Shown here: positions 1-64,000 of the stretch, piece by piece | Numbering within the stretch: the first letter of the stretch is position 1 | Layout: every line of letters begins with the position of its first letter | Assembly (NCBI GenBank): GCA_026387455.1 | Contig: JAPLLR010000046.1 | Location: forward strand, 4,921 to 68,920 | From: Candidatus Omnitrophota bacterium | GTDB lineage: Bacteria; Omnitrophota; Gorgyraeia; Gygaellales; Profunditerraquicolaceae | Direction of reading: 5' to 3' | Length of the DNA stretch: 64,000 nucleotides | The notes under the pieces: generated by a model | Seen by the model: only the letters and a program-made list of their open reading frames with translations | What the model was told of the DNA's origin: nothing | Database searches by the model: none | Made by a program: the position numbers and the translations under genes

Positions 1-1640
1 CTGTTGGTTATAAAGGAAATATTGATAACGAACCGGCTTTACAGAAGGCTGTAAACCAAGATGCCCAGAATAGGCAAGATGCTCAGAAGTATGGCATTAA
101 GTATGACCCTAACAATCAGGCAGGGTTTCAGAAGGCTTTAGAGAAGGCCAAGGCCGCTAATCCAGCTGGTGTTCAAAGCACTTCGGCTCCGGGTAAGGCA
201 GTACAAGATTCCCTTGGAGCAGGAGCATCCCAGAAAGATAAAAAATCCCAGGATGTACCGTCAAGTAAACCATTAGGATTTGGGGAATTTAATTTAACCA
301 TGTCTCCTGAAGATACTTGGAGCCATATGTCAGCAGCAGACGTAAATGGCCTTTCGCCAGAGGAACGCGGGAAAGCTATAGCACATAGAACTAAAATAGC
401 AGAAGAAAAACAAGCAGAAACAAAATTAGTGCAGGACAGTTGGTCAAAATTTGAACAAAGTGACGGCGCTGCTTCTCTGGATGCCTTAGTGAATTTAAAA
501 GAACATAATAGATACTCTAGGGTAGAGGGAGCAGAAGATAAGATTAAAAACTATAACCCTGAGAGATTCTTTAAGGAGCAGTACGAGCAAGATTCAGAAG
601 CATTGGCTGATATTAAAGTACTGGGAAAACTTGCGGAAATGGGCAATACTCAAGCTGAAGAATTGTTGAAAAAAATAGACCCCAAGCAGATCAGTGCTCC
701 GAGTCTTAAGACTATGGAAGCATTGGCAGGGTATAGAAATCCCTTGGCAGTAGCTATGTTTTACAGGGGCGAACTGGGTTCTGCCGAAGAGAGCGCATTC
801 AGAAGTTATCTCTATGGAAATTATGGTGGGCCTAGTAATTCAGAAAATAGAAAAGAACTAATCCAAGATTTGCGTCAGAATCCCCAGACTGAAGAAATAG
901 GAGATTTGCTTGCGCAGACCGAGTCACAGGGCATTACCCAGCCTTTTACCTTTAGTCTACCGGATCTACAAAAGATAGTAGAAAGCAGCGAAAATATAGG
1001 GGATGAAGACACTCGACCTTGGGCTCTTATTATTGCTCCCCAAAGAGACGATAATAAAGCTTTCATGGAAGTTCCGGGAGCACCCGGAAAAGCCACAATC
1101 TCTGAATTAATTGATAATGGATATCGCATAAAATATGTTGAAGCTGGGGGAGGAGATACGACGCCGGGAGAGGAAATCCCTAAGATTATAAAAGACTTTT
1201 CTCAAGAGCCGGCTTCACAAGGCCAAAAGCCGGCAGTAGTTGATATCAGGGGGCATGGTTCTACTGACGGAAGGTCAATGACTTTTGGAGATAAGCCTGA
1301 CTGGGGTAATGGAGTGCCTGATCTTTCAAACAGTTTTTCTGCTTATGACGCTGACAAGAACGCTGAAGATTTGTCACCTTATATAGGCACAAATACGATA
1401 ATACTCGTGGAAAGTTGTTCTTCCGGTAAATGCAGCACTAACCAGGTCCCAACTAAAAATGTCGCGCAATTAATCCGTCAATATTTCCCATCAAGAGGAA
1501 CAATCTATGCGCCGACAGAACCAACTCCCGGAACTACACCGAAATTTGATTCCATAAGCCATCAAGTTACTGATGTTGGGTTTCCAAATTCAGGAACTTA
1601 TACAAATTTTCCAACCGCAGTCGGGACAGATAATAAATAA
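1..1640 (+). CDS. 5'-truncated ORF, in frame from position 3 with no stop back to the window edge; the ATG at 300 is an internal Met. C-terminal part carries a His...Cys dyad (DIRGHGSTDG ... ILVESCSSGKC) resembling clan CD (caspase/legumain-like) cysteine peptidases.
   Basis: Frame 0 is open from nt 3 to the TAA at 1638-1640; upstream translation is protein-like (VGYKGNIDNEPALQKAVNQDAQ...). GHG and ESCxSG motifs are spaced as in legumain (EACESGS)/caspase folds. Product call is by motif resemblance only. Confidence 0.55.
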   Translation, partial: VGYKGNIDNEPALQKAVNQDAQNRQDAQKYGIKYDPNNQAGFQKALEKAKAANPAGVQSTSAPGKAVQDSLGAGASQKDKKSQDVPSSKPLGFGEFNLTMSPEDTWSHMSAADVNGLSPEERGKAIAHRTKIAEEKQAETKLVQDSWSKFEQSDGAASLDALVNLKEHNRYSRVEGAEDKIKNYNPERFFKEQYEQDSEALADIKVLGKLAEMGNTQAEELLKKIDPKQISAPSLKTMEALAGYRNPLAVAMFYRGELGSAEESAFRSYLYGNYGGPSNSENRKELIQDLRQNPQTEEIGDLLAQTESQGITQPFTFSLPDLQKIVESSENIGDEDTRPWALIIAPQRDDNKAFMEVPGAPGKATISELIDNGYRIKYVEAGGGDTTPGEEIPKIIKDFSQEPASQGQKPAVVDIRGHGSTDGRSMTFGDKPDWGNGVPDLSNSFSAYDADKNAEDLSPYIGTNTIILVESCSSGKCSTNQVPTKNVAQLIRQYFPSRGTIYAPTEPTPGTTPKFDSISHQVTDVGFPNSGTYTNFPTAVGTDNK

Positions 1641-1734
1641 ATATCTAGTTAATCCAAGCATAACCCTCTGTCATTTCCCAATAAAACTAAAAGAGACTAT
1701 AAATTTCTGTTGCAAGAGCTGATCTGTTTCCGCC

Positions 1735-1763
1735 TTGACAAAAAATTCGTTCGGTAGGATAAT
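1735..1763 (+). promoter_or_regulatory. sigma70-type promoter candidate TTGACA-N17-GATAAT upstream of the ATPase gene pair
   Basis: TTGACA at 1735-1740, 17-nt spacer, GATAAT at 1758-1763; 57 nt upstream of the ATPase start; AGAGAGG SD at about 1808-1814. Confidence 0.55.
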
Positions 1764-1819
1764 ACAGTTGCTTCGCATAAAATTAAATTAATTTGTAAGT
1801 ATAAAAAAGAGAGGCTGAT

Positions 1820-2893
1820 ATGGAAAGTAAGAAATTAGATTTAGGCCCGGTTCAGAAACTTATTGATGACCCCTCAATATCCGAGATTATGGTTAATGGC
1901 CCTAAAAAGATATTTGTGGAGAAAAACGGGAAAAAGATGTTAAGTGATAGTGTGTTTTCCGGAGAGGAAGAGCTGCTCAGAACTATAGAAAAGTTTTTTA
2001 GTGCCGTTGGGAAACGCGTTGGTAAGGATATCCCTTATGGAGACGTCTGTCTTGAGGATGGCACACGCGTAAATATAATGATGGCGCCTGTTTCACGTTT
2101 TGGTACAGCAGTAACCTTCAGGAAATTCTCTAAGCAGATAGGCTCACTCCAGGATCTAATTGCTAATGGAACCTTAACCCAGAAAGCAGCCGAATTTCTG
2201 ATAGCCTCCATTAAGGGCAAGATAAATATAATATTTTCCGGGGGTACGGGAACTGGCAAAACTACGCTTTTGCAAATGCTTTCTAATTATTTCGCTCCCC
2301 AGGAAAGAGTAGTTACTATTGAAGATGCCGCAGAACTAAGATTCACGCAGGAGAACTATATTTCTATGGAGACAAGGACGCCTGATGAATTTGGCAAGGG
2401 AGGGGTTAGTCTGAAAGATTTAATTTCCAATGCCTTGCGTATGACTCCCGATCGCATTATCGTAGGCGAGGTGCGCGGAGAAGAGGCGATAAACATGTTT
2501 CAGGCTATGGCTACGGGCCATTCCGGGACCATAGGGGTTGTGCATGGAAATTCACCTAAGGATGTGGTAGCCCGCTTAGAAACTATGGTTTTAATGTCAG
2601 GGATGAATATCCCGATGTTAGAATCAAGAAAAATAATTGCTTCTACTATTAATTTAATTGTTCATTTAGAAAGAGTCCAGGATGGTAGCCGTAAGGTTAC
2701 CTATATCACTGAAGTCAGAGGTTTGGATAATAATGAAATCCTGCTTAATGATTTATTTAGTTTTAGTTTTGAGAAGATGGAAAATGATAAAGTAATAGGA
2801 AGCCTTAAGCCGACAATAAAATATTATCCTTTATTCTTTCAGCGCTTTCAGAAACTAAACTTATTAGCTAATGATATATTCGTTAGTGATTAA
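1820..2893 (+). CDS. CpaF/TadA-family (VirB11-like) type II/IV secretion-pilus assembly ATPase
   Basis: 357-aa ORF; Walker A FSGGTGTGKTTLLQML (about 2238-2285); conserved TPDRIIVGEVRGEEA and GHSGTIGVVHGNS motifs typical of CpaF/TadA ATPases; SD AAGAGAGG upstream. Confidence 0.88.
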   Translation: MESKKLDLGPVQKLIDDPSISEIMVNGPKKIFVEKNGKKMLSDSVFSGEEELLRTIEKFFSAVGKRVGKDIPYGDVCLEDGTRVNIMMAPVSRFGTAVTFRKFSKQIGSLQDLIANGTLTQKAAEFLIASIKGKINIIFSGGTGTGKTTLLQMLSNYFAPQERVVTIEDAAELRFTQENYISMETRTPDEFGKGGVSLKDLISNALRMTPDRIIVGEVRGEEAINMFQAMATGHSGTIGVVHGNSPKDVVARLETMVLMSGMNIPMLESRKIIASTINLIVHLERVQDGSRKVTYITEVRGLDNNEILLNDLFSFSFEKMENDKVIGSLKPTIKYYPLFFQRFQKLNLLANDIFVSD

Positions 2894-2920
2894 ATGAGCC
2901 TTTAACGGACGCAATATCCG

Positions 2921-2929
2921 TGATATAAT
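2921..2929 (+). promoter_or_regulatory. possible internal extended -10 promoter (TGATATAAT) ahead of the second ATPase gene
   Basis: Perfect TGnTATAAT at 2921-2929 in the 100-nt gap between the two ATPase genes; no good -35. Confidence 0.3.
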
Positions 2930-2993
2930 ATAAACAATGTGTAACGGCAGGCATAAAGCGAATAGAATTTAAGGGAGAAAGACGGCTAAGCTT

Positions 2994-4322
2994 ATGGAAA
3001 AAGAAAGAATTGCGATAGAAAACGAGATTCTGGACAGGCTGGCAGGCAAGATCTTTCTTTTGCAGGACCGGGCGAATAAGCGCGATATCATTTTTCAGAA
3101 GTTCCTGGAGGTGTATAATTCTATCCCCGGACAGGGGCTGGTGAGCAAGTTAAAAAACACGGACATGGAAGTCCTTTTTAATGATTTTTTTTCTTACGGG
3201 TTGATCGACGAGTTTCTTTCTGACCCAAAAGTAGAAGATATCATGATCAACCATCTTTCTCCTATATACGTGCATAAGACAAACTCCGGGTTGGTTAAGA
3301 CAGATAAGAGGTACACCTCCCGCGAAGAGCTGGATCTGTTGATTAAAAAGCTGGTTATTTTTTCTGGCAGGAAAGAAATCAAGAAGATCAACAATATAGA
3401 GCTTGCTGAGGTTAAAGGAAGAGGCAACATAGTTTATTCTCCTTTCGGGCCGCAGATCACAATCACGCGCGCCAAGGAAAAGCCGCTAAGCATAATTGAG
3501 TTGATTGAGAATGGTACGCTTAACCCTGAGATCGCTGCGCAGTTCTGGTTTTATGTGGAAGGATTAGGGGTTAAGCCCGCAAATATTGTCATATCCGGCG
3601 GGCCCGGGGCGGGAAAATCCACGCTCTTAAACGCGCTTTTTAGTTTTATTCCCGTACATGACCGCATTGTAGTCATTGAAGATACTCTGGAGTTAAATAC
3701 CACCCTTCAGGAGAATTGCTCGCGCCTGGAAAGCGATGAAGATGTATTGCTTATGGATTTGGTGAAGAACTCCCTGCGTATGCGGCCGGACAGGATCATT
3801 GTCGGCGAGGTCCGCGGCCAGGAAGCCCAGGATTTGATGACGGCGATGAACATCGGTAAATACTGCATGGGAACAATGCATGCTTCTACCGCCAGGGAAA
3901 CGATCATCAGGCTTCAGAACGAGCCGATGAATGTTCCGGAAGTATTGGTAAATTTAGTGGATGTATTTGTGATTATGCGGCGTTATAATTTAAACGGCAG
4001 AATTAGCCGCGTGGTCGGCGAGCTGGCAGAGACTGCCGGTATGGCGGATAAGACGATCTTGCTTTCTACGCTATGGACTTATGATTTAGGAACGAATAAT
4101 TTTAAAGAATCTTCCGTAGGCAGCGAATACCGCGATAGGCTTGCGTTAGTGAGCGGTAGGAGCACAGTGGAGATTATGGAAGAATTGAAGTTTCGCTCCG
4201 GTATTATCAGGGCGATGTTGAAAAAAGGCATTAAGGAAATGAAGGATGTAACGGAATTTTTCCAGAGGTATGCCGCTGATCCCCGAGAGGCGGCCGCTTC
4301 ATTAGGCATTAAGAGTAGTTAG
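2994..4322 (+). CDS. second, paralogous CpaF/VirB11-like secretion ATPase (442 aa) with an N-terminal extension
   Basis: Walker A ISGGPGAGKSTLLNALF (about 3590-3640); RPDRIIVGEVRGQEA motif shared with the upstream paralog; SD AAGGGAGAAAG before the ATG. Confidence 0.85.
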   Translation: MEKERIAIENEILDRLAGKIFLLQDRANKRDIIFQKFLEVYNSIPGQGLVSKLKNTDMEVLFNDFFSYGLIDEFLSDPKVEDIMINHLSPIYVHKTNSGLVKTDKRYTSREELDLLIKKLVIFSGRKEIKKINNIELAEVKGRGNIVYSPFGPQITITRAKEKPLSIIELIENGTLNPEIAAQFWFYVEGLGVKPANIVISGGPGAGKSTLLNALFSFIPVHDRIVVIEDTLELNTTLQENCSRLESDEDVLLMDLVKNSLRMRPDRIIVGEVRGQEAQDLMTAMNIGKYCMGTMHASTARETIIRLQNEPMNVPEVLVNLVDVFVIMRRYNLNGRISRVVGELAETAGMADKTILLSTLWTYDLGTNNFKESSVGSEYRDRLALVSGRSTVEIMEELKFRSGIIRAMLKKGIKEMKDVTEFFQRYAADPREAAASLGIKSS

Positions 4323-4335
4323 GGACACTTCCTAC
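4320..4335. repeat. left terminal inverted repeat of the IS200-like element
   Basis: TAGGGACACTTCCTAC; overlaps the TAG stop (4320-4322) of the upstream ATPase gene. Confidence 0.75.
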
Positions 4336-4440
4336 CTTAGTAACATCATTTATATCAAGCACTTAGGATAATCAGGCTAAAATTCCACAAATTTTTCTGT
4401 TAGATTTTGCCACTTCCTTCGTCTATTATAGTGAGGAGGA

Positions 4441-5058
4441 ATGGTTATGTCTAGGACGGCACGCTTCATTCCACGGTATGGCTATCTACACATTATGTCA
4501 CGAGGTAATAATCGCCAACGCATTTTCTCATATGCACGCGACTATCGATTTTATTGCTCATGTTTGAGGAAACTTAAGGCAGAGGAGTCAGTTAAGATTC
4601 ATCACTATTGCTTGATGCCGAACCACCTACACCTTTTGCTTGGTGTAGGGCCGGCAAGCAATGTCGGCCGCTTCATGCAAAGGCTTGGGCTGAAGTATTT
4701 CTACTATTATCGCGCAAGGCGCGATTATATAGGGCATCTATTGCAAGGTAGGTTTAAGAGCAAGATAATTGTTGATGAAAAGTACTTTCTGCAATGCGGA
4801 AAGTATATTGAGTTAAACCCGGTGCGAGCGCAGCTGGTGAGTTTTCCGGAAGAATACGCTTATTCAAGCTATCGGCATTATGCCTTAGGAGGGGAAGATG
4901 AGATCGTCGATGACGACTTTTTCTATCTTAGCCTGCACAACGATGCCACTCGTCGAAAGGAGCTTTATTCAAATATGCTCTTTGATGAGAAAGGGTGTGC
5001 GAAACAATTGCATATTGATTCTTCTAACTTAATGTTTAACAATGAGTTAATAGAGTAG
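4441..5058 (+). CDS. IS200/IS605-family Y1 HuH transposase (RAYT-like), 205 aa
   Basis: HuH motif HHYCLMPNHLHLLL; conserved downstream region with catalytic-Tyr candidates (EYAYSSYRHY); SD AGGAGG at 4431-4436. The functional start may be the ATG at 4447 (MSRTARF...), which has better spacing. Confidence 0.85.
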   Translation: MVMSRTARFIPRYGYLHIMSRGNNRQRIFSYARDYRFYCSCLRKLKAEESVKIHHYCLMPNHLHLLLGVGPASNVGRFMQRLGLKYFYYYRARRDYIGHLLQGRFKSKIIVDEKYFLQCGKYIELNPVRAQLVSFPEEYAYSSYRHYALGGEDEIVDDDFFYLSLHNDATRRKELYSNMLFDEKGCAKQLHIDSSNLMFNNELIE

Positions 5059-5070
5059 GAAGTGTCCCTA
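5055..5070. repeat. right terminal inverted repeat of the IS200-like element
   Basis: GTAGGAAGTGTCCCTA; contains the transposase stop TAG (5056-5058) and, on the other strand, the TPR gene stop (CTA 5068-5070). Confidence 0.75.
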
Positions 5071-6132
5071 ATATCTTTTTTTAGAGCGAATAAACTCGGC
5101 TTTTTCAGATGCCTCTTTGGCTTTATCAGGTTTATTCATCTTTCGATAAAACTTTGCCATATTTTCCAGAACCTTGGCTACGTTTAGATGTTCCTGCCCA
5201 AGATTGCTCATCATTATCTCCAGAGAATCTTCATAAATATTCACTGCTTCTGCATATCGGGTTTCTTTTAAATAAAGCATAGGAAGATTATCTAAAACCC
5301 TGGGTGCATCCGGATGCCAAGGGCCGATATAAAGGTCATTGATATCCATTAGCCGTTTATAAATAGGCTCATTGATTTGTGACCATAGCTTGGCTGCCTC
5401 TGATTTAAGGCGGTTTATTGCCTTGTCAATGCTGGCATCCTCTTGATAAAAACAACTCTTGAACACTCCCCAGGCATACCTGTAATATTGTTCAGCTTCT
5501 GTAAATTTTTGCTGTTTTTCATATAATTTACCCATATCGGATGCCAAACGAATCAGTTTAGGATACTCTTGTCCGGAGTCTGCGATTGCCTGTAGGGAAG
5601 TCTTTAAAATACTTTCCGCCTCGGCGTATTTATGCTGATCCAGATATAAAGAACCTAGGTGGCTACGGACAATAGCAACGGCAGGATCATTGCTGCCTAA
5701 GTTTTTCTCCAGTATGTCTATAGAATTATTGTAAGAACTTTCCGCCTCGTTGAATTTACGCCACGCCTGATAATTCTCTCCCAGGGCATTCCAGACTTTA
5801 GCTGTATAAAGATTATCCAGCCCCAGGGTTAATTCATAGATTCCCAAAGCTTTTTGATAAAGCTCGTCAGCTTGCGCATAGTTGCCTTTAATCTTATAAA
5901 GAGTTGCTAAATTATTAATCATTGCAGCATCGTTAGGATGATCAGGCCCGAATTTTTTTTCAATTACGCCCAGGGCGCTAGTGCCCAGATCTATAGCTTT
6001 TTGATAATCCCCATAGATATAGGCATCGTTATATCCGTCAAGATATTCTTCAACTTGCCAGGATATATCTTCTTCAGCGTAAATTGAGGTAAATACAACA
6101 GCTATAAAAATGGCGATTAGAATCTTGCGCAT
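5068..6132 (-). CDS. TPR-repeat protein with N-terminal signal peptide (exported or lipoprotein-like), 354 aa
   Basis: N-terminus MRKILIAIFIAVVFTSIYA is a signal peptide. The body has recurrent 34-aa Tyr/Ala/Leu-patterned TPR-like units (e.g. AMINNLATLYKIKGNYAQADELYQKAL); convergent with the transposase. Confidence 0.8.
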   Translation of the reverse strand: MRKILIAIFIAVVFTSIYAEEDISWQVEEYLDGYNDAYIYGDYQKAIDLGTSALGVIEKKFGPDHPNDAAMINNLATLYKIKGNYAQADELYQKALGIYELTLGLDNLYTAKVWNALGENYQAWRKFNEAESSYNNSIDILEKNLGSNDPAVAIVRSHLGSLYLDQHKYAEAESILKTSLQAIADSGQEYPKLIRLASDMGKLYEKQQKFTEAEQYYRYAWGVFKSCFYQEDASIDKAINRLKSEAAKLWSQINEPIYKRLMDINDLYIGPWHPDAPRVLDNLPMLYLKETRYAEAVNIYEDSLEIMMSNLGQEHLNVAKVLENMAKFYRKMNKPDKAKEASEKAEFIRSKKRY

Positions 6133-6216
6133 TCATTCCTCCGATTTAACAACTTTAAGATCTTAATTATATTATAGTCTATTTCTTTCGATTTTACAAA
6201 TACTTTTGTCTCAAGC

Positions 6217-6260
6217 AATGTCCAATCTGTAATAAACTAGGCAAGGAATGTCCATTATTA
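6217..6260. promoter_or_regulatory. two direct copies of an AATGTCCA(A/T)T-containing 14-mer upstream of the 6393 gene (candidate operator or short repeat)
   Basis: AATGTCCAATCTGT at 6217-6230 and AATGTCCATTATTA at 6247-6260; two more copies lie just downstream of the same gene (7647-7680). Confidence 0.35.
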
Positions 6261-6392
6261 CCCAGAGACGCTTTTAGCTTTGGCTTGAGGGGTGCTTTTG
6301 TTTCTAGGAGAGAAAACGCTATCAATTAGTTAGTTTTTAGCGTTGATAAAGTTGGTCTGCATGTTACACTTTACCTATACTGGAATAAAACT

Positions 6393-7637
6393 ATGGAAGG
6401 CCTAATGATTGCAAAGCCAGCAAGATTACTTATTTTAGTTTTAATAATTGTTTTGAGCCTATTGTCTTCTAGGGTTGAGGCAGAAGATTATTATAGCGGC
6501 AACCCCTACTCTTCTCCGGAGCCAAGTTCTTCCGACAATCAGGCCCCCAATAATAGTTACAATAATTCCACGGTGATAAGCTCGTTTAATCCGCAGCCCG
6601 GCGGAGTAAATAATATTCCTAATAGTTACAATAATTCCACGGTGATAAGCTCGTTTAATTCGCAACCAAGCGCAGCTTATAAGGCCCTTAATAGTTCCAA
6701 TAATTCTATGGTGATAGGCTCGCTTAATTCGCAGTCCGGCGCAGCTTATAAGGCCCCTAGCAATTACAATAGTTACACGGTGATAAGCCCGTTTAGCTAT
6801 AACACATCTTCGCAGCCCGGCGGAGGATATAATAACTCGGGCAGCATAACAAGCTATCCTAACAGTTACAACAATTCCACGGTGACATATTCGTTTAGTT
6901 ATAACACACCTTCGCAGCCCGGCGGGGGCTATAATAACTCGGGCAGCATGACAAGCTATCCTAGCAGTTACAATAATCCCATGCTGACAAGCCCGTCTAG
7001 TTATACCACGCCTTCGCAGTCCGCAGAAGCTTATGATAACTCAGAAAGTATATACTCCAGCTCTGCTTCGCTATCCAATTACAATAGCGCTACTAATACG
7101 CCGAATTATGATAATACTGTGGCTCAAAGCGCCCCAACAATATATAATGATTTATCAGAAGCTATTTATAACTCTCCGGTAGTAACACAAGCCGAGAAAT
7201 TTGGTTTAAGCGTAGAGAAAATCGGAGGGGGGGTAGGGATTACGCCGTACGATCCTGTGAAAGATGCTGTTGTATCAGCTCTTAACGAAGGTTATGAATC
7301 AGTTGTAGTAACCGGCGAGGGGGTATTGATACCCAATCCGATACAAGGTGACAAGAAAAGCGTAGTTATAGACAATAATAATCCTTCCCTTATCGGGCCG
7401 AATGGTCTTTATAGTACGTACAGGTCTACAGCAGATTTGCTCGGGGATATTTCTTCTCATGATGCTAAAGTGGCTGCGGCAGCATATACCCCAACTTCAG
7501 TAGCGCAACCGACTGGCATGCTTTCTAATTATAGCCCGGCACCTGTAAATTATAAAAGCGATACTCCAACAAGTCAGAATTATCAGTATAATGTAGCGAC
7601 CCCACAGGTTGAAGATCCCCAAATAAAGGTAGAATAA
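6393..7637 (+). CDS. secreted Asn/Ser/Tyr/Pro-rich low-complexity repeat protein, 414 aa
   Basis: Signal peptide-like N-terminus (KPARLLILVLIIVLSLLSSRVEA); a series of degenerate repeats of about 23 aa NSYNNSTVISSFN(P/S)QPGG...; ends TAA at 7635-7637. Confidence 0.7.
   Translation: MEGLMIAKPARLLILVLIIVLSLLSSRVEAEDYYSGNPYSSPEPSSSDNQAPNNSYNNSTVISSFNPQPGGVNNIPNSYNNSTVISSFNSQPSAAYKALNSSNNSMVIGSLNSQSGAAYKAPSNYNSYTVISPFSYNTSSQPGGGYNNSGSITSYPNSYNNSTVTYSFSYNTPSQPGGGYNNSGSMTSYPSSYNNPMLTSPSSYTTPSQSAEAYDNSESIYSSSASLSNYNSATNTPNYDNTVAQSAPTIYNDLSEAIYNSPVVTQAEKFGLSVEKIGGGVGITPYDPVKDAVVSALNEGYESVVVTGEGVLIPNPIQGDKKSVVIDNNNPSLIGPNGLYSTYRSTADLLGDISSHDAKVAAAAYTPTSVAQPTGMLSNYSPAPVNYKSDTPTSQNYQYNVATPQVEDPQIKVE
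6541..7010 (+). repeat. tandem coding repeats of about 69 nt (about 23 aa), roughly 7 units, inside the 6393-7637 gene
   Basis: aatagttacaataattccacggtgataagctcgtttaat recurs with variants at 6541, 6610, 6679, 6748, 6840 and 6930. Confidence 0.7.
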
Positions 7638-7646
7638 TGACACAGT

Positions 7647-7680
7647 AATGTCCACTCTATAGATTGATTGTCCAATCTGT
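7647..7680. promoter_or_regulatory. two further copies of the AATGTCCAnT motif immediately downstream of the 6393 gene
   Basis: AATGTCCACTCTAT at 7647-7660 and ATTGTCCAATCTGT at 7667-7680, same orientation as the upstream pair. Confidence 0.35.
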
Positions 7681-7852
7681 TCTGATTTCTTCATAGACGT
7701 GAAAATTGGGTCAGGATTATGTTTTTGCTTCAACTTTAGCTAAATAAATGATTCTCATCACCATTTTTTAGCAGGAAGTAAACTCTTTTAGTTGCAATAA
7801 TTAGCGGATTTTAAAGGAAAGAAAGCGGTATCAAAACAAGTAGATTTTATGC

Positions 7853-7880
7853 TTGACAGCGACGATCTTAATGATATACT
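7853..7880 (+). promoter_or_regulatory. strong sigma70-type promoter candidate for the giant ORF: TTGACA-N16-TGaTATACT (extended -10)
   Basis: TTGACA at 7853-7858; TG at 7872-7873; TATACT at 7875-7880; predicted transcription start about 7887, about 250 nt upstream of ATG 8140. Confidence 0.55.
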
Positions 7881-7886
7881 TTGGGT

Positions 7887-8139
7887 GTAATGAAACGAAA
7901 GGGCAAACCAGGAGTAATCCTGGGGCGCAAAGCCGCGGATCCTAGAAGTTGGATTAAATAATTTTAAGTTTCTAGTTGTTAGGATAGCCGGGCTGCCGAA
8001 TACCGACGAAAAAATCAGTATTTGCCAGTTCGGCTTTTATTTTTAAGTAGTTAATAAGTAGTTTTAAAAATACTTTATAAACGAGAATATGAAAAACAAG
8101 AGGTTTTACCTCATAGTATTTAAATTAAAAGTATAATAA
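7887..8139 (+). promoter_or_regulatory. long structured 5' leader of the giant ORF (candidate regulatory RNA element)
   Basis: Hairpin CCAGGA-GTAA-TCCTGG (7908-7923) with a GNRA tetraloop; further pairing potential at 7936-7956; weak hairpin plus T-run at 7995-8044. No tRNA or known riboswitch signature recognised. Confidence 0.3.
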
Positions 8140-11100
8140 ATGCCTAATCAAAAGCCACGGACAGAAGAAGAGAATTCGCTAGAGCAACCCGAGACCCAGG
8201 TGAAATTTGTTTCCAAGTTCCAGGCCTGGATCCGCGTGGTTGCTTTTATTGTTGTAGCGGTCTTTCTTCCGGAGCAGGTAGCCCAGGCAGCGCAGTATGA
8301 TTGGCGCGTGCTCTGGAACAAGCCCGGCGTGACAACTTTTACCCCCAACTATCTTGCTAATCCTGATTCTCTGCGCAATCTGGATATCCCCCTAACCATA
8401 AAGAAGATCCTCAGTGACATCGCCAATAAGCAAGTCAATGCCATAAAGCTTTCTGACAATCTTACCATTGAGCTGGATAGGCCTCTAGAAATGTCCACTG
8501 TGCGCATTGAAGAGATCTTCAACTGGCTCAAGGGCAGGCCTTGCGGCTCAAAAGCGCTTTATGATTTCTTAAGCTTTAAGGGTATCCAAGCCTCTGAGCA
8601 AGATATCGCAGTAATGGCTTTGACCGTGGATATCTTAAATAACGTGGTTAAGCCTGAAGGAAACCCCGAAATTATTCTCAACTCTCTATATGCTTTGTCT
8701 AAGGCTTCTGAGTTCTTCGGCCTTAAGACTTATCCGGTTAAGCTTGCAATAGGAGAGCCTGTTGCTTCCTTAGCGCCATTCTTGGCCCATGTCAACGGCA
8801 ATCACTATGTCTTAGTTACGCGCATAGCAAATGGCAAAGTATATTTCAGCGATCTGCATAAAGAAGAATTTTTGGCCCTAGATAAATTTGCCGAGAAGTT
8901 TACCGGCAATGCTTTAGTCACTCAGCTGATTGATGGCGTTACTGAGCTTAGCGTTAAAGAAGCGATGCAGGTGATGGGGGCAAATGACGATGATTTTGTT
9001 GGGCCTCCAGCTCCAGCGCCCGCTCCACCTAGCTCAGACTTTGTTGGGCCTCCAGCTCCTGCACCAGCTCCTGCACCTGCATCTGCTCCTGCGGCTCCAA
9101 GCTCGGCTTCGTTAAACTCAGGCTATCAGCCGGGCGGCTATAATGGTAATACTTGGGTTCCTCCTTCTGTTGCTACTGCTGATGGCGGTAGGGTTGCTGT
9201 AGGGCCGGTTAGTTCAGGGATAGCCGAAGCCTATAACGCAGCAAATGCAGCGCCTTCACTATCTGCGCCGGCTCCATATTTAGATCGTTTTCAAAGTTCT
9301 GATCTAGGCACAGCTCCTACACCAAAATATGTGGCTCCTTCAGTATCTGCGCCGGCTCCTGTCGCTCCAGCGGCAATAAAGTCTGCTGATTATGCAAGAC
9401 GGCAACAAGCCGAAAACGCATTTAGCTATAGTCCCGGAGCAGGCACTAGTGATTATTATAAAGTCCCGGTAATAGACCAAGAGACAGGGCAGACCATAAG
9501 AACAGAATTAGTGAACAAGCACATTACAGATAGTGCTGAATCTCGCAGAGTCGCTGAAGGATTATTAAAAGATCAGGGCATACAGGTCCAGGGATCTACC
9601 TTGACAACCCTTAAACCTTTAGAACAGCTTGGCACCGCACCTCTTCTCCCGGATAAAATTTTATTTGCAGGAGATGGTAAAACGCCATTTTTGTCATCAC
9701 TCCCTTCAGCGACTAACGGTATTCCTAATTTGGTGGAGCACCAGATCTTGGTGGTGGCTGAAAAAGGAACTCTTCATTATAATATGTATGTTCCTCAAGC
9801 AAACGCTGATATTGCGCCTATCTATGTAGGAGATCATGCTCAGCTGAAAGGGACTCCAGGTTGTCCGAGTGGAATTTGTATGGATGCTGGCTGGAAAGGT
9901 GATACTGCAGCTCGTAATGATGGTGCAGCTTTTGTAGATATTAAAACATGGACGGGATGGCATACAACTACAGGCGAAGTCGCACCCTATGAGCAATTTA
10001 CTAATGGGGTATTTCATATTGGTAAAACTGCGTCAGAGCCACATTTCTCAGGAAACCCTATTGAGAGAGTAATTTTGCAAGATAACGTTGCAGTAGGCAT
10101 TAGTACGCTAGGCCAAACTTCTGCTTATCAACAGCCGGTTGTACTAACTGATGGTACGAAAGTTTCTGCTGAAGGCTGGAGAAATAATTATACGGTTAAT
10201 GTAGTCAAACCGGTTGTCCAGGTAGGACCGGATTTGAAAAACACAAGATATGATGGTTTCTATGTATCGCATGATCAAGCTGGGAATTCTGTTGGAGTAA
10301 GCCCCCTGATGACTAGAGTGGACATAATGGCAGATGTAAACCAGAGGAAAAGTCAGGGGGAGCTATACACACCAACCATGCCCGGAGATAATGTCATAGT
10401 TTTCGCCGGAGATGTAAATTCTTATATTTCAACCGGGGCTGCGATGACTAAAGTTGAGGCATTTGCAAGAGTTCCTAAGATTACCAATGATTTTTATAAT
10501 TATCAGTGGGGCAATAATTTTTATCAGCCTAAAGAATTAGTTGGTTCAGCAGAAAATTATGCTACCGGGCAGGTAATACCTTTTACTAACCCTCAGGAAT
10601 TTATTGATAATACTCATATTAGAATTGCCGCTCCTTTGCAGGATGGAGTTAGCGCTACCGGAGAAATAACCAGTATGTCCGGCTGGAAACAGGATGGTTT
10701 TATGATCCCGCTTGCTCCTTTTACCTCGGCCGACGGGATGGGTTACACAAAGAACGAGCTCACCGGAAAAGTAAAATCGTTCAAGATAGAGGGGGTTGAT
10801 TTTAAAGTTGATTATGCCGCCAAGCAGCCCGATATATTTAATCAGAAGTTATCGGTATATGGCACCGGAGAAGCATTCGCGGTTTTACCGCCTTATAAAA
10901 CGGCGACTGATGGAGGGGCGAGCATCTATATGACAGGGACTAAGGTTGAATTAGGTGTGGGATATAAGGCGGGAGATTCAATAGCAGTTATTTCAACTCA
11001 AGGTATTCAAGGAGGCCGGATAGAATTTCTCGTGCCGAATTTAGATATTAATAAGAATATTCAAGATCAGATAAAAGATGCTACCCAGCCTATGGTTATA

Positions 11101-14100
11101 CAAGATATAAACTTCAACCCCGGATACCAGGCGCAGTTTGCTAGGGATATAAATAAGGATAATACGATCGCGCTTTCCAAGGATGTGTTAGGCGGTAAGG
11201 TTGAGTTCTGGGGCGGGGGAGTAAAGTCATTGTACAGTGGCGAGATAAAGCCTTTAGGCAACAAGGAAGCTTTCTTTAATACTCACGCTGTCGCCGATAG
11301 GAACTTGGGCTTGGAAACAATATACAAGTTTGATAAGCAGGGCCTGACCTACAGCGGGTTACATGCATGGGAGCTGAATAAGTTCATTACCCCTTCAATA
11401 CAAGATCTAACAGGAATTCAGGAAGAGATGAAGAGTACCTTCATCGGAAAAACCCAGAACTATAATGAGGTATTTATTAATAAGGATCAGACGGTTTTCT
11501 ACAAGCCGGAAATATACAATGTTGGCGGCGCAAAAGCAGGACGCATCGAAAAGCTTTCTGTTGAAAAGCTTGCTGATCCTGCGACGTTTAGGACCAGCGA
11601 GGAAAGCAAACATCTTTACAAATCCACCGCGCTTACTCCGGATGCCAAAGTCGCTATTATTCATGCGCAGATCACCGGGCCTGAGCAGCTTAAGACTGAT
11701 GCTGCTACCTTTAGCCCGATGTTTGCGAATGTGCGGCACCAGTTTGAAGGCGGGATAGAAAAGTTTGTTGCAGCCGTGGAGCTTAATGACGCAGGTAAGA
11801 TAAAAGGCGAGGTAATTGCTATCGCTGATGTAAGAGCCTCTGCTGGTCTGCGGGATATCTTTAAAAATAAAGTTGAGATTAAAGGGGATAAGTATGCTTT
11901 AGAAGGGCTTAAAGGGAAGACGTATGAGCTCAATACAGCGGGTTTTGTGCAAGGGCAATTCATCAAAGGCAAGGGTGGCGCGTTATCCGGATGGAATAAT
12001 ATAGATGTGACAACAGATCAATTCCTTGCAATTACCGGAAGACAGGTAGAGAAAACTGATGGGTATCTTAAGGGTGTTGATCTTTGGATTTCGGATGGCG
12101 GCAGCAGAATCCAGGATGTCGGCTATGATAAGGCGAATGCGGGAAGTGGTTTTTATCGTCCGTTAGCTGCGGATAGGGCAGCAGATTTCAACAAGACTAG
12201 AATATGGAAGAACGAATTTGGCAAGGAATATGTAAAAATAGACACCAAATTAGGCGCACTTCCCGGTGATCAGCGCGATACACCCTACCTCATGGTTACC
12301 GATAAAAAAGCGCAGCCGGTCATGGTTGGCATAGGAGAAACTAACACGCAGATGCTGGAGATGTTCGACCAGCTGCACATGGCACGGGCCAACAACGATA
12401 CAGCGCGCATCGCAGAAATAAACAAGAACATAGAAGCAGAAACAACCAGGATAAAGGCGCAGTCCGCAACTTCCGGCAGTGATGGCTGGGATAAGGTATT
12501 TAGCGAAAAAAGGGCTCTGGATTATTCTAAACAAGGTAAATATATCTATGCTGCCGGAAACCAGGTTGCTACTTTTGCTATTAATGAACTTGTCAGCGGC
12601 AATGTGGCCCTATCAGGAGATTTCCGCGGGACCGCTAATACCGGAAGTGTTCTGAATATGAAAGATGAGATCGCAGGGGTCGCCACCACAGTTTTCTTAA
12701 ACAAAAATCAGGAGGCAGCTTTTACAAAAGGTATTTTTAGCGGCGGCAAAGGATTCGCTGATCCAGCCCATGCGGATCTGGGGCAGGTGCTTATAAACAA
12801 TCAAGGCCAGGTTACCAGCGGATATTTCTATGCCGGCACACCTAATCAGCGCGCTACAGAGATCCAAGAGACTATTGTAGAAGTCAAGACAGCAGATGCG
12901 CAAGCTGCAACCGGAAGAATGTTGCTTAAGGATTATTGGTATGAAGCAAAAGGAGCAGCAGATCCTTCCAAAATAGAGCTTCTTGGCGGCACAGTCAGGC
13001 AGGCGCAGGTAGCAGGCTATAATTTGTTGACCAAGGAAACTTCGCTTATAGATTTCTCAAGAAACGGTAATAAGGATAATACTTTTGTGACCAGGGGAGA
13101 TGCTGCTATTCCGTGGCTGGTGCCTGTGGTGGATGGATTTGTGCCGGCAAAAGGCGGGGAAAACAATCCGGATAATCAGGCGCCCTATGCAATGGCGTAT
13201 GAATATAAAAAGGCAGCTCAGACGGATCCGGTGCACACCCTGATCAGCGGGCCGCAGCATCTGGTCTTCAGTCCCACCAATAAGATCACTTCCGAACAGG
13301 GCAGGGTAACCCGCGATATGCTGGACATGAAGAATATTAAGATCGAAGGGGATTCTGCTAGCAAGCCCATTCCTTTGTCAGCGCAGGTGGACAGAGATTT
13401 TAATGTCAAGGCAAGCAAGGGGTTTGAGTTTGTCGGCTCCGGGCAATTGACCACTGATGAGCGCGGCAATATGCAGTTTAATGGCAAGGAAACTAATGTC
13501 AGAGAATATGCCGGCAGCGAAAAAGCCCCTATTGACAGGATGACCCGTCAGGTGTTTGTCGAGGGATTAACGGAACCGATAGAAATGGAATTCCAGAAAG
13601 GCTGGTATAAGACAGATACATTCGGAAATCCTGCAGACGGAGCAGCTGAGGCGGTAGGACTTCAGGGAAAGATGTTTAAGGGCATGAAGCTGGACGGCAT
13701 GGGTCAATTCACATTTGAGGGAAACCATGTAAATTTAGTCCAGGAAATGAGACGTATTGAGGATGTTGAGAAGATAAACCCCCGTGACGCTCAAACTCAG
13801 GCTGCTCTTGAAGCAAAAGTAAATGACATAGTTGCACAAACAAAACCGGAGTTTTCTAAGCCCATCAGCATAGAAGAGGCGGTTAAGCAGATAGCCCAGG
13901 CTTATCTTGATTATAACGCAGAGGGTGCACATTATCATCCTAATGGTGTAGATCCTCGCGGACAGGATAAGAACTGTTTTGGCTTTGCTGTTGATCTTCA
14001 AAACAGGCTTGAACAGATAGGCGTACACAGTACCGTTATACAGGTGGGTGATGGGGATGATCATGCTGCACTTTTGGTAAGAACAGAGGGCGCCAACGGC

Positions 14101-17100
14101 TATTACATTATTGACCCGGCAATGAATGTAGCCGGCAGAGGGGAAGTCGTTAATAAATGGAGAGATAGCGTAGCCCAGCAAACAGTCAGCATTTTAGGAG
14201 ATAAGTCGTCTACTTCAGTCACCTTTGATGAATTTGCTAATCAATCTACAGCAGTAGGGCTTGCAGAGAAATCCAATCCCCAAGGCTATATAGATAGTGC
14301 TGTAGCAAGGCGCATGGCTCAAAAGCAGACGGATGTTTCTTATAATGCAGATGGAACAGTTTCCGGATACCAGACGCTTAAATTTTCCGCGGACCACAAT
14401 GTTGCCACAGAAGTACAGGGTTTTGTATCCGGCACCACCTATGCTGCCAGATACGGGAATATGAAGCCCGGAGAAAGACATGTGCCGATTGTATATACAA
14501 ATGAAAACGGAGAGTATGACAATGATAGCGGATTCCGGGCGCCTGCATCGCGCACCATTGAAACGGATATTTACGGTACCCTTAAAACTGATCAGGGAAT
14601 TATTTCTGTGGGCCGCCCAGAAAACACCTTCAAGAGTCTGGCGATTGAAGGTAGGGTTCCTGATGGAACAGGTTCGACCAAAGGCGGAGTGATCGCCCAC
14701 GATATTTATTACGAGGCGATGAAAAAAGGCGATGGCTTTGAGTTTGTCGGTGGCACTATGGGTCAGGCGGATTTAGTGAAGATATTAAAAGGTGGAAATA
14801 AAGAGTCTGCCCCCAACATCTTAAATTCTGCGACTACTAATTTGAAAGAAACACAAGGCCTCCTTACAACAAAAAATAATGAACCGTTGCATTTAATGAT
14901 GGCTTCCGGGCAGTTCAATGATATTTCCTTTACTACAGGCGATCAGGACGGCAAACCGCAAAGTAGCACTAATCCAACCGCAGGCACATCCGCAGAAGCA
15001 GATGCCAAAAATAAGAGGCCATTGAATCCTGAATTAGACGCTAACAAGGCGTTTACCGGCAGGGTCACCGGTGAGCAGCACCTTAAATTTATGCCTTCTT
15101 TCAGCGGGGCCGGCGGAAGGGTGGAAGGGGATCTTTCTGACGTGGTAATAAGTACCACAGGGTTTAAACAGGCTGAGGTTAAGGAGCAAAACGGCAAGAC
15201 AGTGCTCAAAGATGCAAGCCAGCAGTTTACCCAGGTGCCTCTATTCTATGACCGCGAGAATCCGCAGGTGACCAAGAGGTTGTTTACCAGCACCCTAACC
15301 CCCGAGAAAAAGGATGGGGGTTTAAAGATTGAATTAAATGCCCAGGGCAATGTTATTACTGATCTGGCAGGCATAGCCGTAGGCGATGCTGCCAAGGAAC
15401 AAAGAGTACGCTCAAGCGAATTTTTGGCTGTGAAAGAAAAGGACCATGCGGGAACTAATCCTGCTGCCGACGGTGAAAAGATACAGGTGCGCCTGAGAGA
15501 TTTCTACACCGGCGGGCTGGTTCAGAAGAATGGTTCTGTGGTTTCTATTTTTGGGGAAACCGGAAAGCCGCTAGAAGAAGTGGACCCGATTGCAAAAGAT
15601 GCGGTAAGTAATTATCCGCTCACTAGGTCTTATATAGAACTGTCAGATCAGGACCTTGGCGAGTATAGCGGCACCCGGATAGCCGGGGGGATCAGGACCG
15701 CAGGTGGTGAGTCGATATTTTTCCATAATATTAGTGATCCGGAGACATTTGCCAGAGCAGAGCAAGCGGTTAAGCCGGTGCAAAAGATGACTGCCGAAGA
15801 AAATAAGGCTCTTGCCGAGAAGGTGGGCTTGGACCCTAAGGAGTTTAATAAGCCCGGCAATCAGCTGACCCCAGAGCAGATAGAAACGTTGGCCGGAAAA
15901 AGAAATATCTATAGCCTTAACCAGCTTTCTGCGGAACAGATAGATAAAGTAAGAGGAGAATTAAGCCGCTTAGGCCAAGACAGTCAGAAAAAAGATGTGC
16001 AAGCCCAAGCCGGAGATTTAGCCAGACAATTACAACAAATCAAGGCAGGCAGTATTACCCCGGAGCAGGCAGTATTCCTCTTTGGCGCGCAGGATTTGTT
16101 AAACCGCAACTTTACGCCATCCCGCCATCTCAATGTTTCTAAGAATGATTCAGGCGCAGTGCATGCCAAAGGAGAGCAGATACTTGATGCGACATTCTCA
16201 TCTAATATGGCTAATGAAGGCGGAACTATGAGCGCCAATATTACTAATATGGGAGTGAGCCTTTCCGAGAATTTGTCTGAAGGGGTCAATACCACTTCAG
16301 TGTTGGCGAACAGGCAGACTATGAAAGAGCTAGCTAAGAATGTTGGTGCTACGTATATAGGAAAGCCGCTGGATCAGATCGACGAAAGAGGAGAGGTGGT
16401 TTACGGAAAAGGATTAAATTCCGGACATTTAGGGCTAAGATTATCTGACAATTTTTATCAGGAAATTGCGGTGAACAAAGAAGGAAATGTGGTGACTGAA
16501 GGCGCAGGGATATTCGCTGGTACAAAAGAAAAGCCAGTATGGTTTTCTTATTTTGAAGGTGCCAAGGCGATCGGAGATAAGAAGGCAGAAGCCACTACGC
16601 TAGAGATGAATAATTTCCGGTATTCAGGTGTTCTTAAAGAAGGAGTAGTGGTGGCAAAGGAGGGATATGTAGATTCTCTCAAAGAAGTAAACGGCGGGAA
16701 GATAGAGCTTGGTAAAGACGGCCATGATCCGAGTAAGGGCCTGCGCACTGCCGGAGGCAAAGAGGTATTCTTTACTTCTTTGTCCACCCCTGAGGCTTTT
16801 GGCGGCGATCCGCAGGCGATGAGGAAGCAGGCGGCTTTAGAGAATGCAAGGAGCTTAAGGGCAGCAGGGAAAAGTGATGCGGAAATCGCCAAGATGCTTA
16901 AGGTTGAGCAGAAGTATAGCAAAGAGGATGCTGAACAGATTATCCGTGAATCAAAGGTAAAGCCTAATGTGGTCGCAGAAATCAAGAAAGAAGACTTAAG
17001 GAAGCTTGAGGTGTCTCCTGATTTCAAGGCAACAGGAGTTCAGGTATTGCTGCCTTCTTTCTCAGCAAACCTAATGCAGGAAGGTGGAAAGATTACCGCA

Positions 17101-20100
17101 GACTTAAGAAAGACCGCCATATCTTTTGATAACCGCATGGTCGGCCAGGGGCTGGCCACCACTTCTGTGATAAAGGATGGTGAAGTTGCTTATGTGAAGG
17201 GTATATATGCGCCATGGAGTATGGGTAAGGTTGATTTCAGGTTAGTAATTGATGACAATGGAAACATGGTTACTAAGGGTGGCGGGGTATTCGCCGGCAC
17301 AGCTGAAAACCCCATAGAATATGCCTATCAGGACGCTTTCCGCGCCAAGGGAGAGAATTTGACTGAAGCCTACCAGCTGCCTGAGCCCATTAAATTAAAT
17401 AATTATTACTATGATGCAATACTCGGCGAGGGCGGTCTAAGTATCCAGAGTGGCAAAGTAGAAAGCATAGAAGTGGCCGGTAAGGAGATAAAGCTTAAAG
17501 GCCATGATCTAGCAAAAGGCATGATTACTGACAGTAGTACTCCTACCTACTTATTCTTGGGCAGGGTTTCCCGCTTTGACAATAAAGGCAGGCCGCAGAA
17601 AGAGGAAAAACAAAGCTCTACCGAAGCATCGCAAACATGGGATTTTTCTGCCGGCAAGGAAGCTCCTGCTTTTGATCTATCCGGATCTTTCGGCGGGACT
17701 TACGGCAACGTACCTTTTATGGACATAGTAAACAAAGGGATTAATGATACCTTAGATAAAGCGGCGCCTCAAGATAGAAAAAAATTCGTAGATGATACGC
17801 TTGCGGCGCAGACTCAGCGCGCAGAGGCAAAGGGAGATGTTCAGGCGATGCTAAAGGCAGAAATGGAAAAGGCAAGCAGAAAAGATAATCTGGGTATTGT
17901 CTTGTCCGGAGATGATTTCAAGGCCAGAGGCTCGCAGAAGCTGGACTTTACACCCACCAGCAACCTCTTTACTGACGGCGGCGGAACGATCTCAAGAGAC
18001 ATTACTTATAACAACTACACCCTGGTTGTAGATAGTAAGCAGCTGGTGCCTATGGTTACTGACGGAAATGACACCAAAGGTATCTTCCAGAATAAGGCAT
18101 CAGGCAGGATTTCTATCGCAGGCGGTAAATTGGGCGGGCAGGTGCTTACTCCTGGCGCAGGCGTATACGCAGGAACTAATGAGCGCAGAATAAATGGCAC
18201 ATACCAGGATGGAATATTAAATTCTATCTATGAAGCCTCTGGCCCGGTTCCAACTCTCTTAAAGAATTATTATTATACAGCAGAGGTCAAGGATAGCGAT
18301 AGTGACGGCATAGGCGATTCCCTGAATCTTTTGGGGGGAAAAGCGCAGAATATAAATTTTGTGGGCAGGGATTTATTGCCTAATGGAGATTATGAGCTCA
18401 ATAAATCCGGGTGGGCTATTTTCGGCGACTCCAAGGGCAAGTTAGCCCGGATCGGCAGTTTTTCACCTTCGCTTACTCTCTTTAGCGAGCGCGGGCAAAT
18501 TAACTTAGATAAAGATACGATTTTAGGTTCTTTATCCAAAGATGACACAACCTTAAAACTCATGACCACTATCGATGTCGCAAAGTATAGGAGCCTGCTT
18601 GCGGCTGAAGGGTACAGAACAGAAATAAAGAGAAATGATCTTTCCGGAATAAATTATATCCTTATTTACGATGAAAAGAATAGGGAGGTTGGCAGCGCAG
18701 CAGTTAGCGATGACGGCCTGAGGGTGAAGGGGGGAGTAATTCCCATCGCCAGAGACACTGAATCAGACACTATTTTCCGCGTGTACATGTATACCGCTGT
18801 TAAAGATGATAAGATTTACTTGAAACATGACGCATGGAATATCGAACAAGGCGTTGATGACGGCAAGACATTCAATCAGCTAGCTCGAGACGATAACGTG
18901 AAATGGGGACACAGGATGTTTTTGAGAAGTGACGAGACTGAGGGCGCGGACATGGCTGTGGCGCGGATGATGTATGCGCATGGTGTTGGTTCAAGGGGCG
19001 TCTGGTTTAATGATTATGATTCAAGGGATAAGCTGCTCAAAAAGTTTGACAGCGGAGAATATAACTGGTTTAAGATGCAGGATAATTTACTTACCCAAGA
19101 AAAATACACAGGTACAGCCGTCAGGAATTTCTACAAGACTTGGGGTTTTGTCCGCAATTTTCTGCCTGCTGCTCCTAGCGTTGAAGCCAGAGCGGACCAG
19201 AGTAATGGCGGGATGGTTTTGGAAGCAGTGGGAGATGCTGCTTTGATTGCCGGGCCGTTACTCAAAGGAATCGGCGTTGGCGCAAAGGGTCTGCAACTTA
19301 TCGGTGGGACAGCAAACGGTTCCTCTAGGGTAATGAGGGTAATCAACGCAGCAGCCAAATTGGAAGGAATGAGCACTCTTACCAAGGGAAGTGTGCAACT
19401 TGCCACCAAAGGATCAGCCAGTTCTTCTAGAATAATAAGCGGCCTAAGCAAGGGACTTCTTTGGGAGGGCAGGATTGGAAAAGCGGCGCAAGTAGCACAA
19501 GGTACCACTCGCGTTGCGAGCGCTGCCCAGAATCTCTCCTGGGGTTCCAGGGCCTTAAGAGGCGGCTGGAATAGCGGAAAATTTCTGGCTGGTCGCGTTG
19601 CGCCGCGCGTCGGCCTTTACGGCACATTAGGCGGTATCAACAGCTACAATTCCATGTCTGCTGAACAGAAGGATTGGTATTCTAGCGGTAGAGCAGCAGA
19701 AGCGTCGAAGGATTCACAGAATCATGCTATTGCTTTAAGGGATACCTTTAGAAGCTGGGCAGCCAACTGGGAAGTGGGGCTGGATGGTGCCATAGGAAAT
19801 AAGGCAGATGCTGATAAGGCAGATAGTGTTTCCAAAGGCCTGCAGCAGAACGCTTCCGTAATAACGCAGAATAATTCCAAAGCGATTAAAGAAGCAGTCC
19901 CGGGCCTAGGGGGAAAAATCCTGGCGATGCCGATGGATGTTGAGCAGACCCTTTTGGGTTTTGCCGGTTTTCCTTCGAATGCCTCCAGGAATATGGGCAA
20001 ATACGGCATAGCACAGGGTTCAGCAATGAGTGGTTGGAGCATGTACAGCTATCTTTCCTCTGTTGCGGAATCAGGAATATATGCATTGACTTCCCTCGAC

Positions 20101-23100
20101 GGCTATTTTAGGAATTCGGTTTCAGACTCCTACTATCAGGGCTCTATCACTGGGGGATGGGAATCTTTATTAGGTGACGGATTCAGCAATTTTGTCAATC
20201 CTGAAAAGAGCAAAGACACCAATCCTATAACCAATCCCGAGCAGTATGCGGGATTGAGTTATTTCGCAACGCAGATGTGGTTATTGGGCGGTTACAAAGA
20301 AGGTGCAGGCCTAAAGAAAGGCGAAGCCAGAGGCACTCCGCTTTTAGATACATATCAAACCCTGACAGCCATAGAGCTTACACCAATGAATCTTATGCTT
20401 TTCCCCGGAAATGAGCTTGGTAGGCAGGTGGGCATGGTAAAAGAAGCGGCGACAGCAGGTAGAACTGAAGGCGATGCTTCTTCTTTCCGCGGCAGGTTAA
20501 ATCAGCTCGGAAACGCAAATGGCGGCCCCGGGCATCAGTTTGTGGAAAATCTTATTTCTGCAGCCCTACCTTTACGTTCTCCGCAAGCAACTCCTTCGAA
20601 TAAAAGTGAAGTTGCTCCTGTGCAATCTTCTACGGAAGCGGGAGGAACAGTAAGGTTAAATGAAAATGATGTAGTAGGCGATAGGGGCAGAAGAGCGGGG
20701 GGTAGCGATGTGAAGGCTCCTGCTTCTCAGCCTGAAATGTCACGTCCTAACTTCTTTCAGCGTTGGAGTCAGCGTAGTTATCTAAAGCAAGAAGGATACT
20801 CTTTTTCAGAAAGAAGAGCGATTGCAGATGGGCGTCTTGCGCCTACAGATAGAAGTGGAAATGTCAGGGCAGACGTAGTAAATCGTTTTAATGAGATTGG
20901 CGCTACTCCGACTTGGGTTGGAAGATCGCTTAATCGGGCAAGAGAAGCCACCACCACTTGGATTAAGAATCAGATAGACGCCAGCCCCACAGTGAACTGG
21001 TTTAAGAACGATGCCTTTGATATGTCTAAGTCTCCTGTGGTCGATGCCGGCAAAAAAGTAGCTGGCGCAGTAGCTGATGCAGGAAGGGCCACCGCAGACT
21101 GGGCTAAGAATGACGCACTGGATATGTCTAAGTCTCAGGTAGTCAACTGGGCCAAAGACACCAGCGTCGGCAAATGGCTGGCTAACGATGCCTTTGATAT
21201 GAATAAATCTCTTGTGGTCAACTGGGCAAAGAATGACGCCGCTCCTTGGGTCAAGAATCAGATAAATACTAGCCCCACAGTGAACTGGTTCAAGAATGAC
21301 GCCTTTGATATGTCTAAGTCTCGGGTTGTCAACTGGGCAAAGAACACTGCTCTTCCCAATATCGCTGCCTCTGCCAATCCTAAGAACTGGACCACCTATA
21401 ATTGGGCTAAGACAGCTGCTATCTGGGCAAGAGACACCGCCACCCCCTGGATTAAGAATCAGATAAATACCAGCCCCACAGTGAACTGGTTCAAGAATGT
21501 TTGGCAGCTTGCTACTTCCTCGCAGTATCGTTTCCTCAATAGACGCGGTATTAAAGATCCAACTACGAGAGCTGCAATCATCAGGGACGGATATTCAGCT
21601 CCGGAATCTCCCAATAAGACCTTATTTTATGAGATGCGCGCTGATCAATATTTAAAAGACAATGGTTTCTTCTTTAGAAGGCAAAGAACAGCGATTAGGC
21701 AAGGGCGTTTAAAATCTAATGATTTGAGTCTTAGCCGTGATTTTAGCGAAATTCGTAAGGGGCGCGTAGTTTATGATGAGGCGGCCCAAAATGATGTTTT
21801 ATCATCCGGCCGCAATGTACATCTGTCGATGGCTGGTGAATGGGCAGCGGATATAGGCGGAAGGAAGAAGGGTGATGGCGGAAGATCGTTAGAAGCCAAG
21901 ATTCTAAGAGTAGAAAAAGGCGAAGACGGCGCGACTCGCATTTGGTTGGATACAGAGGAGATCTTCGGTGGCCGCGGCGCTACCTCAAGGGACGGAAAGA
22001 CCATATACTTCAGCCGCAACGCGCACGATGGGACAGATGTGCATGAAAGCACAGAAGCAGCCTTGCTATCTAAAGGCATATCCCCGTCAGCGTCACATAA
22101 AATAGCGGCAGAGGCTGAGGTAAGGTATTTAGCGCGTACGCTCGGCTATGACTTAAATGATCCCAGCCAAAGAATGCTAGTAGAGGAAATGGCAAGGAGC
22201 CATTCTGATGCCACTAAGGTCGCTAATAAGGAAAGGGCTCCGCCAGCGCCAAAATCGCCTTCCCATGTAGTTGTTGCTCCCGCAGAAGGACCGGGTTTTA
22301 GAGCTGCTGTTGGAGAAGGCGAAAGTATCAGCGATGTTGCCATAAGAGCTGGCCGCAGGCCAGTAGCTATGCTTACCGAAGGCACACCCAGCGATGCCTC
22401 TCGTTCCAGAACCGCAGCCAATCCCGAATCCGAAACCGTATCTAAATCTCAAGAAGCAATTAAACAAGATAAGCTGACCAGAGAGGCCCGGATATCTGAA
22501 TTCAGGCGGCAGCAGGAAGAAAGACAGGAAATTGAAAGAGCCCAAAATATACTTGGGAGTAAGGATCTTAAGCCGCAATTTATCTTTGCCCCTGAGACTG
22601 GCAGGCGCGTATTCATCGCTACCGCTGATGGAAAGGTGGCATTAGTAAAACATGGAGAAGAGGCGCCGGATATATCCCGCAGACCCATTGCCCTTCTTCC
22701 TGCACCTAAACCTGCGATCGAAGTAAAATCTGAATCCAAATCTGCACCCGCGCAATCTAAAGAAGTTGCGGAATCCAAAGCCCAGCCTGATGATAGAGTG
22801 TCTGTGTCTAACGAAGCCAGGCTTAGGAATGAACAGGCCAATCAGGAAAAGAAGGCTGAGTTTAAAGCAAAACAGGAGAAACTTGAAAGAGTAGCAAAGA
22901 TTGTTTCTGAGACGCCTAATACCGATAAAGCCAAGCTAAGAGTGGCTAAGGAAGTAGTTAAAGATAGAAGCTTACCTAAGAGGGAGCGTTTAGCAGAGGC
23001 AGATAAACTTATAGAAGCAGCAAAGCCATATGCACCCAAGAAAGAAGCTGCTAAGCCAGAAGTCAAAGAGCCGGTTTCTCAGTTGGTTGAATTAGGCGAT

Positions 23101-26100
23101 GGTAAAGGCACGATCAAGGTAAAGGTAAATAATCCGGAAGCGCTCGCAGGAGACCAGAAGAAATTAGAGAGATTAAATCGCGCTGTCGCTAGGATAGAAA
23201 AACAGAATTCTCAAGCTCAGGATGAAGCGGTACAGGGCCAGATTCAGGAAGCTGGATTCTGGGCGAGATTAATCGGCAGAAAAGGCCGTTCAGCTTTTGA
23301 AGCCAGTCCTTCATCCAACCCTGCCGAAAGCCCCGCATTAAAAGAATTAAAAGCGCAACGCGATGCCTTAGCCGAGAAGATCACTAAGAATATGTCGCCT
23401 GTCCCTGAAGCTGATTTGGCCAGACAACATCTCCAGCAATTAAGGAAAGCCATAAATATTCTTAAGGAGACTACTGACTCTGACCGGGCTATGGATAGAG
23501 TGGTTAAGGAAGTAGTCAGCAAGGATAAAAAGCAAACCAACAAAGAGCGCCAAACAGAGGCGAAAAGGTTTATAGAAGAAGCCAGGCGCTATCTGCCTGA
23601 ATCGCAAGCCCCTAAGCCTGTTATACCAAAAGGTCCATCCGTCGTATATTTTGGCAACGAAAGCGGGCCAGTACAAAAAATCCATCTTAGCCCCAAAGAA
23701 ACAACGCAAGATGCAGCAGCGACAGCAGCGAAGGTTTTCCGCAAGCCTATTGCGCTTCTACCTGCTCATATATCTGCACCCAAGCCATTCTTTAGCAGAG
23801 TGATAGATGCCATAAAATCGAAGTTCTCTAGATCTGCTAAGTCTTCCGAGCCAGAGTTACTGCCTTCAGCTAGTCAGGAAGCAAAAGAGGCGATTAGAAA
23901 AGAAAGAGTAGCACAGAGAGATCAGCTTAAGAAAGTAGCGGCCATAGTAGCCGAAGCCGAGACTCCTGGTCAAGCTAAAGTAAAAGTAGCGCAGATGCTG
24001 CAGAGCGAGCCGGCTAAGAAAGACCTATCCAAAGAAGAGAGAAAGGTAGCTTTAAAGAGAGCAGAAGAGCTTATAGAAGAGGCAAAACCGTATGCACCTG
24101 AAGTCGAGCAAGGAAAAGAGCATGCCAGCAAGATCGAAAAAGTTACCAAGATCCTTCAGCAAACCACTGATTCTGATCAAGCCAGGGCAAAAGTCGTAAA
24201 AGAAGTAGTTTCAGACGGTAGAAAGCAGACTAAGAGAGAAAGAATTGTTGACCAGCGTAAGGCAGACCAGTTGATTGTAGAAGCCAGGCGCCAACTGTCT
24301 AAATCGCAAACTCCTAAGCCTGCTATGCCAAAGAGCCCATCCGTCATAAACTTTGGTAATGAAAGTGGGCCAGTAGTAAGAATCAACCTTGGCCCCGGAG
24401 AAACTGCGCAAGATGCAGCAGCGAAGGCTTTACGCAAACCTATTGCGTTTCTACCCGCACCTAAATCCCAAGCCAACAGGCAAGAAGTTGCTAAGCCTGC
24501 TCCATCCGAAGATGTTCGGCCGATGTCTGATGAAGCCATAGCTAAGAATCGGCTGGACAATAGGCAAAGGATAACTGAATGGAAAAACCTGAAGAGAATA
24601 GGACAGATACTTTTCGAAACAGCAGATATCCAGCAAGCCAAGGCAAGAGTAGCGCAAGAGGTGCTTGGGGTCGGTAAGGAAAGATCCCAGAGAGAGCAAA
24701 AAGCTGCGCTTAGGAAGGCAGAAGGGCTTATAGCAGAGGCAAGGCAACATGTGCCTAGCGCCACCACCACTACTGTTGCTCCCAAGTCCAAAATGACAGA
24801 GGTGGCTAGGATCGTGCGCGGTGAGAATGGCGAGCCTGCATTTGAGGCACATCCGACTATGAGTTCCTCCAGCGCGCAGTTGAAGGAGTATGTAGCTACA
24901 GAAGAAGCAGCCCATCTGACATTAGGTAACAGAGGCACAGCCGCGGAAGAAATCGCTGCTAATGTATTTACCCTTGAACGCTTAGGCATACGCGATGCTG
25001 AGAAAGTTACTGATCCGCATTTAAGAGCTTTAGCAGAGATATCATTGGACCATGGCGTAGAGAGCCCCATAGTAAGGACTGCCCGTTTTTATAGCGAGAT
25101 AGATGCGCAATTAAGAGACCAGCTTGTAGACAGCCATGGTAATTTGCGCCGGGACGTTTTGGATAACGCTACTAGACAGCTTGCGGGCCTTAGGAAAAGA
25201 AGCAGCGATGTAGAGGCTCGCAGAGACCATTTGAAAGATTTATTATCCTGGTCGCGCATAGCCGTCAGTAAGGAAGGCCAGCCTCAAGAAGTTTTGGCGC
25301 GTTCGCCGTTCAGGATGGCAGACGCTGGTAAAGAAAGCGCGCAGAAGACGCTAAGTGAATTAATTAGTCAAAGTAACTCCTTGTCTACAGAAGAGGCAAA
25401 AGCTCTTGGGGTTGCAATAAAGAATGCAATAAAATCAGGAACGCCAATTGATCAAATACAAGATCCTACCATTAGAAAGGCAGCTCAACTTTGGAAAAAA
25501 GCTTTTGAAAGTCCAGAGCTAAGAAAAGTGATGAGCTTAGAACTTAAGGAAGATCAGATAGCCCAGACTATATTAGAGGCTGTATCGAGGCCGATACTAG
25601 GTAGAGATTTGGGTGCTGGAAAGACAGCAGGTGATATCGCAGCCTTTGCAGTTCGTTTCCAGGTAGCTACGCAAGAAGGTAAAGAATTGAATGAAAGTTC
25701 TTGGAAAATAAAAGATTTCTTAATTGAGCAAGCAATTGATGGCTCTGACCCCATAGCAAGATTTTTTATGGAAGAAATCGCTAAATCCGCAAAGATATTG
25801 AGATGGGTTGTCGTGCCAGATGGAAAAGGCGGCACAGAGTTTAAAGAAGTGCCTATTGATGGTTTTGAAACCCCAGCGGACGCAAAGAGTAAATTTATTT
25901 TTGCTGATAGTGAAACTCTACTAGAAGTTTATCTAGGAGCAAAAGAGAAGAATGGCGAGAAAATGCGCGAAGCATTTAGGCAACTTACAGGAGCTAGCGC
26001 AGACGAAACACAGCTTTTCTTTGCCAATGCAACTTTGATTAAAGCAGAAATAGGGAAAATGTTTAGTCAGTTAAGTAGGGGAAATATTAAAAAAGCAGAG

Positions 26101-29100
26101 CTTATAGCTATTTTATATGAAAAATTAATGAAGTTAAAGGAAACCACGCCGGATTTAATAGATGGTCGATTAATCATAAAAGATGGATTAGGTAAGGAAG
26201 TAGAGGTTCATTCCTCAGCTTGTATAAAGGATGAATATCTACCGACGAAGTTACTTGATTTATATAGAAGCATGCGTAAAGCTAAAGAGTTACCCTTTTC
26301 AATGTCTTTCGAAGAATTTAAATCATATGCCCAGCATTGGGCTAGTTCTATGAATCAAAGAATTGACGCAAACGTCTATGTTGAGCTCGACCATTTCGTA
26401 ATGACGCCAGAAGAGAGGATTAAAGCTAACTCTCATCCTTATAGAGTAGCTCAAGAAGATGGGACGGGTCGTCCGAGTACTATTTTAGGAGATCCAATAG
26501 AGGCAGCTTTCTTAGTTGCTAGAATTACTGATGCTAAGCTGAAGTTAGTCTCCGAACCCTCTTTTGATAAGTATACCCAAGAGGAGCGAATAGCAGATAT
26601 AGCGAATGCTCGGCTTCAGGAGTCAAAGAAAAAAGCAGATTTTGCGGAGTTGATTAGCGGGGAATATGGCATAGGAGCAGATAAATTTACTGGCTTTACT
26701 GCAACCCCTGGTAGGGATATGTTACAGTATTATGGAGTAGGGAAGAAGCAACGCGATATACGCTTACTTGATCCGGAGAAATTAATTAAGGAAACGGATC
26801 GAGATTTTAGAGCGACACTTGACAAAGCTATTGAAGGTCAGATAGATACACATATTGGTAATATTAGAGATAATCCGCGCGCTTTACATTTAGGCATTGG
26901 TAGAGATGCAGCTATTGTAAGAAGAGCCTATGAAACAACAAAAAAAGCGGTAGAAGCTGGAGAATTAGTTAGTTCAGATGGTCGTCCTTACGAAGTTAAA
27001 TTTATTGAAGGGTTTGAACCAAAAACACAACAAGCATTGATGAAGGAGTATAGTAAAGGACGCCTTGAAAAACCGATGATTATATATGTTGTCGGTGATC
27101 CTTCAGGAGGTAATATAGCTGCTTTATCAAGAGGTGTAACATCAGCTGCTACACATCAGCTAACCATGGAAGGTATAACTAATATAACTCAGCATCTAGG
27201 TAGGGCAGGAACAGAAGGTAGGGCCGGAGGTTTACATCCAAAGGATCCAGTGAAATTTTTAACACTATCTTTAGAAGATCAGTGGATTACTCCTAAGCAA
27301 AAGAAAGAATTAGCCGGGTTAACTGGTAGAGACTTGACTAAGAAATTAATAGATATTGGGTATAATATTGATACAGTTATTGGAGAACAAGGTTTTCACC
27401 GTACATTAATTACTTCAGTTTCAAATATACAATATACACAAGCAGAGTTAGCTGCTTTAAAGGCAAATTTACAGGCAAGAAGAGATTCTCAGCGGACACA
27501 AAATAGAGATTTAGGCGTATCTTTGAATGGTACCTTAAATAATGTGCCCGAAGGCGCGCGTAAAGTTATAGAAGCAAAGTTTTCTAATGCTCAACGCGGT
27601 TGGACAATTCCCGCAAGCGATTCTAAAACAGCTCCGCTTAATTTAACTACTGCGGGCAGTCTCGTCTGGCAACAAACCCAGTCACTTATGCATGCTGCGC
27701 AAGACGACCGTAAGTCAATAGCTTCTCTTAATCTTGGTTTGTCTTCAACAACCCAGGCAGCGTTACAGGCAAGAGATTTAACCACGCAGGAAGCTTTTAC
27801 TGCTGTAACTGAGATGGTAGATAATGGCGTTCTGAATTTAGCCCATCCTGAAAGAGGAATTACCTCGTTAGCAGCTATCGGTGGAGCGGTGAGGGCGCTA
27901 AACAGCCAGAATTCGACTCAGCCGCTTAATATAGGTAAGGCTGAAATCGATGATATGTATAATCCTGTTTCCCGCGATTATAGCTTACTGCGTAGTGTGA
28001 CTACACAACTGCAGAATACTAATCCGCAATTAGCCAGAGAGCTGCAAAGTGTTTATAGTGGTACTTATACCACTTCGCAAAGACAAGAATCTATCCGCCA
28101 AGCTGAATTAAAACTTGAGGCTAGGCAGATTCGCTTAGTGAATAACCAAGAAGCAGGATGGGAAAAGACAAAGAGAGGAATTGGTTTTGTTGCTGGCGGC
28201 GCGGTGCTTGGTACGGTGGCCGGCGGTGTCTCCTGGTTCCAGAATAAACAGCGCCCGACAAAAGACGAGATGAAGGATATATACAGGAATACTAGTTTTA
28301 TCTTGTCGAACCTTCCTTTAATAATCAGGGCTAAACCCGAAGCAGGGGTTGCGGTGGCGAAATTATCATTCCTGGCACTGGGAATTGTGCTAGCTCTTAA
28401 ATTAGCGCCCCCAGCTATACCTTTATTAGCTAAATTAGCCGCAAGCACCAGCCTGGCTGGCTTTCTAGCTCCGATAGTGACTTCTTCAACAACTAATCTC
28501 GCGATATTAGCAGGGACAAGTGCTGCCATAGGATTGCCGGCAATGAAAGCTGTGGATGTTGCAGCCAGAAGGCAACAGGTCACAGTAGGCAAGATCACTC
28601 CTTTGGCCCAGGAATTAGGCGTATCCGAGGGGCAGTTAGCTCCATTATTCACTCCGCGCATCCAGCCGCGCGCGCCAAGTGAGATGATTGGCCGTACTTC
28701 TTTCCTGCAGCAGGCTAATCCTAGCAAAGCCGCGAAAATGGATGTTAATAAGTTGGTTCCCGGCCTTAATATGGATGAGGTAAAAGGGTTCGTTAGTATC
28801 TTTAACCGTCCATATCGTAATGCCGTAAATGCCACCACAAAGTTAATAGAAGCCAATTCCTATTTCAGCGCGGACAATCTGCAGGCGCAGGCTTTTAGAT
28901 CGATTAATCTTTCGGCCAAAGCCGAAGAGCAGAGCGAGCGGGAAGCAAACGCAAAGAGGCAGGAGCTAAAGGAGGAAGCAAGGAAGCTTAAGATCCTGAC
29001 TCAGGCTTTATTAGCGCTAGCGGGAAATGAAAGCCGGCCTAATTCTGGTAGAGTAAAATTAAGCCGGGTCAAAGAGAAATTAGAGCGCTCCGGAGAGGAT

Positions 29101-32100
29101 TTGTGGGAGGTAGCAGAGAAGTATCGTCTTATCCAACCGGAAAATGCGGTTACCTTTGATATGGCTGAGCCGGTGGTAGAGAGATTATCCCGCAAGGCAG
29201 GCATCTCTAGAGATGAGGCCAGAGAATTTGTTTATCCGTTGGTAACTCAGAGGACTAACCAGAATATCGCGCAAGACGTGCAGAATGCGCATAATGAGTT
29301 GATGGTAACCATGCCAGTAGCTGCCGATATGATACCTTTACCTACCATCGCCAGTGCGACTAGAGATGGCTCATGGCAGCGCTTTACGGACAGATTAAGA
29401 GAGCGCAATGACGCTGACCTTGCGGAAGCCAAACTTATTGCCGAGGCGGTTAACAATACTCAGGCAAAGGGTTGGAATATTGGCAGAGTTCTTACACATA
29501 TTAGCCCGGAGAATTTAGCAAAGACAAGGCAAGATATTGCTACCGGTAAAACAGATACTAATGTTCCGGAAATTGCCAAGCCTGCTGAGCCGAAAGCTCC
29601 TACTCAGGCAGAGATTCGCTCTAGCCTCGAAACTTTAAGCCAGAAGACAGAACGGGTCACTCTTGCCGGAGGACGCAAGGTAGAGGGAGTCAGGGTAGAG
29701 GCCGGCACAGCGGTTGAGATCAGCAATCACCGTCCGGATGGAAAATTTGTAGCTAAGGATCTAGCCAAGCCTAAGGATACGGCAAAGATTAGCGTAAATA
29801 AGGACGGCTCTGTCTTAATTACTAGCAGAAACGGTTTAGGCGATAAACTTGAGAAATTAATCAAGAAAGAAGTTCCGCAAGCGCCTTATGTAGACGCGGT
29901 AAAGCCGATCTCTAGTATTACGCAGACTGTCACTACGATTGCTGTGTGGGGTTTTAGTGTTGCGATTGTTTTAGCAGCAATGCATACCGGTTGGTTTGAC
30001 CCCGCAGCATTAGCGCATCTTGCCGGCTGGAAGGCGTTCTTAGCCAAGGGAATCATTAACGGATCGGTTATGTTGGCAGCTTTGACTTTGCATGAACTTG
30101 GTCATGCTGCTGTCGCTTTCTTTGCCGGAGACAAGAGCCAGAAGGTCAGGGACAGGTTGACGCTCAATCCGCTTAAGCATTTAAGCGTATGGTCTTTACC
30201 TATATTAGCAGGATTACCGGGCGCGGCAAAGCCGGTAGAAGTCAATTTTGGCAGATTAAATGACAATAAGGTGAGGGCAGTAGCTGCCGCAGGTCCGGCA
30301 GTTAACTTAGTTACTGCTGGCCTGGCGCTAGGAATATTCTTATTGACCGGTAATCCCACGGTTGCCTTGTTCGCAAAGCAGTTTGCAATTATCAGCGCTG
30401 TGCTAGGTACCGTTAACCTTATTCCATTTGCCCTTCCTCAATGGATAAGTAAGTTTATCAATAAAGGCAACAATAAGCCGGTATTATTTGACGGCGCGCG
30501 CGTGATCTTAGGCGCGAAAGAGAAAGTTTCGCCTAAGATGCAAATGGTAGGCGGTGTTGCCCTTATGCTTTATATGTTCGGGCTTGGGCCAATTCTGCAA
30601 GGACTTGGTTTTGGCGCTGGATTAGGCGCAGGCATGGGCGGCGGTGGAGCCGGTGTAGGAGTAGGCGGCGCAGCAGGCACCATCGGCAAAGGTAGTGGTT
30701 CTGGCGGTGGCGCTGGCAGAGGCACAGCTGAGGTTAAGAGAATTGAAGAAGATGCCAAAAAGGTCAAGCAGTGGTTTAATGATGATTTGAAGCAGATAAG
30801 AGAGGCAAGAGAGGCTCTAGACAGACGGCTGAGAGAGTTACGCAGTCTTATACCTAAACCTCCAATATTAAGCGAAGAGCAGAGAATATTTACTGAGAAT
30901 ATCTTCAGCCGCATCTATCCGCGTTTGATGACTGTCGGAACTCGTCTAGTGGATAATTACCAGAGACTAGCTGGTGAATATGGCTTAAAGCCGGGCAATA
31001 TACGTCTTTATGTGGTTGGAGGCACTGCCAAGAATAAACAGTTAATCGGCTTCAACAGTGATATTGATTTAACTTTTGTTGTAGAAAATTCCGCTGGTTC
31101 TTTAGAGGTCCTGCCTAATAGAGAAGAGTTAGTGCAGAGCCTCTTTGCGGACACGATAAGAGATGTCTTCGGCGATGCCACTGATCAGGAGAGGGCAGCC
31201 ATCCGCGGTAAACTAGATATGTTAAGGTTAGGAGGAGCGCTGAATGAGATTAATGGTCCAGCATTGCTCCTGGCTAGCAGCGAATCCAATAAAGCGCAAC
31301 AGTCTTCACCTAAGCCTACTCAGCCTACTGGACAAGGTCAAAATAGGCATCAGGAGACTCCGATTGCCCCGACACCATCCACGACTTTGCCAACTCAGGA
31401 GCAAACCGGAGAAAAATCGCCTCTCAGAGGAGCTGTGGTGGGCATGTTTGGCTCAAGCATTGGCGTAGGCAGCCATCCGATAGACATGCTCGCGCCTTTA
31501 GATACCTTAGGTAATACTGTCAATTCACTACAACATTTACTCAGTATAGGTGCTGCACAACGTGTGCTTAGCCCGGGTATTCCCGGGGCGACTGCGAATG
31601 CGCTTTCGCAGGTCGTCGGTACGACAAGTGCGCACAATATAGTTACAATAGTTGCAGTAGTAGGATTAGTTGTAGTAGTAGTCACAGTTGGCGCAATAGC
31701 TCTGGTTAATAGCTTCAGAGCAGATGCGAAAACTGCAGGTGCAGGAAGTGTAATCAGCGGAGACGCTGAAAAGACCAGTGGTTCCCAGTTTGCGCCCGGT
31801 AAAGATGCCGGAAACAAAGGTTCCAGAGGTGTAACCGAAGGAACTCGTAATGGCACGGGGTTGCCTGTAGGAAACAATACAGGTAATACCGGAAATACTG
31901 GTAATGCAGCTACTGGATCCAATGGAAATAATGCAGGTTCTGGCAAGAGAACCGGTGGTTGGGCGAGTGCGGTCGAATTAGTAAGAAAACTGTCTTCATT
32001 TGTACGTATCAAAGGTCCCGCAAATAGCCTCACTCCCGCGCAAGTTGTGTCGGAAACCTATGGCGCTCGTGGTCCGCCCGCAGCACTAACAATCATTATA

Positions 32101-35100
32101 GCTACTTTCGCCGCTACGGTAATGCTGGGCAACATCTATGCCGCATCAGCGGTAACGGTTGCCGGTTTACTCGGCGGATTAGCCATAACAGCCCTCTCGG
32201 TAATTGCCTCCTTTAGCATTAATCATATATACTCCTCAAGACTTTATCCGCAAGACGGCCAGGCCAGCATTATAACCACAGGCGTCTACCGTTATTCTCG
32301 GCACCCGCAGCATCTTTGTCTGCAGTTATCCATGCTTGGTTTCTTGGCGATGTTCCCCACAGTTTATACCGCCATTACCGTCATCGCCGTTGTTTCATTA
32401 TTCCATCTTGAATCCAGAAAAGAGGAAGCGAAGTTATTAAATGACTCAAAGCTGGGAGCAGATTATGCCGAGTATCTCAAGAATTCCGGCTTGAAGATGC
32501 TCCCCAGAGATATTGCTAAAAAGATTAGGCCGTATACTTCTTCCGTGGCAGGAGTGGTGACGGCTATTGTTGTAATCGGAGGCTTATTAGCGGCCCCCCT
32601 CCAGGGATCGACCCCCGCTAAAGCCTCCGATACAACGTATACTACAACCAATCCAATCAATAATATAAATTTAACCAAGTATGGCGAGCCTTCCGTGGCA
32701 GGAGTTCGTCGTACAAATGTTGTATCAGAGGGCTCCACAGAAGGCCGTCCCTCCAGGACATTGACCCCTTTTGCCGGAGCCCTCTTTACAACTCAAGGAG
32801 GTGTACTATGTGCCCTATTAATATTAACACTATTAGCATTGACCACATCGTTGATTTTGGCAAGGACCGCACCACTTTCGCAGCAGCCCGTGAACCTGAT
32901 ACGCACCACCTTAGGATCTTCCTTATTTATCAGGATACTGGCAACGTCTACACTCGTAACGGCCGGGCTGATAGCTGGGAGGAGCTTATTGGCGGCAGGC
33001 GTGATACCATACTTGAGCGCGTTCTTGATGCTCGTAGGAACGGTGTTCCTACTTATCGACTTAACGGTTCGCACGAATAAAATAGGATTAACGGTTCGCA
33101 CGAATAACAATAACATAGGAGGTGTAAAATGTGCACAGATTATAACGAATTACAATTCAACCACTTCGTCGTTACAGCCGACGGCACAATCTTTGGAAGT
33201 GCTAGACACGAAGGTCACACCTACAACTTTATTCTCCACGGCAACTATGTCCAGGCCCAACACGGTGAACAATGGATCGATCTGGACACGCCTATCGCAG
33301 AAGTTGTCAGGAGAAGGGCTCAATCAGCCTACGCTATCGCTCCCCGGTACAAGGCCAGCAGGTTCATCTTCGATTAGAACTGCCGGAGCAGTGGTAGCTT
33401 TGGTGTTGGGTGTGATTCTTATTGCCGGCGCGCTGGCAGGCATTCCTCATGGAGTGGCCCCTGTCAGCGCCGCCGTTGCATTGGGGATGTGCAGCCAGGA
33501 AGGAGTTGCTACCGAGGAAGATAGCTTTAGGAATTTAAGGTTAACCCCTGATTACATCCGAAGCGTCCGCTTCGATGAGGAAGAAATAAGAGGGGCGGAT
33601 GAAACTGAACGCCGCATCAATCTTCTTATAAAAGGTATGGGGGACTCTAATTCTCCTTCCGAAATTGGAATAGTAAAGATCCCGGGAAGCCTGAAACGGG
33701 ATAGCTGCCGGGTGTTCAGGTTCAGTAATATAGAAATGACATTTTTTGAGGTCACCAGCCGCTTTGATTCGCAGGAAGGAAGATTCTCTTTGCCGGCGTT
33801 GCCTCAACAGCATGCTTTCCTGATTTCATCAAAATCAAATGATGTCATAGGGCACGGAATCATTAATCGGCCTGTCGGTATTAACGATGAAGTATGGTTC
33901 AGGTATGCTATCCACGGCGGACCTCACAGCAAAATTGGAGCTGATTTCCGGAAAAAAGATTATTATGGGACCAAGGCTTTGGTTTTGATTATGGCGATAT
34001 GTGTAAGCAGCGGTATTTTCAAGGGCCCTGTGAATGCGATTACAACATATTTTGAGAGAGATGAACAGCGCGCTGATCCGGAAGCAGTTCCCGCGGGTAA
34101 GAAATTTATATATGCCAGAGGATGTACTCCTGTTAAGGATAATGATTATTCTCTCTGGCAGTTTAGAATGGATGGTAAAGCCATACCTACCGTAGATGTA
34201 GATGAAAAAGAGCTTGCTAAGCTTGATGGTCGGTCAGCGCAGGAAGACGACTTTGTGGAAGTCAAACTCGGTGACCTGGTGTTTGAGAACGGTCAGCTTT
34301 TCTACCGCCCGAAGGCAAAACCTGAGGATTCAAAGGGCTTGTCCGGTTTTGCGCTTAACTTGAGCCTCTGGCAGTCAGGTTTGATTGTCACTGCAGTTAT
34401 CGTTTTAGTCGCAGCTATAGCCGTAGCCGTAATGGCTAATAGCGTCAGGGGAGATATTTCTTACTTGGATAAGGCTAGAGTTATTCTAGCCAGCCGCTAT
34501 CTGGAAGATTATCAGCGCAGGCAGTTGTTTACGAGAATGGCTAAGGGAGAAATCAGGTTTACCCAGGACACTAGGTTCAGCGACGAAGCGGTGTCCATAT
34601 CAGGAAAGTCATTAAAAGATATTGCCCAGGAAGTATTAAAAGTTATTAATTACTATGAAAATTCGACGCCCTCAGTCAAGGCCAAGGGCACCAATATTCT
34701 GGCCAGACTGTTTTCTTCCCTTGGTTTTATAGTGTTTGTTATTGTGGGTATATATGAATTTGTCTATGCCATGTCTGATTATAACGATGGCAGGGGCAAA
34801 AATTACGCTGCTATGAATAATGTGGATGAACTTAGCTATTCCGTTAGAGATCGTATTTGGGCTTCTCAGGAAGAGTTCATCAGATTATTAGGCGAGGATC
34901 CCAGTAAGGCTGTAAAAGCCGACAAAAAAGAGAAAATCGGCAAGGTAGCTCAGATGTTGGATTTCATGAATGTCCATCGCCAGGCCATCCAGAAATATGC
35001 CGATCAGTATGGAATCGATCCGGAGCTACTTGCCGCGATCCTCTTGACTGAAAGACTGGATATGTTTGAAGGAGATTTCCCGTGGGAGGTTAATACTGAC

Positions 35101-38100
35101 AGATGGAGCGTATTAATCGGCCGCGATGCCTCCGTGGGTATCGGTCAGGTGCGCATGAGCACTGCCCGTTCACTCTTAAAGGCTGCCAAGTATCCTGAGT
35201 TTAAAGGCAGGAAAACCAATGTCTCCAACTGGAATCTTTATAAGATGCTCACTAATGAAGATCCGGAGTTTAATATTATGATAGCGGCTATGGCCTTAGC
35301 AGATGTAAGGGACGGTATTGCCAGGGATATTAAGAGCAGCAGGTTGCCGCAGCTTAATGCCGAGCACTTAAGACTGGAAATGGCTTATCGTTACACTTCT
35401 TCCTTGAAAGGCCCGGTGGGTGCGCCGGTAAGCTTCGCAGAGTATAATAAACAGATAGAGAATAAAGATAAGAAGGCGTACAACAGGTCACAGGCAAATG
35501 AGTATGCTTATTGGGTAAGAGCGAATAGGGATTTAATCCGCGGTTTATCCATCTTTACAAATGCTCCCATAGCCAGAAGCTCGCTGCCGGCATTCAGCAT
35601 CTCAGGGGGATTGGATCTGATAGTGGCATTAGTTCTGGCGGTAGTAATTATCGATGCTATCTCGGCGACTTGGAGATATGTTGATCATAAGTTAGGCGAC
35701 CGCCGCGCAAATGAGAGAAAAGACGGATTGTACGCATCTGATAAATATAGAGAGTTTAAGAATAAGGATAGGCAAGAGAAGTTGAACGAGATCAAGGGGC
35801 AGTTTAGGCGCGTAAGAGAAGTAGCGGTATTATGGATAGGGTTGGCAGTCGTGGTGGCTGGGCTGAAGTGGGGCCTGAATAATTGCCGCAAAGACAATGC
35901 TCCGAGCCTGCGTGAAATTGCAGCTGAAGTTTGCGCTGATGCCCAGACCATTAAGGATGAAGGTAATAAATTTATCCAGTGGGGTAAGGAAAGATTCAAT
36001 GATCCGCGCTCTTTCGGGCAGCAGGCTAATTATGCTGCCAGAGAGTTTGGCCGGGATCTTGGCAGTGGTTTGAAACAGAATGAATTGCTTATGCAGGGCG
36101 TAAGCGGAAAAATGGACGGCGAGTTTGCCCTGAAGAAGATAGAGGAAATCAGGGAGGAAAACAGAAAGCAAACCACCAACTCCCTGCCGGCAATCAGCAT
36201 CATCGCGCCAGCAGCGATAATTTCCCTGGTTGCCTTAGCAGTGCTGGTTTATGCGATCTATAGGATTTGCCTGGTTAATAGATATTCCCGCGATAGAGTT
36301 ATAGATATGGTTGCTACAAAGCTGGAAGATAAAATAATTGTTGATACCGAGGAATTAGCCGAGACCAGGATCAGTGGATTAAATGACGCAGAAGAGCGCT
36401 TTGTCCGTGCGATAGTATTGGCAGAAGAGGCGCTTAAGGTCAGGGACCATGAGTTAATGGCTGAGGCAGTAGCTGGACTTTTCGTGGAAACAGAAACCGG
36501 CATAGATATTAAGCTGTTGAAGGATTACTTGGGATTAAGAGAAAAATATGAGAATCCGAAGATGTCTCGTGAAGAAAAAAGAAAGACCCAGCTATCTATA
36601 GCCAGGCATGAGGTGAAGCACGTTATTTCCGGCGTTATGGAAACTCCTAGAAATTCACAGCAGAAGCTGCCTTACTTCGCATATTTTTCTCCCTCCAGCT
36701 TTGGCGGCAGCGTCCAGGTTTCTGTTACTTGCGAGAATACCCGGAAAGCGATCCGTAGGCTCCAAGATATAGAAGCAATCGCCGGCCGAGTCTCAAATCG
36801 TCTCAATAAAGAGGGAGTTATAGATTACCAGGGCCTGGATGCTGAGGCTAATTTTGGCCTGAAGGCAAAAGAGGTGCGTTTTGTCATGGCGATAGTTCAG
36901 GCAGAAAGGGCCATGCGTAAGGCCAAGTCTGATTTAATGGCAGATGCCATCGTAACGCTTTTCACCGCTAAGGAAGTTTCCGCGGATGTATACTTCCTTG
37001 AGAGATACCTGTCCTTAAGAAAAGATTACGAACGCAGAAGGCAGGCTGATGAAGAGGAAGGGCGAGGCAAGGCGCATCATGAAGCCAGGCTGCATATTGT
37101 CAGGTCCGAGCTAAAAGATGTCCTTTCTGCCGTAATCAATATTCGCAAAGAGCAAGGTATTCAGCTGCCCGGATTTGCATACTTCTCACCGGCAGCCTTT
37201 GGCGGCGGAGTTGCAGTTTCCGTCAGCAGCGCAAAAGTAGAACCCATTATCCGTAGAGAGGTTGGCAGCAGGTTTAAAATCGGTGGTACTGAATATAATG
37301 AGGCGGATTCCAGTCGCGGGCATCGCATCGCCGGAGGAAAGGCTTGGAATATTCTGGCGGATTGGGATGTAAACACTGAAGGCGTTTATTTCGAAATGTT
37401 GAAAAGGTTAAGCAGCAAGGGTGTTGATTTAGCGTCCGTCTCAGCTGATGGCCGGGCTGATGTCTTAAGGGAAGTCTTTGATACTATCTTGAATCTTGTC
37501 CCCTTCAATGCAAATTTTGAAGGCCTCAGCAAAATCGGTAAAGTATTCGAGCAAGGCGGAGTCTGCAAGCATCATGGCGTATTAATTGCCATGTTTGTGG
37601 AGCGCATACTTAACAATTATAGCTCTAAATGGAAAGGCGCAATTTACTTTGTTTACGGCCCCAGCCATAATCCCACCCATGCCTGGGCCCTTTATGTGAC
37701 CAGGGCTGGAGATTATTGCGTTTTTGACGTAACACAGAGAAAGATCGTTGGTCTGGATGGGCAATTTAGTTGTAACGATCAAGGCACAAAGGTTCCTTAT
37801 TCTGATGGTGTAGGTATGAATGATATCATCGCACGCACCAACGCAAGATTACGGGAGAGCAAAGAAGAATCAGATAACTATAGCGTTACCGGCTTGCCTA
37901 CATTTGGAGAAGCGATTCGCAGGGATCCCCAGAATCGCAGACCGCCCTCTACTGATGATAGAGAGTTGCCGGCACTTGTCTTCGTAGATACGCAGACATT
38001 AGTTGTAGTAGCTGCGGTGGCGGCAGTGATTATCGGCGCAGCTTACCTTGTTTACCGGGTCTATAACGGTTATATGAATCACAAAGTAGCAGTGGCAAGC

Positions 38101-41100
38101 ATAAATGAGATGGCCAGGCAAGCTAGCCGCGCGCCGAATAATATGTTTAACCGCGCCAATATTGTACGCATATCCGTATTACTTGCCGCAGTTATTCTGT
38201 TAATCTCCGTAGGATTATTCCATTTCGTAATTCTGGCAGCAACCACAGTAGAAGCAGATATCGAAGAAACAAAGTCTAGGATCAAGGCTGAAATATTAAG
38301 GCTTAGCGGTTCTGTATATGACAATGAGAGGTCTAAAGTAATAGCCGAATTCTTTAAAGGTTTGCCGGAGCAAGACCTTGCTCTGGCAGTGGATGTACTT
38401 TTGGAATTATCCGATGATCCTAGTATTGGACAATGCTGCATAAATCACTCTATGACCCTTTCTCTTGCAGAGAGCTGCCGCGTCAGGCCGGAGCTTATGG
38501 AGATAGTGGCTTCGAGAATTGCGAATTTAATAAGTCAGGGCATAGGCAGGAAGGCTATGCTGGTAGAGATCATCAATTTATTTAGTCTGGTATCTTATGA
38601 GAACCGCGTCTTAGGAAAATCAGATTTCTCAGCGATGCTCTTGTGGAAGATGCAGGAATTAGGCATACCTATGCCGAGAATTATGGAATTGTTGGGTGGG
38701 TGTTTCAAGACCTGGCGTGAAGATTTGGAATATGATTATACATGGCCTGAACAATCTCTCGGAGAGAGCATTGGTTTAAATTGCAATGGCGGAGCGGTAA
38801 TATTGAAGTCCATTGATAAGAGCTGGTATTATATTTTTAACACAGACAATGTTTGTATAGGCAGCGCGCTGATTAGCTGCGCTATGCAAAGGAATGCAGC
38901 TTACCTTTATATTAATATATGGACTGGAGCAGGCAAGGGCATAGGGACTGAGATTATGCGCTTTGTCGCCGAAAAGATAAGCAGAGTTGATGGGCCCAGC
39001 GTTATAGGGGTATTTGTCCCGGCGGACAAGGATTATGTAAGATTCTTGCTGCGCTGCGCAAAGCTGGGAGTTATCAATAGAGTTGAGCTTAAAGTCGAAG
39101 ATAGCGCTAAGTATATCAATAGCGTAGGCATGGGCAATTGGAATATGCCGGAACAGTCTTCGGGTTGGCAGGTAATTACGAATGAAGCAGAGATGGATAA
39201 TTTTGGCAAAGGCAGAATATTTGCCAGATGCATTGTAGATGCAAACCAGCCGCAGACTCCTTCCGTGGCAGGAAAGAATGCGGCTACTGACAATAAGGGC
39301 ACGGAGGAACAGAGAAAGGTAAGCTCTTCCGTAGCCCTTGTTACAGACAAGCTTGGGGTGCTGGTAGCGATAGTTGGAGCATCAATTCTATTAGCGTTGT
39401 CAGCGAAATTCTTAGGGCTGGCTTTATTAATCGGCGTTGCAGCGGTAAACAATGATGATGCGAAATACGTGTTGAATATCGAACTCCTCAAGGCAGAGCT
39501 TGTCAATAAGGGGATTCTTCGCGATAAAGATCAACCGCTTAATATTAATCCTGCAGTATTAATTGCTGTTAGCGATTTCTGCTATACCGATGGAGAGTAT
39601 TTGGTAGGAAGAGAATTCCGTAGGCTTGCCAAGGCATTAGGGCTTGTGATGAGGGAGCTGGAGAGAAGAACCGGTAAACCGGCTGCAGAGATCAGTCTTA
39701 GCCAGAGCAGCCTTACCAAAGAAGAAATCGCAAACATCTTAAATGCGGCTAAGGAAGAAGATTATGCGCAAAGAGAGGTAAGCGCGTTCTCCAGAAAGAT
39801 AGAGCTTGGCCAGAGGTTGCTTAAGGGCGGCACTTCTGCCGAGACCATCCTGCAATTCTTAACTGGTAGATTCTTTGGGGCAACCTCAGGGTCCACTAGG
39901 TCTATCAGCGCTACTGAACATAAAGTGAAAGATTTACTCTTTGATATAGATCATACCCAGGAAGGCAAGTCTTTGCGTAAGAAAGAAGAGACAGCCAGAT
40001 TACTGAAAGAGCTTCTCGGCCAGGTGGTGATCGACAATGTCAATATTCCCAAGTTTTTCGCCTTTGATATCGATGACACCTTAACCAAAGCAGACATTAA
40101 ATCCTTTAACGCTATGGTTGAAGTCTTAAAAGAAGACCCATCTGCATTTGTAGGAATAATTACCGGAACAGGCGCTTTTGACCTGAATTATGATTCAGAA
40201 GAAGAGCGCATTGCTGAGAAAGACGCAATATATGACACCAAGATTAAGCCGGCTCTGGTTAAACTTGGCCTGAACCCGGATCGCCTAGATTTTGTTATCT
40301 CTGTTGTTTCTACTCCAAAGCCGAGAAAGCAATGGACTGAGTCGCCTATGGTTAATCCTTGGGTTAGCATTAATGCATACTGGTGTGTAAAGATTAATGA
40401 CGGAAACGGTGGTTTTATCAAACAGTATCCGACAGAAAGCAACTTTAGAGGTATAAATAAGCTCACCGGAGCCAGCAAATTATTCGAATATTTTGCCCAT
40501 AAATTCTCTAACAACGCAACAGTTTCTTGGGAAAGGGCAGCTCAGTTGGCTACTCAGTTCCTGCATAGGTCAGTATTGGTTATGGCGGATGATGATCTTG
40601 AGCATGCGCGTATTCCTGTGATTTGCAAGCCTACCAATAGCAAGGAAAAAGGTATGTTGCAGCAGCTTGGCGCTCATTCGCGCGAAAACGAGATACAGGA
40701 GCCTTTCGGAGTAGGCAGGATTTATATTAATACTAACGTTATCAAGTGCCCCTGGTTAACCATCGAAAAAGCTCCTGAAGAGTTTGTTTTTGATTTTGAA
40801 ATTGATGTCATCCTGGGTCTGACTACATTGCTTGAGCATATGAATGACCCTAAGCGTAACGCGCGTATCTTTAACGTGGAAATCGAAGCCCATCGCGTTA
40901 AACCGGTTAACGGTACTGCTAACGGTAATTCCACAGATCCTCAGGTCGCGACTTACCGCGCTCCCGGCTCAAGGGATAGGGGCGCGCGCAAGGGCTTGCC
41001 CAAGGAGATCAGAAACGCCGAAGAAAAAGATTCCGCGAACATCAGGCAATACTTGCTTGACGATGACGGCGAGGTAGCTAAGCTCATCGCAGGGCGCAAT

Positions 41101-44100
41101 AGCAGCGAATTAACATATTACGGATTCTATAAGAAGCTGGCAGAAGAGATCCTGCCTCAGGGCAAGGTTATCTTTAAGGTTATACCTTCCCAGAATATGG
41201 GCTTCAGGAGAGACGACGGCGATAAGACCTATATCTATGCCGTCGGCACAAAAGGCGATATTACCTATATCTATGTCACTTCTGCTTTATATGAAAAGAT
41301 CAGGGCAAGCACATATTTCAAAGCTGCCCTTTGCGTCCATGAGGTAGGCGAGACTAGAGACGTGTTCAATCACCTGACTGCCATGAAAGAAGAGATCCGC
41401 TTTTCCAGCGATCCGAAAAGCAACTTAAGCGACATGCAGCGTCTTGTATTTGATTCCGAGAATGATAAAGGAAACATGGCTTACCTATTAAGCATTATCC
41501 CGGATCGCCTTGTCCAGAAGGCATATTCTGATATCACCAGCGAGATGATCAGCTATGTAAGCCTGCTTATCGCCAAGCAGGTGCACGAAAGGCCGGTAGA
41601 CGCAGCTGTCATAGAGGAGGATGCTAATATCGCTGATTCTTTGCGTCATAGGCTATTCGATTCCATAAATAAGGCTACCCAGAATATTAGCATCCTTGGG
41701 CAGGGAGGCATATTATCAGAAGAGGTAAGGGGCGCCCTGAAAACTACCGAAGAATCAATCAACATCATTCTTACTTCCATAGAGGATGGAAAATTGAACC
41801 CCATAGCCAAAGACGCAGCGATCAAATTGCTTAAGAAACAGGCCAGGATCCTTAGGGAATTAACAGAAAATATGGCTTATTTGGAAAGATTCGAATCTTT
41901 TAATTCTCTTAAGAAGGATATCGATGAGTTCTACAAGAGGGTAGTTGAGGGGACACCTACGGTGGTAAAGGACCAGGAGCTGATTGACCTGGCTGATTTT
42001 ATGCAAGCCATCCACACTGAGCATTATGGGTATGGCTTTAGGCCGGTTGTTTCTGACCCTGGAATGCCTTTACCTATATTAATTAATGCGCATGACCTGA
42101 TGAGGATCTTTGAAGATCTATTACAGGCAATAGCTAGGAGAGCACATAAATCTAACACGGCAGTAGTATTTGTCACTGAACCCGGATTAATTAAAGTGAT
42201 TTTTAAGAACACCGATGCAGACGTAGTTGCTGTTCAGGCACTGCTGGAGAAGTGGCATGGCAGGGCATATCGTACACAGATAATCGGCACTTTAGGTGAT
42301 ATCGTCTTAGAGTTCCCTAAGGCTTTCAAGCTCTATCAGACTATTTCAAATGAAGTATTGGCTCAACTTGCAAATACAGATTGGGTTGTTTCTGTCTGTC
42401 AGCATAAAGAAAACCATGAGAATTTTATTGTTGATGAAAAGGTAAGTAGGATGACCGTTTACGGCCAGTATCTTTCACATGGCATGTGTCCGCAGTGCGA
42501 AAAGAAGAATCGTCCTGTTGAGTCAGAAGCTCAGGCAGCCGCAGCGAAGGTTCCGTCTGCGCCAACCAAGATCAGAGTTTTGTTTGTGGATGACGAAAAA
42601 GCAATTAGGGATATGATGGCGGGAAGAAATAATATGCCAGGATACCTGGCGATGATAGCTAAAGATAAGACAGTGAATCTTTCTTTTGAAGTGGTGATCG
42701 CGGAAAACGCCCAGAAGGCGCTTAACGCGTTTGTAGATGCCCAAAAGAAAGGACAACCTTTTGACTTAGTGGTCACCGATATGTCCATGCCGAAAAATCC
42801 TGATGAAGAGATCGAAGGCGGACGTGAATTAGCCCAGGCGATTAAGAAGATTGCACCCCAGACTTATATTATTATGGTCAGCGGTCATCACAGCCAGATG
42901 ACAGAGGTGGCCCAAGCTATCAAGGAAAATGTAATCAATAGTTTCTACACCAAGCCATTTATCGGAGAGGCAGTTAAGGAAGCGCTGCTAGGGTTTAAGA
43001 CCGCGCCCAACCTACAGGAAAAAGCACCTGTTAAGCAGGATGTTAGTATACTTGGTTCTGCGGCTGCCAGTGCCACAGCAGCGGCTACAGCAGCGCTGGC
43101 TTTCTACGCAGCAAAGGCAGTGATTATTTCCAGCTTTCATCCTTTCGCCATAGCGTTATTCGGAGTTTTAGCAGCAGTGTGTTTTGTCTCTGCGGCATGG
43201 GCTTATCTTTTTGGTTCGCAGGCTATCAGGCTATGGTTAACCAGGGCCAAGCCTGTACGCGCGCCTCCTGAGGCAAGAGCCAGGTTAGAAGCACAGCTGC
43301 AGGATTTCTTCGGGCCTGATGTCAAGGTGGTTCTGGAATCCGACTGTAAGACTATTGCCTCAAGCGATAAAGATAATAAGACAGTATTTGTTGATATCGA
43401 TTGGCTTTATAGGGTAGCTCCCCGCGCAACTGAACTTACCTCGTTCCAGAAATCTCTCCTCACCCATGAAAAAGCCCACTTAAACGGTGCCACAGAATCA
43501 GAAGCTTATATTGCCCAGGTTCTCGCTTCCCTTGTCCAGGATATTAATAATGCTAAGGGCGTTAAATTATGGGCGCTGTTCCTGGGTGTAGTTACATTAT
43601 GCCTAAGTTATAATAAACTTATTGCCGCATTTCCGATTTTAGCCACAGGCTGGATCGGAGTCCTTCTTATTGGCACAGCACTGGTGTTGTTGGGTGTTAA
43701 CTTTGTGCTTGCAAAATTCACCAAGAGAGGGGCTTCAGCTTTCTTTACCACAGTTGCATTGACTTTCTTCTTTGTCGGTCTTCTATTGGCGGTGGATGTG
43801 TTTAACCCGCTTTACGGAAATATCCTGAAGAGCTGGTTTCCGCAGACATGGTTGGCTTACATTGCTGACATGCGCGGAGCGGCAATAGCGATAGTAGCTT
43901 TTATTTCTCTGATCGTTCTGCCGGCTTTGATCAGGGAATATCAGGATAAGTTGGCCAAAGAGGATATCTATAAATACGATATCAAGGCTTTAAAAGATAA
44001 TCTTCTCAGGTTTATTAACGACGACATCAAGGATGAAAAGGTCAGGCAAAACTATATTGATCAGGTGGAAAGAATTGCTGTAAATAATTCTCGGGCAAAT

Positions 44101-47100
44101 AGAAGATACCTGCGCGATGTGCTTATGGTGCTGGAATGGGAGTTGTCAAAACAGAATGCTATCAAGGACCGCGCCTCATTGTTCCCGACTGCCCAGGAGC
44201 GTAAAGACGAAGCTGCAAGCGTTGATACGCAGAAAGCTCAAGACGCCCAGAAGGCCGGAATTGGGGCGATAGCTAAGGTTTCTTGGTTAGGCGTACTTTG
44301 TTCTTTTATCGGTCACAGCATCCAGGAGAGGGAAAAGAGGTTCTGGGACAGGGTTGCGGATTATTCCGGAGCTAGGAAGGTCTTTTACTTTGTCTTCGCT
44401 TTAGTTGCATTCATTCCTAGTTCAGCATTGGGGATAGCATTGCATTTTGGCAAGGCAGCCAGAGATTTCTTTATCCGTCATCAGGATAGGAACAACGAGG
44501 AAGCTTTTAGAATGCATGGCATGATGGCTGGTAAAGAGCTTTTGAAATTAGCCGACGCAGAAGAGCATGTAAGGGCTGCGTTTATGATGGCGGATAGGAT
44601 CAGCTTGAGCGGTAAACCTTCCGCCAATGTTTCGAATAGTATCAGGTTAAGCAAGAGGGGAATCTTCTGCCGGGAATGGTGGCGCTATCACTGGTTTGCC
44701 GCCAGAATGCGTTGGCCTAATGTCACCGGTGCCCTCTCATTTGTTAAGAGCAGGGTGGTCTTATTGATTTGCGGTTCCATCATCAGCTGGCCGATTGTCT
44801 ACGTTCTTTGCATACACTGCCCATGGTTGGCTAATGCTGTTCCGTTAATCAAGCCGCTCTTAGATGGCTGGGCTGTCAAGCAGGGCTTCCCGATTACCTG
44901 GGCCGAAATCTTGAAGATATTCTTCCTAGAGCTCTTCCTTACCTTCTTCCAGAACCCTGGTCTTCTTAGGGATGAATTATTGCGTTTTAATGGAGCGCAG
45001 AGCATTATTCAGGTCGAGCCCGGAAAGGCCAGCGCAAATATTGATAGGGGCATTATAAAAGGATTAAATGAGAATAATATGAGCACCAGGAAATTATATA
45101 ATGCCGGCTATGTTATCTTTACCGGAGCCCCGCATCTGAAGCTATTATTTGAGGAGAAGTGGGGAGCCTCCCGCGATAGCCATCCTTTGATTACCCTGAA
45201 AGCTTTCGCAAGCAATATCCTTAACGTAGCTACTTTAATGGTCCCGCTAGTAGTTATTCCCACGATGCTTTATACCTTATCTAGCTGGCATGTAGCATCA
45301 GCGGTCCTTATCTTATCGCTTTCTTTAGTGGCCTTCTTGGCTCCCAGACAATTCTATGTGTATATAGCGTTTAAACTCTCTCCGCCAAAAGACAAAGAAG
45401 CGCAGGATAGGTTGAAAAGAAGAATAGTGTTCGCCGCGGCATTGGATAAGCAGAAAACTGATTTCTTAAAGGGCGCGTGGGGGCTATCCATCATCGGAAT
45501 TGAAATCGGCGCCATCCGTGAATTAGGTCACCTGATACAGGGCCCGATAGGCACCATCGCTGATATTTTTGAAGGGCCGGAAGGCGCCCTGTCTCTCGGC
45601 GGACGCTTCTTCTCTTACTACGAAAGCCAGATCTGCGAGCATGTCTTTGGAATGCAGATTGACCAGCAGGATGAGCAGGATAAGAAAGAAATAGTTAGCC
45701 AGTTCCTTTATAATTACTTCGGCGGTAAGGGCCCGATGGAAGCAGCGTTTGCCTATGCCAGCTATCGCAATCGCGAATATTCCAAGGCCGCGCAGCTTAT
45801 GTCTGGCATCGTGAGTAGGTATGATTTAGATCAAGAAGGCCGTAACTTGACTGACAATGTCATGAAGGCTAGCGGTGAAGGCCTATCAGATAACCTTGGA
45901 AAGGCGATGAGGGAAAACGCCGAGGCCAGGGAAAGGCTTGCCAAGAATCGCGATAGATGGATAGCAGATATGGCGGACAGTCCTTATTTAAGCCAGGAAG
46001 CGTTTCTGGGTATGTTTGGCGTTGACGGATTCGAGCACTATTATAACGCTGTTGGTGACAATAAGAATAAGCTGGATCAGACTTTGCCTAATTCAGTCAA
46101 AGAAGTAAGAAATAATCTGATTCAGACAGCTCAAGTTGCTTTTGAGAAATGGCTCGTCAAAGGCGGGTTAGCAGAAGATTCCTTGCCTGTCGAGTTGATA
46201 GTAGCCAGGCAGTCTGATGTGGCTGAACCGGTTTCTGGCCAGCAGCAGGTGGCGGTATTAAGAATAAACCCTTTAACCAAGGAAGCCAGGATTTACTACT
46301 GGACCTCAGATGGGGAAACGGCTAAAACAGAAGTTTCTTGGGCCAATATTAGCGGAATAGTGATACCTGAAGGATTAAAGCAGTCTGTCATTGTTCTGAC
46401 CTCTCAGGAGCTCTTGACTGGCGAAGGTAAGGATGCCGGGTTCATCGTGCAGGCAAAAGGCCTGATCGAGGCGGTGTTAATTGATATCAAAAAGACCAAG
46501 ATTACCCTTGCAGAAAAGGACATTGATACCAGGGTGCTGGAGGAGCGTAAGGCAGAAGCGCTCAGGATAAAGGGCGTAAGCCGCCAGACTGAAGCCATCC
46601 ATATCAACGGAAACGGTAACGGCGAAGACACCCAGAGCATTATGGATAAGTTGATCAAGTTGGGCCCCAAGACCTGGCGCCAGCTTTTGAGAGGAGAGAA
46701 TCAGCAGGATTTTGTGAGCGTGATTAAGGCCATGGAAAGGGCTGGCTATCTGGATGACTGGAGCGAGGATGGTTTAACCGCAGCCATGGAGGCCTTCTGC
46801 AGGAGCAAGGGAGATTTAGATTTTAGGAAAGATTTCGCGAAGGTAAAAGATGCCGTCGTCAAAGAGCTGAGGGAGAGGGTCGGAATAGAAAAGGAAATAG
46901 AGAAGATCAAGGTAGAGATCAAGAAGGTTGATCCTTTAGAAGAGGGCAAGAAGAAAGAGCTCAAGATTAAAGAAGTAATGCTTGAGATAGAATTAGCCCA
47001 GATGGCTAGCAAAGTAAAGGATGCAGTCAGGGAGACCAAGGAAGATAAGGCAAGCGTAGCCACCAAGATAGGTAATTGGATTGGTCGCCAGAAGACAGAG

Positions 47101-50100
47101 GTGATGTCGCCTGAGAAATCAAAGATCAAGTCCTTGTCCGAGGAAAAAGATGCCTTAAGAGAGAATGTGGCTTACCTGAAGAAGATAGCTATTGTTACCG
47201 GAGATAAGGAGCTGGAGCAGCTGGCAAGGCAAATGAGTGCTTTGCAAGAGATGCTAGACTTCTCCATTGCCGCCTTAAGAAATTCTGGTAACTATGATGA
47301 CGAGAGATTACGCGCCATGGACCAGAAGGCGCAGGAGCTGGCGATGTCAATCGCTAAGCTTAAGATCGGCAAGCTGAATTTTGCGGAGATAAAGAAGAAG
47401 CTTGGAAATATACAGTTAACAACCAGCCAGGTACCCATGCCTGATATCAACAGCCTGCTGCAGGAAATAACATTCGGCAGGTTCTTTGAATTCGGCACAG
47501 ACTTATCCGCATATTTCGGCCAGGTGAAGAAATTCTACGTAAACTATACTTCTGAGGCGGCAAAGGCAGAAAGGCAGCGCCAGCAGAATGTGCTTTCTAG
47601 GATTAACTCTTCCTTAGAGAATATATTAAGGACGGATTCAGGGGCTTACGAGGTTTATTCTAGGTTCGAGGCTGATCCCAAGGCTGTTGAGATAGAGCTC
47701 CAGGCTTATCAGGATATGGTGGCAAGCCTCAAGCAGACATACCTTAGCGGCATAAAGTATCCTGTGCGCGATAATCTGGGCAGGGTGGTTTTTGAGTTTG
47801 ATTTTGAGGCGAGGCTTGCGGCATTGAAGGTTTTGTATAAAGATGCGATCCTGGCCAGAGTAGTCAACGAGAATATGGAGAAATTGTTCCTGGGTAATGC
47901 TGAAGTCTCCACAGAATCGCTGCGCAGGCAGTTAGAGGAGTTAGCCAACAATGAATCAGAGATCGATGCTATGATCCGGGGAGAGCAAACATCTAAATAC
48001 TGGGATACGCTGGTAGAGGCATTGCTCAAGGTTAATGGAAAAGAGATGACTAAGCAAGCGCAGGAAGAGTGGTTAAGGGGCTACGTTGATTCTATCAATC
48101 TTTACCAGGATCCTAAGGTAGTATTGAAGAATATGATTGATGAGCTAAGCGCTATGATAGTCCTTAAGGAAGCTAACCGGGACACCAAGGAAGCATCGGC
48201 AAAAGATGTCAGAACAAAGCTTGAGCAGATGAGGGACCTGATCTTTGCCTTAAAGCCTGCGCTCGTGATACGCTATGAAGACAGGACTGACTTACCTATA
48301 AGTAAAGAGCTGATTGACCTGGTGATCCGTTTCTTCGCTGATGTAAGGACCCTGGCTGATTTGGAAGCAAAAGCAGGCACACCTGAATATATCAAGCTTA
48401 ATAAATTATTGCATAAACTTGAAGAGCGAGCCCCAGATGATATCGTGGCTGTTTCTGAAAATGCAACCCAGGAGTTAGAAGATGCGCGTGGATATATTGA
48501 AGAAGGTAAGAAGAATATTCCTGAGAGCAAGAAAGAGGAATTAGCCAAGCTAGAAGAGCAGAAAGCAGCGGCCCAGAAGAATATCCAGAAATTGGAGCAG
48601 AACAAGAACTGGCTGAATAGGGCTATCAAATGGCTGGGCTTTGATTCAAAAGATGTCGAAGACCTTTCCGCCGAGAGCACCAGCCTGGATAGGAAAATTC
48701 AAAAGGCGACAGCGCAGCAAAAAATTGACCATAAGGCAAGGCTCGAGGCATATGAAAGGTCTATACAGGTCTTAAATAGTATCTTCCCGCAGAAAGAAGA
48801 AGATCAGGCTAAATTAATTGCTGATCCGGATAAGGCGCTAGAAGGAATAAAGAACGTTAAAGATGTATTAGCTGAGGTCTTAAGCGGAATAGAGGCCAAA
48901 ATCAAAGAAAAGATGGATTCTGCCAGAAAAGATGGCCAGGCTAAGAATGATAACGCCTGGTTTGACAAGTACCTGGTAGAGACGCTTGAATTAAGGGCCA
49001 AGAGGGATAGGATTAAGGATTTATTATCGAGGATAGAAATACAGAAGGTGCTTATCGAAGATGCGCAAAAGCTTTATGCCAGATGGAAGGCGTTTATCAT
49101 TCGCTGCGCGCTTGAAGGCTACTCTGCTCTGGCGGAGTATGAACTGATCCATAAGATGGATGAACTTAAGCTAAGCCTTAGCCTCAGCACCTTTGATGTT
49201 TTGGATAGAGCATATTTTAAGATGCTGGCAGAGGATATGGGCATTGAAAAGAAAAACGTGGTCAATGTCATCAAGTCAAGGCTAGACAGCGATGAGAAGA
49301 AAATAGCCAACTTTATTTCTCGCCTCCAGGAGAGGCTGAATTCTGCTGGTGGATACTTTGTAGGGTCTGAGGTGTTAGCGATACTCAACAGCTTAGTTCT
49401 GGAAGAAGCTAGGATGACTCCTCAGGTAAATGATGCTCTCAGAATTGCAGAATTCTCAAGGCGCGTATCTTTGGCCAATAGCTTTGTAGAGAGCTTCCAG
49501 AAAATCCTGGCTTTCAGAATCGGCAAGATCAGCACAGAGCGCATTATTAATTTGGCGGATGAGACCGCTAAGACCCTGGTAAGAGAAAGGTTTGTCGCGG
49601 AGCTGCAGTCAAGGCACAAAGAATTGAATGCCGAACAGATAAGTCGCTTTAGCGCGATAGTTGAGAAGATTGGCCAGATGCGCGTACTCGAGGGATTAAG
49701 GGTAAACAGAGTCACGATACTTAGAGCCGCAGAGGAATTAGGCAAATTAAACGAAAGAGAGCTCTCCCGGGCATATGAGACGGTAATCGAAGGCAGGGGC
49801 ATTGGCGTAGCCACCAAAGAACTGGAAAAATCTATTGAGGGGGTAAGAGAGGATATCGCAGAAGCAAAGGCTAGAAAGGAAAAGGATAAGAAGGCTATCG
49901 AGGAACTGCAGCAGAAACTGATAAGCTTAAACAAGGCATTTTACATATTAAAAGAAACCAATTCTGAAATAGCCGCAATAATCAAAGAAGTCGCCGGCTC
50001 CTTCAATTCTGATGAAGTAGTGGATCTTGCCCTGAAGGCCTTTGGCAGGTTAGAGGCTAGGCTGGCTGCTAGAGCCGCTGCGGAAAAAGATGAGTTCGTG

Positions 50101-53100
50101 CGTAAGCAATTAGAATCCAGTCTGGAAGCTTTAAAGACAGATATCAAGGCACTGATTTATATCCTTAAGGTCGTAGCGCCTTCCATGAGAAGCAGGATTA
50201 ATGCGACAGCTTTAGGTTTGAAGAGCCGGATTCAGGAGCTCCTGCCAGTTGCTGCGGTTGAGCAGATCAATCCCGAGGCGATTAGGTTAAGAGAGGTGTT
50301 TGATCAATTGGCTCAGGATAGATCAGCAAAAGACATAACTAAGGAGCAGGTAGATGTTTTAAGCGTTATAGCAAGCATCCTCGGGGAGAGCATAAATCAA
50401 TCACTTTATGTCAAGGATGCTGAAAAGCATGATATCGCAGGGCTTAGGATTCAGTTAGGATTGTTGCAGCTTGCTGAAAACGCGGATAGTGACACCGGCT
50501 TCATTAATGGTTTGAATCCCGCGCAATACTGGACAGATTCACTAGAGAAGGGTTATCAGGAGGCAAGGGATCATGTGCGTTTAGGTGATAATCCTTTCTA
50601 TGAAGATATGTACAGAAGCGAACTTGAGGCCAGGGAAAGCAGACTTCAGACGCAGAAGGTTCATAAGCAGGTTGAGGCGTTGGTTAAGGATGTCACTGAT
50701 ACCAAGGCTAGGCTCGATCGGTTTACGGCGAATAAGGCTGCATATTCCGATGCCCAGGCTCGCATCAATAAAGAGAAGGAAAGATTAGATAATCTTTACA
50801 AAGAGCTGAATAAGGTAAGCAATGATGAGGATAAGCTTGTTGAGAGCGCGGTATACTTAAGGCATCTGGCTGAGGCGACTAAAGAGCTGTGCTTACGCAT
50901 TATCGAGTTGAGGAAGGTGGATAGAGAGCTCAATGATATCGAGGGCAGAAAAGGTGCCGCAGAAACGATGAAGAACTGGATGCTGTGGCAGGTAAAAGCT
51001 GGTCTGTCGCGGGATTGGGATATGTATCTGATCTGCATGGATCTGGGGAATAAGTTAGCTGTTAAGCTGGATGAGTTTGATAAGACTCGGGAAGCTTTAG
51101 CAGCCTTGGAGAAGGAAAGAGAAGAATTATCCAAAAAACGTGATGAGTTGAACGCAGAGCAAAAGCTTAGGGATGTTAAGGGGCTCCAGGAGCAGGAGGA
51201 TTTCATCATCAGCAGCCTGGAAAAAGAGAGAGCTGCATTCTTAGCTAAGGTTGAAGAGTTATATCAATTAGGTCTGCAGGCAGCAGATTTAAGGACACAG
51301 ATCAGCCGTGCGAACGCTTCCATTACTCGTTTTGCCTCTAAGATGCAGGCCCAGGCGAGTCCGGAAGATATTAAGCAGCAGCAGGAAGAGCTGAAATCCC
51401 TGCAGGATAAGCGTAAGCTCCTTGAGGATAAGTTAGTTGAATTGGAAAAGCAGATGGCAGCGCGTAATCAAGAGCTAAGGAATACCGTGGAGATGCTTAA
51501 GATCGCAAAGGCTATTGAGGGTTATAGCGCAGCCTTAATTAAAATGAAACAAGCCTTGGATGCCACAACTGACAAAAAAGAAAAGCGTGAAGAAGAAAAG
51601 AGGATTAATAAATTAAGCTTGAATATCCAGGCCCTGGTCAAGGCTAAAGATGATACTACTAAGACACTGTTTGAAAGGATAACTGTCTGTCAGAAGATAC
51701 AGAATAGTATTGAAGTAAATCTCAAGCAGAATGATGAAGGTGCTGAGCTTGAGAAGCAGTTACGCAAGGTAAATATAAGGCTTGAAGAATTAAGGAAGAG
51801 TATCGCTGTCAAGGAGCAGGAGGTCAGGAATGCGCTAGATAAGATAGAGTTGATCACAGGCGCTGATGCCGTAAGGACGCTGTACAGCCAGGAGAATACA
51901 TTAAGAGAAGAGCTGAATGAGCGCTTAAGCGCCTTGAAAGAATTAAAGGATAAAGATAGCGCTAAGAGAGGCCTAAGGCAGGATAAAGATGATATCTTAG
52001 GCAGGAAGACAGCCTCTAACTATAGCGATGACCTGATCGGCCAGATCCATACTTTGAAGATGACTGATCTTACTGATGAAGAGAAGGCTGTCTTGGAAGA
52101 TATCGAGGCTTGGCAGAGGGAAAATCAACAGGGGGTATTCATGGTTTCAGTCTTGGATAATTTGATTGCTTCTTCTGAGGCGCTTAAGGAAGAAGTGGAT
52201 ACCGATACCTTCAGGAATAATATCATCGAGAGATTGACCGGATGCGAAGCAGAGTGGTTGATTTACCTGAATGCCCAGGTAAAAGAACTGCTTAAGAAAG
52301 AAGCTCCGTTATTAGCATTTGGAGATAAGAAGGCATTCTATAGCTGGCTGAAGAGCGAATTCCCGAGGGTGCATGACAAGTATGACCTCAAAGACACTTC
52401 TCTTTATAAAAAGATACTTTATATAGTGGGTGAGCTTTTTGAGATAAATCATCGCGATATCGGTGATCCGATAGCCGGCAAGGAGAGTTCCGACATACAG
52501 GCCGCGGCTGAATCCAGGGTTAATGCCGAAAAAGATAAGACAAATTTAAGCGGCACATTAGCCAGCGTGAACAAGGATGCCCTGACCTTAAGCGTTTACG
52601 CATCCTTACGTACGACTAAGGATGATAGCGCAGAGAAATCCGTATTAAAGACAGGCGTAAGATTAGGGGCTAATCTCGGTAAACTTATAGAGAATGATGA
52701 GTATATAAATAATTCAGACTTGGAGAAGATATTCACCGGTATTTACCGTGCCTATGAACAGATATCCGCCAGCGCGCAGAATATCATGGTTACCTACGAA
52801 AGAGTGTATACCTTAAAACAAAAGCTTAATGATTTGGGTGGCAACGTGGATGTAGAATACTTACGTATAAAAGCTGATTTAAGGCAGGCGCAGAGGGATT
52901 TAGCCAGGGCATTGGAACTTGAAGGCCGCGTAGACATCAGCTTAGAGGCTAGCCCGGAGAAATTGCAGCAGGTAGTGTTGGATAAAGTTGAGGCTGCTAT
53001 ACACGAAGCGATCAAAACCCAGCTAGCGGATATTGAAGGCGTTGACCCGGGAATGCTGGCTAGACTGTTAGAGAGAGTTTCAGTGTATGTGACAATAGGT

Positions 53101-56100
53101 TATGAAGCTACTAGCCTTAAGGAGACCGGAGCTGAAACCCAGAAGAGCAATAAATATCCCTTAAGCTTCATGCTGCATTTGGTTATCTGGGATGGCGCAA
53201 GCGGAGTGAATAAGGAGATTAAAGAGACGCAGAAAAAGCTTTATGAGTATAAGAAGGCGATGATCCTGGATGACTTAGAGGATAGAATCAAAAATGCGGA
53301 TAGCGTCTGGGAGATGGCTAGAAATATGCGCTATAAAGAGATGGTCACCAGGAAGTCTGGTAACATTGAGCAGGCCATATTCGGCGAAAGGATGAAGAAA
53401 CAAGCAAAGGCCGAAGAGAAGAAGGCTGAGCCCGCGTTTGAATTTGAGACGGAAAATGTTTATCCGGGCATAGATGAGCCGGTTGCCGAAGTAAGCAGCC
53501 AGATTGATAGCCAGCCGCTTGATGTAAATATCCATATGCCTTTCGGCCAGATTCAGGAGACGGCTAGCTTAGTCAGGCCCGAAGACAGGGATGAGGCATT
53601 CAATAAAGCGTTATGTGAGGCCATACTTTATAACGAAATCACCTACGGCAATAAGGAATTATATATTAATGCCTATGTGTATTTGATGCGTAATGTGCAC
53701 ATCTGGCCGGAAGATTTGACTACAGAAAAAGTCCTATGCATGATGGATTCTAGGCTCAGGGTTAGGTTCGAGAAATATCTCCCGGAGATCATGGAGAATT
53801 TAAGGAAGGCGCGTAATGAGCATAGCAGTAATCTTTTGAAGTGCCTCATTGATGAAGAAGATAGCATTATGATAGAGCTGGGTAAGCATCCGCAGCCGCA
53901 ATTGCGCAAGACTTTAGAGCAGAAATTGGCCAGGGTCAGGGAAGAGAATAAGCTCGTCATCGAAAGAGAGGAAGTTTCTGCGGATAGCTTAAATGGCGCT
54001 ATAGAGGAAAGATTAAAAGAGATCTATGATGGCCAGGAAGGAGAACTTTTCATCAAGTTAAATGAAGATTACCTGGCTAGCGAGTTGGAAAAGAAAAGTA
54101 GGAATGTTTCAGCGGATAGCCTGATTGATGCTGCGCGCAGACAGGAGGCAGAATATTTATCCATGCTGATCGAGGCCAGGATTGAATCTCAACCTCGTAT
54201 CCGTCTGGTCGAGCTGTTGGACAAGAGCCAAGAGCTGCACGCCAAGACAACTGCCTTAATAGCTGCAATCAAAGAAAAGCAAAGAGTACCTTCCGCAGTG
54301 CTTCCTGAAGCGACAAAGTCAGGTTTTGAAGTGGCTACGCAAGAAGATGGAAAAGCAGAAAAGGCCCTGAATAAGCTGGTCGAGAAATTGAATGACCAGG
54401 ATTGGAGCGTCTTATTAGAAGATCAGATCTTAGGCAGCGTGCTTAAGGATATACGCGTACATGAACCCAGATTCCTAGGTTTTCTCCCATTTTGGGACAG
54501 CGATTTCAAGAACGCCGTGCAGGATGCCATTTCTAAGGTTAAGGACGCCAAGGTCAGCGAAGAAGAGATCCTGGATAAATTGGCAGAGGGAATGCGCGCG
54601 TATATCCAGAAGAAAGACGCAGACGGCACTCTTGGAGAACTTATCGTTAGAAGTGCAGACTTGAAGGGATTAAAGATAGACGGCCTTGCTGCCGAGGAAT
54701 TAAGCGAGATGATCGATGCAATCTTCTCCGGAAAATCCGATTCCATGTACGCTTCCAGCTTTGTCAGCGCCATGGAAGAGCAGTTGGAGAAGGCCAAACA
54801 TTCCAAAGATCAGGTGGTTGCTAACTTGAAAAAAGCGATCATCTCCTTCCAGCTCGACGAACTTATCAGTAAGATAAGGGAAGAGCTACCCATAGCCATA
54901 GCAACCAAGAAAGCCGCTTTGGAGGTTCTGAATTGGCTGAAAGATAAAGAAGCTAAAGGTTTGCCTGAATATCTTACGGCAAATAGAAGATATCTGGATA
55001 CTGTAGAGTATAATCAGTTCCAGGCGACATTAAACACTTTTAAGACATGGTACGTAAACAAGGAAAAATTAAGCCAGGCTTTTGACAATGCCGCTTCAGG
55101 CTCTGGTACTCCGCCGCCGCCTCCTGAGTTGGAAGGCGCAGTAAGATCATTTATCGAAGGCACCTATGATACGAAGGCTGGAGAGTTTAACGGTGGAGAG
55201 TATAGCCTTTATCTTAATTACGCCCGTACAGAGAATAAATTATCGGAATTAGAGATAAGGCGTAGTGAACTGGAAAGAGCCGGTATTGATTTATCTTTGA
55301 TCAACCTGGTTTTAGCCACTTCCAAGATGACCTTCTGGACCGCCGAAGAGAGGTCCGATTACTTCCAGAATTACAAGGCTAAGGCCAAAGAAGTAAGTGA
55401 AGACAGCATTGAATTATTGAAGACCCAGCTTTACTTAAAGGCCCTGCGCCAGGCTCTGGTTTATAAGGCAGACGAGATCAGCAGCGATGACCAGAAAGAG
55501 TATTTTCTGGGAGATAGCTTAAGCAAATATTCCAGGGATGGAGCTGGCAAGTCATTAAAAACTTTGCGTGAAAGTATAGACGGACTAAAAGATGCCGATG
55601 ATATTAAGGCCGCGATCAAGTATTATCAGGAGAAGAGCGTTTCTCTTAACAGGAAGGCGATATTGGATGCCTTAGATACCTACAGGGCATACGTACAGTT
55701 CCTGCGCGAAAACAAGCAGGATATCTCTATAAACCTGGCCACCAATTATATCGTAATGGGGGTTATGAACGCCATTTACTTGATACAGGTATTGACCAGC
55801 GATCTTGGGTCCCCCAACGCTACCAAGATCGATGCGATGCGCAAGAAGATGCTTCCTGAGTTCAAGCTCTTAGGTGCGCAGCTTTACGGCCAGTCTGCTA
55901 TGCAGATCAACGGAAAGTCCGTGAACATCGCCAGGCAGAATTATTATGTGAACCCGAGGAATGCATTCATCTTCCACGAGGTTGCGGATTACACCGGGAA
56001 CCATTACATCGAACAATTAAAACGCAATATCGTATTCCGCGAACAGACTGATAATAGCTCTACATGGATGGAGGTCAGGTATACTGACCTGGATCTATCT

Positions 56101-59100
56101 ACCAGCCAGCGGACCACTAGCTCTACCTCGACTAGCCAGCAGACCTCTCTGGACCAGGAGAATAATGATCTTCTCCAGCAGCAGGATAATCAGCAGTATG
56201 TATTAAATAGCAGCAAGCTGATTTCTATGGGTAATCTTGGGAAGCTGCGCGCGGATTACAGCGTCCTGATCAATTCCGATAGGACTGGCAGCGGCACAGG
56301 CACTGAGGATACCTCTACCTCAACTACGGCTAGCTCCTCTAGCCAGCAGGAAGCCGAGCAAAGGCGCCGCGCCAACGAGCATCGCATCGGTTTGGAATAC
56401 GAAAGAGGCACGGATGTGAAATTCAAGGCAGGAGTTAACTTCTATATTAATTACGATAATGTAGATGCCTCTAGCGATACTACTACCACTACTGGCACAA
56501 CCACAGAGGATAATGCCAGCCCATATCGCTATGTGATATATCTGGACGCGGATACTGACTCTACCAACGGCCGCATCGGAGTGGAGGTCAAAGAAGACGG
56601 TGAGCTTTCTGTCTTCTCCAGCTACCGCCATCTCTTTGACTTAAACGGTAACCGCGGAAGGCTGGAGTTGAGCTATCAGGATCAGACCATTTACGGAAAA
56701 TATAATCAGAGAGCCGGAGCCTGGGTCTTTGAAGGATTATTCCAGCAGGACGATACCGCGCTGATTATCGATGTCCGCGCCGGACGCGATATCGGCAATA
56801 GCGGCTGGAGATGGGGTGTGGGAGACAGATATCAGGCCAATGATGATAATTCAGATACACAGGATAGTTCTACTTCTACTTCTACTTCTACCACAGATAG
56901 CTCTTCCAACAATAAGAGTAATGTGCCGTATCTTATCCTCGCCAAGAAATCTGGTAGCGTAGAAGTCTTTAACTTAAAAGCGGGTTGGGATACTGAGACC
57001 AATAATCCGGATGGAAAAGTTAAGGGACAGTATATGACGACCGCCAACAATACGTTATATTTAAGCGCGGAGACTAAGGCTGAAAACACGCAGGCTGAGC
57101 TGGGCAATATCTATTGGACCGGAAACACCGGAAAGCTGACCACTGCGGTGAACTGGACGACAGATGAAGGATTGGGAGCACTATTGAAGTGGTCCGGCCG
57201 CCGCAGCTCTTTAAGCGTATCCGGGACAGAATCCGGCCTAAACGCTACCGCCGAATATTATCTTTTGGGCGAAAATAGCTCTGCCAGCTCCAGGTCACAG
57301 ATAGATAACTCCAACATCCTTAATCTGAGGACGCCGGTAGGCAATATCCGCTATGATTCCAGCTACGCTGAGATAGTGAAAGGTTTACGGGAGAACCTCA
57401 GGAAGGCTGGCACGGATACCAGCAGTGTCTCCAGCGATACCGATATTGAAAGATTGGTAAAGAAGGTAGTGGGCGATAAGGTAGAAAGTAAGAGTATCGA
57501 GTTATTTGAGCGCCTTGGCAAATACATGAAGACTGACGACCTACTTAACCTTCTGGAAGATTATAATGCTCTGCGTAAGAACAGCAGCCTGCCGGAATAT
57601 TTAGGCGTGGATAGCGAAAGCATTGATCTGATGAACCCGTTGCATTTCTGGGAATTCAATTACTGGAGAGAAAAGTACAGGCAGGACAGGCATCAGGCCA
57701 TAGAGTCTATCAACAATCTTAACCAGCTTAAAGATGAAGTCGCTGTACTTATGGGCGAGAGGGCATTTAATTCCGGTAACAGCAAGGAAGTCGGGCTGGT
57801 GCGTCATTTTGCAAGTTTAGTTAATTCAGAGATGCCGGTAGAAAATGTGGAAAGCTATTTGAACAACGCTATCCAGGTCAAGGCCTATTTGACCGCAAGC
57901 AACCGCGCCTTGCCTTATCCGATCATGCCTAAGCTGGACGTCACTGATCCGGAAGCGCTTAATTTCTTATTCCAGTGGACTAATAAATATATAGCCTGGC
58001 GCAATGATAGCATTACTGACCCGCAAGTCTCCAGGCTTATGGCTTACACCGCTGTTTTCTTGAAGGACGAACAGGTGGCCTTCAATACTCAGGCGCGCGC
58101 ACCTCCGCAGATCGCCCAGACCATCGAGCTTGCTGAGAAGCTGCTTAAGGAAGACTCTCAGATGAACGCGGCACAGTTAATCCGCTTCAGCGAACTTTAC
58201 CATACCACCTTAGACAGATTAGGCACCGAATTCAGCCCCGATTTAAAGTTCTACACTGCTTTGCAATTTAGCCCTCTATCCGCGATCGACCCGCAGCGTG
58301 TCAAAGAAGCCAAAGATGCTATTACCCAGGCTGTCTCCGAAGTTGCCTGCGCCTCAGAAGACATCTCGCTTTGTGAGGACAGGGTAGTTGCCCGCCTGAC
58401 TTATCTAGAATATCAGTATCGTGATGTAGCCGTACGCCTTGAGAAGATGATGGAGATGAGGAGTTTCTTTGAAGAGCTGGTCTCTGGGTTAGAGATCTCT
58501 GACTTAAGCCGCCAGGCCATTGATTTGTATTATTGGGTCAAGGCGGAAGAAAGGGACAGCAACGTCAGGAGAGACTTCCTTACTCTCAAGAGGATACATA
58601 CAGATGCGGTCTTTAACGGCGCGCCTTACAGCTTAAGATTGGAAGACCTGAGGAAGCGCCTTGGAGAGCAGCAGGAGATGAACAAGAATTTAAAGAATGA
58701 TTTAGTTCTTGTGGATGAGTTCTTAAAGGCGGTCAAATATTACAGGGCTTGGATGGGCACTTCTAAAGAGCCGCGCATAGAAGTTGAGCGAGCGGGCATA
58801 AACAGCTCGATATTAAAACCGCTATTCCACATAGATCTATCCAACGGATTAGACGAAATGGATAGGCCTGGATTAAAGAAGATGCTTGCATCACCTAGCA
58901 GTAATTTTGATCAGATAAAGGTCAGATCAGTAAGGGCGGATGCGCAGACCGGATTCATTGCTACTGTTAGCGACGCAGGGATATTGATCAACAGGGAGAT
59001 CCTGAATAATGATTCTGTCAAGGCAGGCGAATTCATCGAGCAGGTATTAGAAAGAGCAAATCTTGATAAAGAAGAGAGGGCGCATATAGAAGCGCTGCGC

Positions 59101-62100
59101 GGCCTTGAAAGAGGAAAGATGATCCAGCTCATCCTGGTCCATGAATTAGGCGCGCGTTTCGGATTTGCCCACGAATCCAACATCAGCCTTGAGGAGATCT
59201 ACAAAGGTTATATGGGCTGGGGCTCTGAACAGGCTAAGGCCGGCGAGGAATTGCTGAACAGATTAGACAATTTATTCCAGAAGACCCACACTATCGTAGA
59301 TTACAATTATGACGGTGATGGTACAGACCTTGCAGCCGCTGATGCTGCAGGCGACGCAGAGCCGTTGGCTCTGGATCCGTTTGCTCCCGGGACTACCGAA
59401 TACGAGTTGGTGCACGAGAGCGCGTTCCTGAGTCTTTTTGGCGTGAGCAGCTATGATGACTGGGTTGCATCTTTTGGAGAGGATTCCGCTGCCCTTGACT
59501 GGGTAGGCGGCAGGGCTCAGGAAGTAAGCAGTAATTATGGAGGCAGCGTCAGCGCTTATATTAATGATCTTACGGTCGTGCAGTCGTTATCTACGGCTTT
59601 AGGTAGCGCTTCTATGGGAGCAAAGACGATTTTCGAAGGCGCTTATCAGGTGAGCATTACTCAGCTTACTTGGCATACTACTGCATATATGACCGAATTG
59701 TTTAGTGTTGTGGGCAGTTCTGATTGGGAAGGGGTAACACAGTTCATTGATTTCTTAGAGAAAGTCGCTAACTTTGACGCAGCTCTTAAGTCAAGCTCCT
59801 ATAGCACTCAGATAGATGCCGATATCTTATACAGCGCTTTTGGCGTGCGTTTCTTAGATGGCATCAGTAAGGCAGAGCTTGGCATAATCGGAGACGAACA
59901 GTACGGTATACTTTATGACGAGCAGGGTAATGTCAGGGATGCCAGCGACGCTATTAGTTTCTATGAGTCGGTGTATCTGTTCTACGCCGCTTGGCAGTCC
60001 AGTTCTGTCTCAAGCCAGCTTAACTCTACCATATTTGTACCTGCTTTCGGTCTGGATATTTCTAACGGCATACAGGCCGCTGACCTGGTCATCTTCGGCA
60101 ACCAACATTACGGGCTGCTTTACGATGAGTCCGGCAACGCTAGAGACGCCAATCAAGCCATAGATTTCTATACCAAGGTATATCAGTTCTACGCCGCCTG
60201 GCAGTCCAGTTCTGTCTCAAGCCAGATTAATTCCACGATTTTTATCTCGGCCTTTGGCCTGGATCTTTCTAACGGCATACAGATAGCGGATTTGTTAGTG
60301 TTCGGTAACCAGCAATACGGATTACTGTATGATGAGTCCAACAACGTTAGAGACGCCAATCAAGCTATAGATTTCTATACCAAGGTGTATCAGTTCTACG
60401 CCGCCTGGCAGTCAAGCTCTGTCTCAAGCCAGATTAATTCCACGATCTTTATCCCAGCTTTCAGCCTGGATCTTTCCAATGGTATACAGATAGCGGACCT
60501 GCTGGCATTCGGTAATCAGCAGCAGGGTTTACTCTATGACGAGCAAGGTAATTCTAGAAGCGCTAGTTCCGCTATTGAATTCTATGGGGCAGTATATCAG
60601 TTCTACGCCGCCTGGCAGTCCAGCTCTATGGCTAGTCAGGTCAACGCTACTTTATTCATTCCTGCTTTCGGTCTGGATCTTTCTAACGGAATCCAGGTTT
60701 CAGATTTGCTCGCGTTCGGCAACACGCAGTATGGCTTGCTTTATGATGAACAGGGCCACGTCAGAAGCGCAGATGCGGCTTTAGATTTCTATATTTCCGT
60801 TTATCAGTTCTACGCCGCATGGCAGTCTAACTCCTTTGCCAGCCAGATAAACTCCAGCATATTCATCTCTGTCTTCGGCCTGGATCTTTCTAACGGTATC
60901 CAGGAAGCTGATTTAATCATATTCGGCAACACGAATTATGGATTGCTCTTTGATGAGCAGGGCAATTCCAGGAATCCCAACGACGCCATAGATTTCTATG
61001 AGGCGGTGTATCAGTTCTACGTCGCTTGGCAGTCTAGCACTTACGCCGTAGCCATCAATACCCTGATCTTTAACTCCGCTTTTGCTGGGCTGGATCTCTC
61101 AGATGGTATTCAGATGGCGGACCTTTCGGCATTTGGTAACAGGAATTACGGCATACTGTATGATCAGGCAGGAAATTTAAAAGACCCTAATGCCGCGATC
61201 GATTTCTACGAGGCAGTAGTAGAGTTCTACAACGCCTGGAATGCCTCTAGCCTGAAGAATGACATCAACAGCATCATCCTCGGCCCTGTCTACGGCATCA
61301 ACTTAAGCGACGGTATCAGCGAGGCAGAGCTTGCCGCCTTCGGACGCAACGACCAGACGACCGGACATTACAATCCGCTTTATGACGATCAGGGCAATCT
61401 CAGGGATCCGCAGGACACCCTGGACTTCTTCGCGGCAGTGGTCAGCTTCTACAACGCCTGGAACGCCTCTAGCCTGAAGAACGACATCAACAATATTATT
61501 TTTATTCCTGCATACGGTTTGAATCTGGCAGATGGGTTAAGCGAAAGTGAGCTGAGCATAATGGGCGATGGAACTTTAGGCATACTTTATGAAACCGCCG
61601 ACCACTTAAGGGATGTAGATAGGGCCATGGAGTTCTATGAGGCCATAATCGTCTTCTATCAGGCCTGGAACGCTTCGCCTTTAAGGAATGAGATCAATAC
61701 ATTGATCCTGATCAACGCCTATGGTATCGACTTATCTGACGGCGCTATACAGTTAAGCGAATTGAGGGCTTTGGGTATCTACGAGTCTATTCCCAACGCT
61801 CCGCTTCTATATGACGAGAACGGGCAATTAAGGGACGCCGCTGACACAATGGATTTCTTTGAGGCGGTCGTGGGCTTCTATCAGGCTTGGAATACTTCGT
61901 CTTTAAGGAATGAGATAAATTCCCTCATCTTAATATCCGTCTACGGCATAGACTTATCCGACGGCATTAATATTTCCGATATAAACGCCTTCGGCAATAA
62001 AGACCCGAATAAGCCGTATATGTTATATGACCAGGACGGCAACCTGAATAACGCATCTGACATCATCGATTTCTTTGAACTGGTGGTTGAGTTCTATCAG

Positions 62101-64000: not shown

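Follow-up and report, generated by a model that had tools for sequence, protein, structure and literature searches.

A RAYT-type transposase gene between 17-bp inverted repeats in an Omnitrophota genome: a probable REPtron/TIRtron-type unit

Analysis of the window (the whole 64-kb stretch of DNA studied here) revealed that positions 4319-5071 very probably form a REPtron/TIRtron-type unit, in which a RAYT-type HUH transposase gene is accompanied by its cognate inverted repeats (Table 1). This reading, and the view that the segment has been gained or lost as a unit, follow from the family-wide occurrence and co-evolution of the repeat arms, the occupation of the same site in one relative (L040), the empty site in another (L119) and the scattering of the repeat motif in further relatives. 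Elements of the REP/TIR type have already been described in other bacteria, and the unit does not represent a new kind of system. It would extend the RAYT/REPtron-TIRtron element type to the Omnitrophota, a phylum of ultra-small and largely uncultured bacteria.

Table 1. Features predicted within the unit and their coordinates in the window
Feature	Position	Strand	Remarks
Left inverted-repeat arm, TTAGGGACACTTCCTAC	4319..4335	+	Outer TAG at 4320-4322; same in L040
Inner non-coding leader	4336..4446	+	Ribosome-binding sequence GAGGAGG at 4433-4439
HUH/Y1 single-strand DNA transposase gene, RAYT/TIRYT type	4447..5058	+	203 aa
Right inverted-repeat arm, GTAGGAAGTGTCCCTAA	5055..5071	-	Reverse complement of left arm; same in L040

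The transposase had originally been predicted as a 205-aa protein, which corresponds to a start at ATG 4441. This start is less likely than the ATG at 4447, which is preceded by the GAGGAGG sequence and agrees with the N-termini of all homologs. The resulting 203-aa product is on record (P0001), and its genes in two loci (L001 and L002) translate to exactly the same sequence. Contigs from the sequencing runs SRR20698647 and SRR20698646 contain the identical gene. The HUH motif (H60-L61-H62) is encoded at 4624-4632 and the catalytic Tyr120 at 4804-4806; among 32 homologs, no variation was observed at N59, H60, H62 or in the CGKYIELNP block surrounding Tyr120. Assignment to the Y1/HUH tyrosine transposases was borne out by a search with the Pfam Y1_Tnp profile (score of 42.5 bits, cut-off 23). 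The best NCBIfam model was REP_Tyr_transpos (NF047646; 65.1 bits, E=6e-18), whereas transpos_IS200 (NF033573) scored 19.1 bits against a cut-off of 55. The score for the RAYT model is itself below its curated cut-off of 80 bits, which counts against the REPtron/TIRtron reading. In a PDB profile search, the best match was 4er8_A (TnpA_REP; E=5e-9), with ISDra2 TnpA at 1e-3. The AlphaFold model of the protein (pLDDT 82) likewise retrieved 4er8_A as the best Foldseek match, with a target-normalised TM-score of 0.74 over 160 columns as compared with 0.54-0.68 for IS200/IS608. Judged by sequence and predicted fold, the protein is thus closer to E. coli TnpA_REP than to the IS200/IS605 transposases, and it is a divergent relative of the E. 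coli-type enzyme rather than its equivalog. Of the two labels in the original prediction, 'RAYT-like' therefore holds, whereas 'IS200-like' is weak because the IS200 profile falls far under its cut-off. The dN/dS value of the transposase gene relative to L040 is 0.21, and the gene is under purifying selection, with the HUH and tyrosine catalytic residues intact.

The leader, which may act as a promoter, an operator or an antisense promoter, is 91% identical to that of L040, as compared with 81-84% for the flanking coding DNA, and in the alignment a block at approximately 4393-4429 (TTTTTCTGTTAGATTTTGCCAC...CGTCTATTAT) is kept across relatives of 65-93% protein identity. A consensus scan of the conserved leader for sigma-70 promoters gave no clear hit on the plus strand; its only match is antisense (TAGACA-17-TATAAT, 4453 to 4425). 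An internal 8-mer (CACTTCCT, 4411-4418) that matches the arm core was weighed as a third binding site and dropped, since L003 and L004 have sequences at the corresponding positions that do not match those of their own arms. An Rfam scan of 3900-5500 yielded only a sub-threshold match to DUF805b (score of 16.6 bits, gathering threshold 35.6).

In the sequence, positions 4320-4335 read TAGGGACACTTCCTAC, and positions 5055-5070 read GTAGGAAGTGTCCCTA, which is the exact reverse complement. The perfect 16-bp inverted repeat that had been proposed to flank the transposase gene is therefore present, and one extra base extends it to 17 bp. With approximately 1e5 position pairs and a probability of 4^-16 for each, only ~2e-5 perfect 16-mer inverted pairs would be expected by chance; together with the presence of homologous inverted arms at nearly every homolog, this excludes a chance origin. 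Each arm is a weak imperfect palindrome (TAGG-GACACTT-CCTA). Its stem of ~4 bp shows modest covariation across loci, and the stem complementarity is instance-specific (mean 3.36 bp versus 2.96 +/- 0.07 with shuffled partners). A strong REP-like palindrome was considered and rejected, as the arms folded as single-stranded DNA with 20-25 nt of flank were no more stable than shuffled sequences (z of -0.2 to -0.8). The arms are far shorter than classical REPs and form weaker hairpins, a feature that counts against the REPtron/TIRtron reading.

Paired inverted repeats, which the original prediction had noted at this single locus, proved to be a real and conserved feature of the gene family. Among the 70 homologous loci with enough flanking sequence, all have the left arm and 62 also have the inverted right arm. 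The shared arm core is GGGAC(G/A)nTTC, often with TAG on its outer side, although the arms of many loci are imperfectly complementary outside this core. Arm identity is 0.81 within a locus versus 0.64 between loci, and none of 2000 permutations reached the observed value. These comparisons indicate that the two arms of a locus co-evolve and that they are positioned family-wide at stereotyped distances from the gene. Homologous arms also flank homologs in unrelated gene contexts; L004, for example, has 66% protein identity and other flanking genes, and carries its own perfect 17-bp inverted repeat (CTAGGGGACGCTTCCTA). The GTAG head that had been regarded as a hallmark is less general than supposed: it is confined to the closest subclade (the window, L040 and L003), one of the two arms of L004 has ATAG instead, and the form seen in most of the family is AGAAnCGTCCCC, which lacks GTAG.

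The repeat motif is not restricted to the ends of transposase units in all relatives. Six copies are present within 5 kb in L039 (70% identity), and extra copies were also found in L056, L073, L079, L095 and L096, with close inverted doublets in L073, L079 and L096. In L119, 13 copies of GGGACACCCTT lie within 13 kb around a RAYT of 40% identity. By sequence, the motif is thus scattered as singlets and REPIN-like doublets in several relatives. The window contains a single copy of the unit and no further copy of the arm 16-mer, either at up to two mismatches or as a loose core; the only site with three mismatches (9305-9320) is at chance level. However, the window is a poor sample for repeat copies, since positions 8140-64000 are one giant ORF and only ~1.5 kb is intergenic. 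The 17.6 kb of L040 and the 12 kb of L004 likewise contain no additional motif copies, and this lack of extra copies in the window, L040 and L004 counts against the REPtron/TIRtron reading. In a genome collection that does not include the source genome, the exact 16-mer gave 25 single matches in unrelated taxa, none of which belongs to the Omnitrophota.

Comparison with the same site in relatives provided information on the history of the unit. L040 is syntenic with positions 2975-7023 of the window at 85% nucleotide identity and has the unit at the same insertion site in the same orientation. All 32 of the 32 arm bases compared are identical between the two loci, and the degree of conservation changes abruptly where the left arm meets the outer flank. 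The dS values are 0.18 for the transposase, 0.29 for the upstream FlaI/TadA-like ATPase and 0.42 for the convergent TPR gene; as a test of recent horizontal replacement, the transposase thus lies below its flanks, but not decisively. The empty orthologous site that the original prediction had suggested looking for was found in L119, a more distant relative than L040, where the transposase gene is absent and the ATPase stop, a 17-bp spacer (TATGATTTAAAAGTATT, without a hairpin of the terminator kind) and the TPR stop are adjacent. The unit therefore behaves as a discrete segment that was either inserted or excised. In L122-L124, the ATPase orthologs have different downstream contexts, and these loci do not define an empty site. 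Taken together, the sequence comparisons indicate either a single gain of the unit or its loss in the L119 lineage, with vertical inheritance since then. The series of an occupied site, L040 with invariant arms, the empty site in L119, relatives with scattered repeats and units in new contexts offers clean material on the co-evolution of a transposase with its recognition sequence and on host retention.

As originally predicted, three TAG stop codons lie within the repeats, which is confirmed by the ORF list and kept in L040. The ATPase ORF (2994..4322) closes on the TAG at 4320-4322 inside the left arm, while the right arm contains both the transposase stop (TAG, 5056-5058) and the stop of the minus-strand TPR ORF (5068..6132; TAG, read as CTA at 5068-5070). 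The further proposal that the unit re-terminated its flanking genes does not hold for the TPR gene. In the empty-site locus, the stop of this gene follows ...KRY at an unchanged codon position, being TGA there and TAG in the window; it is therefore at the native position. The ATPase is just two codons longer, and its orthologs span 440-449 aa. Among long ORFs ending within 40 nt of the motif, 20 stop exactly on its foot TAG and only 16 others read past it. The motif has TAG at its outer foot, and host genes that reach the motif terminate there, which accounts for the three stops within the repeats. In published work (PMC3733652), the termini of repeats, those of GTAG-REPs among them, have been reported to provide flanking ORFs with TAG stops.

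By analogy with E. coli TnpA_REP, for which biochemical data are available (Ton-Hoang 2012, PMC3333891), and with IS608 TnpA, the enzyme may bind the arm as a small imperfect single-stranded DNA hairpin with a TAGG/CCTA stem and a GACACTT loop, and may cleave nearby through a 5'-phosphotyrosine intermediate. E. coli TnpA_REP cleaves CC^T within CTAC; the corresponding cut in the window unit would be GTCC^CTA or CC^TA at the outer edge. Such binding and cleavage would have copied or moved the arms and, on one occasion, the whole unit. In the lineage of the window, the unit would now be a single selected gene with two arms that is inherited vertically.

The alternative that best survives is that the 750-bp unit is a currently active, autonomous insertion sequence that moves as a whole and whose functional ends are the 17-bp repeats, and not a stably inherited RAYT-type gene. 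Three relatives (L095, L099 and L103) carry 99% identical genes within non-homologous flanks, and the homology breaks off precisely at AAACTAGGGGACGCTTC (left side) and GAAGCGTCCCCTAGTTT (right side). This evidence is weakened by the fact that metagenome assemblies can be mis-joined at repeats, and near-identical locus pairs mostly share their flanks. The empty ATPase/TPR junction of L119, the break in conservation with L040 just outside the left arm and the dS of the transposase, lower than those of its flanks, would also suit recent mobility. However, the window has one copy, and the site and orientation have been kept in L040 across a dS of ~0.2-0.4. Furthermore, no relatives of the transposase were found on viral contigs, plasmid homologs show at most 42% identity and occur on only 27 of 72,556 plasmids, and the IS200 profile score is far too low. 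We therefore consider an active insertion sequence unlikely.

Considerably less likely is the idea that the arms act mainly by pairing with each other or as operators bound by a protein, on either RNA or DNA, and thus control expression instead of being substrates for transposition. For example, they might enclose the transposase mRNA of read-through transcripts in a long-range 17-bp stem, or delimit an invertible segment. The perfect complementarity and co-evolution of the arms within loci are compatible with such a function; in addition, the arms overlap three stop codons and therefore lie within transcribed 3' ends, and action of REPs at the RNA level is known (PMC3733652). However, the segment is not inverted between the window and L040, and many loci have arms that are imperfectly complementary outside the core. 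Pairing across the gene is also unable to explain the motif copies that relatives carry as singlets and short doublets far from any transposase gene. A last reading is that the repeat is a coincidence or a host feature, such as the stem of a terminator hairpin split by the transposase insertion. In its favour are the position between convergent genes, a common place for terminator hairpins, and the T-run (TCTTTTTTT) after the right arm. These points are outweighed by the chance expectation given above, by homologous arms around homologs in unrelated contexts and by the hairpin-free L119 spacer, and the family-wide arms and the empty site effectively refute this reading.

The REPtron/TIRtron reading can be extended to a wider proposal, which is tentative and rather doubtful at present: that the unit belongs to a large, undescribed clade of RAYT-like enzymes in the Omnitrophota and candidate phyla, with a cognate repeat built on the core GGGGACGnTTC (reverse complement ...CGTCCCC), the whole range of behaviour and docking at TAG. 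If this is true, the clade would range from autonomous units with the gene between terminal inverted repeats (L095, L099 and L103) through REPIN-like swarms (L079, L096 and L119) to solitary genes retained by the host, as in the window. Its repeats would preferentially dock with the foot TAG replacing, or coinciding with, the stop of the adjoining gene. 'CGTC-tagged' REPs have been reported without a dedicated transposase (PMC3733652); if the CGTC core is related to this superfamily, the clade would be a candidate for its dedicated transposase.

Among known systems, the IS200/IS605 elements (IS200, IS608 and ISDra2) share the HUH/Y1 catalytic fold with the window protein. They likewise lack target-site duplications, none of which is seen at the window unit, and they recognise small DNA hairpins, as the arms are proposed to provide by analogy. 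However, their ends are directly oriented subterminal hairpins on one strand, without terminal inverted repeats, whereas the window unit has inverted repeats; they are also typically multi-copy and found on plasmids, whereas the unit is single in the 64 kb.

The E. coli tnpA_REP gene (the RAYT gene yafM), which is flanked by REP/BIME sequences and whose product has the structure 4ER8 (Messing 2012), resembles the window unit in organisation. The REPtron/tnpA_REP system is also the subject of work by Nunvar (2010) and by Bertels and Rainey (2011). Like the window unit, the E. coli REPtron consists of a single gene between inverted copies of its cognate repeat and shows vertical inheritance and purifying selection, and the dispersed doublets in relatives of the unit resemble REPINs, as in REPtron systems. 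Differences are found in the repeats and in the protein. The arms described here are 16-17 nt long with a 4-bp stem, whereas the REPs of REPtrons are imperfect palindromes of 30-40 nt, and GTAG is not conserved in the family, unlike in GTAG-type REPs (imperfect palindromes of 20-40 nt with a GTAG foot). The window protein has 203 aa with a C-terminal extension, whereas E. coli TnpA_REP has 165 aa and lacks the extension.

TIRtrons, which contain genes for TIR-associated tyrosine transposases (TIRYTs), were described together with REPtrons by Di Nocera, De Gregorio and Rocco (2013, PMC3733652). They also have a RAYT-like HUH/Y1 gene between terminal inverted repeats and not between long classical REP palindromes; the likeness to the published TIRYTs lies in the repeats and the layout as described. 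A GGGGWSAS motif is shared by some of the described TIRs, TIRs can reach into the 3' end of the gene, and host genomes differ in whether a TIR family is absent, moderate or abundant (PMC3733652). The (A)GGGACAC sequence of the window arm and GGGGACAC of its relatives fit the GGGGWSAS motif, whereas the dominant core of the family (GGGGACGnTTC) has G at the seventh position in place of A. Finally, TIRtrons were described from Acidobacteria, Stenotrophomonas and other cultured bacteria, whereas the units analysed here are from the Omnitrophota and metagenomes of candidate phyla.

The repeat bounding the transposase gene was confirmed as originally predicted: TAGGGACACTTCCTAC occupies 4320-4335, its exact reverse complement occupies 5055-5070, and the repeat is perfect even over 17 bp once one more base is counted (4319-4335 and 5055-5071). 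About 2e-5 perfect 16-mer inverted repeats are expected by chance in the flanks searched, and no further copy of the 16-mer with up to two mismatches is present elsewhere in the window. These two copies (hereafter arms) also hold, as proposed, the TAG stop codons of three genes encoding an ATPase, the transposase and a TPR protein. The Y1 gene itself stands, but its product is likely 203 rather than 205 aa, starting at ATG 4447, because this codon lies 7 nt 3' of GAGGAGG and matches the recorded 203-aa product and all homologs.

Coordinates of features in the window and at related loci (L003-L119) on other contigs
Sequence	Feature	Position	Strand	Remarks
Window	T2SSE-family ATPase, TadA/VirB11-like, 357 aa			Upstream of unit
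Window	T2SSE-family ATPase ORF, FlaI-like, 442 aa	2994..4322		Upstream of unit; stop TAG 4320-4322, inside left arm (ORF list)
Window	Sigma-70-like promoter match	4453->4425	-	TAGACA-17-TATAAT, 11/12
Window	Transposase ORF			Stop TAG 5056-5058, inside right arm (ORF list)
Window	Convergent TPR ORF, 354 aa	5068..6132	-	Stop TAG (CTA at 5068-5070), inside right arm (ORF list)
Window	Repeat-rich ORF, 414 aa	6393-7637	+	69-nt and 102-nt tandem repeats, 6551-7061
Window	Giant ORF, at least 18,620 codons	8140-64000	+	207-nt units, 59888-61015; 213-nt units, 62026-62664
L003	Leader insertion	~3505-3590
L095	Tandem arm copies	10680-10750, 13074-13123
L099	Tandem arm copies	1147-1182
L102	Tandem arm copies	6497-6530, 7260-7335
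L119	RAYT and GGGACACCCTT regions	3229-3898, 8663-8741, 10138-10212, 11232-11276

[quoted passage not shown] It matches the Y1 transposase profile as anticipated (Pfam Y1_Tnp, 42.5 bits against a threshold of 23), and its top NCBIfam model is REP_Tyr_transpos (65 bits, short of the equivalog cut-off of 80). In an alignment of 32 homologs (41-71% identity), N59, H60 and H62 of the HUH motif and the C117-G-K-Y120-I-E-L-N-P125 block of the catalytic tyrosine helix are invariant. E. coli TnpA_REP (4er8_A) was the top match in a PDB sequence profile search (E=5e-9; ISDra2 TnpA, 1e-3) and again in a Foldseek search with the AlphaFold model (mean pLDDT 82; E=1e-7, target-normalised TM-score 0.74 over 160 columns), followed by the IS200, IS608 and ISDra2 transposases (TM-score 0.54-0.68). 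The suggested affinity to IS200 is weak, the NCBIfam IS200 model scoring just 19 bits, far short of its cut-off (55). A near-consensus antisense promoter match opposing the transposase start codon and leader, which overlaps a block (CGTCTATTAT) conserved in relatives, recalls the antisense RNA of IS200.

The arms are a feature of the whole family. The three closest homologs on other contigs (L003, L004 and L012; 71, 66 and 65% identity) have homologous end sequences despite different flanking genes, and L004 has a perfect 17-bp inverted repeat of its own, CTAGGGGACGCTTCCTA. A scan of metagenome contigs yielded 80 more loci (41-93% identity), and an arm census drew on the 70 loci with flanks of at least 200 nt (upstream) and 120 nt (downstream). 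In all 70, a forward core, GGGAC(G/A)N(T/C)(T/C)C, lies no more than 400 nt before the start codon, and in 62 an inverted core lies just past the stop codon, so that paired inverted repeats surround the gene in these as in the window. Their spacing is stereotyped (left core ~61-82 or ~120-141 nt from the start, right core ~9-57 nt past the stop). Identity over 21 nt is 0.81 between arms of one locus and 0.64 between loci, a likeness reached in none of 2000 permutations; the two arms of a locus therefore co-evolve. Each arm forms a small imperfect hairpin with GGACGnTT in its loop, around which short stems co-vary (e.g. TAGG/CCTA, GAGG/CCTC, AAGG/CCTT), although the effect is modest (mean stem 3.36 bp versus 2.96 +/- 0.07 with shuffled partners); the window arms fold no better than shuffled sequence. 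GTAG, which had been regarded as a hallmark, is restricted to the closest subclade and missing from most of the family. In several relatives, one side of the gene has two or three arms in tandem, a BIME-like arrangement. In L003, the leader between left arm and gene contains an insertion made up of a pair of GC-rich hairpins, GCCCCCGCGC...GCGCGGGGC and GCCCCGCT...AGCGGGC; the loop of each contains ATAGGAAG, which resembles the inner end of the arm.

Comparison with two syntenic loci bears on the history of the site. L040, whose transposase is 93% identical by tblastn (92% in a full codon alignment), shows synteny with positions 2975-7023 of the window (85% nucleotide identity) and shares the three stop-codon overlaps. 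All 32 arm bases are identical between the two, compared with 91% of the inner leader, 93.8% of the transposase gene and 81-84% of the adjoining host-gene ends. Nei-Gojobori estimates of dS and dN/dS are 0.18 and 0.21 for the transposase, 0.29 and 0.15 for the ATPase, and 0.42 and 0.24 for TPR. By these sequence comparisons, purifying selection acts on the transposase gene and its arms, which have kept their place since the two lineages split. The related locus without the unit that the original prediction called for was found in L119, whose ATPase is 86% identical to that of the window: here only 17 bp of spacer (TATGATTTAAAAGTATT) separate the ATPase stop (TAA) from the TPR stop (TGA), and the junction has no transposase gene. 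As judged from this junction, the unit is a discrete insertion/deletion difference between the two lineages, compatible with both gain in the window lineage and loss from that of L119. In both, the TPR protein ends in ...KRY-stop at an identical codon position, so the right-arm TAG sits at the native stop position and, contrary to what had been supposed, the gene was not re-terminated by the element. The window ATPase is two codons longer than that of L119, within orthologs spanning 440-449 aa.

Stop codons in the repeats are, from a survey of ORFs of at least 100 codons ending within 40 nt of any motif instance, a habit of the family rather than a peculiarity of the window. Twenty long ORFs end exactly on the outer-foot TAG (TAG-GGGAC) and just 16 others read through, compared with one third exact ends expected under random frames, the loci sharing ancestry. 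The element may bring the TAG, such that surviving insertions are those that end a host ORF harmlessly, or insertion may be targeted beside an existing TAG; the unchanged TPR stop position at the empty site is compatible with either.

Most near-identical gene pairs have common flanks, indicating that the same organism was sampled twice. The exception is L095, L099 and L103, in which genes 99% identical lie in unrelated flanks and homology stops exactly at AAACTAGGGGACGCTTC (left) and GAAGCGTCCCCTAGTTT (right), suggesting that the repeat-bounded unit has recently moved or been transferred in at least one subfamily, unless the metagenomes were mis-assembled at the repeats. No relatives were found in the viral contigs scanned, and a plasmid search gave only distant homologs (up to 42% identity). 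The window, L040 and L004 have just the two flanking motif copies each; intergenic DNA in the window amounts to only ~1.5 kb, because the giant ORF fills 8140-64000. L039 (70% identity) has six copies in 5 kb and L056 has 11 in 20 kb, and inverted doublets recur in L079 (54-56 bp apart) and L096 (35, 48 and 73 bp apart). L119 encodes a different RAYT (160 aa, 40% identity) downstream of two T2SSF genes, with 13 copies of GGGACACCCTT in 13 kb, mostly as inverted doublets ~33 bp apart; one doublet lies within its giant gene. As sequence arrangements, these scattered copies resemble REP/REPIN populations.

Named homologs of the transposase and ATPase are nearly all from Candidatus Omnitrophota. 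RAYT-like genes recur at the edges of one Tad/type IV pilus-like gene cluster, following two T2SSF genes in L003, L004 and L119 and two T2SSE ATPases in the window and L040, which could reflect a hot spot or old linkage. L012 and the window share a downstream gene (window 7809-8916). Downstream of the unit, the TPR gene is followed by the 414-aa ORF, which is Ser/Asn/Tyr/Pro-rich and gave no match in a Pfam search, and by the giant ORF, which has no stop before the window end and appears to encode a giant protein of the kind known in Omnitrophota; a gene of ~16,970 aa is called at its position in L119.

The original identification was thus essentially right: the observation holds, and the gene at this locus is of RAYT/TIRYT type, accompanied by its cognate inverted repeats. 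REPtrons are RAYT genes between inverted REPs (Nunvar 2010; Ton-Hoang 2012, PMC3333891). RAYT genes are typically single-copy and vertically inherited with over-represented flanking 16-mers, although flanks are repeated only weakly in some groups (Bertels 2017, PMC5581495). The E. coli TnpA_REP binds its REP hairpin in single-stranded form only and cuts C^T, including CC^TAC opposite GTAG (PMC3333891); a mechanism for the present unit would be drawn by analogy from this behaviour. TIRtrons (TIRYTs) are RAYT-like genes with TIRs in place of REPs, and some of the species that have them lack repeat families altogether (Di Nocera et al. 2013, PMC3733652). Some of their TIRs share the motif GGGGWSAS (PMC3733652), which the (G)GGGACAC of the window fits. 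The element is of a known kind; what is new is its phylum, and it belongs to a large uncharacterised clade.

Follow-up and report, generated by a model that had tools for sequence, protein, structure and literature searches.

The window, meaning the whole 64,000-nt stretch analysed here, holds the first 55.9 kb (the 5' part) of one real gene from an uncultivated Omnitrophota bacterium, with a frame that is open and coding throughout. We are confident in the fuller reading as well, namely, that this is a real giant gene of the C39-headed Omnitrophota family and that it carries a conserved riboswitch leader.

Open reading frame and coding status

8140 to 63999, + strand: giant ORF, 5' part only; 18,620 codons, stop-free, continuing past the window end

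Translation of frame +1 across 8140-63999 gave zero TAA, TAG or TGA in 18,620 codons, where about 1,083 in-frame stops would be expected from the base composition (ln P of none = -1115). This bears out the initial annotation, which had described a stop-free frame from the ATG at 8140 to the window end, with TAA TAA immediately 5' of that ATG (located at 8134-8139) and with anchor points at 9628, 32401, 32761 and 33121, all of which are in phase with 8140. Its further claim, of a real continuous coding frame whose C-terminus lies beyond the window, also stands, the frame being open to the window end and codon statistics supporting coding. An alternative genetic code, considered as the source of the open frame, is irrelevant: no stop codon of any kind is in frame, so the result is independent of the code. 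The other five frames had 24-176 stops each per full 4.5-kb bin, and their longest open stretch was 545 codons. GC1 exceeded GC2 in all bins of the giant ORF, with a coding signal that was even lengthwise, and codon usage in the ORF quarters correlated with that of five flanking genes at r = 0.76-0.86, vs. 0.03-0.14 when read one base out of frame. Homologues align from residues 1-7, which supports the ATG at 8140 as the start. The ORF had been missing from the ORF track because that track omits ORFs running off the sequence end.

Recognizable motifs had also been claimed across the whole length, which overstates the matter: only four curated families were found (C39, M50-like, ICMT/PEMT and receiver), and Pfam, NCBIfam and PDB sequences gave no match for over 95% of the protein, so that the case for coding is made by codon statistics and not by motifs.

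It is very improbable that the long frame is an assembly artefact, that is, a chimera of strain or gene fragments joined in phase or collapsed at repeats. The gene does contain tandem repeats, and giant genes with local assembly errors have been described in the literature; however, such errors normally break frames, and here 18,620 codons are free of stops where some 1,083 were expected. The window contains no N, and its DNA repeat pairs are all at most 85% identical, leaving nothing to collapse or mis-join; GC content, codon-position pattern and codon usage stay uniform from one end of the ORF to the other; and in relatives the same head likewise leads into ORFs that continue past the contig end.

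To look for the continuation of the ORF, metagenome contigs were searched with an exact 60-mer from the window end, which matched none of them, and with the last 350 aa of the visible protein, which had no relative among them. For the flanking gene at 6393-7637, no database record of the exact product was found.

The 5' leader

7853 to 7880, + strand: promoter-like site TTGACA-16 nt-TATACT with extended TG, matching 11 of 12 consensus positions (consensus match only)
7893 to 8001, + strand: c-di-GMP-I-type riboswitch aptamer, best model RF03167 (c-di-GMP-I-GGC, clan CL00126)
7986 to 8044, + strand: intrinsic-terminator hairpin (7986-8035) and U tract (8035-8044), from ViennaRNA folds

The promoter-like site lies 13 nt 5' of the aptamer, which in turn lies 138 nt 5' of the giant-gene ATG on the same strand. 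The aptamer matched RF03167 over the full length of the model, at 64.7 bits (gathering score 59) and E 5e-13. Since this best-scoring model is the 'GGC' variant, c-di-GMP is named here as a putative ligand, by sequence likeness. Aptamers were found upstream of 18 of the 22 related genes, 80-184 nt before the ATG, scoring 57-66 bits on RF03167 or RF01051 (clan CL00126); two related loci, L019 and L020, had none. The 5' arm of the terminator is the reused 3' strand of the aptamer, and on this ground the hairpin at 7986-8044 is the predicted expression platform. Hairpin and U tract were kept in all 19 of the 19 leaders aligned (alignment A4; 12 pairs, one with a compensatory change).

In the mechanism that we propose, transcription would start near 7885; without ligand the terminator at 7986-8044 would form, and with c-di-GMP bound the aptamer would hold the 5' arm of the terminator, letting polymerase read into the giant gene. 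The folds thus predict that the leader is probably a c-di-GMP ON switch, which would tie a costly protein to the attached, high-c-di-GMP state.

A similar arrangement is found in Clostridioides difficile with CD2831, CD3246 and PPEP-1 (PMC11477304), where a c-di-GMP leader RNA with a transcription-terminator platform controls the gene of a cell-surface protein whose fate is linked to proteolysis. The two differ in that C. difficile uses class II riboswitches as ON switches and class I as OFF (PMC11477304), whereas the aptamer here is of class I type and predicted to be ON, and in that the C. difficile protease is a separate secreted metalloprotease under opposite control (PMC11477304), whereas here a cysteine peptidase domain lies in the same chain.

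The conserved head

8218 to 8271, + strand: N-terminal hydrophobic helix, aa 27-44 by hydropathy (helix 27-42 in the model)
8323 to 8925, + strand: peptidase C39 (double-glycine peptidase) fold, aa ~62-262; PF03412 at 32.6 bits vs. a gathering score of 22
8947 to 8982, + strand: double-glycine-type leader motif LSVKEAMQVMGA, aa 270-281, with predicted cleavage after Gly280-Ala281

Conservation in the family is limited to the first ~281 aa, which comprise a membrane helix, the C39 fold and the double-glycine leader motif. The helix is unusually conserved, with F27, W30, R32, A35, F42 and P44 invariant, and is followed by PEQVAQA. An AlphaFold model of the head (pLDDT 76.8) returned LahT150 (6mpz), PCAT1 and the ComA peptidase domain as the top Foldseek matches to the C39 region, at probability 1.0 and with TM-scores of 0.64-0.74 against isolated peptidase-domain entries; 3b79 was also returned at probability 1.0. 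Because the family C39 profile found no PDB sequence at E <= 0.01, the assignment is made from Pfam and fold. The putative catalytic residues are C135 and H222, each present in 26 of 26 sequences, and D238, present in 22 and replaced in the other four. His222 and Asp238 are 16 residues apart, as are His101 and Asp117 of LahT150 (PMC6363468), and from order and spacing Cys135, His222 and Asp238 would be the equivalents of the LahT150 triad.

Fold and Cys/His/Asp arrangement are thus those of the C39 domains of PCAT1, ComA and LahT150 (PMC6363468). The context is another one: PCAT C39 domains are fused to an ABC transporter, whereas this one is unfused and has a membrane helix before it, and Pfam detected no ABC transmembrane or nucleotide-binding domain after it, which is not the PCAT architecture. 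Also unlike the PCATs, protease and leader-like motif here share one chain, with the 'leader' C-terminal to the protease and a 'cargo' of more than 18,000 aa behind it.

Predicted self-cleavage after the leader motif

The strict leader motif occurs once in the 18,620 aa, against an expectation of 0.04. Within it G280 and I/V278 are conserved in 26 of 26 sequences, A281 in 24 of 26 and E274 in 23 of 26; 34 of the 38 homologues keep the motif, as do all 21 close loci long enough to include it, and it is also present in distant loci of 27-38% identity. Right after A281 family conservation collapses. With the substrates of PCATs (PMC6363468) the motif has in common Leu at -12, Glu at -8, a hydrophobic residue at -4 and Gly-Ala at -2/-1. 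Residues 272-277 are modelled as a helix and 279 as a bridge, with pLDDT 92 up to residue 280 and 47 beyond; this matches the two-turn leader helix and linear P3-P1 segment of LahT150 (PMC6363468). Secondary structure and pLDDT, the grounds used here, suggest that the motif may be docked in the C39 active site.

The C39 head would then bind a leader-like helix, its own or a neighbouring chain's, and cut after Gly280-Ala281, whereby the variable body would come away from the conserved anchor and the protease. We put the prospect of C39 self-cleavage at this site at only slightly short of even.

LapA of Pseudomonas offers a comparison: this very large protein leaves the cell by a type I system and is held at the surface by an N-terminal retention module, from which the cysteine protease LapG releases it at a di-alanine site under c-di-GMP control. 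The likeness lies in a large protein, a cysteine protease cutting at a small-residue site near the N-terminus and the involvement of c-di-GMP; there is no sequence relation between LapA/LapG and the giant protein here. LapG is moreover a separate periplasmic protease of another family, and its control runs through the receptor protein LapD and not through a riboswitch.

Layout of the giant body

8992 to 9399, + strand: Pro/Ala-rich low-complexity linker, aa ~285-420, seen in the sequence, with short tandem repeats at 9050-9092
15325 to 18375, + strand: diverged internal repeats, aa 2,396-3,412 (self-BLAST, 26-28% identity)
22240 to 24804, + strand: diverged internal repeats, aa 4,701-5,555 (self-BLAST, 28-53% identity; DNA repeat D6)
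28342 to 45342, + strand: membrane-helix-rich section, aa 6,735-12,401 (Kyte-Doolittle scans)
30055 to 30534, + strand: M50 or site-2-protease-like candidate module of intramembrane metalloprotease type; PF02163 at E 4e-5 to 1e-4 and 22-23 bits, below the gathering score of 27.2
32179 to 32490, + strand: ICMT/PEMT-type membrane methyltransferase, aa ~8,014-8,117; PF04140 at 31 bits vs. a gathering score of 24, and PF04191
42571 to 42999, + strand: response-regulator receiver domain, aa 11,478-11,620; PF00072 at 38.1 bits vs. a gathering score of 30.2
59707 to 62949, + strand: 14 tandem copies of an acidic helical repeat of 69-74 aa, aa ~17,190-18,270

Behind the head the protein is nearly an orphan, residues 301-1500 giving eight weak matches among 1.84 billion proteins. 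The body runs from ~6,400 aa that are cysteine-poor and have no membrane helices, through ~5,700 membrane-rich aa, to more than 6,200 aa again without membrane helices. All hydrophobic helices other than the N-terminal one fall in the membrane-rich section, between aa 6,735 and 12,403 (~30-45 depending on threshold, by hydropathy scan only). Cysteines number 57 in the visible protein; the first 6,700 aa hold just five of them, and 37 lie between aa 8,060 and 12,227.

Three enzymatic or signalling modules, the M50-like one a candidate, were recognized, all within the membrane-rich section. The M50-like module, which also drew an NCBIfam daptide HExxH protease match (E 0.0018), has its HELGH (aa 7318-7322) within a hydrophobic helix and an NLIP...FDG pair at aa 7426-7452, with NLIP (7426) and FDG (7450) unusually far apart. 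The ICMT-type module contains RHPQH and matched the NCBIfam isoprenylcysteine methyltransferase family (E 1.2e-5). In the receiver domain, for which PDB sequence matches were 3kcn and 8pdc, the expected residues are all there: D11484/D11485, the phospho-acceptor D11547, S11581 and K11605.

The ~70-aa repeat array has a pI of 4.05 and no Cys. Its alignment was built from non-overlapping two-repeat windows, and the repeat has two sequence relatives, both Omnitrophota; its fold is confidently predicted, with no solved structural relative, and comparison by fold gave no dockerin match. A 'Glyoxalase' Pfam match in the array was rejected as a sum of short repeated matches of which no single stretch passes. 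A SecA-like ATPase suspected at aa ~5,820-6,360 (LGAGKT, GFTATPG, HLGRAGTEGRAGG) was demoted to a mere lead: it had no Pfam support, phmmer against PDB found nothing at E <= 10, BLASTP against E. coli SecA gave a best E of 0.4, and a homologue search was unsupportive. The remaining Pfam and NCBIfam matches, with E between 0.001 and 1, were treated as noise.

With two protease-type modules in the chain, we also weighed a polyprotein, translated once and then divided by its C39 and M50-like proteases into numerous smaller functional products, leaving no giant in the cell. The possibility has been raised by West-Roberts et al. (10.1101/2023.11.21.568195), and loose Gly-Ala/Gly-Ser leader-like sites do occur at aa 1,124, 10,051, 12,279 and 17,186, of which the one at 17,186 immediately precedes the repeat array. 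However, the strict motif is found only at aa 270-281, the count of loose sites (five vs. 2.3 +/- 1.6 expected) is not significant, and domain boundaries bear no other marks of cleavage sites. The protein of a cultured relative has been reported as expressed, with peptides mapped, although this does not settle the state of the protein. We judge a polyprotein distinctly improbable.

Relatives and published giant proteins

1820 to 2893 and 2994 to 4322, + strand: two type II/IV secretion (GspE/PilB-type, T2SSE) ATPase genes; PF00437, E 1.8e-47 and 1.9e-31

The head had 38 homologues, nearly all annotated as Candidatus Omnitrophota or Omnitrophica 'C39 domain-containing protein, partial', and 35 related GTDB loci, all in Omnitrophota-type genomes; in 21 of the 24 close loci the ORF likewise runs off the available sequence. 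The gene belongs to the published group of Omnitrophota giant membrane proteins with an N-terminal C39 peptidase, and the earlier guess of an Omnitrophota-type giant gene agrees with all the homology evidence. Of the features that mark large and giant proteins of this phylum, we found the Omnitrophota genome, the N-terminal C39 near a signal-like helix (the PF03412 architecture cluster) and numerous membrane helices. A length of at least 10,000 aa is termed 'large' and is the threshold of the Nielsen & Lui catalogue, and at least 30,000 aa is the strict 'giant' of West-Roberts; the 18,620 visible codons make the protein 'large'.

The length had at first been called exceptional, which does not hold within the phylum: 165 of 176 complete Omnitrophota genomes (94%) have at least one protein of at least 10,000 aa (10.64898/2026.06.07.730766). 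The same work had by 2026 catalogued 5,761 proteins of at least 10,000 aa, the record being 147,155 aa, and the giant ORF itself is one more, partial, case of a phenomenon catalogued in thousands.

With the C39-headed Omnitrophota giants (10.1101/2023.11.21.568195; 10.64898/2026.06.07.730766) the protein shares a length above 10,000 aa, a C39 domain beside a signal-like helix, many membrane helices, a largely unannotated and sequence-unique body, and type II/IV secretion genes and a transposase nearby. The two T2SSE genes listed above and a transposase gene lie upstream of the giant gene, a setting already described for giant genes. Conserved gene order upstream of the relatives was looked for and set aside, synteny being weak (just one T2SSE and two IS200-like matches in 35 loci).

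Other Omnitrophota giants differ: the visible 18,620 aa yielded no SecA_DEAD, glycosyl transferase, HEAT, NUDIX, dockerin or TSP3 domain. Among the Archaeovorin domains (glycosyl transferases, glycosyl hydrolases, NUDIX, SAM methylases and HEAT repeats) none was detected there except the ICMT-type methyltransferase, and the Dockerin-type domains PF00404 and PF18884 had no match. Because these domains are absent from the 18,620 aa seen, the protein falls under neither the 'Archaeovorin' nor the 'Dockerin-type' definition. A divergent SecA_DEAD or SecA preprotein-binding domain has been reported for most giant genes (West-Roberts 2023, 10.1101/2023.11.21.568195; Nielsen & Lui 2026, 10.64898/2026.06.07.730766); SecA_DEAD (PF07517) had no match at E <= 1 in the 18,620 aa, and the domain may lie beyond the window.

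Proposed role of the body

The N-terminal helix and the central helices would place the protein in the cytoplasmic membrane. Its body would serve to attach the cell to a host or prey, working at the surface or at the membrane, as has been proposed for this protein class, and the receiver domain would supply a cytoplasmic signalling input. The visible 18,620 aa showed no adhesin, glycosidase or SecA domain, for which reason the surface-attachment role is taken from the literature; by analogy with the class we propose it tentatively, at somewhat less than an even chance.

Alternatively, the bulk of the protein may be cytoplasmic, tethered to the inner membrane face as a scaffold or multi-enzyme assembly, with the C39 domain working inside the cell. 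A receiver domain has to lie in the cytoplasm, the cytoplasmic face is where ICMT-type enzymes work, the C39 domains of PCAT transporters are cytoplasmic (PMC6363468), and 46% of long proteins are 'TM-only', read as membrane-anchored cytoplasmic proteins (Nielsen & Lui, 10.64898/2026.06.07.730766); the visible 18,620 aa, in which no adhesin or carbohydrate-active domain was found, point the same way. Three observations speak against a cytoplasmic bulk, none of them decisive: the first 6,700 aa with their five Cys and a Pro/Ala-rich linker of the envelope-protein kind, the hydrophobic helix and A-Q-A site before C39, and the secretion-system genes that flank the gene. We consider a cytoplasmic bulk unlikely, though less so than a polyprotein. 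Should the C39 domain be cytoplasmic as in the PCATs, the picture of release from the surface would change.

A possible head and leader module

Combining these parts, we put forward, as a reading more likely wrong than right, that the ~281-aa head and the RNA leader are one module reused before otherwise unrelated Omnitrophota giant bodies, in which a c-di-GMP ON riboswitch would govern transcription and cleavage in cis by a membrane-anchored C39 peptidase would release or activate a cargo of more than 18,000 aa, much like a bacteriocin precursor. Neither the riboswitch leader nor a double-glycine motif after C39 appears in the two papers on Omnitrophota giants (10.1101/2023.11.21.568195; 10.64898/2026.06.07.730766). 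If true, bacterial giant proteins would have their first proposed mechanism of regulation and maturation, and a C39 peptidase would be acting in cis, which is unusual. Should both the riboswitch and self-cleavage hold, cells would couple giant-protein production to the second messenger behind attachment in many bacteria, and the conserved head would make sense as a device for maturation. The organisms are almost all uncultured, and the leader RNA and the head can both be tested without culturing. Riboswitch leader and double-glycine motif are conserved across about 20 species-level genomes.

The giant open reading frame

Retranslation of 8140–63999 in frame +1, beginning at its ATG, gave 18,620 codons without a single TAA, TAG or TGA, with TAA TAA immediately 5′ of that ATG, so the stop-free frame to the window end described in the initial annotation was reproduced. 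Base composition predicts ∼1,083 in-frame stops (ln P of finding none, –1115), 24–176 stops per full 4.5-kb bin interrupt each of the five other frames, and the second-longest open stretch anywhere in the window is 545 codons. Since all three stop codon types are missing in frame, the choice of genetic code is irrelevant to this result. The sole reason that the ORF list lacks this entry is that it leaves out ORFs running off the source.

Mis-assembly is unlikely: GC1 exceeds GC2 in every bin of the ORF, its GC content is even along its length (the lowest bin, 26,001–28,000, is at 0.398), and the codon usage of each ORF quarter correlates with that of five flanking genes at r = 0.76–0.86, dropping to r = 0.03–0.14 when the reading is shifted by one base. 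There are no Ns in the window, and its DNA repeat pairs are all at most 85% identical, so that nothing in the sequence favors a collapsed or chimeric join. The giant ORF is an open coding frame. Its length, which had been called exceptional, is instead ordinary for the phylum: of 176 complete genomes, 165 encode one or more proteins of ≥10,000 aa, and the longest on record has 147,155 aa (10.64898/2026.06.07.730766).

Relatives of the giant gene

Using the first 1,500 aa as query, 38 proteins were matched at 46–60% identity, aligning to only the first 17–25% of the query; almost every one bears the name 'Candidatus Omnitrophota/Omnitrophica ... C39 domain-containing protein, partial'. Scanning GTDB species with one genome each found 35 related loci (L001, L002 and so on), every one of them in an Omnitrophota-type metagenome-assembled genome (auto-labelled Planctomycetia in a few cases), which shows the Omnitrophota affiliation of the gene. 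The window's own genome is outside this set, as the best locus is only 66% identical. Of the 24 close loci, 21 have a head-led ORF that runs off the end of the available sequence. The C39-headed ORFs of the close relatives L001, L002 and L008 close inside the locus, after 409, 2,158 and 2,810 codons, and may be shorter genes or frameshifted assemblies.

A riboswitch leader

An Rfam scan of the window returned one match only, a c-di-GMP-I-type aptamer ending 138 nt before the ATG at 8140. The leader comprises:

7853–7880, near-consensus promoter-like site; the aptamer starts 13 nt later
7893–8001 (+), c-di-GMP-I-type aptamer (RF03167, 64.7 bits vs. 59, E = 5e–13)
7986–8035 (+), hairpin followed by UUUUAUUUUU, a terminator predicted by folding; the whole aptamer–terminator leader spans 7893–8044

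Because the 3′ strand of the aptamer (GCCGGGCUGCCGAAU) doubles as the 5′ arm of the terminator hairpin, the two structures would be mutually exclusive, and because ligand binding should block termination, the leader is predicted to be an ON switch, by which c-di-GMP would turn on transcription of the giant gene. The best model is the 'GGC' variant of the c-di-GMP-I type, with c-di-GMP the predicted ligand.

The arrangement recurs among the relatives. Eighteen of the 22 close loci with enough upstream sequence (L001–L009, L012–L014, L016–L018, L021, L022 and L024) have an aptamer 80–184 nt upstream of the ATG; among the other four it lies further upstream in two and is absent in two. These aptamers score 57–66 bits with RF03167 or RF01051 as best model, the terminator hairpin and U tract occur in 19 of 19 leaders, and 18 of the 23 aptamer matches in the ∼414 kb of related loci scanned fall at the leader position. 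This comparison of predicted structures shows a conserved aptamer–terminator leader of the giant gene. Some further c-di-GMP-I aptamers of the related loci are not directly before a C39-headed ORF: L006 5787–5934 (+), L015 6289–6393 (+), L026 7801–7885 (–), and two in L011, 862–950 and 8596–8686 (+).

The word 'riboswitch' is absent from both giant-gene papers (West-Roberts et al. 2023, 10.1101/2023.11.21.568195; Nielsen & Lui 2026, 10.64898/2026.06.07.730766), and literature pairing it with Omnitrophota or Omnitrophica consisted of unrelated papers only. West-Roberts et al. report PilZ genes located downstream of giant genes, as well as GGDEF domains inside the latter, which fits a c-di-GMP link.

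A C39 head with its own leader motif

The conserved head (aa 1–281, counted from the ATG) contains a C39 peptidase domain (Pfam PF03412, 32.6 bits vs. a threshold of 22) set between two shorter elements:

aa 27–44, hydrophobic helix at the start of the head, unusually conserved in sequence
aa 270–281 (window 8947–8982), double-glycine-type leader motif LSVKEAMQVMGA, ten residues beyond the last strand of the C39 fold

An AlphaFold model of the head, built from 26 sequences (pLDDT 76.8), matched the known C39 peptidases LahT150 (6mpz), PCAT1 and the ComA peptidase domain in Foldseek with probability 1.0, at target TM-scores of 0.64–0.74 for isolated peptidase-domain entries. All 26 aligned sequences keep Cys135 and His222, 22 of them Asp238 as well, and the His-to-Asp spacing of 16 equals that of LahT150 His101/Asp117 (PMC6363468).

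C39 peptidases recognize Leu–12, Glu–8 and Leu–7 ahead of Gly-Gly, Gly-Ala or Gly-Ser; substrate residues –4, –7 and –12 occupy a hydrophobic groove, and the stretch –11 to –4 is a two-turn helix (PMC6363468). Counted back from Ala281, the motif reads L–12, S–11, E–8, A–7, V–4, G–2 and A–1. Its conservation among the 26 sequences (Gly280 and Ile/Val278 in all, Ala281 and Ala275 in 24, Glu274 in 23) falls away right after residue 281, the exact end of family conservation, and the model, helical at residues 272–277 with 279 as a bridge, has a pLDDT of 92 over residues 271–280 and 47 beyond. In its strict form the motif has a single match among the 18,620 aa (0.04 expected). The motif is present in 34 of the 38 homologues and in 21 of the 21 close loci reaching that position, and is also kept in distant members at 27–38% identity. 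We infer that aa 270–281 are a substrate bound by the head, with cleavage, in cis or between neighbors, after Gly280-Ala281; alternatively, these residues may be a non-cleaved, auto-inhibitory pseudo-substrate. Neither giant-gene paper mentions a double-glycine motif after the C39 domain.

In a distant subgroup (L028, L029, L030 and L032) a leader-like motif ∼280–300 aa into the ORFs ends in Gly-Ser, directly followed by a hydrophobic FFPLIF-type segment, suggesting that cleavage site and membrane helix are arranged differently there. Loose leader-like sites are within chance expectation in total; one, ELFSVVGS then SDWEGV (window 59,695–59,718, aa 17,186–17,193), lies directly before the 70-aa repeat array.

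An orphan body and its topology

Beyond the head, two regions bracket ∼6,300 aa without membrane helices:

aa ∼285–420, Pro/Ala-rich linker
aa 6,735–12,403, membrane-rich section, with roughly 30–45 hydrophobic helices by hydropathy

Two sets of diverged internal repeats precede the first central helix. Embedded in the membrane-rich section are a module with HELGH inside a helix, only probably M50/site-2-protease-like as its Pfam score is under threshold, and two above threshold: an ICMT/PEMT-type membrane methyltransferase and a response-regulator receiver domain that has its full set of signature residues. The last region, >6,200 aa without a membrane helix, holds 14 tandem copies of a 69–74-aa acidic repeat. 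Cysteines number five in the first 6,700 aa (one the catalytic Cys135), 37 in aa 8,060–12,227 and 15 later, with the 1,080-aa repeat array free of them; this uneven spread might reflect compartment.

For >95% of the chain, neither Pfam nor NCBIfam nor PDB sequences gave a match. Compared against the 35 related loci, the whole protein has just one shared module besides the head (aa 3,810–4,063, with L014). Exhaustive HMMER searching of 1.84 billion representative proteins gave eight matches to aa 301–1,500 at E ≤ 0.001 (best 1e–22, 34% identity), likewise without Pfam domains; for the repeat region there are two relatives, from Omnitrophota in both cases, and for aa 5,750–6,450 the homologue search gave none. 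At the sequence level, a conserved head on an orphan body agrees with the report that long Omnitrophota proteins are overwhelmingly sequence-unique, with the PF03412-only architecture one of the two largest architecture clusters (10.64898/2026.06.07.730766). SecA/SF2 ATPase-like motifs (LGAGKT, GFTATPG and HLGRAGTEGRAGG) occur at window ∼25,600–27,200 (aa ∼5,820–6,360), directly before the first central membrane helix and partly within the lowest-GC bin, and published giant proteins have SecA-like domains at a comparable place; no search supported a SecA or SF2 ATPase there.

We propose that the giant chain would be anchored in the cytoplasmic membrane, that the head would separate from the body at Gly280-Ala281, and that the body would act at the envelope, where it would contact a host or a prey cell in line with the proposal for proteins of this class, with the receiver domain as cytoplasmic input. 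Conservation of the head with its motif is shown, as is the domain list, in which the M50-like module is only probable; topology, resting on hydropathy, is the weakest point of the mechanism. For that reason, and because transporter C39 domains lie in the cytoplasm and the giant ORF within the window gave no adhesin or glycosidase domain, a largely cytoplasmic, membrane-tethered scaffold is a serious alternative for the body.

Comparison with known systems and gene neighborhood

Published C39-headed Omnitrophota long proteins share with this one a length >10,000 aa, the phylum, the head, membrane helices and nearby secretion genes. Within the window the giant ORF falls outside the Archaeovorin and Dockerin-type definitions and has no confirmed SecA-like domain; with the shared features, this makes it an incomplete member of that group. 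Taken separately, riboswitches of this class and the C39/double-glycine system are well known. The new observations are that both are associated with giant genes in a conserved manner, and that one chain carries protease and leader together; each of these two observations is accessible to experiment.

Upstream lie two type II/IV secretion ATPase genes, a TPR gene, two unannotated genes and a transposase gene, in line with the secretion or pilus genes and mobile elements reported adjoining giant genes (giant-gene literature, including 10.1101/2023.11.21.568195):

4441–5058 (+), IS200-type (Y1) transposase gene, ∼3 kb upstream of the giant gene
6393–7637 (+), gene for a 414-aa protein, directly upstream of the riboswitch leader

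Transposase homologues at 65% and 40% identity (L006 6774–7343 and L001 6619–7158) lie at a similar distance upstream of the C39-headed genes of two other genomes. The 414-aa product, without a Pfam match and with its exact sequence not on record, begins with an N-terminal hydrophobic signal-like segment, and its gene contains tandem DNA repeats of 69 nt (6551–6757) and 102 nt (6756–7061).

Follow-up and report, generated by a model that had tools for sequence, protein, structure and literature searches.

The closest described relatives in kind are the giant proteins of Omnitrophota, known as the multi-enzyme or Archaeovorin class (West-Roberts et al. 2023, bioRxiv 10.1101/2023.11.21.568195; Nielsen & Lui 2026, bioRxiv 10.64898/2026.06.07.730766); the giant protein of Velamenicoccus archaeovorus LiM, for example, has 39,678 aa and 42 transmembrane (TM) helices (PMC10066038). 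Proteins of this class have an N-terminal signal or TM segment followed by a C39 domain, contain dozens of TM helices, are mostly sequence-unique and carry methyltransferase, peptidase, SLT, GNAT, HAD, HATPase and receiver domains, and their genes are flanked by T2SS/T4P ATPase genes and transposases (10.1101/2023.11.21.568195; 10.64898/2026.06.07.730766; PMC10066038). The GNAT, HAD, HATPase and SLT domains recur in the class and are reportedly very divergent (10.1101/2023.11.21.568195). An attack on the prey cell wall has already been proposed for Omnitrophota giants (10.1101/2023.11.21.568195; 10.64898/2026.06.07.730766; PMC10066038). Our data point toward a further protein of this kind: the region at 30030-45400 of the window (the whole stretch of 64,000 nucleotides analyzed) is probably the membrane core of an Omnitrophota-type giant of at least 18,620 aa that belongs to the published class.

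The giant gene, its leader and its neighbors

The region is the membrane-spanning middle of a giant ORF on the plus strand, which is preceded by a regulatory leader and by genes of secretion ATPases.

1820..4322, plus strand: upstream of the giant gene, two genes for secretion ATPases of the T2SSE family (TadA/VirB11/FlaI-like; family match)
7853..7880, plus strand: near-consensus sigma-70-type promoter (TTGACA, 16 nt, TG-n-TATACT; 11 of 12 hexamer positions plus the extended -10 TG)
7893..8001, plus strand: c-di-GMP-I-GGC riboswitch aptamer in the 5' leader (match to Rfam model RF03167)
7986..8044, plus strand: terminator-like hairpin and U-tract (-24.1 kcal/mol, z -4.3, then UUUUAUUUUU)
8140..63999, plus strand: giant ORF, ATG at 8140, at least 18,620 codons, no stop up to the window end
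8236..8292, plus strand: N-terminal hydrophobic anchor or signal-anchor, aa 33-51 (hydropathy)
28177..45342, plus strand: TM-rich central region, aa 6,680-12,401, ~38 hydrophobic helices (hydropathy)

The sequence-only reading had placed all modules of the region in one polypeptide, and indeed frame 0 is free of stops over 18,620 codons (a lower bound, the gene being cut by the window end), whereas the two remaining plus-strand frames contain 1,318 and 1,709 stops; calculated from base composition, the probability of such a frame arising by chance is ~1e-484. The C39 domain is followed by a first arm of ~6,600 aa without TM helices, and the central region by another TM-free arm, at least 6,200 aa long, with a 70-aa repeat array at its in-window end. 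Both arms are rich in S, T, N and G, carry tandem repeats and are almost free of Cys; 41 of the 57 Cys residues of the protein lie within aa 8,001-13,000. The many TM helices claimed earlier were found at the level of hydropathy as ~38 segments with soluble loops of 4 to 1,219 aa in between; outside this region, hydropathy revealed the N-terminal anchor and one weak hydrophobic segment at aa 15,871. Searches of JGI metagenome contigs, IMG/VR and word-indexed protein collections returned no close relatives of the region, and the giant protein is a sequence orphan among the sequences searched. We agree that it resembles neither RTX nor repeat-adhesin giants; the published Omnitrophota proteins, however, give precedent for it.

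The promoter ends 13 nt ahead of the aptamer, which matches the full Rfam model (1-80) at 64.7 bits, above the gathering score of 59, with a whole-window E of 5e-13. Since the 5' arm of the hairpin overlaps the 3' strand of the aptamer, the hairpin is likely the expression platform. The whole giant gene would then probably be turned on by a cyclic dinucleotide via the leader riboswitch.

Besides the two T2SSE ATPases, a Y1 transposase is encoded upstream. The first ATPase shares 81-89% identity with proteins from Candidatus Omnitrophota MAGs, which argues for an Omnitrophota-type origin; no giant gene was found within 10 kb of the orthologous ATPase in Omnitrophota loci. The flank of the giant gene also encodes a secreted repeat protein.

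Modules of the giant protein

Five modules are supported by homology with their catalytic residues intact, the nucleotidyltransferase-like one more weakly than the other four.

8512..8934, plus strand: peptidase C39-like domain, aa ~125-265 (C135, H222, D238; profile)
30034..30612, plus strand: peptidase M50 (site-2-protease-type) module, aa 7299-7491 (HELGH 7318, NLIP 7426, FDG 7450)
30781..31362, plus strand: minimal nucleotidyltransferase-like soluble module, aa 7548-7741 (G7627-G7628, D7641, D7643; library matches)
32080..32601, plus strand: ICMT/PEMT-type membrane methyltransferase module, aa 7981-8154 (Pfam ICMT)
42571..42999, plus strand: CheY-type receiver domain, aa 11478-11620 (Pfam; all five catalytic positions intact)

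The N-terminal C39-like core, which lies outside 30030-45400, was recovered with E 9.2e-8 (32.4 bits, gathering score 22) and all three catalytic residues. The HExxH read earlier as M50-like belongs to a module that scores 24.2 bits in Pfam, below the gathering score of 27.2, but in a phmmer search of all 1.8 billion representatives it matched ~200-aa proteins with a best E of 2.7e-14, and the relatives checked with Pfam (4/4) exceed the M50 gathering score. Its residues H7318, E7319, H7322, N7426-x-x-P7429 and D7451-G7452 occupy invariant columns, with a 17-aa insertion between NLIP and DG. The ICMT-type methyltransferase (30.3 bits, gathering score 24; RHP and EE motifs present; 40% identity to the ICMT module of the library protein P0001) and the CheY-type receiver (37.1 bits, gathering score 30.2; D11484, D11485, D11547, S11581 and K11605 all present) were both confirmed. 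The minimal nucleotidyltransferase is probable: the module matches the library proteins P0105 and P0100 (E ~1e-8, whole library) and has the signature VGG-x11-SDIDL in common with them, although P0105 itself has only a weak NTP_transf_2 match (E 0.006). The mixing of membrane-embedded with soluble enzyme and signaling modules is upheld for the giant protein.

A sixth module is a plausible candidate for cleavage of peptidoglycan glycans.

34942..35484, plus strand: SLT/Tse3-like (goose-lysozyme superfamily) candidate muramidase or lytic transglycosylase, aa 8935-9115 (subthreshold profile matches)

Four related models, Pfam SLT_2 (E 0.1) and SLT (E 0.42), NCBIfam MltB (E 0.07) and PDB Tse3 (E 0.17), converge on the same 40-100 residues, none being significant singly, and the only PDB matches of the stretch are to Tse3, a type VI secretion (T6SS) muramidase. 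The candidate residues are I8967, E8971, G9000, G9002, Q9003 and possibly Y9114; in the alignment to Tse3, E8971 is matched to the catalytic Glu250, I8967 to I246 and the G-x-G-Q motif to GLGQ at near-equal spacing. The SLT lytic transglycosylase of the sequence-only reading is likely, but its E-values (0.07-0.42) are not significant.

The other features of the core are a duplication and five modules recognized by motif.

36250..37284, plus strand: tandem duplication of a ~170-aa helical module, aa 9371-9715 (internal self-comparison)
37537..37749, plus strand: transglutaminase/papain-like Cys-His-Asp set, C9809, H9847, D9863 (motif only)
38812..39144, plus strand: GNAT-like loop (TGAGKGIGTEIMRFV) near aa 10262 (motif only)
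40027..40629, plus strand: HAD-like set, FAFDIDDT 10640, GIITGTG 10672, MADDD 10815 (motif only)
42007..42339, plus strand: degenerate histidine-kinase-type-ATPase-like stretch, aa 11290-11400 (motif only)
43072..45342, plus strand: last polytopic block with 12 hydrophobic helices; a juxtamembrane loop carries HEKAH 11776 (hydropathy)

The transglutaminase-, GNAT-, HAD- and kinase-ATPase-like modules and the second HExxH (HEKAH 11776 and its block) had no match at E <= 1 in Pfam, NCBIfam, PHROGs or PDB, and single-sequence AlphaFold models of segments of the giant protein, including the HATPase-like stretch, were uninformative (pLDDT 35); we therefore keep all five at motif level. About half of the modules listed by the sequence-only reading were thus left unrecovered by profile searches, its own yardstick, and its domain list stands in part, with five members supported by homology. 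It is possible, if somewhat unlikely, that the region is mostly a membrane anchor in which the four to five profile-supported modules are real, and the transglutaminase, GNAT, HAD, kinase, second HExxH and perhaps SLT motifs are chance patterns or decayed relics within linkers. Apart from the missing profile matches, this would fit the third HExxH (HEVKH 9490), which is present in copy 1 of the ~170-aa duplication and not conserved in copy 2, and the HATPase-like stretch, which has neither the N-box Asn nor the DxGxG of the G1 box. On the other hand, the composite motifs are rare in shuffled sequences (transglutaminase 0/2000, SLT 10/2000, HAD motif I 67/2000), and HExxH occurs three times against 0.15 expected, but the patterns were written after the sequence had been seen, and therefore the shuffle test is indicative only. 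Furthermore, HAD motifs I, II and IV (D10643-x-D10645-x-T10647, T10675 and DDD10817-19) are in the correct order and spacing, the SLT-related matches of four models fall at one place, and divergence is what has been reported for the GNAT, HAD, HATPase and SLT domains of the published class.

Proposed mechanism and alternatives

In our model, the polytopic core would anchor the giant protein in the cytoplasmic membrane. The loops whose cofactors are cytoplasmic, namely ICMT with SAM, the transferase with NTP and the receiver with a phosphodonor, would lie on the cytoplasmic side. The two long arms would point outward together with the SLT/Tse3-like loop, and there they may serve attachment to, and glycan cleavage of, a cell envelope, be it the cell's own or that of a host or prey. 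Phosphorylation of D11547 may couple a two-component signal to the adjoining modules, and the C39 and M50 proteases may trim the giant protein or release parts of it. By simple helix counting, the SLT-like loop lies on the receiver's side of the membrane, and the two cannot both be functional unless a helix was mis-called.

The proteases could also do more. In a self-processing polyprotein, a fused operon in protein form, the C39 and M50 sites, perhaps with the papain/transglutaminase-like and HEKAH sites, would cut the precursor into numerous individual surface proteins and membrane enzymes. Consistent with this, two intact protease modules are present in one chain, the M50 module is intramembrane among ~38 potential TM substrates, several modules occur elsewhere as free-standing proteins (M50 of ~200 aa, nucleotidyltransferase-like of 167 aa, ICMT of 200 aa), and cleavage by C39/S8 domains has been raised as a possibility by West-Roberts et al. 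(10.1101/2023.11.21.568195). However, the giant ORF yielded neither cleavage sites nor repeated linker motifs, and C39 domains can be non-catalytic and chaperone-like or cut other substrates (10.1101/2023.11.21.568195). We consider self-processing on this scale unlikely, and it would be compatible with a membrane-anchored giant of the published class rather than exclusive of it.

Alternatively, the bulk of the protein, including the arms, might be cytoplasmic and form a regulatory or metabolic platform tethered to the membrane, with no attack on cell walls. The receiver, ICMT and nucleotidyltransferase-like modules depend on cytoplasmic cofactors, and Nielsen & Lui interpret almost half of their catalogue as anchored by TM segments with domains in the cytoplasm, to which they assign methyltransferase, HATPase, GNAT and HAD content (10.64898/2026.06.07.730766). 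We find this improbable: the near Cys-free, S/T/N/G-rich arms with their tandem repeats are as expected of exported surface proteins, a hydrophobic anchor precedes the first arm, the flanks encode secretion-type ATPases and a secreted repeat protein, and the cytoplasm offers no substrate for an SLT/Tse3-like module. Finally, the same organism is fragmented in public short-read assemblies (Logan contigs of 2-5 kb, upstream genes only), but an assembly chimera or non-functional open frame is extremely improbable given a stop-free frame next to more than 1,300 stops in each other one, five modules with intact catalytic residues, codon-position GC that is coherent throughout the gene and upstream genes that are identical between two independent runs.

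Comparison with known systems

The leader has the usual layout of a transcriptional riboswitch of the GEMM-I (c-di-GMP-I) class, with promoter, full-length aptamer above the gathering score and overlapping terminator, the class being assigned by the Rfam match; unlike usual members, it is predicted to control a gene that is 56 kb or longer. The M50 module is 40-50% identical over ~125 residues to small PDZ-less proteins of ~200 aa and, like them, has HExxH and NxxP...DG in hydrophobic helices, but it is internal to a giant chain, has the 17-aa insertion and falls 3 bits under the gathering score. Like ICMT/PEMT enzymes, the methyltransferase module passes the gathering score and has RHPxH, EE...Y..Y and flanking TM helices; unlike them, it forms part of a giant protein, and the relative closest to it (40% identity) is a fragment of another large protein, which carries a GT1 domain as well. 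The receiver shares the complete D-D-D-S-K set with CheY-like receivers of hybrid two-component proteins and passes the gathering score as well, but neither a HisKA/HATPase_c partner nor an output domain is recognizable; an insertion of 14 aa follows beta-1/alpha-1, and the receiver directly precedes the polytopic block. The SLT-like candidate aligns with Tse3 and family-1 SLTs at the motif-1 Ile, the catalytic Glu and the motif-2 G-x-G-Q, with a Glu-to-Gln gap of 32 residues compared to 30 in Tse3 and an AYN motif downstream; it differs by an Arg instead of Ser or Gln after the Glu and, unlike Tse3 of Pseudomonas aeruginosa, has no T6SS context or immunity gene in view.

The TM helices are packed into one 5,700-aa block, unlike in the published class, and no SecA_DEAD, glycosyltransferase, NUDIX, HEAT, TPR or dockerin domain was found in the available 18,620 aa, the SecA_DEAD, glycosyltransferase, NUDIX, HEAT and dockerin domains being frequent in that class. 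The main texts of the papers on the class do not name M50, ICMT or a Tse3-like muramidase, nor do the papers mention a leader riboswitch of the cyclic-di-GMP type. In sum, the sequence-only reading is supported in part, for a single polypeptide of mixed modules with an intact receiver and not for about half of its modules. With the published class, the giant protein shares an N-terminal hydrophobic segment and C39 domain, dozens of TM helices, divergent methyltransferase, peptidase, SLT-like and receiver modules in a single chain, flanking T2SS/T4P-type ATPases and transposase, orphan status and a neighbor that points to Omnitrophota. The mosaic is striking, but giant proteins of its kind have already been reported from these ultra-small bacteria, which are predators or episymbionts.

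The giant reading frame and its membrane core

The giant ORF starts on the + strand at ATG 8140, immediately 3′ of a TAA, and its frame stays open to 63999, that is, for at least 18,620 codons with 0 stops; 63999 is the final full codon of the window, and the ORF length is therefore a lower bound. The remaining two + frames contain 1,318 and 1,709 stops in the same stretch. By chance, such an open frame is expected with P ~1e-484 (calculated from base composition), and codon-position GC is coherent along the ORF. A sequence-only reading had described a mosaic of enzymatic and signalling motifs at window 30030-45400 (approximately aa 7,297-12,420 of the giant protein), lying in one reading frame and separated by many TM helices. 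Single frame and helices are both borne out by the absence of stops and by the hydropathy profile (Kyte-Doolittle, 19-residue window, cut-off of ≥1.5), in which helices are hydropathy peaks only. About 40 such peaks are present in the whole giant protein, and they are distributed very unevenly.

Hydrophobic regions of the giant protein (hydropathy)
aa 33-51, + strand: N-terminal hydrophobic segment
aa 6,680-12,401, + strand: polytopic core with ~38 hydrophobic segments

The scan found no segment in the ~6,600 residues after aa 33-51 and a single weak one in the last 6,200 residues available. Hence, the flagged stretch is essentially the membrane-embedded core of the giant protein.

Cysteine is spread very unevenly as well: the giant protein has 57, of which only 5 are found in its first 7,000 residues, and aa 8,001-13,000 account for 41. 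Both arms are nearly Cys-free, rich in S/T/N/G, and repeat-bearing. Exported bacterial proteins are Cys-poor in general, and the composition of the arms therefore fits exported surface material. Charged residues are unusually frequent in aa 13,001-16,000 (D+E, 17-18%; K+R, 14-16%), pointing to helical or coiled segments of some length. Farther downstream, a tandem array of ~16 repeats of 69-71 aa (35-75% mutual identity; DNA periods of 207 and 213 bp) occupies aa 17,193-18,336 (window 59716-63147, +). A Pfam Glyoxalase match at aa ~17,400-17,900 was rejected as spurious, being the sum of tiny per-repeat matches in this array. The N-terminal arm has several diverged internal repeat families at aa ~2,400-5,550 (window 15300-24800, +), for example, aa 5,078-5,285 versus 5,308-5,506 with 41% identity, and C39 apart, it gave no Pfam match. 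Two minus-strand ORFs (31395-32033 and 39033-39506) that lie within the flagged stretch were regarded as incidental to the long open frame.

Enzymatic and signalling modules

The Pfam scan covered the whole giant protein as 21 overlapping 1,200-aa chunks. Near the N terminus, Peptidase_C39 passes the gathering score with an E value of 9e-8 and has C135, H222, and D238, in line with the C39-like core proposed by eye. Response_reg (37.1 bits versus a gathering score of 30.2) and ICMT (30.3 bits versus 24) pass as well, and Peptidase_M50 stays slightly under its gathering score in the giant protein itself (24.2 versus 27.2 bits). The latter was searched for with a full HMMER scan (phmmer) of aa 7,260-8,459 against 1.8 billion representative proteins. 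Here, hundreds of ~200-aa proteins match aa 7,307-7,431 with 40-50% identity and E values to 2.7e-14, and 4/4 relatives scanned with Pfam exceed the gathering score of M50. Aligned with twelve relatives, the giant protein keeps all invariant columns, namely HExxH (H7318, E7319, and H7322), NxxP (N7426 and P7429), and DG (D7451 and G7452), and the sole departure is a 17-residue insertion ahead of DG. The M50-like HExxH of the sequence-only reading is thus part of a module that has homologues and an unaltered set of zinc-site motifs. Word-indexed homologue searches with aa 7250-8500, 10426-11644, and 8921-9120 returned nothing; since full HMMER does detect relatives for aa 7250-8500, the lack of matches is attributable to the prefilter and the sheer size of the database rather than to absence. 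JGI metagenome contigs scanned with an ICMT alignment and a 1,219-aa soluble segment, and IMG/VR scanned with the latter, yielded no relatives.

The minimal nucleotidyltransferase motif could be substantiated in part. Minimal nucleotidyltransferases (Pol-beta fold, NTP_transf_2) have the signature hG[GS]-x9-13-DhD. Residues 7,548-7,741 are homologous to P0105, which is 167 aa long, and to an internal stretch of P0100, a protein of 3,340 aa, with E ~1e-8 (HMMER), and LY[VM]VGG-x11-SDIDL is common to all three; however, P0105 matches NTP_transf_2 only weakly (E 0.006, under the gathering score), and the giant protein itself has no Pfam match there. The M50 and nucleotidyltransferase-like modules recur in other very large proteins, at a locus on a JGI 3300037067 contig, where a 3,036-aa ORF lies beside an ORF of >4,710 aa (L013), and at a locus of GCA_964374105.1 with a 3,340-aa protein that has zero Pfam matches (L011). 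Oversized membrane proteins seem to use such small enzymes repeatedly as building blocks.

The ICMT-type methyltransferase is confirmed by its profile and by the RHPxY/H and C-terminal EE...Y motifs, both of which are kept. The module shares 40% identity with a counterpart in a 2,400-aa fragment (P0001) that fills an entire 7.2-kb MAG contig and has a GT1 domain too. The CheY-type receiver also holds: it aligns end to end with CheY and Spo0F and has kept the acidic pair (D11484 and D11485), the phospho-acceptor Asp (D11547), S11581, and K11605. In sum, C39, M50, ICMT, and the receiver have intact catalytic sets.

For the SLT lytic transglycosylase, the matches of aa 8,935-9,055 are individually non-significant (E 0.1 for SLT_2 and 0.42 for SLT in Pfam, and 0.07 for MltB in NCBIfam), and a PDB sequence search with the SLT-like segment (E ≤10) gave only six entries, all of them the type VI muramidase effector Tse3, with E 0.17. 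In the Tse3 alignment, I8967 falls on Ile246, E8971 on Glu250, and G9000-x-G9002-Q9003 on G-L-G-Q of Tse3, and the Glu-to-Gln spacing is 32 residues compared to 30 in Tse3. Glu250 is the catalytic residue of Tse3 by experiment, and Ile246, Gly276, Gln280, and Tyr376 are conserved with SLT enzymes (PMC3792639). AYN at aa 9,113-9,115 is a candidate third SLT motif. Several models and Tse3 converge on one stretch, although none of them is significant alone, and the loop is therefore rated a likely member of the SLT/goose-lysozyme superfamily.

All motifs named in the sequence-only reading are visible by eye, but several lack profile support, as is the case for the following.

Motif-level features of the core (by eye)
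GVC(9809)KHH ... TH(9847)AW ... VFD(9863)VT: transglutaminase/papain-like set
WTGAGKGIGTEIMRFV: GNAT-like loop
FAFD(10643)ID(10645)DT(10647), GIIT(10675)GTG, MADDD(10817-19): HAD-like motifs I, II, and IV
aa 11,290-11,400: stretch resembling a histidine-kinase ATPase; N-box Asn and DxGxG absent
aa 11,776: HEKAH in a loop of the last polytopic block

At E ≤1, sequence searches against Pfam, NCBIfam, PHROGs, and PDB retrieved none of these; PDB searches with the HAD-, TGase-, NTase-, and GNAT-like and HEKAH segments gave spurious matches only, and PHROGs added nothing. The transglutaminase-like core has C9809, H9847, and D9863 at the expected spacing, HAD candidates exist for motifs I, II, and IV, and a second HExxH is indeed present in the polytopic block as HEKAH, but no profile or PDB match stands behind any of the three. 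Of GNAT motif A (Q/R-x-x-G-x-G/A), the loop has only G-K-G-I-G, and the Q/R is absent; the GNAT-like loop and the kinase-like ATPase stretch are thus resemblances at motif level. In shuffled versions of the giant protein, 0.15 HExxH are expected compared to 3 observed, and the TGase set and HAD motif I occurred in 0/2,000 and 67/2,000 shuffles, respectively. The composite motifs are therefore rare by chance, but the patterns were written after seeing the sequence, and these counts are only indicative.

A ~170-aa helical module is duplicated in tandem (aa 9,371-9,545 versus 9,546-9,715; window 36250-37284, +); it ends with L-P-x-F-A-Y-F-S-P-[SA]-[SA]-F-G-G and has no database match. HEVKH at aa 9,490 is confined to copy 1 and is replaced by SELKD at the same place in copy 2, and it is therefore probably not catalytic. 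Two single-sequence AlphaFold2 models, one for the SLT-like segment and one for aa 10,590-11,640, had a mean pLDDT of 35 each, and the receiver, as an internal control, reached only ~54, which makes fold matches to these models meaningless. An alignment for modelling was unobtainable because no close relatives were present in the searched collections.

Leader and upstream genes

The leader of the giant gene contains three elements.

Leader of the giant gene
7853-7880, + strand: near-consensus promoter, TTGACA-16-TG-n-TATACT (sequence)
7893-8001, + strand: full-length c-di-GMP-I-GGC aptamer (Rfam, 64.7 bits versus 59; E 5e-13)
7986-8044, + strand: terminator-like hairpin with U-tract (−24 kcal/mol; z, −4.3)

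The 5′ arm of the terminator hairpin overlaps the aptamer's 3′ strand, a layout predicted to be a transcriptional ON switch, here ahead of a gene at least 56 kb long: with ligand bound to the aptamer, the terminator could not form, and the giant gene would be transcribed. This fits the c-di-GMP links described by West-Roberts et al., which are pilZ genes downstream and GGDEF domains within giant proteins (10.1101/2023.11.21.568195). We found no mention of a link between a riboswitch and a giant gene in the searched literature on Omnitrophota giant genes.

The region upstream of the leader carries the following genes.

Genes upstream of the giant gene
300-1640, + strand: unannotated ORF of 446 aa, no Pfam/NCBIfam match
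1820-2893 and 2994-4322, + strand: two secretion ATPases of the T2SSE family
4441-5058, + strand: Y1/IS200-like, REP-associated tyrosine transposase homologue, between the ATPases and the giant gene
5068-6132, minus strand: TPR protein
6393-7637, + strand: secreted-looking, signal-peptide-bearing, S/N/Y/T-rich low-complexity repeat protein, just upstream of the giant gene promoter

The unannotated ORF, directly 5′ of both secretion ATPases, has a caspase/clan-CD-like His ... Cys pair in its C-terminal part (VVDIRGHGSTDG ... IILVESCSSGK). The gene of the repeat protein contains 69- and 102-bp tandem DNA repeats at 6551-7042, and public short-read contigs of the source organism stop near it; in two Logan run assemblies, the organism is present as 2-5 kb contigs only. 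The transposase near the giant gene agrees with the reported enrichment of mobile elements around giant genes.

In a scan of genome contigs, the first ATPase showed 81-89% identity to proteins of several Candidatus Omnitrophota MAGs, with two matched records titled Planctomycetales; this points to an Omnitrophota origin. The MAG loci with the orthologous ATPase have a neighbourhood different from that in the window, with no giant gene within 10 kb and no riboswitch. In L003-L008, the orthologue lies in a conserved block that begins with tRNA genes, and 6S RNA is found ~7-10 kb downstream in four; the neighbours in the window are the second ATPase, the transposase, and the giant gene. Given this dissimilarity, the ATPase in the window may have arisen by relocation or duplication.

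Possible working and place among Omnitrophota giant proteins

In our model, the polytopic core would anchor the giant protein in the cytoplasmic membrane, with the SAM-, NTP-, or phosphodonor-dependent modules on the cytoplasmic side and both long arms, like the SLT/Tse3-like loop, directed outward. The receiver would couple a two-component signal to the adjoining modules, and C39 and M50 may take part in processing the chain. Helix parity, as called, puts the SLT-like loop and the receiver on the same side, and therefore, at least one helix call must be wrong if both are functional. Deriving the topology from helix parity together with counts of flanking K/R proved unreliable and was dropped; published giant-protein studies report the same difficulty.

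The sequence-only reading had compared the stretch to a fused operon or membrane-anchored polyprotein, with phosphorylation-controlled activity and a role in remodelling the envelope, possibly of another cell. In the most far-reaching reading, the 5,700-aa polytopic block would work as a self-contained machine for envelope remodelling under signal control: transcription of the >56-kb gene would be licensed by a cyclic-dinucleotide riboswitch, the receiver would gate its neighbours by phosphorylation, and the protein's own C39 and intramembrane M50 would cut the chain into membrane enzymes and a Tse3-like muramidase acting against the wall of a host or prey, making it a bacterial polyprotein in place of an operon. 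We consider this whole scheme improbable. Taken together, the observation of the sequence-only reading is partly confirmed and its interpretation partly supported.

In very small genomes, giant Omnitrophota genes account for a large part of the sequence. The anatomy of the present one is clean: nearly all TM helices are gathered in one core together with an intramembrane protease, a membrane methyltransferase, and a receiver, and this core is flanked by two nearly Cys-free arms. It further has a candidate muramidase, the closest relative of which among solved structures is an interbacterial toxin, and the leader unites promoter, c-di-GMP-type aptamer, and terminator in one giant gene. The riboswitch, M50, ICMT, the receiver, and the SLT-like loop are short enough for in vitro work and thus offer experimental handles on a class whose proteins cannot be expressed whole.

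ORFs of >20 kb occur in most Omnitrophota classes, and V. archaeovorus has a 39,678-aa protein with 42 TM (Seymour et al.; PMC10066038). West-Roberts et al. described N-terminal C39 beside signal peptides, numerous TM helices, very divergent methyltransferases, peptidases, SLT, HAD_2, HATPase_c, and CheY-like receivers, as well as a conserved upstream T2SS-like locus, and proposed a model of prey cell-wall degradation (10.1101/2023.11.21.568195). Nielsen & Lui catalogued 916 proteins, 94% of them with TM helices or a signal peptide, and counted Response_reg in 105, HATPase_c in 136, GNAT in 93, and HAD in 74; they also reported a C39 architecture cluster, flanking T2SS/T4P and transposase genes, and singletons as 80% of sequence clusters (10.64898/2026.06.07.730766).

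Several features typical of the class are missing from the available part. SecA_DEAD, present in most class members but not universal, and SecA preprotein-binding had no match in the 21 chunks and may sit past the window end. Glycosyltransferase, NUDIX, and HEAT, which are frequent in the class, were not found either, nor was dockerin; for Dockerin-type giant proteins, neither a dockerin nor a TSP3 Pfam match exists in the giant protein. Conversely, M50, ICMT, a Tse3-like SLT loop, and a riboswitch were not found in the main texts of the three giant-protein papers.

In length, the giant protein exceeds the cut-off of ≥10,000 aa (Nielsen & Lui) with at least 18,620 aa, the window ending inside the gene; that of West-Roberts et al. 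is >30,000 aa. Like the published proteins, it has an N-terminal hydrophobic segment followed by C39 (C39 or S8 in the class), numerous TM helices, unrelated domains in one chain (C39, ICMT, and Response_reg above gathering scores, and M50), flanking genes of the T2SS/T4P type (the two T2SSE ATPases), and orphan status. On the basis of these likenesses, it belongs to the already described class of Omnitrophota giant proteins; it is real and remarkable, yet of a known class.

Follow-up and report, generated by a model that had tools for sequence, protein, structure and literature searches.

Within a giant reading frame of the window (the whole 64,000-nt stretch of Omnitrophota DNA analysed here) lies what we take, with a probability of about 0.8, to be an expression module that is old and conserved in this phylum's giant genes. 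The module would consist, in this order, of at least one two-hairpin RNA of ∼120 nt, an A-rich linker, a near-perfect Shine–Dalgarno (SD) sequence and a gene of ∼90 codons in the −1 frame; in the version present in the window a diverged tandem paralog would follow the small gene, and most of the other loci have at this place a hairpin that is rich in GC and has no U-tract. We infer that translation of the small protein starts independently, from ribosomes recruited to the internal SD, and that ribosomes translating the giant frame read through the same segment, leaving a disposable Leu/Ser/Thr/Ala-rich linker in the giant protein. The giant frame would have to stay open because the part downstream of the module appears to have no conserved start of its own.

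Nested genes in a giant reading frame

The host frame is free of stop codons from position 8140 to the window end at 64000 on the forward strand (55,861 nt, or 55.8 kb; more than 18,620 codons) and continues past the window; a Peptidase_C39 domain is encoded at nt 8683–8922. Two small ORFs on the same strand lie wholly within this longer ORF, both in its −1 (= +2) frame: ORF1 (32808–33080, 90 aa), which belongs to a conserved family of ∼90-aa proteins, and ORF2 (33129–33377, 82 aa), a divergent ORF1 paralog. Each is preceded by the SD sequence AGGAGGTG (32796–32803 and 33117–33124, respectively, both on the forward strand), with GGAGG located 6 nt before the ATG; at the first site the giant frame reads Gly-Gly-Val. 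These coordinates, frames and SD sites agree with a preliminary description of the same DNA. In the entire 64 kb AGGAGGTG was found only at these two positions, followed both times by ATGTGC; two occurrences per window are not unusual in number (the mean in shuffled sequences is 1.8), and it is their placement that counts. An 18-mer around the SD and start codon of ORF1 is repeated at ORF2 with a spacing of 321 nt. The 3′ end of ORF1 is duplicated in tandem with a 27-nt period (33061–33107, forward strand; TTAACGGTTCGCACGAATAA at 33061 and again at 33088), across which the giant frame stays open because the period is a multiple of three; the duplication is not present in the close relative L043. 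Over positions 32800–33300 the codon-usage score of the giant frame falls and that of the small frame rises. Promoter and terminator scans of the 31.8–34.2 kb region produced no signal above background.

The same layout was detected in ∼60 loci, mostly from Omnitrophota metagenome-assembled genomes, where a small ORF occupies the identical relative frame within a long frame that, as a rule, stays open to either end of the locus (10 kb per side). Dozens of Omnitrophota species share it; 35 of the ∼60 loci originate from GTDB species-representative genomes, and the identity of ORF1 goes down to 42–50%.

No host-frame stop codon was observed across 57 non-redundant nested ORFs (563 stops were counted in the third frame), whereas synonymous resampling led us to expect 318 with host codon usage and 59 with that of the ORFs themselves; because the loci share ancestry, joint probabilities computed from these counts overstate their independence. 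For seven ORF2-type paralogs the corresponding numbers are 0 observed and 39 expected. The proposal made from the window alone, that the host frame remains open through the segment beyond chance, thus extends to the homologous loci. Identical relative frame, low identities and selection for an open host frame speak against the further suggestion of a recent insertion that is merely tolerated.

Amino acid identity among the loci reaches 58% when the small frame is translated, compared with 34% for the host frame and 32% for the third. Nucleotide entropy by codon position of the small frame (0.82, 0.63 and 1.41 bits) has its peak at the third position; the length, start, stop and sequence of the small ORF are conserved, with variation falling mostly on third positions. 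GGAGG precedes the ATG by 5–9 nt in 56 of 56 ORFs and by exactly 6 nt in 51 of them, and the initial Met is nearly invariant. The frame-by-frame comparison that the preliminary description had named as a check therefore favours the small ORFs, and the host-frame peptide across them, rich in Leu, Ser, Thr and Ala and poorly conserved, does resemble an off-frame read as had been noted. Comparison of the loci demonstrates purifying selection at the amino acid level in the small frame and, in the giant frame across the module, selection only to stay stop-free. The description of the segment as overlapping genes, nested out of frame on one strand and provided with internal SD sites, holds up across the ∼60 loci with their conserved GGAGG spacing.

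In seven loci (L014, L060, L023, L029, L036, L044 and L062) the open frame switches near the module. These switches look like assembly indels, though they could be real gene boundaries. For five of them (L023, L029, L036, L044 and L062) we considered the possibility that the module marks the true start of the giant gene; this was rejected because the upstream long frame overlaps the new frame and, in two cases, runs of N adjoin it, a pattern typical of indels or scaffold gaps.

A two-hairpin RNA and a small-protein family

The preliminary description had overlooked a conserved structured RNA located directly upstream of the ORFs. This two-hairpin RNA of ∼120 nt, present before each nested ORF, is new here. 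The window has three copies on the forward strand, all found with covariance model R1. Copy 1 (32524–32644; 76 bits, E = 1e-15; folding energy −52.5 kcal/mol, z = −4.15) is read in phase 0 of the giant frame; its hairpin A has the apical loop GUGGCA (32545–32550) and its hairpin B the loop CCUCC (32598–32602). Copy 2 (32674–32797; 75 bits, E = 1.9e-15; −56.7 kcal/mol, z = −7.28), also marked by covariation, ends at the SD of ORF1, with hairpin A at ∼32679–32714 (loop GUGGCA, 32695–32700) and hairpin B at ∼32719–32792 (inner loop CCUCC, 32750–32754). Copy 3 (39244–39355; 48 bits, E = 7.5e-9; z = −4.88) is an orphan: it is without the CCUCC loop, neither an SD nor a nested ORF comes after it, and the giant frame beyond it encodes a hydrophobic, transmembrane-like stretch. 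Between the RNA motif and the SD the loci have an A-rich linker.

RNAalifold recovered 8 pairs only from 37 leaders aligned with many gaps by MAFFT, and this approach was replaced by a seed alignment with manually set structure and a covariance model. The model detected 77 motif copies, 77 of which are on the sense strand; 14-mer matches in viral contigs served as its negative control. The fraction of paired cells is 91.7%, compared with 67% in shuffles and 46–54% with slid partners; compensatory changes occur at 39 of 39 pairs, and the covariation signal recurs on a structure-blind MAFFT alignment. G-U cells (230) outnumber A-C cells (58), and folds of single sequences have the shared architecture in 14 loci. 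Compensatory changes, strand specificity and stability in excess of shuffled sequences demonstrate, on comparative grounds, that selection acts on the base pairing of this RNA as read from the sense strand. A search of the region with Rfam 15 returned chance-level matches only (E = 3.9–7.5, far under gathering scores). Among the loci examined (as distinct from whole genomes) the motif occurs only in giant ORFs, in multiple copies that are at times tandem and at times orphan. A role of the CCUCC loop as an anti-SD sequestering the neighbouring SD was also considered; this picture lost ground when copies far from any SD proved to keep the loop just as well, a conservation that it fails to explain.

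The small protein itself has 89 ORF1 homologs of 85–100 aa with identity of 49–93%; a search with the 400 aa of the giant protein directly downstream of the module found no detectable homolog. A search of 1.84 billion representatives gave 178 clusters at 50% identity, nearly all with members of 80–110 aa; the family alignment has 14 invariant columns. The AF2 model of ORF1 is confident (pLDDT 87.5), and as modelled the protein is a folded beta-rich domain. The claim that ORF1 and ORF2 are tandem paralogs stands at the profile level, where hhalign matched the two families over 73 columns (probability 97%, E = 2.9e-11); pairwise similarity did not hold, with BLASTP aligning nothing between the two sequences. 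By profile comparison they are tandem paralogs detectable at that level only. Sequence and fold searches of Pfam, PADLOC, NCBIfam and PDB with the small proteins, part of which (Pfam and toxin–antitoxin databases) had been proposed earlier, gave no significant match. A distant subfamily member (L076/L077) is free-standing between genes rather than nested, and the R1 motif is absent from this subfamily.

Alternative readings of the module

It is rather unlikely that the module is a selfish or mobile cassette of RNA hairpins and a small ORF surviving only where the host frame stays open. Such a cassette, which would be similar to the Rickettsia palindromic elements, corresponds to the tolerated insertion suggested earlier. 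Multiplication of the RNA motif, in tandem or as orphans, is what one would see from such an element, and ORF2-type paralogs, which precede ORF1 in some lineages and come after it in others, fit it as well. The protein, though, shows strong purifying selection throughout the phylum and no similarity to transposases or recombinases in our searches; typically one ORF1 is found per 20-kb locus, always in a giant ORF and nowhere else in the fetched DNA. Flanking domains vary among loci and many contigs end at the RNA motif, both as expected of a mobile unit; a receiver domain downstream of the module in several related loci nevertheless suggests vertical inheritance in a fixed place. Further palindromes (GGGACA..TGTCCC) have entered the module in frame at differing positions; we saw neither terminal inverted repeats nor target duplications, and searches of IMG/VR viral contigs for the small protein and the RNA motif gave chance matches only.

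Quite improbable, too, is the joint reading in which the giant gene comprises at least two separately translated genes, the module being an ordinary boundary gene with a leader and a 3′ hairpin, and the open frame across it serves something other than a fused protein. Gene callers put a start right after the module. The giant frame at this point has sequences of N-terminal type: Tat motifs in L052 (DRRGFLKLAG), L057 (SRRKFIKF) and L069 (TRRNFLEL), a lipobox in L001 (LVALATGC) and transmembrane anchors elsewhere; these fit separately started proteins better than one continuous polypeptide, and the free-standing distant member is in keeping with them. On the other hand, no conserved start codon or SD is visible for the downstream part, and the absence of stops over ∼500–700 nt in ∼60 loci needs selection, which is sensible only with read-through. 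Immediately past the module, moreover, the giant frame is conserved at the protein level: of 55 loci, 20 have an SSP motif within 60 aa (expectation, 0.059 per 60 aa), its serines showing switches between TCN and AGY codons. This conservation would be an indirect sign that the host frame is translated.

Programmed −1 frameshifting, in which the internal SD would shift ribosomes out of the giant frame, so that the giant protein would be cut short and end with the 90-aa domain, is very improbable. Stimulation of frameshifting by SD-like sequences is known, for instance from dnaX, and relative to the host the small frame is indeed −1. We rejected this mechanism on three observations: there is no conserved slippery heptamer between the SD and the ORF, most loci have a small-frame stop 15–150 nt upstream of the ATG, and a near-invariant Met at a fixed 6 nt from GGAGG is the signature of initiation.

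The suggestion of a toxin–antitoxin or immunity pair inside the giant gene drew on two small adjacent ORFs with strong SDs; the structural matches that could be quoted in its favour, among them an anti-CRISPR protein and a CdiI immunity protein, are weak and fall far short of significance. With zero matches in PADLOC, Pfam and NCBIfam, and with ORFs that are paralogs of each other instead of two different co-conserved partners (ORF2 is missing from most loci, where ORF1 stands alone), we consider it highly unlikely.

Finally, chance open frames or an assembly artefact are a negligible prospect: alternative-frame ATG ORFs of at least 60 aa are common on the forward strand of the giant gene (11, of 60–97 aa), but just three of them have an SD-like site (ORF1, ORF2 and one at 31244), and the idea is refuted by homologs with conserved length, start, SD and sequence over ∼60 independent assemblies, by the shared nesting and by the host-frame stop count.

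Possible role and known systems

The preferred reading, an old expression module within the giant genes, leaves room for several functions of the small protein. Tentatively, it may act jointly with the RNA motif, which is also present without the small protein elsewhere in the same giant mRNAs; this would point to a function exerted on the giant transcript or on what it encodes, for example in RNA binding, processing, stabilization, antitermination or at a polyprotein segment boundary. Our best guess, drawn from sequence, is a node of RNA plus small protein linked to giant-gene expression. In a more specific version, which is possible although we doubt it, the module would be a dedicated processing or maintenance node: the nested protein would bind or cleave the RNA, and the node would segment, stabilize or antiterminate a transcript of 50–250 kb and mark cuts in the polyprotein. 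The SD-encoded Gly-Gly precedes the filler peptide and conserved SSSP comes after it, and the giant protein has a C39 double-glycine peptidase at its N-terminus.

Very few bacterial genes that are long and nested in another frame of the same strand have solid comparative support, and most claims have been disputed. With ∼60 independent loci, the third frame as internal control and constraints split between the two frames, the present system is a textbook-quality case for dual coding. The RNA motif and the protein family appear to be undescribed, with no entry in Rfam, Pfam or NCBIfam and no mention in the papers on Omnitrophota giant genes that we searched. Giant Omnitrophota genes are the largest known among bacteria, and the nested module may bear on how such genes are expressed. 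Whether their transcripts or proteins are processed into pieces has been left open, no cleavage points being known (10.1101/2023.11.21.568195). The structured RNA, the internal start and the flanking peptide motifs offer specific positions for studying giant-gene expression; if the processing-node reading is true, they would be the first concrete handle on whether a giant Omnitrophota gene has one product or many.

Known RNA elements resemble parts of the module. Lambda nutL-N, HK022 put and the EAR element of eps operons are cis-acting RNA elements for processive antitermination; as here, their hairpins belong to the transcript of a very long transcription unit and may be present in more than one copy per transcript. 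In lambda nutL-N a small protein gene also lies directly downstream of the RNA, and its product binds the site; the N protein, however, is an arginine-rich disordered peptide, unlike the folded beta-rich domain predicted here, and no sequence or Rfam match connects our motif with these RNAs. The likeness is an analogy only. Rickettsia palindromic elements are hairpin-forming repeats inserted in frame into protein-coding genes, and they share with our motif the location of structured repeats inside ORFs, in one orientation and phase, with the frame unbroken and the repeat translated, as is predicted for our motif, as an extra peptide. They are dispersed among many unrelated genes and encode no protein, whereas the motif described here was seen only in giant ORFs, has RNA-type covariation with an excess of G-U pairs and is coupled to a protein gene.

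Among nested genes, gndA is a small same-strand ORF inside gnd of E. coli (PMC11230408). In that pair, as in overprinted viral genes, both frames are kept open and the nested product comes from an internal start, which is predicted here as well. The nested ORFs of both kinds are short or young and weakly conserved, and the main constraint is on the host frame; in the Omnitrophota module, in contrast, all detectable amino acid constraint is in the nested frame and the host frame is only kept open. A similar layout is that of comS, a gene of 46 aa nested out of frame in the surfactin synthetase gene srfAB of Bacillus subtilis and limited to a narrow Bacillus group. Both are small ORFs with a ribosome-binding site of their own, and in each case the host, which has the same orientation and encloses the ORF completely, is a multi-module gene of very large size, so that expression of the nested gene would be tied to that of the host. 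Our small gene differs from comS in its ∼90 aa, its phylum-wide distribution, its structured RNA leader and its ability to be tandemly duplicated; and where the srfAB overlap encodes a working enzyme domain, the giant-gene peptide over the overlap is an unconstrained filler.

Conserved genes nested in an open host frame

The giant open reading frame (ORF) of the window has no stop codon from 8140 to the window end (55,861 nt, >18,620 codons). ORF1 (32808-33080, + strand, 90 aa) and ORF2 (33129-33377, + strand, 82 aa) are situated in its −1 frame, hereafter the small frame. The preliminary description of the pair as SD-equipped, out-of-frame ORFs inside the giant ORF is correct as written; AGGAGGTG has just two occurrences in the 64 kb (32796 and 33117), both times with GGAGG 6 nt 5′ of ATGTGC, and a codon-usage score trained on the remainder of the giant gene goes down in the host (giant) frame and up in the small frame between 32.8 and 33.3 kb. 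One more alternative-frame ATG ORF inside the giant gene (31244-31468, + strand, 74 aa), with an SD-like AGGAGGAG upstream, was not matched by the HMMs of the small-protein family.

In a collection of 5.8 billion proteins ORF1 has 89 homologs (85-100 aa, 49-93% identity); the few named ones originate from Candidatus Omnitrophota MAGs. The full HMMER profile search among 1.84 billion representatives produced 178 clusters, nearly all of 80-110 aa, and in the family alignment 14 columns are invariant and the core, GNVYTRNGRADSWEEL, is nearly so. The AlphaFold model of ORF1 is confident (pLDDT 87.5, pTM 0.78) and consists of five strands followed by a helix and one last strand. For ORF2, four close homologs (82-85 aa) were found. 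The proposed paralogy escapes BLASTP, which finds no similarity between ORF1 and ORF2; however, profile-profile comparison aligns 73 columns (probability 97%, E = 2.9e-11) and the ORF2 HMM matches ORF1-type sequences in almost every locus, thus ORF2 is a divergent paralog of ORF1. On sequence evidence, both ORFs are real, conserved genes. Two predicted proteins (P0149 and P0174) start in the giant frame and continue in the small frame; the change is probably an assembly frameshift within the module (RNA motif copies, A-rich linker, SD and nested ORFs) and could mislead family alignments.

We fetched 70 loci with ORF1 relatives (L numbers below); 35 of them come from GTDB species-representative genomes, chiefly Omnitrophota MAGs, 28 are metagenome contigs and two were exact look-ups. 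In practically all of them the small ORF has the identical relative frame inside an open frame, which reaches both locus ends, 10 kb each side, wherever the contig allows. The apparent exceptions, where two long open frames succeed each other and briefly overlap (N runs adjoin in two cases), look like indels or scaffold gaps, not gene ends.

Over 57 non-redundant nested ORFs we counted 0 stop codons in the host frame and 563 in the third frame; for seven ORF2-type paralogs the counts are 0 versus 39. Resampling of synonymous codons with each small protein held fixed gave 318 expected host-frame stops under host codon usage or 59 under the codon usage of the nested ORFs, itself already biased. 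The respective chance for an ORF to be stop-free is 0.002 or 0.33; as the loci share descent, a joint probability derived from these values is overstated. Chance open frames are excluded. Small-frame third positions are near saturation (1.4 bits), which argues that the stop-free host frame across the nested ORFs must be actively maintained. The entire module, RNA structures included, has no stops in the host frame.

The codon alignment (56 sequences) has nucleotide entropies of 0.82, 0.63 and 1.41 bits at small-frame codon positions 1, 2 and 3; the mean pairwise amino acid identities of the small, host and untranslated third frames are 58%, 34% and 32%. Over the overlap the host frame encodes a mildly hydrophobic peptide (GRAVY +0.37 versus −0.20 elsewhere in the giant frame) rich in Leu, Ser, Thr and Ala (L 18%, S 16%, T 12%). 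Therefore, the host frame over the overlap is constrained only to stay open, and its earlier likening to an off-frame read holds. No homologs are detectable for the 400 aa of giant protein next downstream; conservation is far stronger in the nested gene than in its giant host.

A structured RNA upstream of the nested genes

A structured RNA upstream of the nested ORFs was missed in the preliminary description. The 150 nt 5′ of each nested ORF show DNA-level conservation and adopt a common fold in 14 diverse loci (−50 to −67 kcal/mol): hairpin A, a long stem with the cap UCC-GUGGCA-GGA, and hairpin B, a long stem with an inner hairpin (CCUCC loop) and the internal loop AUUGACC, followed by an A-rich linker and the SD. 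A covariance model of this ~120-nt two-hairpin motif (R1), built from 13 sequences, detected 77 copies in the window and 63 loci, 77/77 on the giant-gene strand and almost all sharing one codon phase. Paired cells make up 91.7% on the model-based alignment versus 66.7% after shuffling and 46-54% when partners were slid; compensatory double changes occur at all 39 of 39 pairs, many of which have four to six pair types. The structure-blind MAFFT alignment yielded 17 covarying pairs (9.5 in shuffles, 1-7 slid). G-U cells exceed A-C cells (230 versus 58), therefore the sense RNA is what folds. The motif is without a match in Rfam, and 725 kb of viral DNA, picked as a negative control for containing the loop 14-mer, has no full-length R1 match.

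In the window, copy 1 (32524-32644, + strand) is in tandem with copy 2 (32674-32797, + strand), which abuts the ORF1 SD, and an orphan copy 3 is located at 39244-39355 (+ strand). ORF2 of the window is preceded by an SD only; ORF2-type genes in other lineages precede ORF1 and have a motif copy of their own. One nested ORF in L023 follows three tandem copies (2237-2672), and three copies are also present in L068, L038 and L066. In L022 (5040-5157) hairpin A is kept and the near-invariant GUGGCA loop is lost; the close relative L025 keeps the loop. Many metagenome contigs are broken inside the motif, at 5′ ends (L043, L032, L047, L049, L065) or 3′ ends (L061, L067); being a repeat, the motif may often be what interrupts the assembly of giant genes.

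In most loci, the window not included, a perfect, GC-rich hairpin that lacks a U-tract comes after the nested ORF. Palindromic elements with high GC content (GGGACA(G/C)TCCC..., CTGCCAATCGGCAG) recur in different species, e.g. at L001 1020-1098, L021 about 896-970 and L027 about 9905-9985, as well as directly past the nested ORF stop in L011, L028, L045 and L054. Located before the SD in some loci and 3′ of the nested ORF in others, they never break the giant frame and look like a separate small repeat tolerated in frame.

The multi-copy, tandem motif, the paralog order shuffled between lineages, the varying flanking domains and the breakage of contigs at the motif make a frame-preserving mobile element a possible explanation of the module, against which stand its confinement to giant ORFs in the fetched DNA, the single ORF1 per locus, the absence from viral contigs and a protein under strong purifying selection without transposase-like features.

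The giant frame and the proposed working of the module

The giant product starts with a hydrophobic segment followed by a Peptidase_C39 domain (aa 182-261); ICMT-like, receiver and other domains are scattered farther along. C39 domains near the N-terminus were reported as the rule for giant Omnitrophota genes (10.1101/2023.11.21.568195), and the giant ORF, by its predicted product, matches published descriptions of such genes. No recognisable SD was found at the giant gene start, where the leader is AT-rich. Six genes of ordinary size are located upstream (300-7637). Antisense ORFs of 154-297 aa inside the giant gene (24177-25070, 28065-28856 and 31395-32033, all on the − strand, and others) are of a kind that long ORFs of biased composition often yield by chance.

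Within 60 residues after the module, the host frame encodes the tripeptide SSP, typically as (A/V)SSSP(V/I), in 20 of 55 loci (expectation 0.059 per 60 residues). The serines are encoded by both TCN and AGY codons, which suggests selection on the peptide; this constraint speaks indirectly for translation of the giant frame just past the module, where (A/V)SSSP(V/I), about 6-fold enriched and seen for instance in L010, L016 and L052, could be a cleavage or modification site. The giant frame just past the module also carries signals resembling those of N-terminal export (Tat motifs, lipoboxes, transmembrane anchors). Tat-like RRxFLK is present in L052, L057, L049, L069 and L047, a lipobox in L001 and L031, and an N_methyl prepilin motif in the giant frame of L037 (about 12015-12090). 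Export signals deep in giant ORFs fit giant proteins that are assembled from ordinary secreted proteins or cleaved into them. They would fit as well if two halves of the giant gene were translated separately, though this leaves unexplained both the zero host-frame stops and the lack of a conserved start. Frameshifting by −1 from the giant into the small frame is unlikely given that no slippery site was found, that small-frame stops precede the ATG and that the ATG is invariant. The toxin-antitoxin pair suggested earlier received no support.

The module was shown to combine a conserved −1-frame protein, a perfect SD at fixed spacing, a conserved sense-strand RNA structure and an open but otherwise unconstrained host frame. 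We propose that 30S subunits would initiate at the internal SD to produce the small protein, and that ribosomes in the giant frame would pass through the module, inserting a filler peptide. The host frame would have to stay open because no conserved start was found for the downstream part of the giant gene. If the giant mRNA were cut, the leader hairpins and the 3′ hairpin would yield a stable sub-transcript. The RNA motif is also present without a nested ORF in the same giant mRNAs, and the nested-type ORF turned up exclusively in long open frames of the giant-gene kind; from this we tentatively infer, at roughly three chances in ten, that small protein and RNA motif act together on the giant transcript or product. 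Such joint action might consist in binding, processing or protecting RNA, in antitermination along a transcription unit of 50-250 kb, or in marking segment boundaries. Read in the host frame, the SD is Gly-Gly; along with the N-terminal C39 (double-glycine) peptidase this is suggestive of polyprotein cleavage at the module with removal of the filler, as are the export-like sequences past the module. Gly-Gly could equally be a mere by-product of the SD.

Distant relatives and known nested genes

A distant subfamily (MVTINT...IPCY) is also nested in an open +1 frame in L072, L073-75 and L078; its leader hairpins differ and the R1 motif was not found there. A distant free-standing member (L076 579-926, L077 526-873), located behind a terminator-like hairpin and an SD with no overlapping open frame, is possibly an ancestor or an escapee. 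Therefore, the gene family may be older than its enclosure in giant ORFs; alternatively, giant ORFs may have expanded by read-through of a small intergenic gene.

Neither the nested ORFs nor the RNA motif were found in the searched literature on Omnitrophota giant genes or in a broader search of texts. Genes nested on the same strand are a known kind of feature, the closest known case being comS inside srfAB of Bacillus; this system is new in how extensively it is conserved, in a constraint that falls on the guest gene instead of the host, in having an RNA structure dedicated to it and in its location within giant genes.

Follow-up and report, generated by a model that had tools for sequence, protein, structure and literature searches.

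The stretch of DNA analysed here, hereafter the window, is 64,000 nucleotides long. It contains a giant open reading frame on the forward strand (8140..64000), which starts with the ATG at position 8140 and runs stop-free to the window end, giving a frame of 55,864 nt and a protein of at least 18,620 amino acids. The frame is cut by the window end, so that all whole-protein searches refer to the 18,620 in-window residues, the C-terminal part lying outside. The translation has no stops, and in-frame Pfam matches, which belong to five types of family in 18.6 kaa, are scattered along the ORF. A crude Kyte-Doolittle hydropathy scan found 41 hydrophobic segments, clustered at residues 6735-12400. 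The initial annotation had described a giant membrane protein, a description borne out by the 18,620 stop-free codons and these segments. Two genes of secretion ATPases precede the giant gene. Loci in Ca. Omnitrophota MAGs match the first of them at 81-89% identity; the downstream context of these loci differs from that of the window, and tblastn found no homologue of the giant gene within 10 kb of them. An exact look-up of the ATPase region gave a single match, a 5 kb Logan contig identical to it, on which PF00437 was found; an ATPase identical to the flanking one is present in sample SRR20698647. The exact-protein look-up of the ORF at 6393-7637 had no match, and the exact 35-mer from the window end is missing from metagenome contigs. 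The features of the locus are collected in Table 1.

Table 1 Features of the giant gene and its surroundings in the window.
Feature	Position (nt)	Strand	Residues	Remarks
Two TadA/VirB11/T2SSE-type secretion ATPase genes	1820-2893, 2994-4322	+		Upstream of giant gene; NCBIfam
N-terminal signal/anchor helix		+	about 28-45	Before C39-like domain; sequence; hydropathy peak near 23-41
Peptidase_C39-like domain	8683..8922	+	182-261	PF03412, 30.3-32.6 bits, cut-off 22
32-residue hydrophobic segment	39352..39447	+	10405-10436	Start of receiver-bearing loop of ~1,200 aa; hydropathy scan
Domain A	39544..40941	+	10469-10934	Common to other giant-protein fragments
Domain B	40954..41556	+	10939-11139	One homologue (P0003)
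Orphan stretch	41557..42396	+	11140-11419	No detectable homology
Helices within orphan stretch			about 11150-11265	
Small α/β unit	~41977-42327	+	11280-11396	'Kinase-like ATPase' of the initial annotation
Cys/His cluster	42397..42498	+	C11420-x-H11422 ... S-H11447-G-M-C11450-P-Q-C11453	C-x-H...SHGMCPQC
Receiver (REC, CheY-like)	42568..42996	+	11477-11619	Frame 0; Pfam, PDB phmmer, MAFFT, exhaustive HMMER search
Acidic pair	42589-42594	+	D11484/D11485	CheY D12/D13 columns
Phospho-acceptor in LVVTDMSMP	42778-42780	+	D11547	CheY D57 column; 3kcn, 8pdc, 3jte
Ser of receiver	42880-42882	+	S11581	CheY T87 position
Aromatic switch residue		+	F11602	CheY Y106 position
Lys and cis-Pro	42952-42954 (K)	+	K11605-P11606	CheY K109/P110
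Two hydrophobic segments	43060..43215	+	11641-11663, 11669-11692	Right after REC; followed by Arg/Lys-rich stretch
HEKAH (HExxH) motif	43465..43479	+	11776-11780	Regex scan

The giant proteins of Omnitrophota have a C39 domain near the signal peptide, numerous transmembrane helices, an upstream secretion locus and CheY-like receivers (West-Roberts et al. 2023, 10.1101/2023.11.21.568195), and the receiver (PF00072), HAD and methyltransferase domains are described as recurrent embedded domains. The window protein is longer than 10,000 amino acids and mostly unannotatable. Because of its N-terminal C39 peptidase-like domain behind a signal or anchor helix, its many hydrophobic segments and predicted transmembrane helices, the T2SS/T4-type secretion ATPase genes (T2SSE) upstream, of which one reaches 89% identity to Omnitrophota MAG genes, and an Omnitrophota homologue of domain A, the predicted product matches this published class. 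There are also differences. SecA_DEAD (PF07517), which is present in most, not all, giants, had no Pfam match in the 18,620 in-window residues, and the C-terminus may hold one. Two secretion genes are found here, whereas the locus in the literature has more than 10, and none of the collections searched contains a close relative of the receiver-bearing loop.

The loop can be described as a series of modules. Domain A is 29-35% identical to its homologues P0001, P0002, P0004 and P0005, the last being the Ca. Omnitrophota protein MBF0123037.1. Its motifs FFAFDIDDTLT, GIITG, GINK and VMADDD, which are conserved in the four homologues, resemble HAD motifs I (hhhhDxDxT), II (T/S), III (K) and IV (DD), and by motif reading alone the domain appears HAD-phosphatase-like; Pfam, NCBIfam and the PDB gave no HAD profile support. 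Domain B, the orphan stretch and the Cys/His cluster lie between domain A and the receiver. The next module after the receiver contains the HExxH motif; it is flanked by transmembrane helices and has no Pfam match.

The receiver is well defined by profile and alignment. On an isolated piece of 167 amino acids (nt 42520-43020), Pfam Response_reg (PF00072) scored 43.1 bits with an E value of 5.2e-11, and when the giant ORF was searched in larger pieces the score was 38.0 bits (1000-aa tile) or 33.4 bits (5000-aa chunk); all three exceed the gathering cut-off of 30.2 bits. Owing to an insertion of 14 residues after β1/α1, the match is limited to profile positions 22-109, and the DD pair, which lies outside it, was placed by MAFFT and not by the HMM. 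In a MAFFT alignment that combines the receiver, CheY of E. coli and eight receivers from the database, D13, D14, D76, K134 and P135 are invariant; these columns correspond to CheY D12, D13, D57, K109 and P110. Comparison with the PDB by phmmer placed VVTDMSMP on the acceptor-Asp strand of the receivers 3kcn, 8pdc and 3jte. The initial annotation had read the receiver motifs as intact, with a DD pair, an acceptor Asp in LVVTDMSMP, a T/S and a K, and indeed all five residues align with CheY. Profile and alignments thus identify the domain as a real member of Response_reg in which the quintet for phosphorylation is complete (the acidic pair, the acceptor Asp, a Ser and a Lys), with the Lys in a K-P pair and joined by an aromatic residue at the switch position.

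The identity of the receiver to CheY and to the aligned database receivers is 25-35%. When 1.84 billion representative proteins were searched exhaustively with HMMER, 97 of the 102 matches covered the receiver stretch alone, with identities that reach 49% over the matched stretches. A single-sequence AlphaFold2 model has an alternating E/H pattern over the domain, at a pLDDT of just ~45-58. The domain differs from other CheY-like receivers in the insertion after α1 and in a β3-α3 loop extended by 6 residues (KNPDEEIEGG). It also differs in location. Receivers usually precede an output domain or follow a kinase; this one does neither, as it lies between transmembrane segments, ~11,500 residues into a giant protein. 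Receivers are a recurring component of the Omnitrophota giant-protein class: among 916 long proteins of Omnitrophota, 105 have PF00072 (10.64898/2026.06.07.730766). In P0009, a fragment of 6,364 amino acids from another giant protein in which canonical G1 and G2 boxes are absent, tandem receivers that are 37% identical to that of the window adjoin transmembrane and HExxH modules. With receivers already catalogued in more than 100 such giants, the receiver of the window is an added instance and not a new principle.

The stretch that precedes the receiver has no recognisable relatives. In the exhaustive search of 1.84 billion proteins, none covered residues ~11180-11455. A homologue search with residues 11150-11640 returned nothing, the word index of that search being apparently limiting, and the same kind of search with residues 10469-11139, or with an alignment that included database members, also returned nothing. 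Scans of genome and metagenome contigs with the protein of the receiver region had no match, and no orthologue of the receiver-bearing region was found in the collections searched, so that lasting conservation of the catalytic residues can only be presumed. Pfam at E<=10 gave two weak unrelated matches below the cut-off, and neither HATPase_c nor HisKA; an NCBIfam-style search gave no match, and phmmer against the PDB gave no kinase. Two single-sequence AlphaFold2 models of the stretch have a pLDDT of 39 and are unusable.

The initial annotation had seen in this stretch a degenerate kinase-like ATPase without G1 and G2 boxes, and in the whole a fossil hybrid histidine kinase. Spelled out, this reading makes the receiver and the ~330 residues in front of it what is left of a hybrid kinase that the giant ORF has captured; the α/β unit would be a CA (HATPase_c) domain that has lost the ATP lid and the N, G1 and G2 boxes, and the preceding helices a decayed DHp. 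Several observations are compatible with this. Among the 97 most similar database receivers, 34 belong to hybrid kinases in which a genuine HATPase_c immediately precedes the receiver. By eye, ELIDLADF...PILINAHDLMRIFEDLLQAIARRA...AVVFVTEPGLIKVIFKN...LEKWHGRAYRTQIIGTLGDIVLEFPKAF can be fitted to a CA domain that has no lid, the length of the unit (~115 aa) is compatible with HATPase_c/GHKL (PF02518), and the order α-α-β-β-α-β-β predicted in the low-confidence AlphaFold2 model is compatible with it as well. Foldseek with that model found nothing at E<=1e-3, and its best natural match was the GHKL N-domain of HSP90, which is non-significant (E 0.14, prob 0.25, TM 0.30); structural matches from models of such low pLDDT carry a warning that they are meaningless.

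Histidine-kinase HMMs (CA and DHp+CA) were made from 29-30 hybrid-kinase cores. With hmmsearch --max the CA model had no match on the stretch, and the DHp+CA model reached 0.3 bits. Alignment of the stretch to the kinase profiles by hhalign gave P values of 0.07-0.13, the best being a co-linear alignment of 226 columns to the DHp+CA profile (P 0.066). However, 9-24% of shuffled sequences score equal or higher, and with either model the tiles that hold the stretch are outside the ten best listed of 63. Moreover, hhalign places G1 and G2 elsewhere than the initial annotation does, and the two alignments conflict. There is no N-box Asn, DxGxG (G1), GxGxG (G2) or F box in residues 11150-11476, and an H-box regex upstream of the α/β unit had no match; the sole H-box candidate, LRH(11170)RLFDSINK, aligns at -2.7 bits. 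In published Omnitrophota giants, PF00072 and PF02518 belong to separate domain co-occurrence modules (10.64898/2026.06.07.730766), which also argues against a hybrid kinase. The absence of the G boxes stands, whereas the likeness to an ATPase does not, as no HATPase_c similarity can be measured. With profile and hhalign scores at chance level, none of the nucleotide-binding motifs present and neither HisKA, Hpt nor H-box found upstream, the idea of a fossil kinase is not supported and we regard it as unlikely. The stretch is best described, from its sequence, as a lineage-specific orphan segment and not as a recognisable kinase remnant.

The domain is best read as an orphan receiver, and the giant protein around it as one of a kind already known. 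The preferred reading, which we consider probable, is that of a canonical CheY-like receiver in a loop of the membrane protein that is probably cytoplasmic, where it would be switched in trans. The topology of the loop (~1,200 residues) was read from the positive-inside rule. The pair of hydrophobic segments behind the receiver is followed by RLWLTRAKPVRAPPEARAR, which agrees with a hairpin and with a cytoplasmic placement. If the two segments form a helical hairpin, the receiver would be on the cytoplasmic side; if one of them alone spans the membrane, it would be extracytoplasmic and could not act as a conventional phospho-switch.

Within the window, neither a kinase nor a phosphotransfer domain can be detected in cis. 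HisKA, HATPase_c and Hpt had no Pfam match in the 18,620 residues inside the window (1000-aa tiles) or in the six upstream genes, no H-box and no pair of G1 and G2 was found in the 18,620 amino acids, and our histidine-kinase HMMs scored at most 1.7 bits on any tile of the giant protein. It is reasonable to suppose that the phosphate comes from a kinase encoded elsewhere. D11547 would then receive its phosphate in trans from a histidine kinase or an Hpt protein; other donors could be a kinase encoded by the part of the gene beyond the window end, or a small phosphodonor, e.g. acetyl phosphate. Phosphorylation would shift the α4-β5-α5 face and in this way change the activity or the packing of the tethered modules. 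Upstream these would be the putative Cys/His knuckle, the orphan α/β unit and, further away, domain A with its HAD motifs; downstream, from ~20 residues past the receiver, they would be the transmembrane hairpin and the HExxH module. The giants of Omnitrophota rank among the largest polypeptides predicted, and to our knowledge almost nothing is known about the control of their dozens of modules. The receiver between the membrane segments, which is predicted to be phosphorylation-competent, would offer an expressible handle of ~150 residues that would help to trace the kinase addressing the giant protein.

A receiver may also work independently of phosphorylation. Here it would be a structural or interaction module similar to a pseudo-receiver, kept in the giant scaffold as a folding unit or as a dimerisation surface. 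The 64 kb contain no partner kinase, the two insertions, of which that in the β3-α3 loop is near the active site, might affect kinase docking, and the literature describes giant proteins as mosaics of domains that evolve fast (10.1101/2023.11.21.568195; 10.64898/2026.06.07.730766). However, the five catalytic residues, the cis-Pro after the Lys and the aromatic switch residue are all retained, while the neighbouring sequence has diverged beyond recognition, as expected from purifying selection on the phosphochemistry. Pseudo-receivers usually lack the acceptor Asp or the acidic pair, and both are present here. This reading is thus quite improbable. That the match is a chance or compositional artefact of a very long ORF, as its margin of merely 3 bits over the cut-off in the 5000-aa chunk might suggest, is refuted by the E value in isolation, the consistent placement of the signature residues on CheY and the PDB receivers, and the 97 independent receiver matches, and its probability is negligible.

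The Cys/His cluster, which the initial annotation did not mention, lies between the orphan stretch and the receiver. Cysteine makes up 0.3% of the giant protein, and by itself the cluster is weakly significant; from its sequence it is possibly a small metal-binding knuckle. It aligns with the segment SHGLCPEC, linker and receiver of P0033, a protein of 265 amino acids annotated by JGI/IMG as 'CheY-like chemotaxis protein', which is a single database example. P0033 is composed of a receiver, a coiled coil, the motif CxxC...SHGLCPEC, a linker and a second receiver. Both proteins have SHG-x-CP-x-C, then ~20 residues and a receiver, and the acceptor strand PFD(L/V)V(V/I)xD is common to them. In the window protein, however, C-x-H replaces the first CxxC, and there is no receiver ahead of the motif. 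That the orphan stretch is a degenerate second receiver, as suggested by a phmmer alignment to P0033 that extends upstream, was rejected: the posterior support for that part of the alignment is very low, and the spacing from β4 to β5 would need an insertion of ~11 residues. The motif SHG-x-CP-x-C belongs to no Pfam family, and a literature search for HGxCPxC had no result.

Taken together, the orphan stretch of ~330 residues, the knuckle with C-x-H...SHGxCPxC and the receiver could be an undescribed signalling cassette of Omnitrophota giants, a conjecture to which we give little credence. If true, the cassette might be a radically reduced, lid-less pseudokinase derived from GHKL that docks onto its own receiver, or else the knuckle might sense metal or redox state and control the phosphorylation of the receiver. 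Either variant would link a signal in the cytoplasm to the neighbouring HExxH module in the membrane.

The plus-strand frame that opens at ATG 8140 is stop-free and still open at base 64000, and it contributes 18,620 codons within the window; residue n of this giant ORF begins at nt 8140+3(n-1). The interval 42060-42960 corresponds to residues 11307-11607 and spans the latter half of an alleged ATPase-like segment, a Cys/His-rich linker and nearly the entire receiver. The N-terminus of the giant protein is Lys-rich and is followed by a hydrophobic helix and an AQA-type motif. A hydropathy scan found 41 hydrophobic segments, which are this N-terminal helix and 40 others within residues 6735-12400. 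When all 18,620 residues were searched against Pfam in 1000-aa tiles, the only matches were C39, M50-like, ICMT/PEMT, the receiver and fragmentary Glyoxalase. Only about five Pfam family types are detectable across 18.6 kaa.

Features of the giant ORF and of the genes upstream (nt, window position; res, residue of the giant protein)
Feature	nt	res	Strand	Basis or remark
Two adjacent T2SSE/TadA/VirB11-type ATPase genes, then a Y1 (REP/IS200-like) transposase gene	1820-5058		+	
Peptidase_C39-like domain		182-261	+	Pfam
M50-like match, below Pfam threshold		~7311-7402	+	Pfam tiles
LHELGHA (HExxH), M50-like		7318	+	adjoins transmembrane helices
ICMT/PEMT		~8014-8099	+	Pfam tiles
RHEVKHV (HExxH)	36607	9490	+	adjoins transmembrane helices
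Domain A	39544-40941	10469-10934	+	shared with four other giant-protein fragments
Domain B		10939-11139	+	homologue coverage
Cys/His cluster C-x-H...SHGMCPQC	42397-42498	11420-11453	+	sequence
Two hydrophobic segments, ~20 residues past the receiver		11641-11692	+	sequence
THEKAHL (HExxH)	43465	11776	+	adjoins transmembrane helices
Glyoxalase matches, odd and fragmentary		~17,400-18,000	+	Pfam tiles

The isolated piece 42520-43020 matched Response_reg (PF00072) with 43.1 bits (E 5.2e-11). The domain scored 38.0 bits within a tile of 1000 aa and 33.4 bits within a chunk of 5000 aa, and the gathering cut-off, 30.2 bits, was exceeded each time. A phmmer search of PDB sequences with the receiver returned 30 entries at E<=1, almost all of them receiver domains. 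In the three best alignments (3kcn, 8pdc and 3jte), the Asp of LVVTDMSMP, D11547, falls on the acceptor Asp, IIMVSGH on the β4 Thr/Ser strand and YTKPF on the β5 Lys-Pro. The receiver was also aligned, using MAFFT, with E. coli CheY and eight receivers from the databases. Among the invariant columns are D11484, D11485, D11547, K11605 and P11606, which correspond to D12, D13, D57, K109 and P110 of CheY, while S11581 and F11602 occupy the positions of T87 and Y106, respectively. The DD pair, acceptor Asp, T/S and K, which the initial annotation described as intact, thus all align with CheY, with Ser at the T87 position. There are two insertions, one of 14 residues (MMAGRNNMPGYLAM...) after β1/α1, because of which the Pfam alignment starts only at profile position 22, and one of 6 residues, which makes a longer β3-α3 loop (KNPDEEIEGG). 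By every sequence criterion, the domain is almost certainly a CheY-like receiver.

The stretch that precedes the receiver, residues 11140-11419, includes the segment (residues ~11280-11396, nt 41977-42327) that had been read as a degenerate kinase-like ATPase, that is, the HATPase_c catalytic (CA) domain of a former hybrid kinase. This segment can be fitted by eye to a CA domain minus the ATP lid, and the predicted α-α-β-β-α-β-β order and a Foldseek hint of HSP90 keep the idea alive, though they are not evidence. The HSP90 GHKL N-domain was the best natural match, with E 0.14, probability 0.25, TM 0.30 and an rmsd of 9 Å for a query model of pLDDT 39, the value obtained in two single-sequence AlphaFold2 runs; the second model gave nothing at E<=1e-3. 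However, Pfam at E<=10 found no HATPase_c or HisKA match in residues 11081-11476, and phmmer at E<=10 against all PDB sequences matched no kinase or GHKL protein. We also built histidine-kinase HMMs from 29-30 cores of the HisKA (DHp) and CA domains, taken from hybrid kinases of the exhaustive search described below and picked by their G1/G2 boxes. With every filter disabled, the CA model did not match residues 11150-11476, and the DHp+CA model reached 0.3 bits there. As an internal control, both models were scored over 63 overlapping tiles of the whole giant protein; no tile scored above 1.7 bits, and with neither model were the tiles of this stretch in the listed top ten. Comparison of the stretch with the same alignments by hhalign gave P 0.066-0.13 (probability <1%), a score equalled or beaten by 9-24% of shuffles (120 composition-preserving shuffles per setting), and the favoured alignment sets the G1/G2 regions elsewhere than the initial annotation did, which is typical of noise. 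No H-box, DxGxG+GxGxG pair or N-box Asn is present, so that the reported lack of G1/G2 boxes holds. A degenerate CA domain is therefore unlikely here, and the results do not show the receiver to belong to a hybrid kinase.

Residues 10441-11640 were searched exhaustively with HMMER against 1.84 billion representative proteins. Homologues of the receiver-bearing loop were confined to the upstream domains A and B, and the remaining matches, 97 of 102, were receiver-only. Residues ~11180-11455 matched no protein in this search and are, at this level, a sequence orphan; therefore, no alignment is available for structure prediction and the models are single-sequence only. Protein and contig searches found no orthologue of the receiver region; word-indexed homology searches were empty even for an alignment built from members of the collection they cover, and their negatives say little.

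The Cys/His cluster, which separates the orphan stretch from the receiver, reads VC-Q-H-K, 24 further residues, and S-H-G-M-C-P-Q-C. Cysteine accounts for only 57 of the 18,620 residues of the giant protein. There are four such clusters and at least one is found in 21% of random placements, the cluster alone being weakly unusual. Pfam has no family for the motif, and a literature search found no mention of it. One database protein, P0033 (265 aa, a JGI/IMG 'CheY-like chemotaxis protein'), has the order REC, coiled coil, LPICANCKK...SHGLCPEC, linker and REC, and its SHGLCPEC, linker and second receiver align confidently with the window by phmmer. The cluster may form a small metal-binding knuckle joined to the receiver.

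Domain A has all four HAD-phosphatase-like motifs (FFAFDIDDTLT, GIITG, GINK and VMADDD), which are kept in its four homologues. Among the loop homologues is P0005, the 3,948-aa Candidatus Omnitrophota protein MBF0123037.1, which includes domain A. SAM-methyltransferase domains, one of the CheR type, also occur in three of the four homologues. Because no profile in Pfam, NCBIfam or PDB supports it, the assignment is at the level of motifs, and domain A is putatively HAD phosphatase-like.

Past residue 11692 there is an Arg/Lys-rich stretch, and then the HEKAH module flanked by further transmembrane helices. If the two hydrophobic segments after the receiver form a hairpin, the positive-inside rule would place the receiver in the cytoplasm. 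No kinase in cis is found within the window. The mechanism that we favour is that of an orphan receiver, which would be phosphorylated in trans on D11547 and would act as a switch on the modules tethered to it; the nearest candidate targets are the HExxH module embedded in the membrane just after the receiver and the knuckle/orphan unit just before it. A working phospho-switch is somewhat more likely than not. The tandem receivers of P0009, a giant-protein fragment of 6,364 aa, are adjoined by a comparable VHEAQHA and transmembrane module. The HExxH sites suggest that cryptic membrane metalloprotease-like modules recur.

Omnitrophota giant genes have been described as a class whose poorly annotatable products carry C39 close to the signal peptide at the N-terminus and have many transmembrane helices, and which have secretion-system genes upstream (10.1101/2023.11.21.568195). 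The giant ORF belongs to this known class, as its C39 domain, hydrophobic segments, upstream secretion ATPases and few Pfam families show. Among 916 long Omnitrophota proteins, PF00072 occurs in 105, PF02518 in 136 and the HAD family PF13419 in 74, and receiver and HATPase_c were assigned to different co-occurrence modules (10.64898/2026.06.07.730766). The receivers of P0009, which adjoin transmembrane and HExxH modules, are 37% identical to that of the window, and a canonical G1+G2 pair is not present in P0009. Since receivers in Omnitrophota giants are already documented, the present one adds to a known type. The sole potentially new element is the fusion of the orphan stretch and the Cys/His knuckle to the receiver, which stands without comparative support.

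The genes upstream of the giant ORF encode the two ATPases, the transposase, a TPR protein and two unknown products. Several Candidatus Omnitrophota MAGs have genes with 81-89% identity to that of the first ATPase, and a 5-kb Logan contig of SRR20698647 carries an identical one. In the MAGs, the orthologue (89% identical) lies in another setting, an operon of pilus/secretion-like type, and there is no giant gene within 10 kb of it; the arrangement in the window may therefore be rearranged.

A repeat of ~69 aa with the signature (A/S)D(L/I)(L/N)xFGN, at residues 17383, 17452, 17521 and 17946, occupies ~60280-62000 (plus strand, residues ~17383-17953). It is absent from blastp self-comparison output and overlaps the fragmentary Glyoxalase scores, no single stretch of which passes. 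The GC content dips to 0.398 at 26001-28000, inside the giant ORF, from a background of 0.45-0.48, and GC skew is lower at 32-34 kb and 60-62 kb.

What the first reader, a model, noticed from the sequence alone, without database searches (positions are those of the whole stretch)
59700..62950. About 16 tandem 69-aa repeats with exact 207-nt periodicity and near-identical central units at the end of the window
The unit (YGLLYDEQGNxRDxxxAIDFYxxVYQFYAAWQSSSVSSQINSTIFIPAFGLDLSNGIQIADLLxFGNQQ) is unlike common bacterial repeat classes (not Ig-like, RHS/YD, RTX or cadherin by eye). Conserved aromatics and D-G/N-G turns suggest a small beta-rich or alpha/beta module. Units at 60.18-60.8 kb are almost identical in DNA, implying recent expansion or homogenisation and a risk of assembly collapse. 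Distal units diverge (AWNASSLKNDIN; TAPNYNPLYD insertion, period 210), giving a gradient of repeat ages.
Basis: seen in the sequence. Interest (0 to 1): 0.6.

Follow-up and report, generated by a model that had tools for sequence, protein, structure and literature searches.

The report
Helical repeat array in giant gene
The repeats are real, but they are old, well-diverged copies of an undescribed 69-residue helical module that probably forms a rod-like segment inside a giant (over 18,600 residue) surface protein of an Omnitrophota bacterium; they are not a recent expansion or an assembly hazard.

Summary
Observation confirmed in substance. An own-profile scan finds 14 well-formed units (59905-62868), a partial unit before them, a degenerate one after, and a lone degenerate copy at 58681-58863. 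Three details are wrong. The period is 207 nt for the first five intervals only, then 210-222 nt. The closest pair is 85% identical in DNA, not near-identical, with dS 0.86 and a longest shared exact word of 32 nt. The fold is mostly helical, not beta-rich.

The array lies in one stop-free frame, 8140-63999, of 18,620 codons, which runs off the window. That frame has a signal-like N-terminus, a peptidase C39 domain and about 30 membrane segments, and two T2SSE ATPase genes lie upstream. The ATPases and a homologous gene point to Omnitrophota, where giant genes are already described.

The unit matches no Pfam, NCBIfam or PDB family. Only about 40 of 1.84 billion protein clusters carry it. These include secreted dockerin proteins and proteins with glycoside hydrolase (GH2-type) or glycosyltransferase (GT2) domains. 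AlphaFold (pLDDT 90.5) gives a hairpin plus three helices per unit.

Most likely role: an extracytoplasmic alpha-solenoid spacer or scaffold. This role is inferred, not shown. It is a new repeat family of a familiar kind, of moderate interest.

The parts
8140..63999 (+). Single stop-free reading frame of 18,620 codons (giant gene). It starts at an ATG (MPNQK...) and runs off the 3' end of the window.
   Evidence: six-frame scan for stop-free stretches; translation. No in-frame stop over 55.9 kb cannot be chance.
8683..8922 (+). Peptidase C39 domain (aa 182-261 of the giant protein). It lies just after an N-terminal hydrophobic signal or anchor (aa about 28-50, ending ...VAQAAQ). A 'RPCGS' Cys and an 'HYVLV' His are present by eye.
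   Evidence: PF03412, 30.3 bits against a cut-off of 22. for the N-terminal hydrophobic segment.
28342..45342 (+). Cluster of about 30 strongly hydrophobic (transmembrane-like) segments, aa 6735-12401. It includes weak Peptidase_M50 and ICMT/PEMT matches and a Response_reg domain. No such segments occur after aa 12401.
   Evidence: hydropathy scan. (Pfam).
58681..58863 (+). Lone degenerate copy of the repeat unit, about 870 nt upstream of the array.
   Evidence: unit HMM, i-E 1.3e-7.
59116..59733 (+). Conserved pre-array module. It carries the motif HELGARFGFAH (59140-59172; pattern HExxAxxGxxH), followed by a helical segment that leads into the array. The module is shared with P0003, P0009, P0012, P0023 and P0025.
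   Evidence: 32% identity, E 3e-33 to P0025. (alignment). (the second half is helical with pLDDT 75-89; the first half is unresolved). (sequences).
59734..59904 (+). Partial first unit (profile positions 13-69).
   Evidence: i-E 4.9e-13.
59905..61149 (+). Units u1-u6, subtype 'YQFYAAWQSSS'. Unit lengths are 207 nt for u1-u5 and 210 nt for u6. Units are 61-91% aa identical to each other and at most 49% to any foreign unit tested.
61150..62016 (+). Units u7-u10, subtype 'FYNAWNASSLKNDIN'. Unit lengths are 222, 207, 222 and 216 nt. u7, u8 and u10 are as close or closer to units of a foreign protein (P0005, 61-65%) than to any sibling.
62017..62868 (+). Units u11-u14, subtype with the 'TAPNYNPLYD' linker. 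Each unit is 213 nt.
62869..63045 (+). Degenerate terminal unit (a C-terminal cap of the array).
   Evidence: i-E 6.9e-20. (22-35% identity to the other units).
63046..63999 (+). Non-repeat continuation of the same frame, cut by the end of the window.
   Evidence: There is no significant similarity to the post-array region of P0002.
1820..4322 (+). Two T2SSE/CpaF-type secretion ATPase genes (1820-2893 and 2994-4322) upstream of the giant gene.
   Evidence: PF00437; the best relatives are two Candidatus Omnitrophota MAG contigs at 66% identity, and the next best is at most 49%.

Best explanation
**What it is**
- The array is a protein-coding tandem repeat inside a giant gene of more than 18,620 codons, from an Omnitrophota bacterium.
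- Each unit of about 69-74 residues folds into four elements:
  - a tight hairpin (LYDxxGxxRD);
  - a 20-residue helix (AIDFYxxVxxFYxAW...);
  - a 13-residue helix (..INSxIxxxxF/Y);
  - a turn (G-I/L-D-L-S-N/D-G-I) followed by a short helix (xDLxxFG).

**How it most likely works (inferred)**
- Consecutive units pack on one another into a continuous alpha-solenoid rod of 16 units.
- The rod lies on the extracytoplasmic side of the membrane.
- It acts as a rigid spacer or scaffold. It connects a conserved helical pre-array module, which carries an HExxAxxGxxH motif, to the C-terminal parts of the protein. It thereby positions them at a distance from the membrane-embedded middle of the protein.
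- The copies arose by old duplications and are kept by purifying selection on the protein fold.

**Shown**
- The repeat, its frame, its age and its selection regime.
- Its rarity and the absence of database matches.
- The helical prediction.
- Its presence in another Omnitrophota giant gene.

**Inferred**
- The solenoid's rod shape, the side of the membrane, and the spacer or scaffold role.
For: **Frame and context**
- One open frame spans 8140-63999.
- It has a C39 domain plus a signal-like N-terminus.
- Its transmembrane-like segments are confined to aa 6735-12401.
- This matches published descriptions of Omnitrophota giant genes: N-terminal C39 near a signal peptide, many transmembrane helices, and an upstream type II secretion-like locus (bioRxiv 10.1101/2023.11.21.568195).
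- Tandem-repeat scaffolds with dissolved nucleotide tandems are reported as the rule in such proteins (bioRxiv 10.64898/2026.06.07.730766).

**Taxon**
- The upstream ATPase is 66% identical to ATPases on two Candidatus Omnitrophota MAG contigs; all other relatives are at most 49%.
- P0025 is named Candidatus Omnitrophica. It is the tail of a gene of about 11,000 residues or more on a 33-kb contig.
- That gene carries the same pre-array module, and its contig ends inside the first repeat unit.

**Fold**
- AlphaFold2 on four units gives pLDDT 90.5 and pTM 0.85, with the same hairpin plus three-helix pattern in every unit.
- The module just before the array is also helical, with pLDDT 75-89.

**Age and selection**
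- For u2/u3, dN is 0.051 and dS is 0.864.
- Other neighbouring pairs have dS of 1-2 or saturated, with dN/dS of 0.06-0.26.
- Unit subtypes are shared with foreign proteins.

**Side of the membrane, by homology**
- The same repeat occurs in P0001 and P0032, which have signal peptides by eye and Dockerin_1 domains.
- It occurs next to Glyco_hydro_2_C domains (P0021, P0006).
- It occurs after the membrane part of a GT2 synthase (P0013).
- In P0002 and P0018 it lies upstream of a transmembrane helix that is followed by an Arg/Lys-rich tail.

**Spacer-like behaviour**
- Copy number varies from 2 to 14 or more among homologues.
Against: - No experiment or ligand bears on the function.
- The model coordinates could not be inspected, so the rod geometry is inferred from pTM and the repeating secondary structure only.
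- The MSA for the model was made from the window's own units, 13 shifted rows.
- The topology of the window protein itself is unresolved:
  - the number of transmembrane segments is uncertain;
  - the stretch right after the last strong segment is Lys/Arg-rich, which by the positive-inside rule would put the C-terminal 6,200 residues in the cytoplasm.
- Many of the conserved positions are polar or glycine loop residues (D5, G8, D51, S53, G55, D60). That would also fit a repeated binding site rather than a passive spacer.
- No SecA_DEAD domain was found in the part of the gene that lies in the window.
Confidence: 0.55

Rival explanations
1. Multivalent binding array. Each unit carries one conserved polar loop patch (YDxxGxxRD and DLS[N/D]G). 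This patch would bind a repeating ligand, such as a cell-wall or capsule glycan of a prey or host cell, or Ca2+. The 16 units would then read along or clamp a polymer.
For: - Conserved acidic, Asn and Gly loop positions are among the best-kept columns.
- In other proteins the repeat co-occurs with carbohydrate-active and attachment domains: Dockerin_1, Glyco_hydro_2_C and Glyco_trans_2_3.
- Published work proposes prey adhesion and cell-wall processing for Omnitrophota giant proteins (abstract).
- Purifying selection is strong.
Against: - No similarity to any known carbohydrate-binding, EF-hand or dockerin module:
  - Pfam scans at E up to 10;
  - hhalign against dockerin gives 0.25% probability;
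  - Foldseek against PDB finds nothing.
- The DLSNG loop is two residues shorter than an EF-hand or dockerin loop (read from the sequence).
- The conserved Gly, Asp and Asn can be explained as turn and helix-cap residues.
Confidence: 0.28
2. Cytoplasmic helical scaffold. The C-terminal 6,200 residues, including the array, stay inside the cell and organise partners there.
For: - The segment after the last strong transmembrane helix is Lys/Arg-rich.
- The giant protein has a Response_reg domain and other normally cytoplasmic domains.
- The 2026 preprint notes that many long Omnitrophota proteins have cytoplasmic enzyme domains.
Against: Homologous arrays occur in proteins with N-terminal signal peptides and dockerins. 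They also occur on the non-basic side of C-terminal anchors.
Confidence: 0.1
3. A very divergent member of a known repeat family (dockerin/EF-hand pair, SLH, ARM/HEAT, TPR/Sel1 or TAL-like) that profile methods fail to recognise.
For: - The unit has a loop-helix-helix-loop-helix layout of about 69 residues, which loosely recalls a dockerin (by eye).
- It co-occurs with dockerins in three proteins.
- The top Foldseek hit, although not significant, is a TAL effector.
Against: - No Pfam family matches the region at E up to 0.01. Scanning each unit on its own at E up to 10 returns only stray matches with E of 0.05 or higher.
- hhalign against in-session dockerins gives 0.25% probability.
- The best Foldseek PDB hit has E 1.6 and TM 0.16.
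- The PDB sequence profile hits only designed toroids, at about 2 bits per repeat.
Confidence: 0.05
4. One reading: a recently expanded or homogenised array whose copy number in the assembly is unreliable.
For: - In another Omnitrophota assembly the contig ends exactly inside the first unit.
- Many homologues are short fragments.
- Such arrays can therefore break assemblies.
Against: In this window the maximum nt identity between units is 85%, the longest exact shared word is 32 nt, and dS is 0.86 or more. Reads of 100-150 nt would place uniquely.
Confidence: 0.02

Closest known systems
Giant genes of Omnitrophota (West-Roberts et al. 2023, bioRxiv 10.1101/2023.11.21.568195; 2026 preprint 10.64898/2026.06.07.730766, class 'tandem-repeat scaffolds')
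   Same: - A huge single frame.
- An N-terminal C39 peptidase next to a signal-like segment.
- Many transmembrane segments.
- A Response_reg domain.
- T2SSE ATPase genes upstream.
- Omnitrophota affinity.
- Internal repeats whose nucleotide tandems have decayed.
   Different: - The repeat unit here is not one of the repeats those papers list (TSP3, dockerin, NHL, WD, HEAT, TPR, the CBM35-like ladder, the beta-helix tube).
- No SecA_DEAD domain is seen in the 18,620 residues available.
- The total length is unknown because the window ends.
Alpha-solenoid repeats (ARM/HEAT, TPR/Sel1, TAL effector repeats)
   Same: Tandem helical units are predicted to stack into one continuous elongated domain. 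Copy number varies between homologues.
   Different: - The unit is about 69 residues with three helices of unequal length (20, 13 and 5-6 residues) plus a conserved hairpin. Known units are 34-47 residues with two or three helices.
- No profile or fold match.
Dockerin type I module (PF00404)
   Same: - Similar size (60-70 residues).
- A loop-helix ... loop-helix layout.
- Extracellular context.
- Found in the same proteins as the repeat in P0001, P0032 and P0033.
   Different: - It lacks the DxNxDGxxxxxD calcium loops.
- hhalign probability is 0.25%.
- There is no Pfam hit.
- The units are fused head to tail rather than being single modules.

Membership tests
Omnitrophota giant gene (as described by West-Roberts et al. 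2023) | Encoded in an Omnitrophota genome | tested here: met
   - The upstream ATPase is 66% identical over its full length to ATPases on two Candidatus Omnitrophota MAG contigs; the next best is at most 49%.
- The pre-array module and repeat are shared with a Candidatus Omnitrophica giant gene.
- This is indirect evidence. There is no marker gene in the window.
Omnitrophota giant gene (as described by West-Roberts et al. 2023) | Very long single ORF (their set: over 30,000 aa) | tested here: inconclusive
   18,620 codons without a stop, running off the window end. The full length is unknown.
Omnitrophota giant gene (as described by West-Roberts et al. 2023) | N-terminal C39 (or S8) peptidase near a signal peptide | tested here: met
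   PF03412 at aa 182-261. A hydrophobic N-terminal segment at aa 28-50.
Omnitrophota giant gene (as described by West-Roberts et al. 2023) | Numerous transmembrane regions | tested here: met
   About 30 distinct hydrophobic 19-mers with mean Kyte-Doolittle of 1.7 or more between aa 6735 and 12401. This is a crude method, not TMHMM.
Omnitrophota giant gene (as described by West-Roberts et al. 2023) | SecA_DEAD / SecA preprotein-binding domains (present in most) | tested here: not met
   No such Pfam hit at E up to 0.01 in the 18,620 residues available. The domains could lie beyond the window.
Omnitrophota giant gene (as described by West-Roberts et al. 2023) | Type II/IV secretion-like locus upstream | tested here: met
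   Two T2SSE (PF00437) ATPase genes at 1820-4322. The rest of the locus would lie upstream of the window.
Known Pfam/NCBIfam repeat families (TPR, HEAT, ARM, Sel1, SLH, dockerin, EF-hand, TSP3, RHS/YD, RTX, cadherin, Ig-like) | Profile match at or near the curated threshold | tested here: not met
   - Pfam scan of the region at E up to 0.01 gives only a spurious 25-residue Glyoxalase stretch.
- Each unit scanned alone at E up to 10 gives only stray DUF and Glyoxalase hits with E of 0.05 or higher.
- NCBIfam gives nothing relevant.
Dockerin type I | Two calcium-binding loop-helix segments recognisable by profile comparison | tested here: not met
   hhalign of the unit profile against an alignment of the dockerins of P0001, P0032 and P0033 gives probability 0.25% over 8 columns.
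Any solved fold (PDB) / viral predicted folds | Foldseek match with E below 1e-3 | tested here: not met
   - PDB best hit has E 1.6 and TMq 0.16.
- BFVD best hit has E 0.24 and TMq 0.14.
Metzincin metallopeptidase (for the pre-array module) | HExxHxxGxxH zinc motif and metzincin fold | tested here: not met
   - The motif is HExxAxxGxxH in the window, P0012, P0023 and P0025, so the second His is replaced by Ala.
- There is no Pfam hit.
- The structure of this part was not resolved (pLDDT below 50).

The most novel reading that the evidence does not exclude
The array is a modular polymer-reading solenoid. Each 69-residue unit would present one conserved polar loop patch to successive repeat units of a prey or host cell-envelope polymer, much as TAL or PUF repeats track nucleic acids. 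Omnitrophota giant proteins would then use a previously unknown helical glycan- or envelope-binding repeat for attachment.
Probability: 0.1. Interest if true: 0.7.

Novelty: new variant of a known kind. Interest (0 to 1): 0.35.

Why it matters
- Most of the sequence of Omnitrophota giant proteins has no annotation.
- This work defines one conserved unit of that unannotated sequence. It is a 69-residue helical repeat with a conserved lead-in module, and it recurs in at least one other Omnitrophota giant gene.
- The repeat also occurs in secreted dockerin proteins and in proteins with glycoside hydrolase or GT2 glycosyltransferase domains.
- A family profile would annotate these regions.
- It would explain why short-read assemblies of such genes tend to stop there.
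- It would offer a small, confidently foldable construct for the first biochemical tests on a giant-protein segment.
- By itself the repeat is not a surprise. Tandem helical scaffolds in giant surface proteins are expected.

Tried and rejected
**Searches that found nothing**
- Array plus C-terminus as a single protein against genome contigs and metagenome contigs: no relatives.
- A degenerate [FY]G[LI]D[LI]SNGI pattern from alignment A3 against metagenome contigs: no relatives.
- The search for homologous proteins with the whole array found only P0001.
- The same search with the pre-array module found nothing.
- The search with u7-u14 found P0004, P0012 and P0025.
- SRR20698647, the run that holds the identical upstream ATPase, is mentioned in no paper searched.

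**Libraries unavailable**

**Inconclusive analyses**
- AlphaFold of the pre-array module with a 3-sequence alignment left the HExxAxxGxxH half at pLDDT below 50. I did not fold-search it.
- Positive-inside counting around the last transmembrane segments did not settle the topology.
- The post-array 377 residues show no significant similarity to the post-array region of P0002. A C-terminal anchor therefore cannot be transferred to this protein.

**Hits rejected**
- The designed-toroid PDB hits are additive noise from a helix-cap motif, at about 2 bits per repeat.
- P0040 (junk repeat translation) and P0042 (TPR protein) in the representative search are false positives.
- The organism names on P0004 (Bathyarchaeia, 3.1-kb contig) and P0012 (Desantisbacteria, 1-kb contig) sit on very short contigs. 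I do not rely on them.
Full report

Yes, in substance. Tandem Repeats Finder reports a 207-nt array at 59970-61038 (5.2 copies, 75% matches) and a 213-nt array at 62155-62772. The repeat finder gives start-to-start spacings of 207 nt five times, then 210 and 222 nt, and three copies 213 nt apart further on.

Translating the frame and anchoring on the F[YF]xx[V..]...W motif gives 15 units. An HMM built from them finds 17 copies in the frame:
- a lone degenerate copy at 58681-58863;
- a partial unit at 59734-59904;
- 14 strong units at 59905-62856 (E 1e-31 to 1e-37);
- a degenerate terminal unit at 62869-63045.

Two details are not.
- **Periodicity.** It is exactly 207 nt only for u1-u6.
- **Identity.** No units are near-identical in DNA.
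  - The closest pair (u2/u3) is 85% identical in nt and 91% in aa. All other pairs are at most 73% in nt.
  - The longest exact word shared anywhere in the array is 32 nt.

**2. Age and selection**

Nei-Gojobori estimates for u2/u3 are dN 0.051 and dS 0.864, giving dN/dS of 0.06. Other neighbouring pairs have dS of 1.0-2.0 or are saturated, with dN/dS of 0.08-0.26. These are old duplicates under purifying selection, not a recent expansion or homogenised block. Short reads would place uniquely, so the collapse risk in this window is negligible.

The units form three sub-blocks: u1-u6, u7-u10 and u11-u14.
- u7, u8 and u10 are as similar or more similar to units of an unrelated metagenomic protein (P0005, 61-65%) than to any sibling.
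- u1-u6 are 61-91% identical to each other and at most 49% to any foreign unit tested.

The distal subtypes therefore predate the split from other carriers. The proximal block is a lineage-specific but still old expansion.

**3. What the array sits in**

The main thing missed is the context. The array is in frame inside a single stop-free stretch from 8140 to 63999, of 18,620 codons, that runs off the window. The product has these features:
- It starts MPNQK..., with a hydrophobic signal- or anchor-like segment at aa 28-50.
- It has a Peptidase_C39 domain at aa 182-261.
- It has about 30 strongly hydrophobic segments, confined to aa 6735-12401.
- It has weak Peptidase_M50 and ICMT/PEMT matches and a Response_reg domain.
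- It then runs for more than 6,200 residues without a hydrophobic segment. The array lies near the end of that stretch.

Upstream lie two T2SSE-type ATPase genes, a Y1 transposase, a TPR protein and a Ser/Asn/Tyr-rich secreted protein.

The first ATPase is 66% identical over its full length to proteins on two 'Candidatus Omnitrophota bacterium' MAG contigs. Every other genome hit is at most 49%.

This anatomy is what has been published for Omnitrophota giant genes: N-terminal C39 near a signal peptide, many transmembrane helices, and an upstream type II/IV secretion-like locus. A 2026 preprint adds three points about such proteins:
- C39-bearing architectures form its largest cluster.
- Receiver domains are common.
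- Tandem-repeat scaffolds with decayed nucleotide tandems are the rule.

**4. Is the unit a known repeat?**

No match was found.
- **Pfam** on the region at E up to 0.01 gives only a spurious 25-residue Glyoxalase stretch.
- **Pfam on each unit alone**, at E up to 10, gives stray hits with E of 0.05 or higher.
- **NCBIfam** gives nothing relevant.
- **A unit profile against PDB sequences** hits only designed toroid proteins, through a helix-cap motif worth about 2 bits per repeat.
- **hhalign** against dockerins taken from the homologues gives 0.25% probability.

**5. Distribution**

A profile search of 1.84 billion representative proteins finds only 42 with E of 1e-3 or better, and 29 with E of 1e-10 or better. 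Two of the weakest are false positives. The carriers are environmental and often fragments. They include:
- **Very large proteins:** P0009 (7,848 aa), P0003 (3,752 aa), P0018 (3,434 aa), and P0014 joined to P0021.
- **Secreted proteins with Dockerin_1:** P0001 and P0032.
- **Proteins with a GH2-type TIM barrel:** P0021 and P0006.
- **A GT2 synthase with the repeats after its membrane part:** P0013.

Five carriers (P0003, P0009, P0012, P0023, P0025) share with the window a conserved module just before the array. P0025 matches at 32% identity, E 3e-33.

P0025 is labelled Candidatus Omnitrophica. It is the tail of a gene of about 11,000 residues or more on a 33-kb contig, split only by a 147-N scaffold gap. 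The contig ends inside the first repeat unit. The module plus array is therefore a recurrent part of Omnitrophota giant genes, and elsewhere assemblies do stop at it.

**6. Fold**

AlphaFold2 on u2-u5, with an alignment of shifted four-unit windows, gives mean pLDDT 90.5 and pTM 0.85. Every unit has the same pattern:
- a two-residue beta-bridge hairpin (Y4/x10);
- a 20-residue helix;
- a 13-residue helix;
- a short turn at DLSNG;
- a 5-6 residue helix.

This is an alpha-helical repeat, not beta-rich.

The second half of the pre-array module is also helical (pLDDT 75-89) and runs into the array. The first half, with the HExxAxxGxxH motif, was not resolved.

**7. How it most likely works**

I commit to an extracytoplasmic alpha-solenoid spacer or scaffold. 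The high pTM and the repeating packing suggest one continuous elongated domain of 16 units. It is capped by a helical lead-in module and a degenerate last unit.

The extracytoplasmic placement is inferred from homologues, not from this protein.
- Some homologues have signal peptides and dockerins.
- In P0002 and P0018 the array lies upstream of a transmembrane helix followed by a basic tail.
- In P0013 it follows a basic stretch plus a hydrophobic segment.

In this protein itself, positive-inside counting is inconclusive and even leans the other way.

The main rival is a multivalent binding array. Several of the best-conserved columns are polar loop residues, and the family keeps company with carbohydrate-active and attachment domains. 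The two readings are not exclusive.

**8. Comparison with what is known, and novelty**

- The giant gene is a member of an already described kind.
- The repeat is a new sequence family and, so far, an unmatched unit topology. It belongs to the familiar kind 'tandem helical scaffold in a giant surface protein'.
- I rate it a new variant of a known kind, with moderate interest (0.35). It is useful for annotating unannotated stretches of giant proteins and as a tractable construct, but it is not surprising to a specialist.

Noticed in passing
window 8140-63999 (+): One uninterrupted reading frame of 18,620 codons fills 87% of the window and continues beyond it. Only six Pfam families match anywhere in it (C39, M50, ICMT, PEMT, Response_reg and a spurious Glyoxalase stretch).
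   Followed up: partly
window 59140-59172 (+); also P0012, P0023, P0025, P0003, P0009: A conserved metzincin-like motif has its second zinc-binding His replaced by Ala. It reads HELGARFGFAH here, and HEIGALWG[LF][SE]H and HEISALWGVKH in homologues (pattern HExxAxxGxxH). It may be a pseudo- or variant metallopeptidase that always sits just before the repeat array. AlphaFold gave pLDDT below 50 for this part.
   Followed up: partly
window about 43465-43479 (+), giant aa about 11776-11780: A canonical HExxH motif (LLTHEKAHL) lies in a loop between transmembrane segments. It is preceded by a '...TVFVDIDWLYR...' stretch that resembles the context of the pre-array HE motif. There is no Pfam hit.
   Followed up: no
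window 8500-8560 and 8830-8850 (+), giant aa about 133-137 and about 232: The C39 domain appears to keep its catalytic residues ('RPCGS' Cys and 'HYVLV' His, by eye). It may be an active peptidase rather than a C39-like domain.
   Followed up: no
window about 8990-9400 (+), giant aa about 285-420: A Pro/Ala-rich low-complexity linker (FVGPPAPAPAP occurs twice) follows the C39 domain.
   Followed up: no
window 15343-18375, 20929-24828 and 36157-37257 (+): Self-BLAST shows other, weaker internal repeats in the giant protein (aa 2402-3412, 4264-5563 and 9340-9706). The 69-residue array is by far the most repetitive part.
   Followed up: no
window 6393-7637 (+): A 414-residue secreted-looking protein just upstream of the giant gene is very rich in Ser, Asn and Tyr. 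It has repeated 'SYNNSTVISSFN...QPGGGYNNSGS' segments.
   Followed up: no
window 4441-5058 (+): A Y1 (IS200-like or REP-associated) tyrosine transposase gene lies between the secretion ATPases and the giant gene.
   Followed up: no
window 20809-21594, 24180-25088 and 28068-28859 (-): Long antisense stop-free stretches (262-303 codons) lie inside the giant gene. They are probably a by-product of its composition rather than genes.
   Followed up: no
window 60178-60209 and 60592-60623 (+): A 32-nt stretch encoding VYQFYAAWQSS is identical between u2 and u4, although these units are only 70% identical overall. It could be chance, codon preference on a conserved peptide, or a small gene-conversion patch.
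   Followed up: no
L083 (NCBI DMEX01000065.1, Candidatus Omnitrophica), locus 1-12908: A 33-kb contig consists almost wholly of one giant gene (9,985 aa, a 147-N gap, then 969 aa). It ends at the contig edge inside the first repeat unit. Apart from the pre-array module it shows almost no similarity to the window's protein.
   Followed up: partly
L002 (NCBI CAZNLU010000031.1), 1-2187 and 2220-5417: P0001 is a complete 1,065-residue secreted dockerin protein with a few of these units at its C-terminus. It is preceded by a gene with faint matches to the same unit, so there may be a small paralogue cluster.
   Followed up: no
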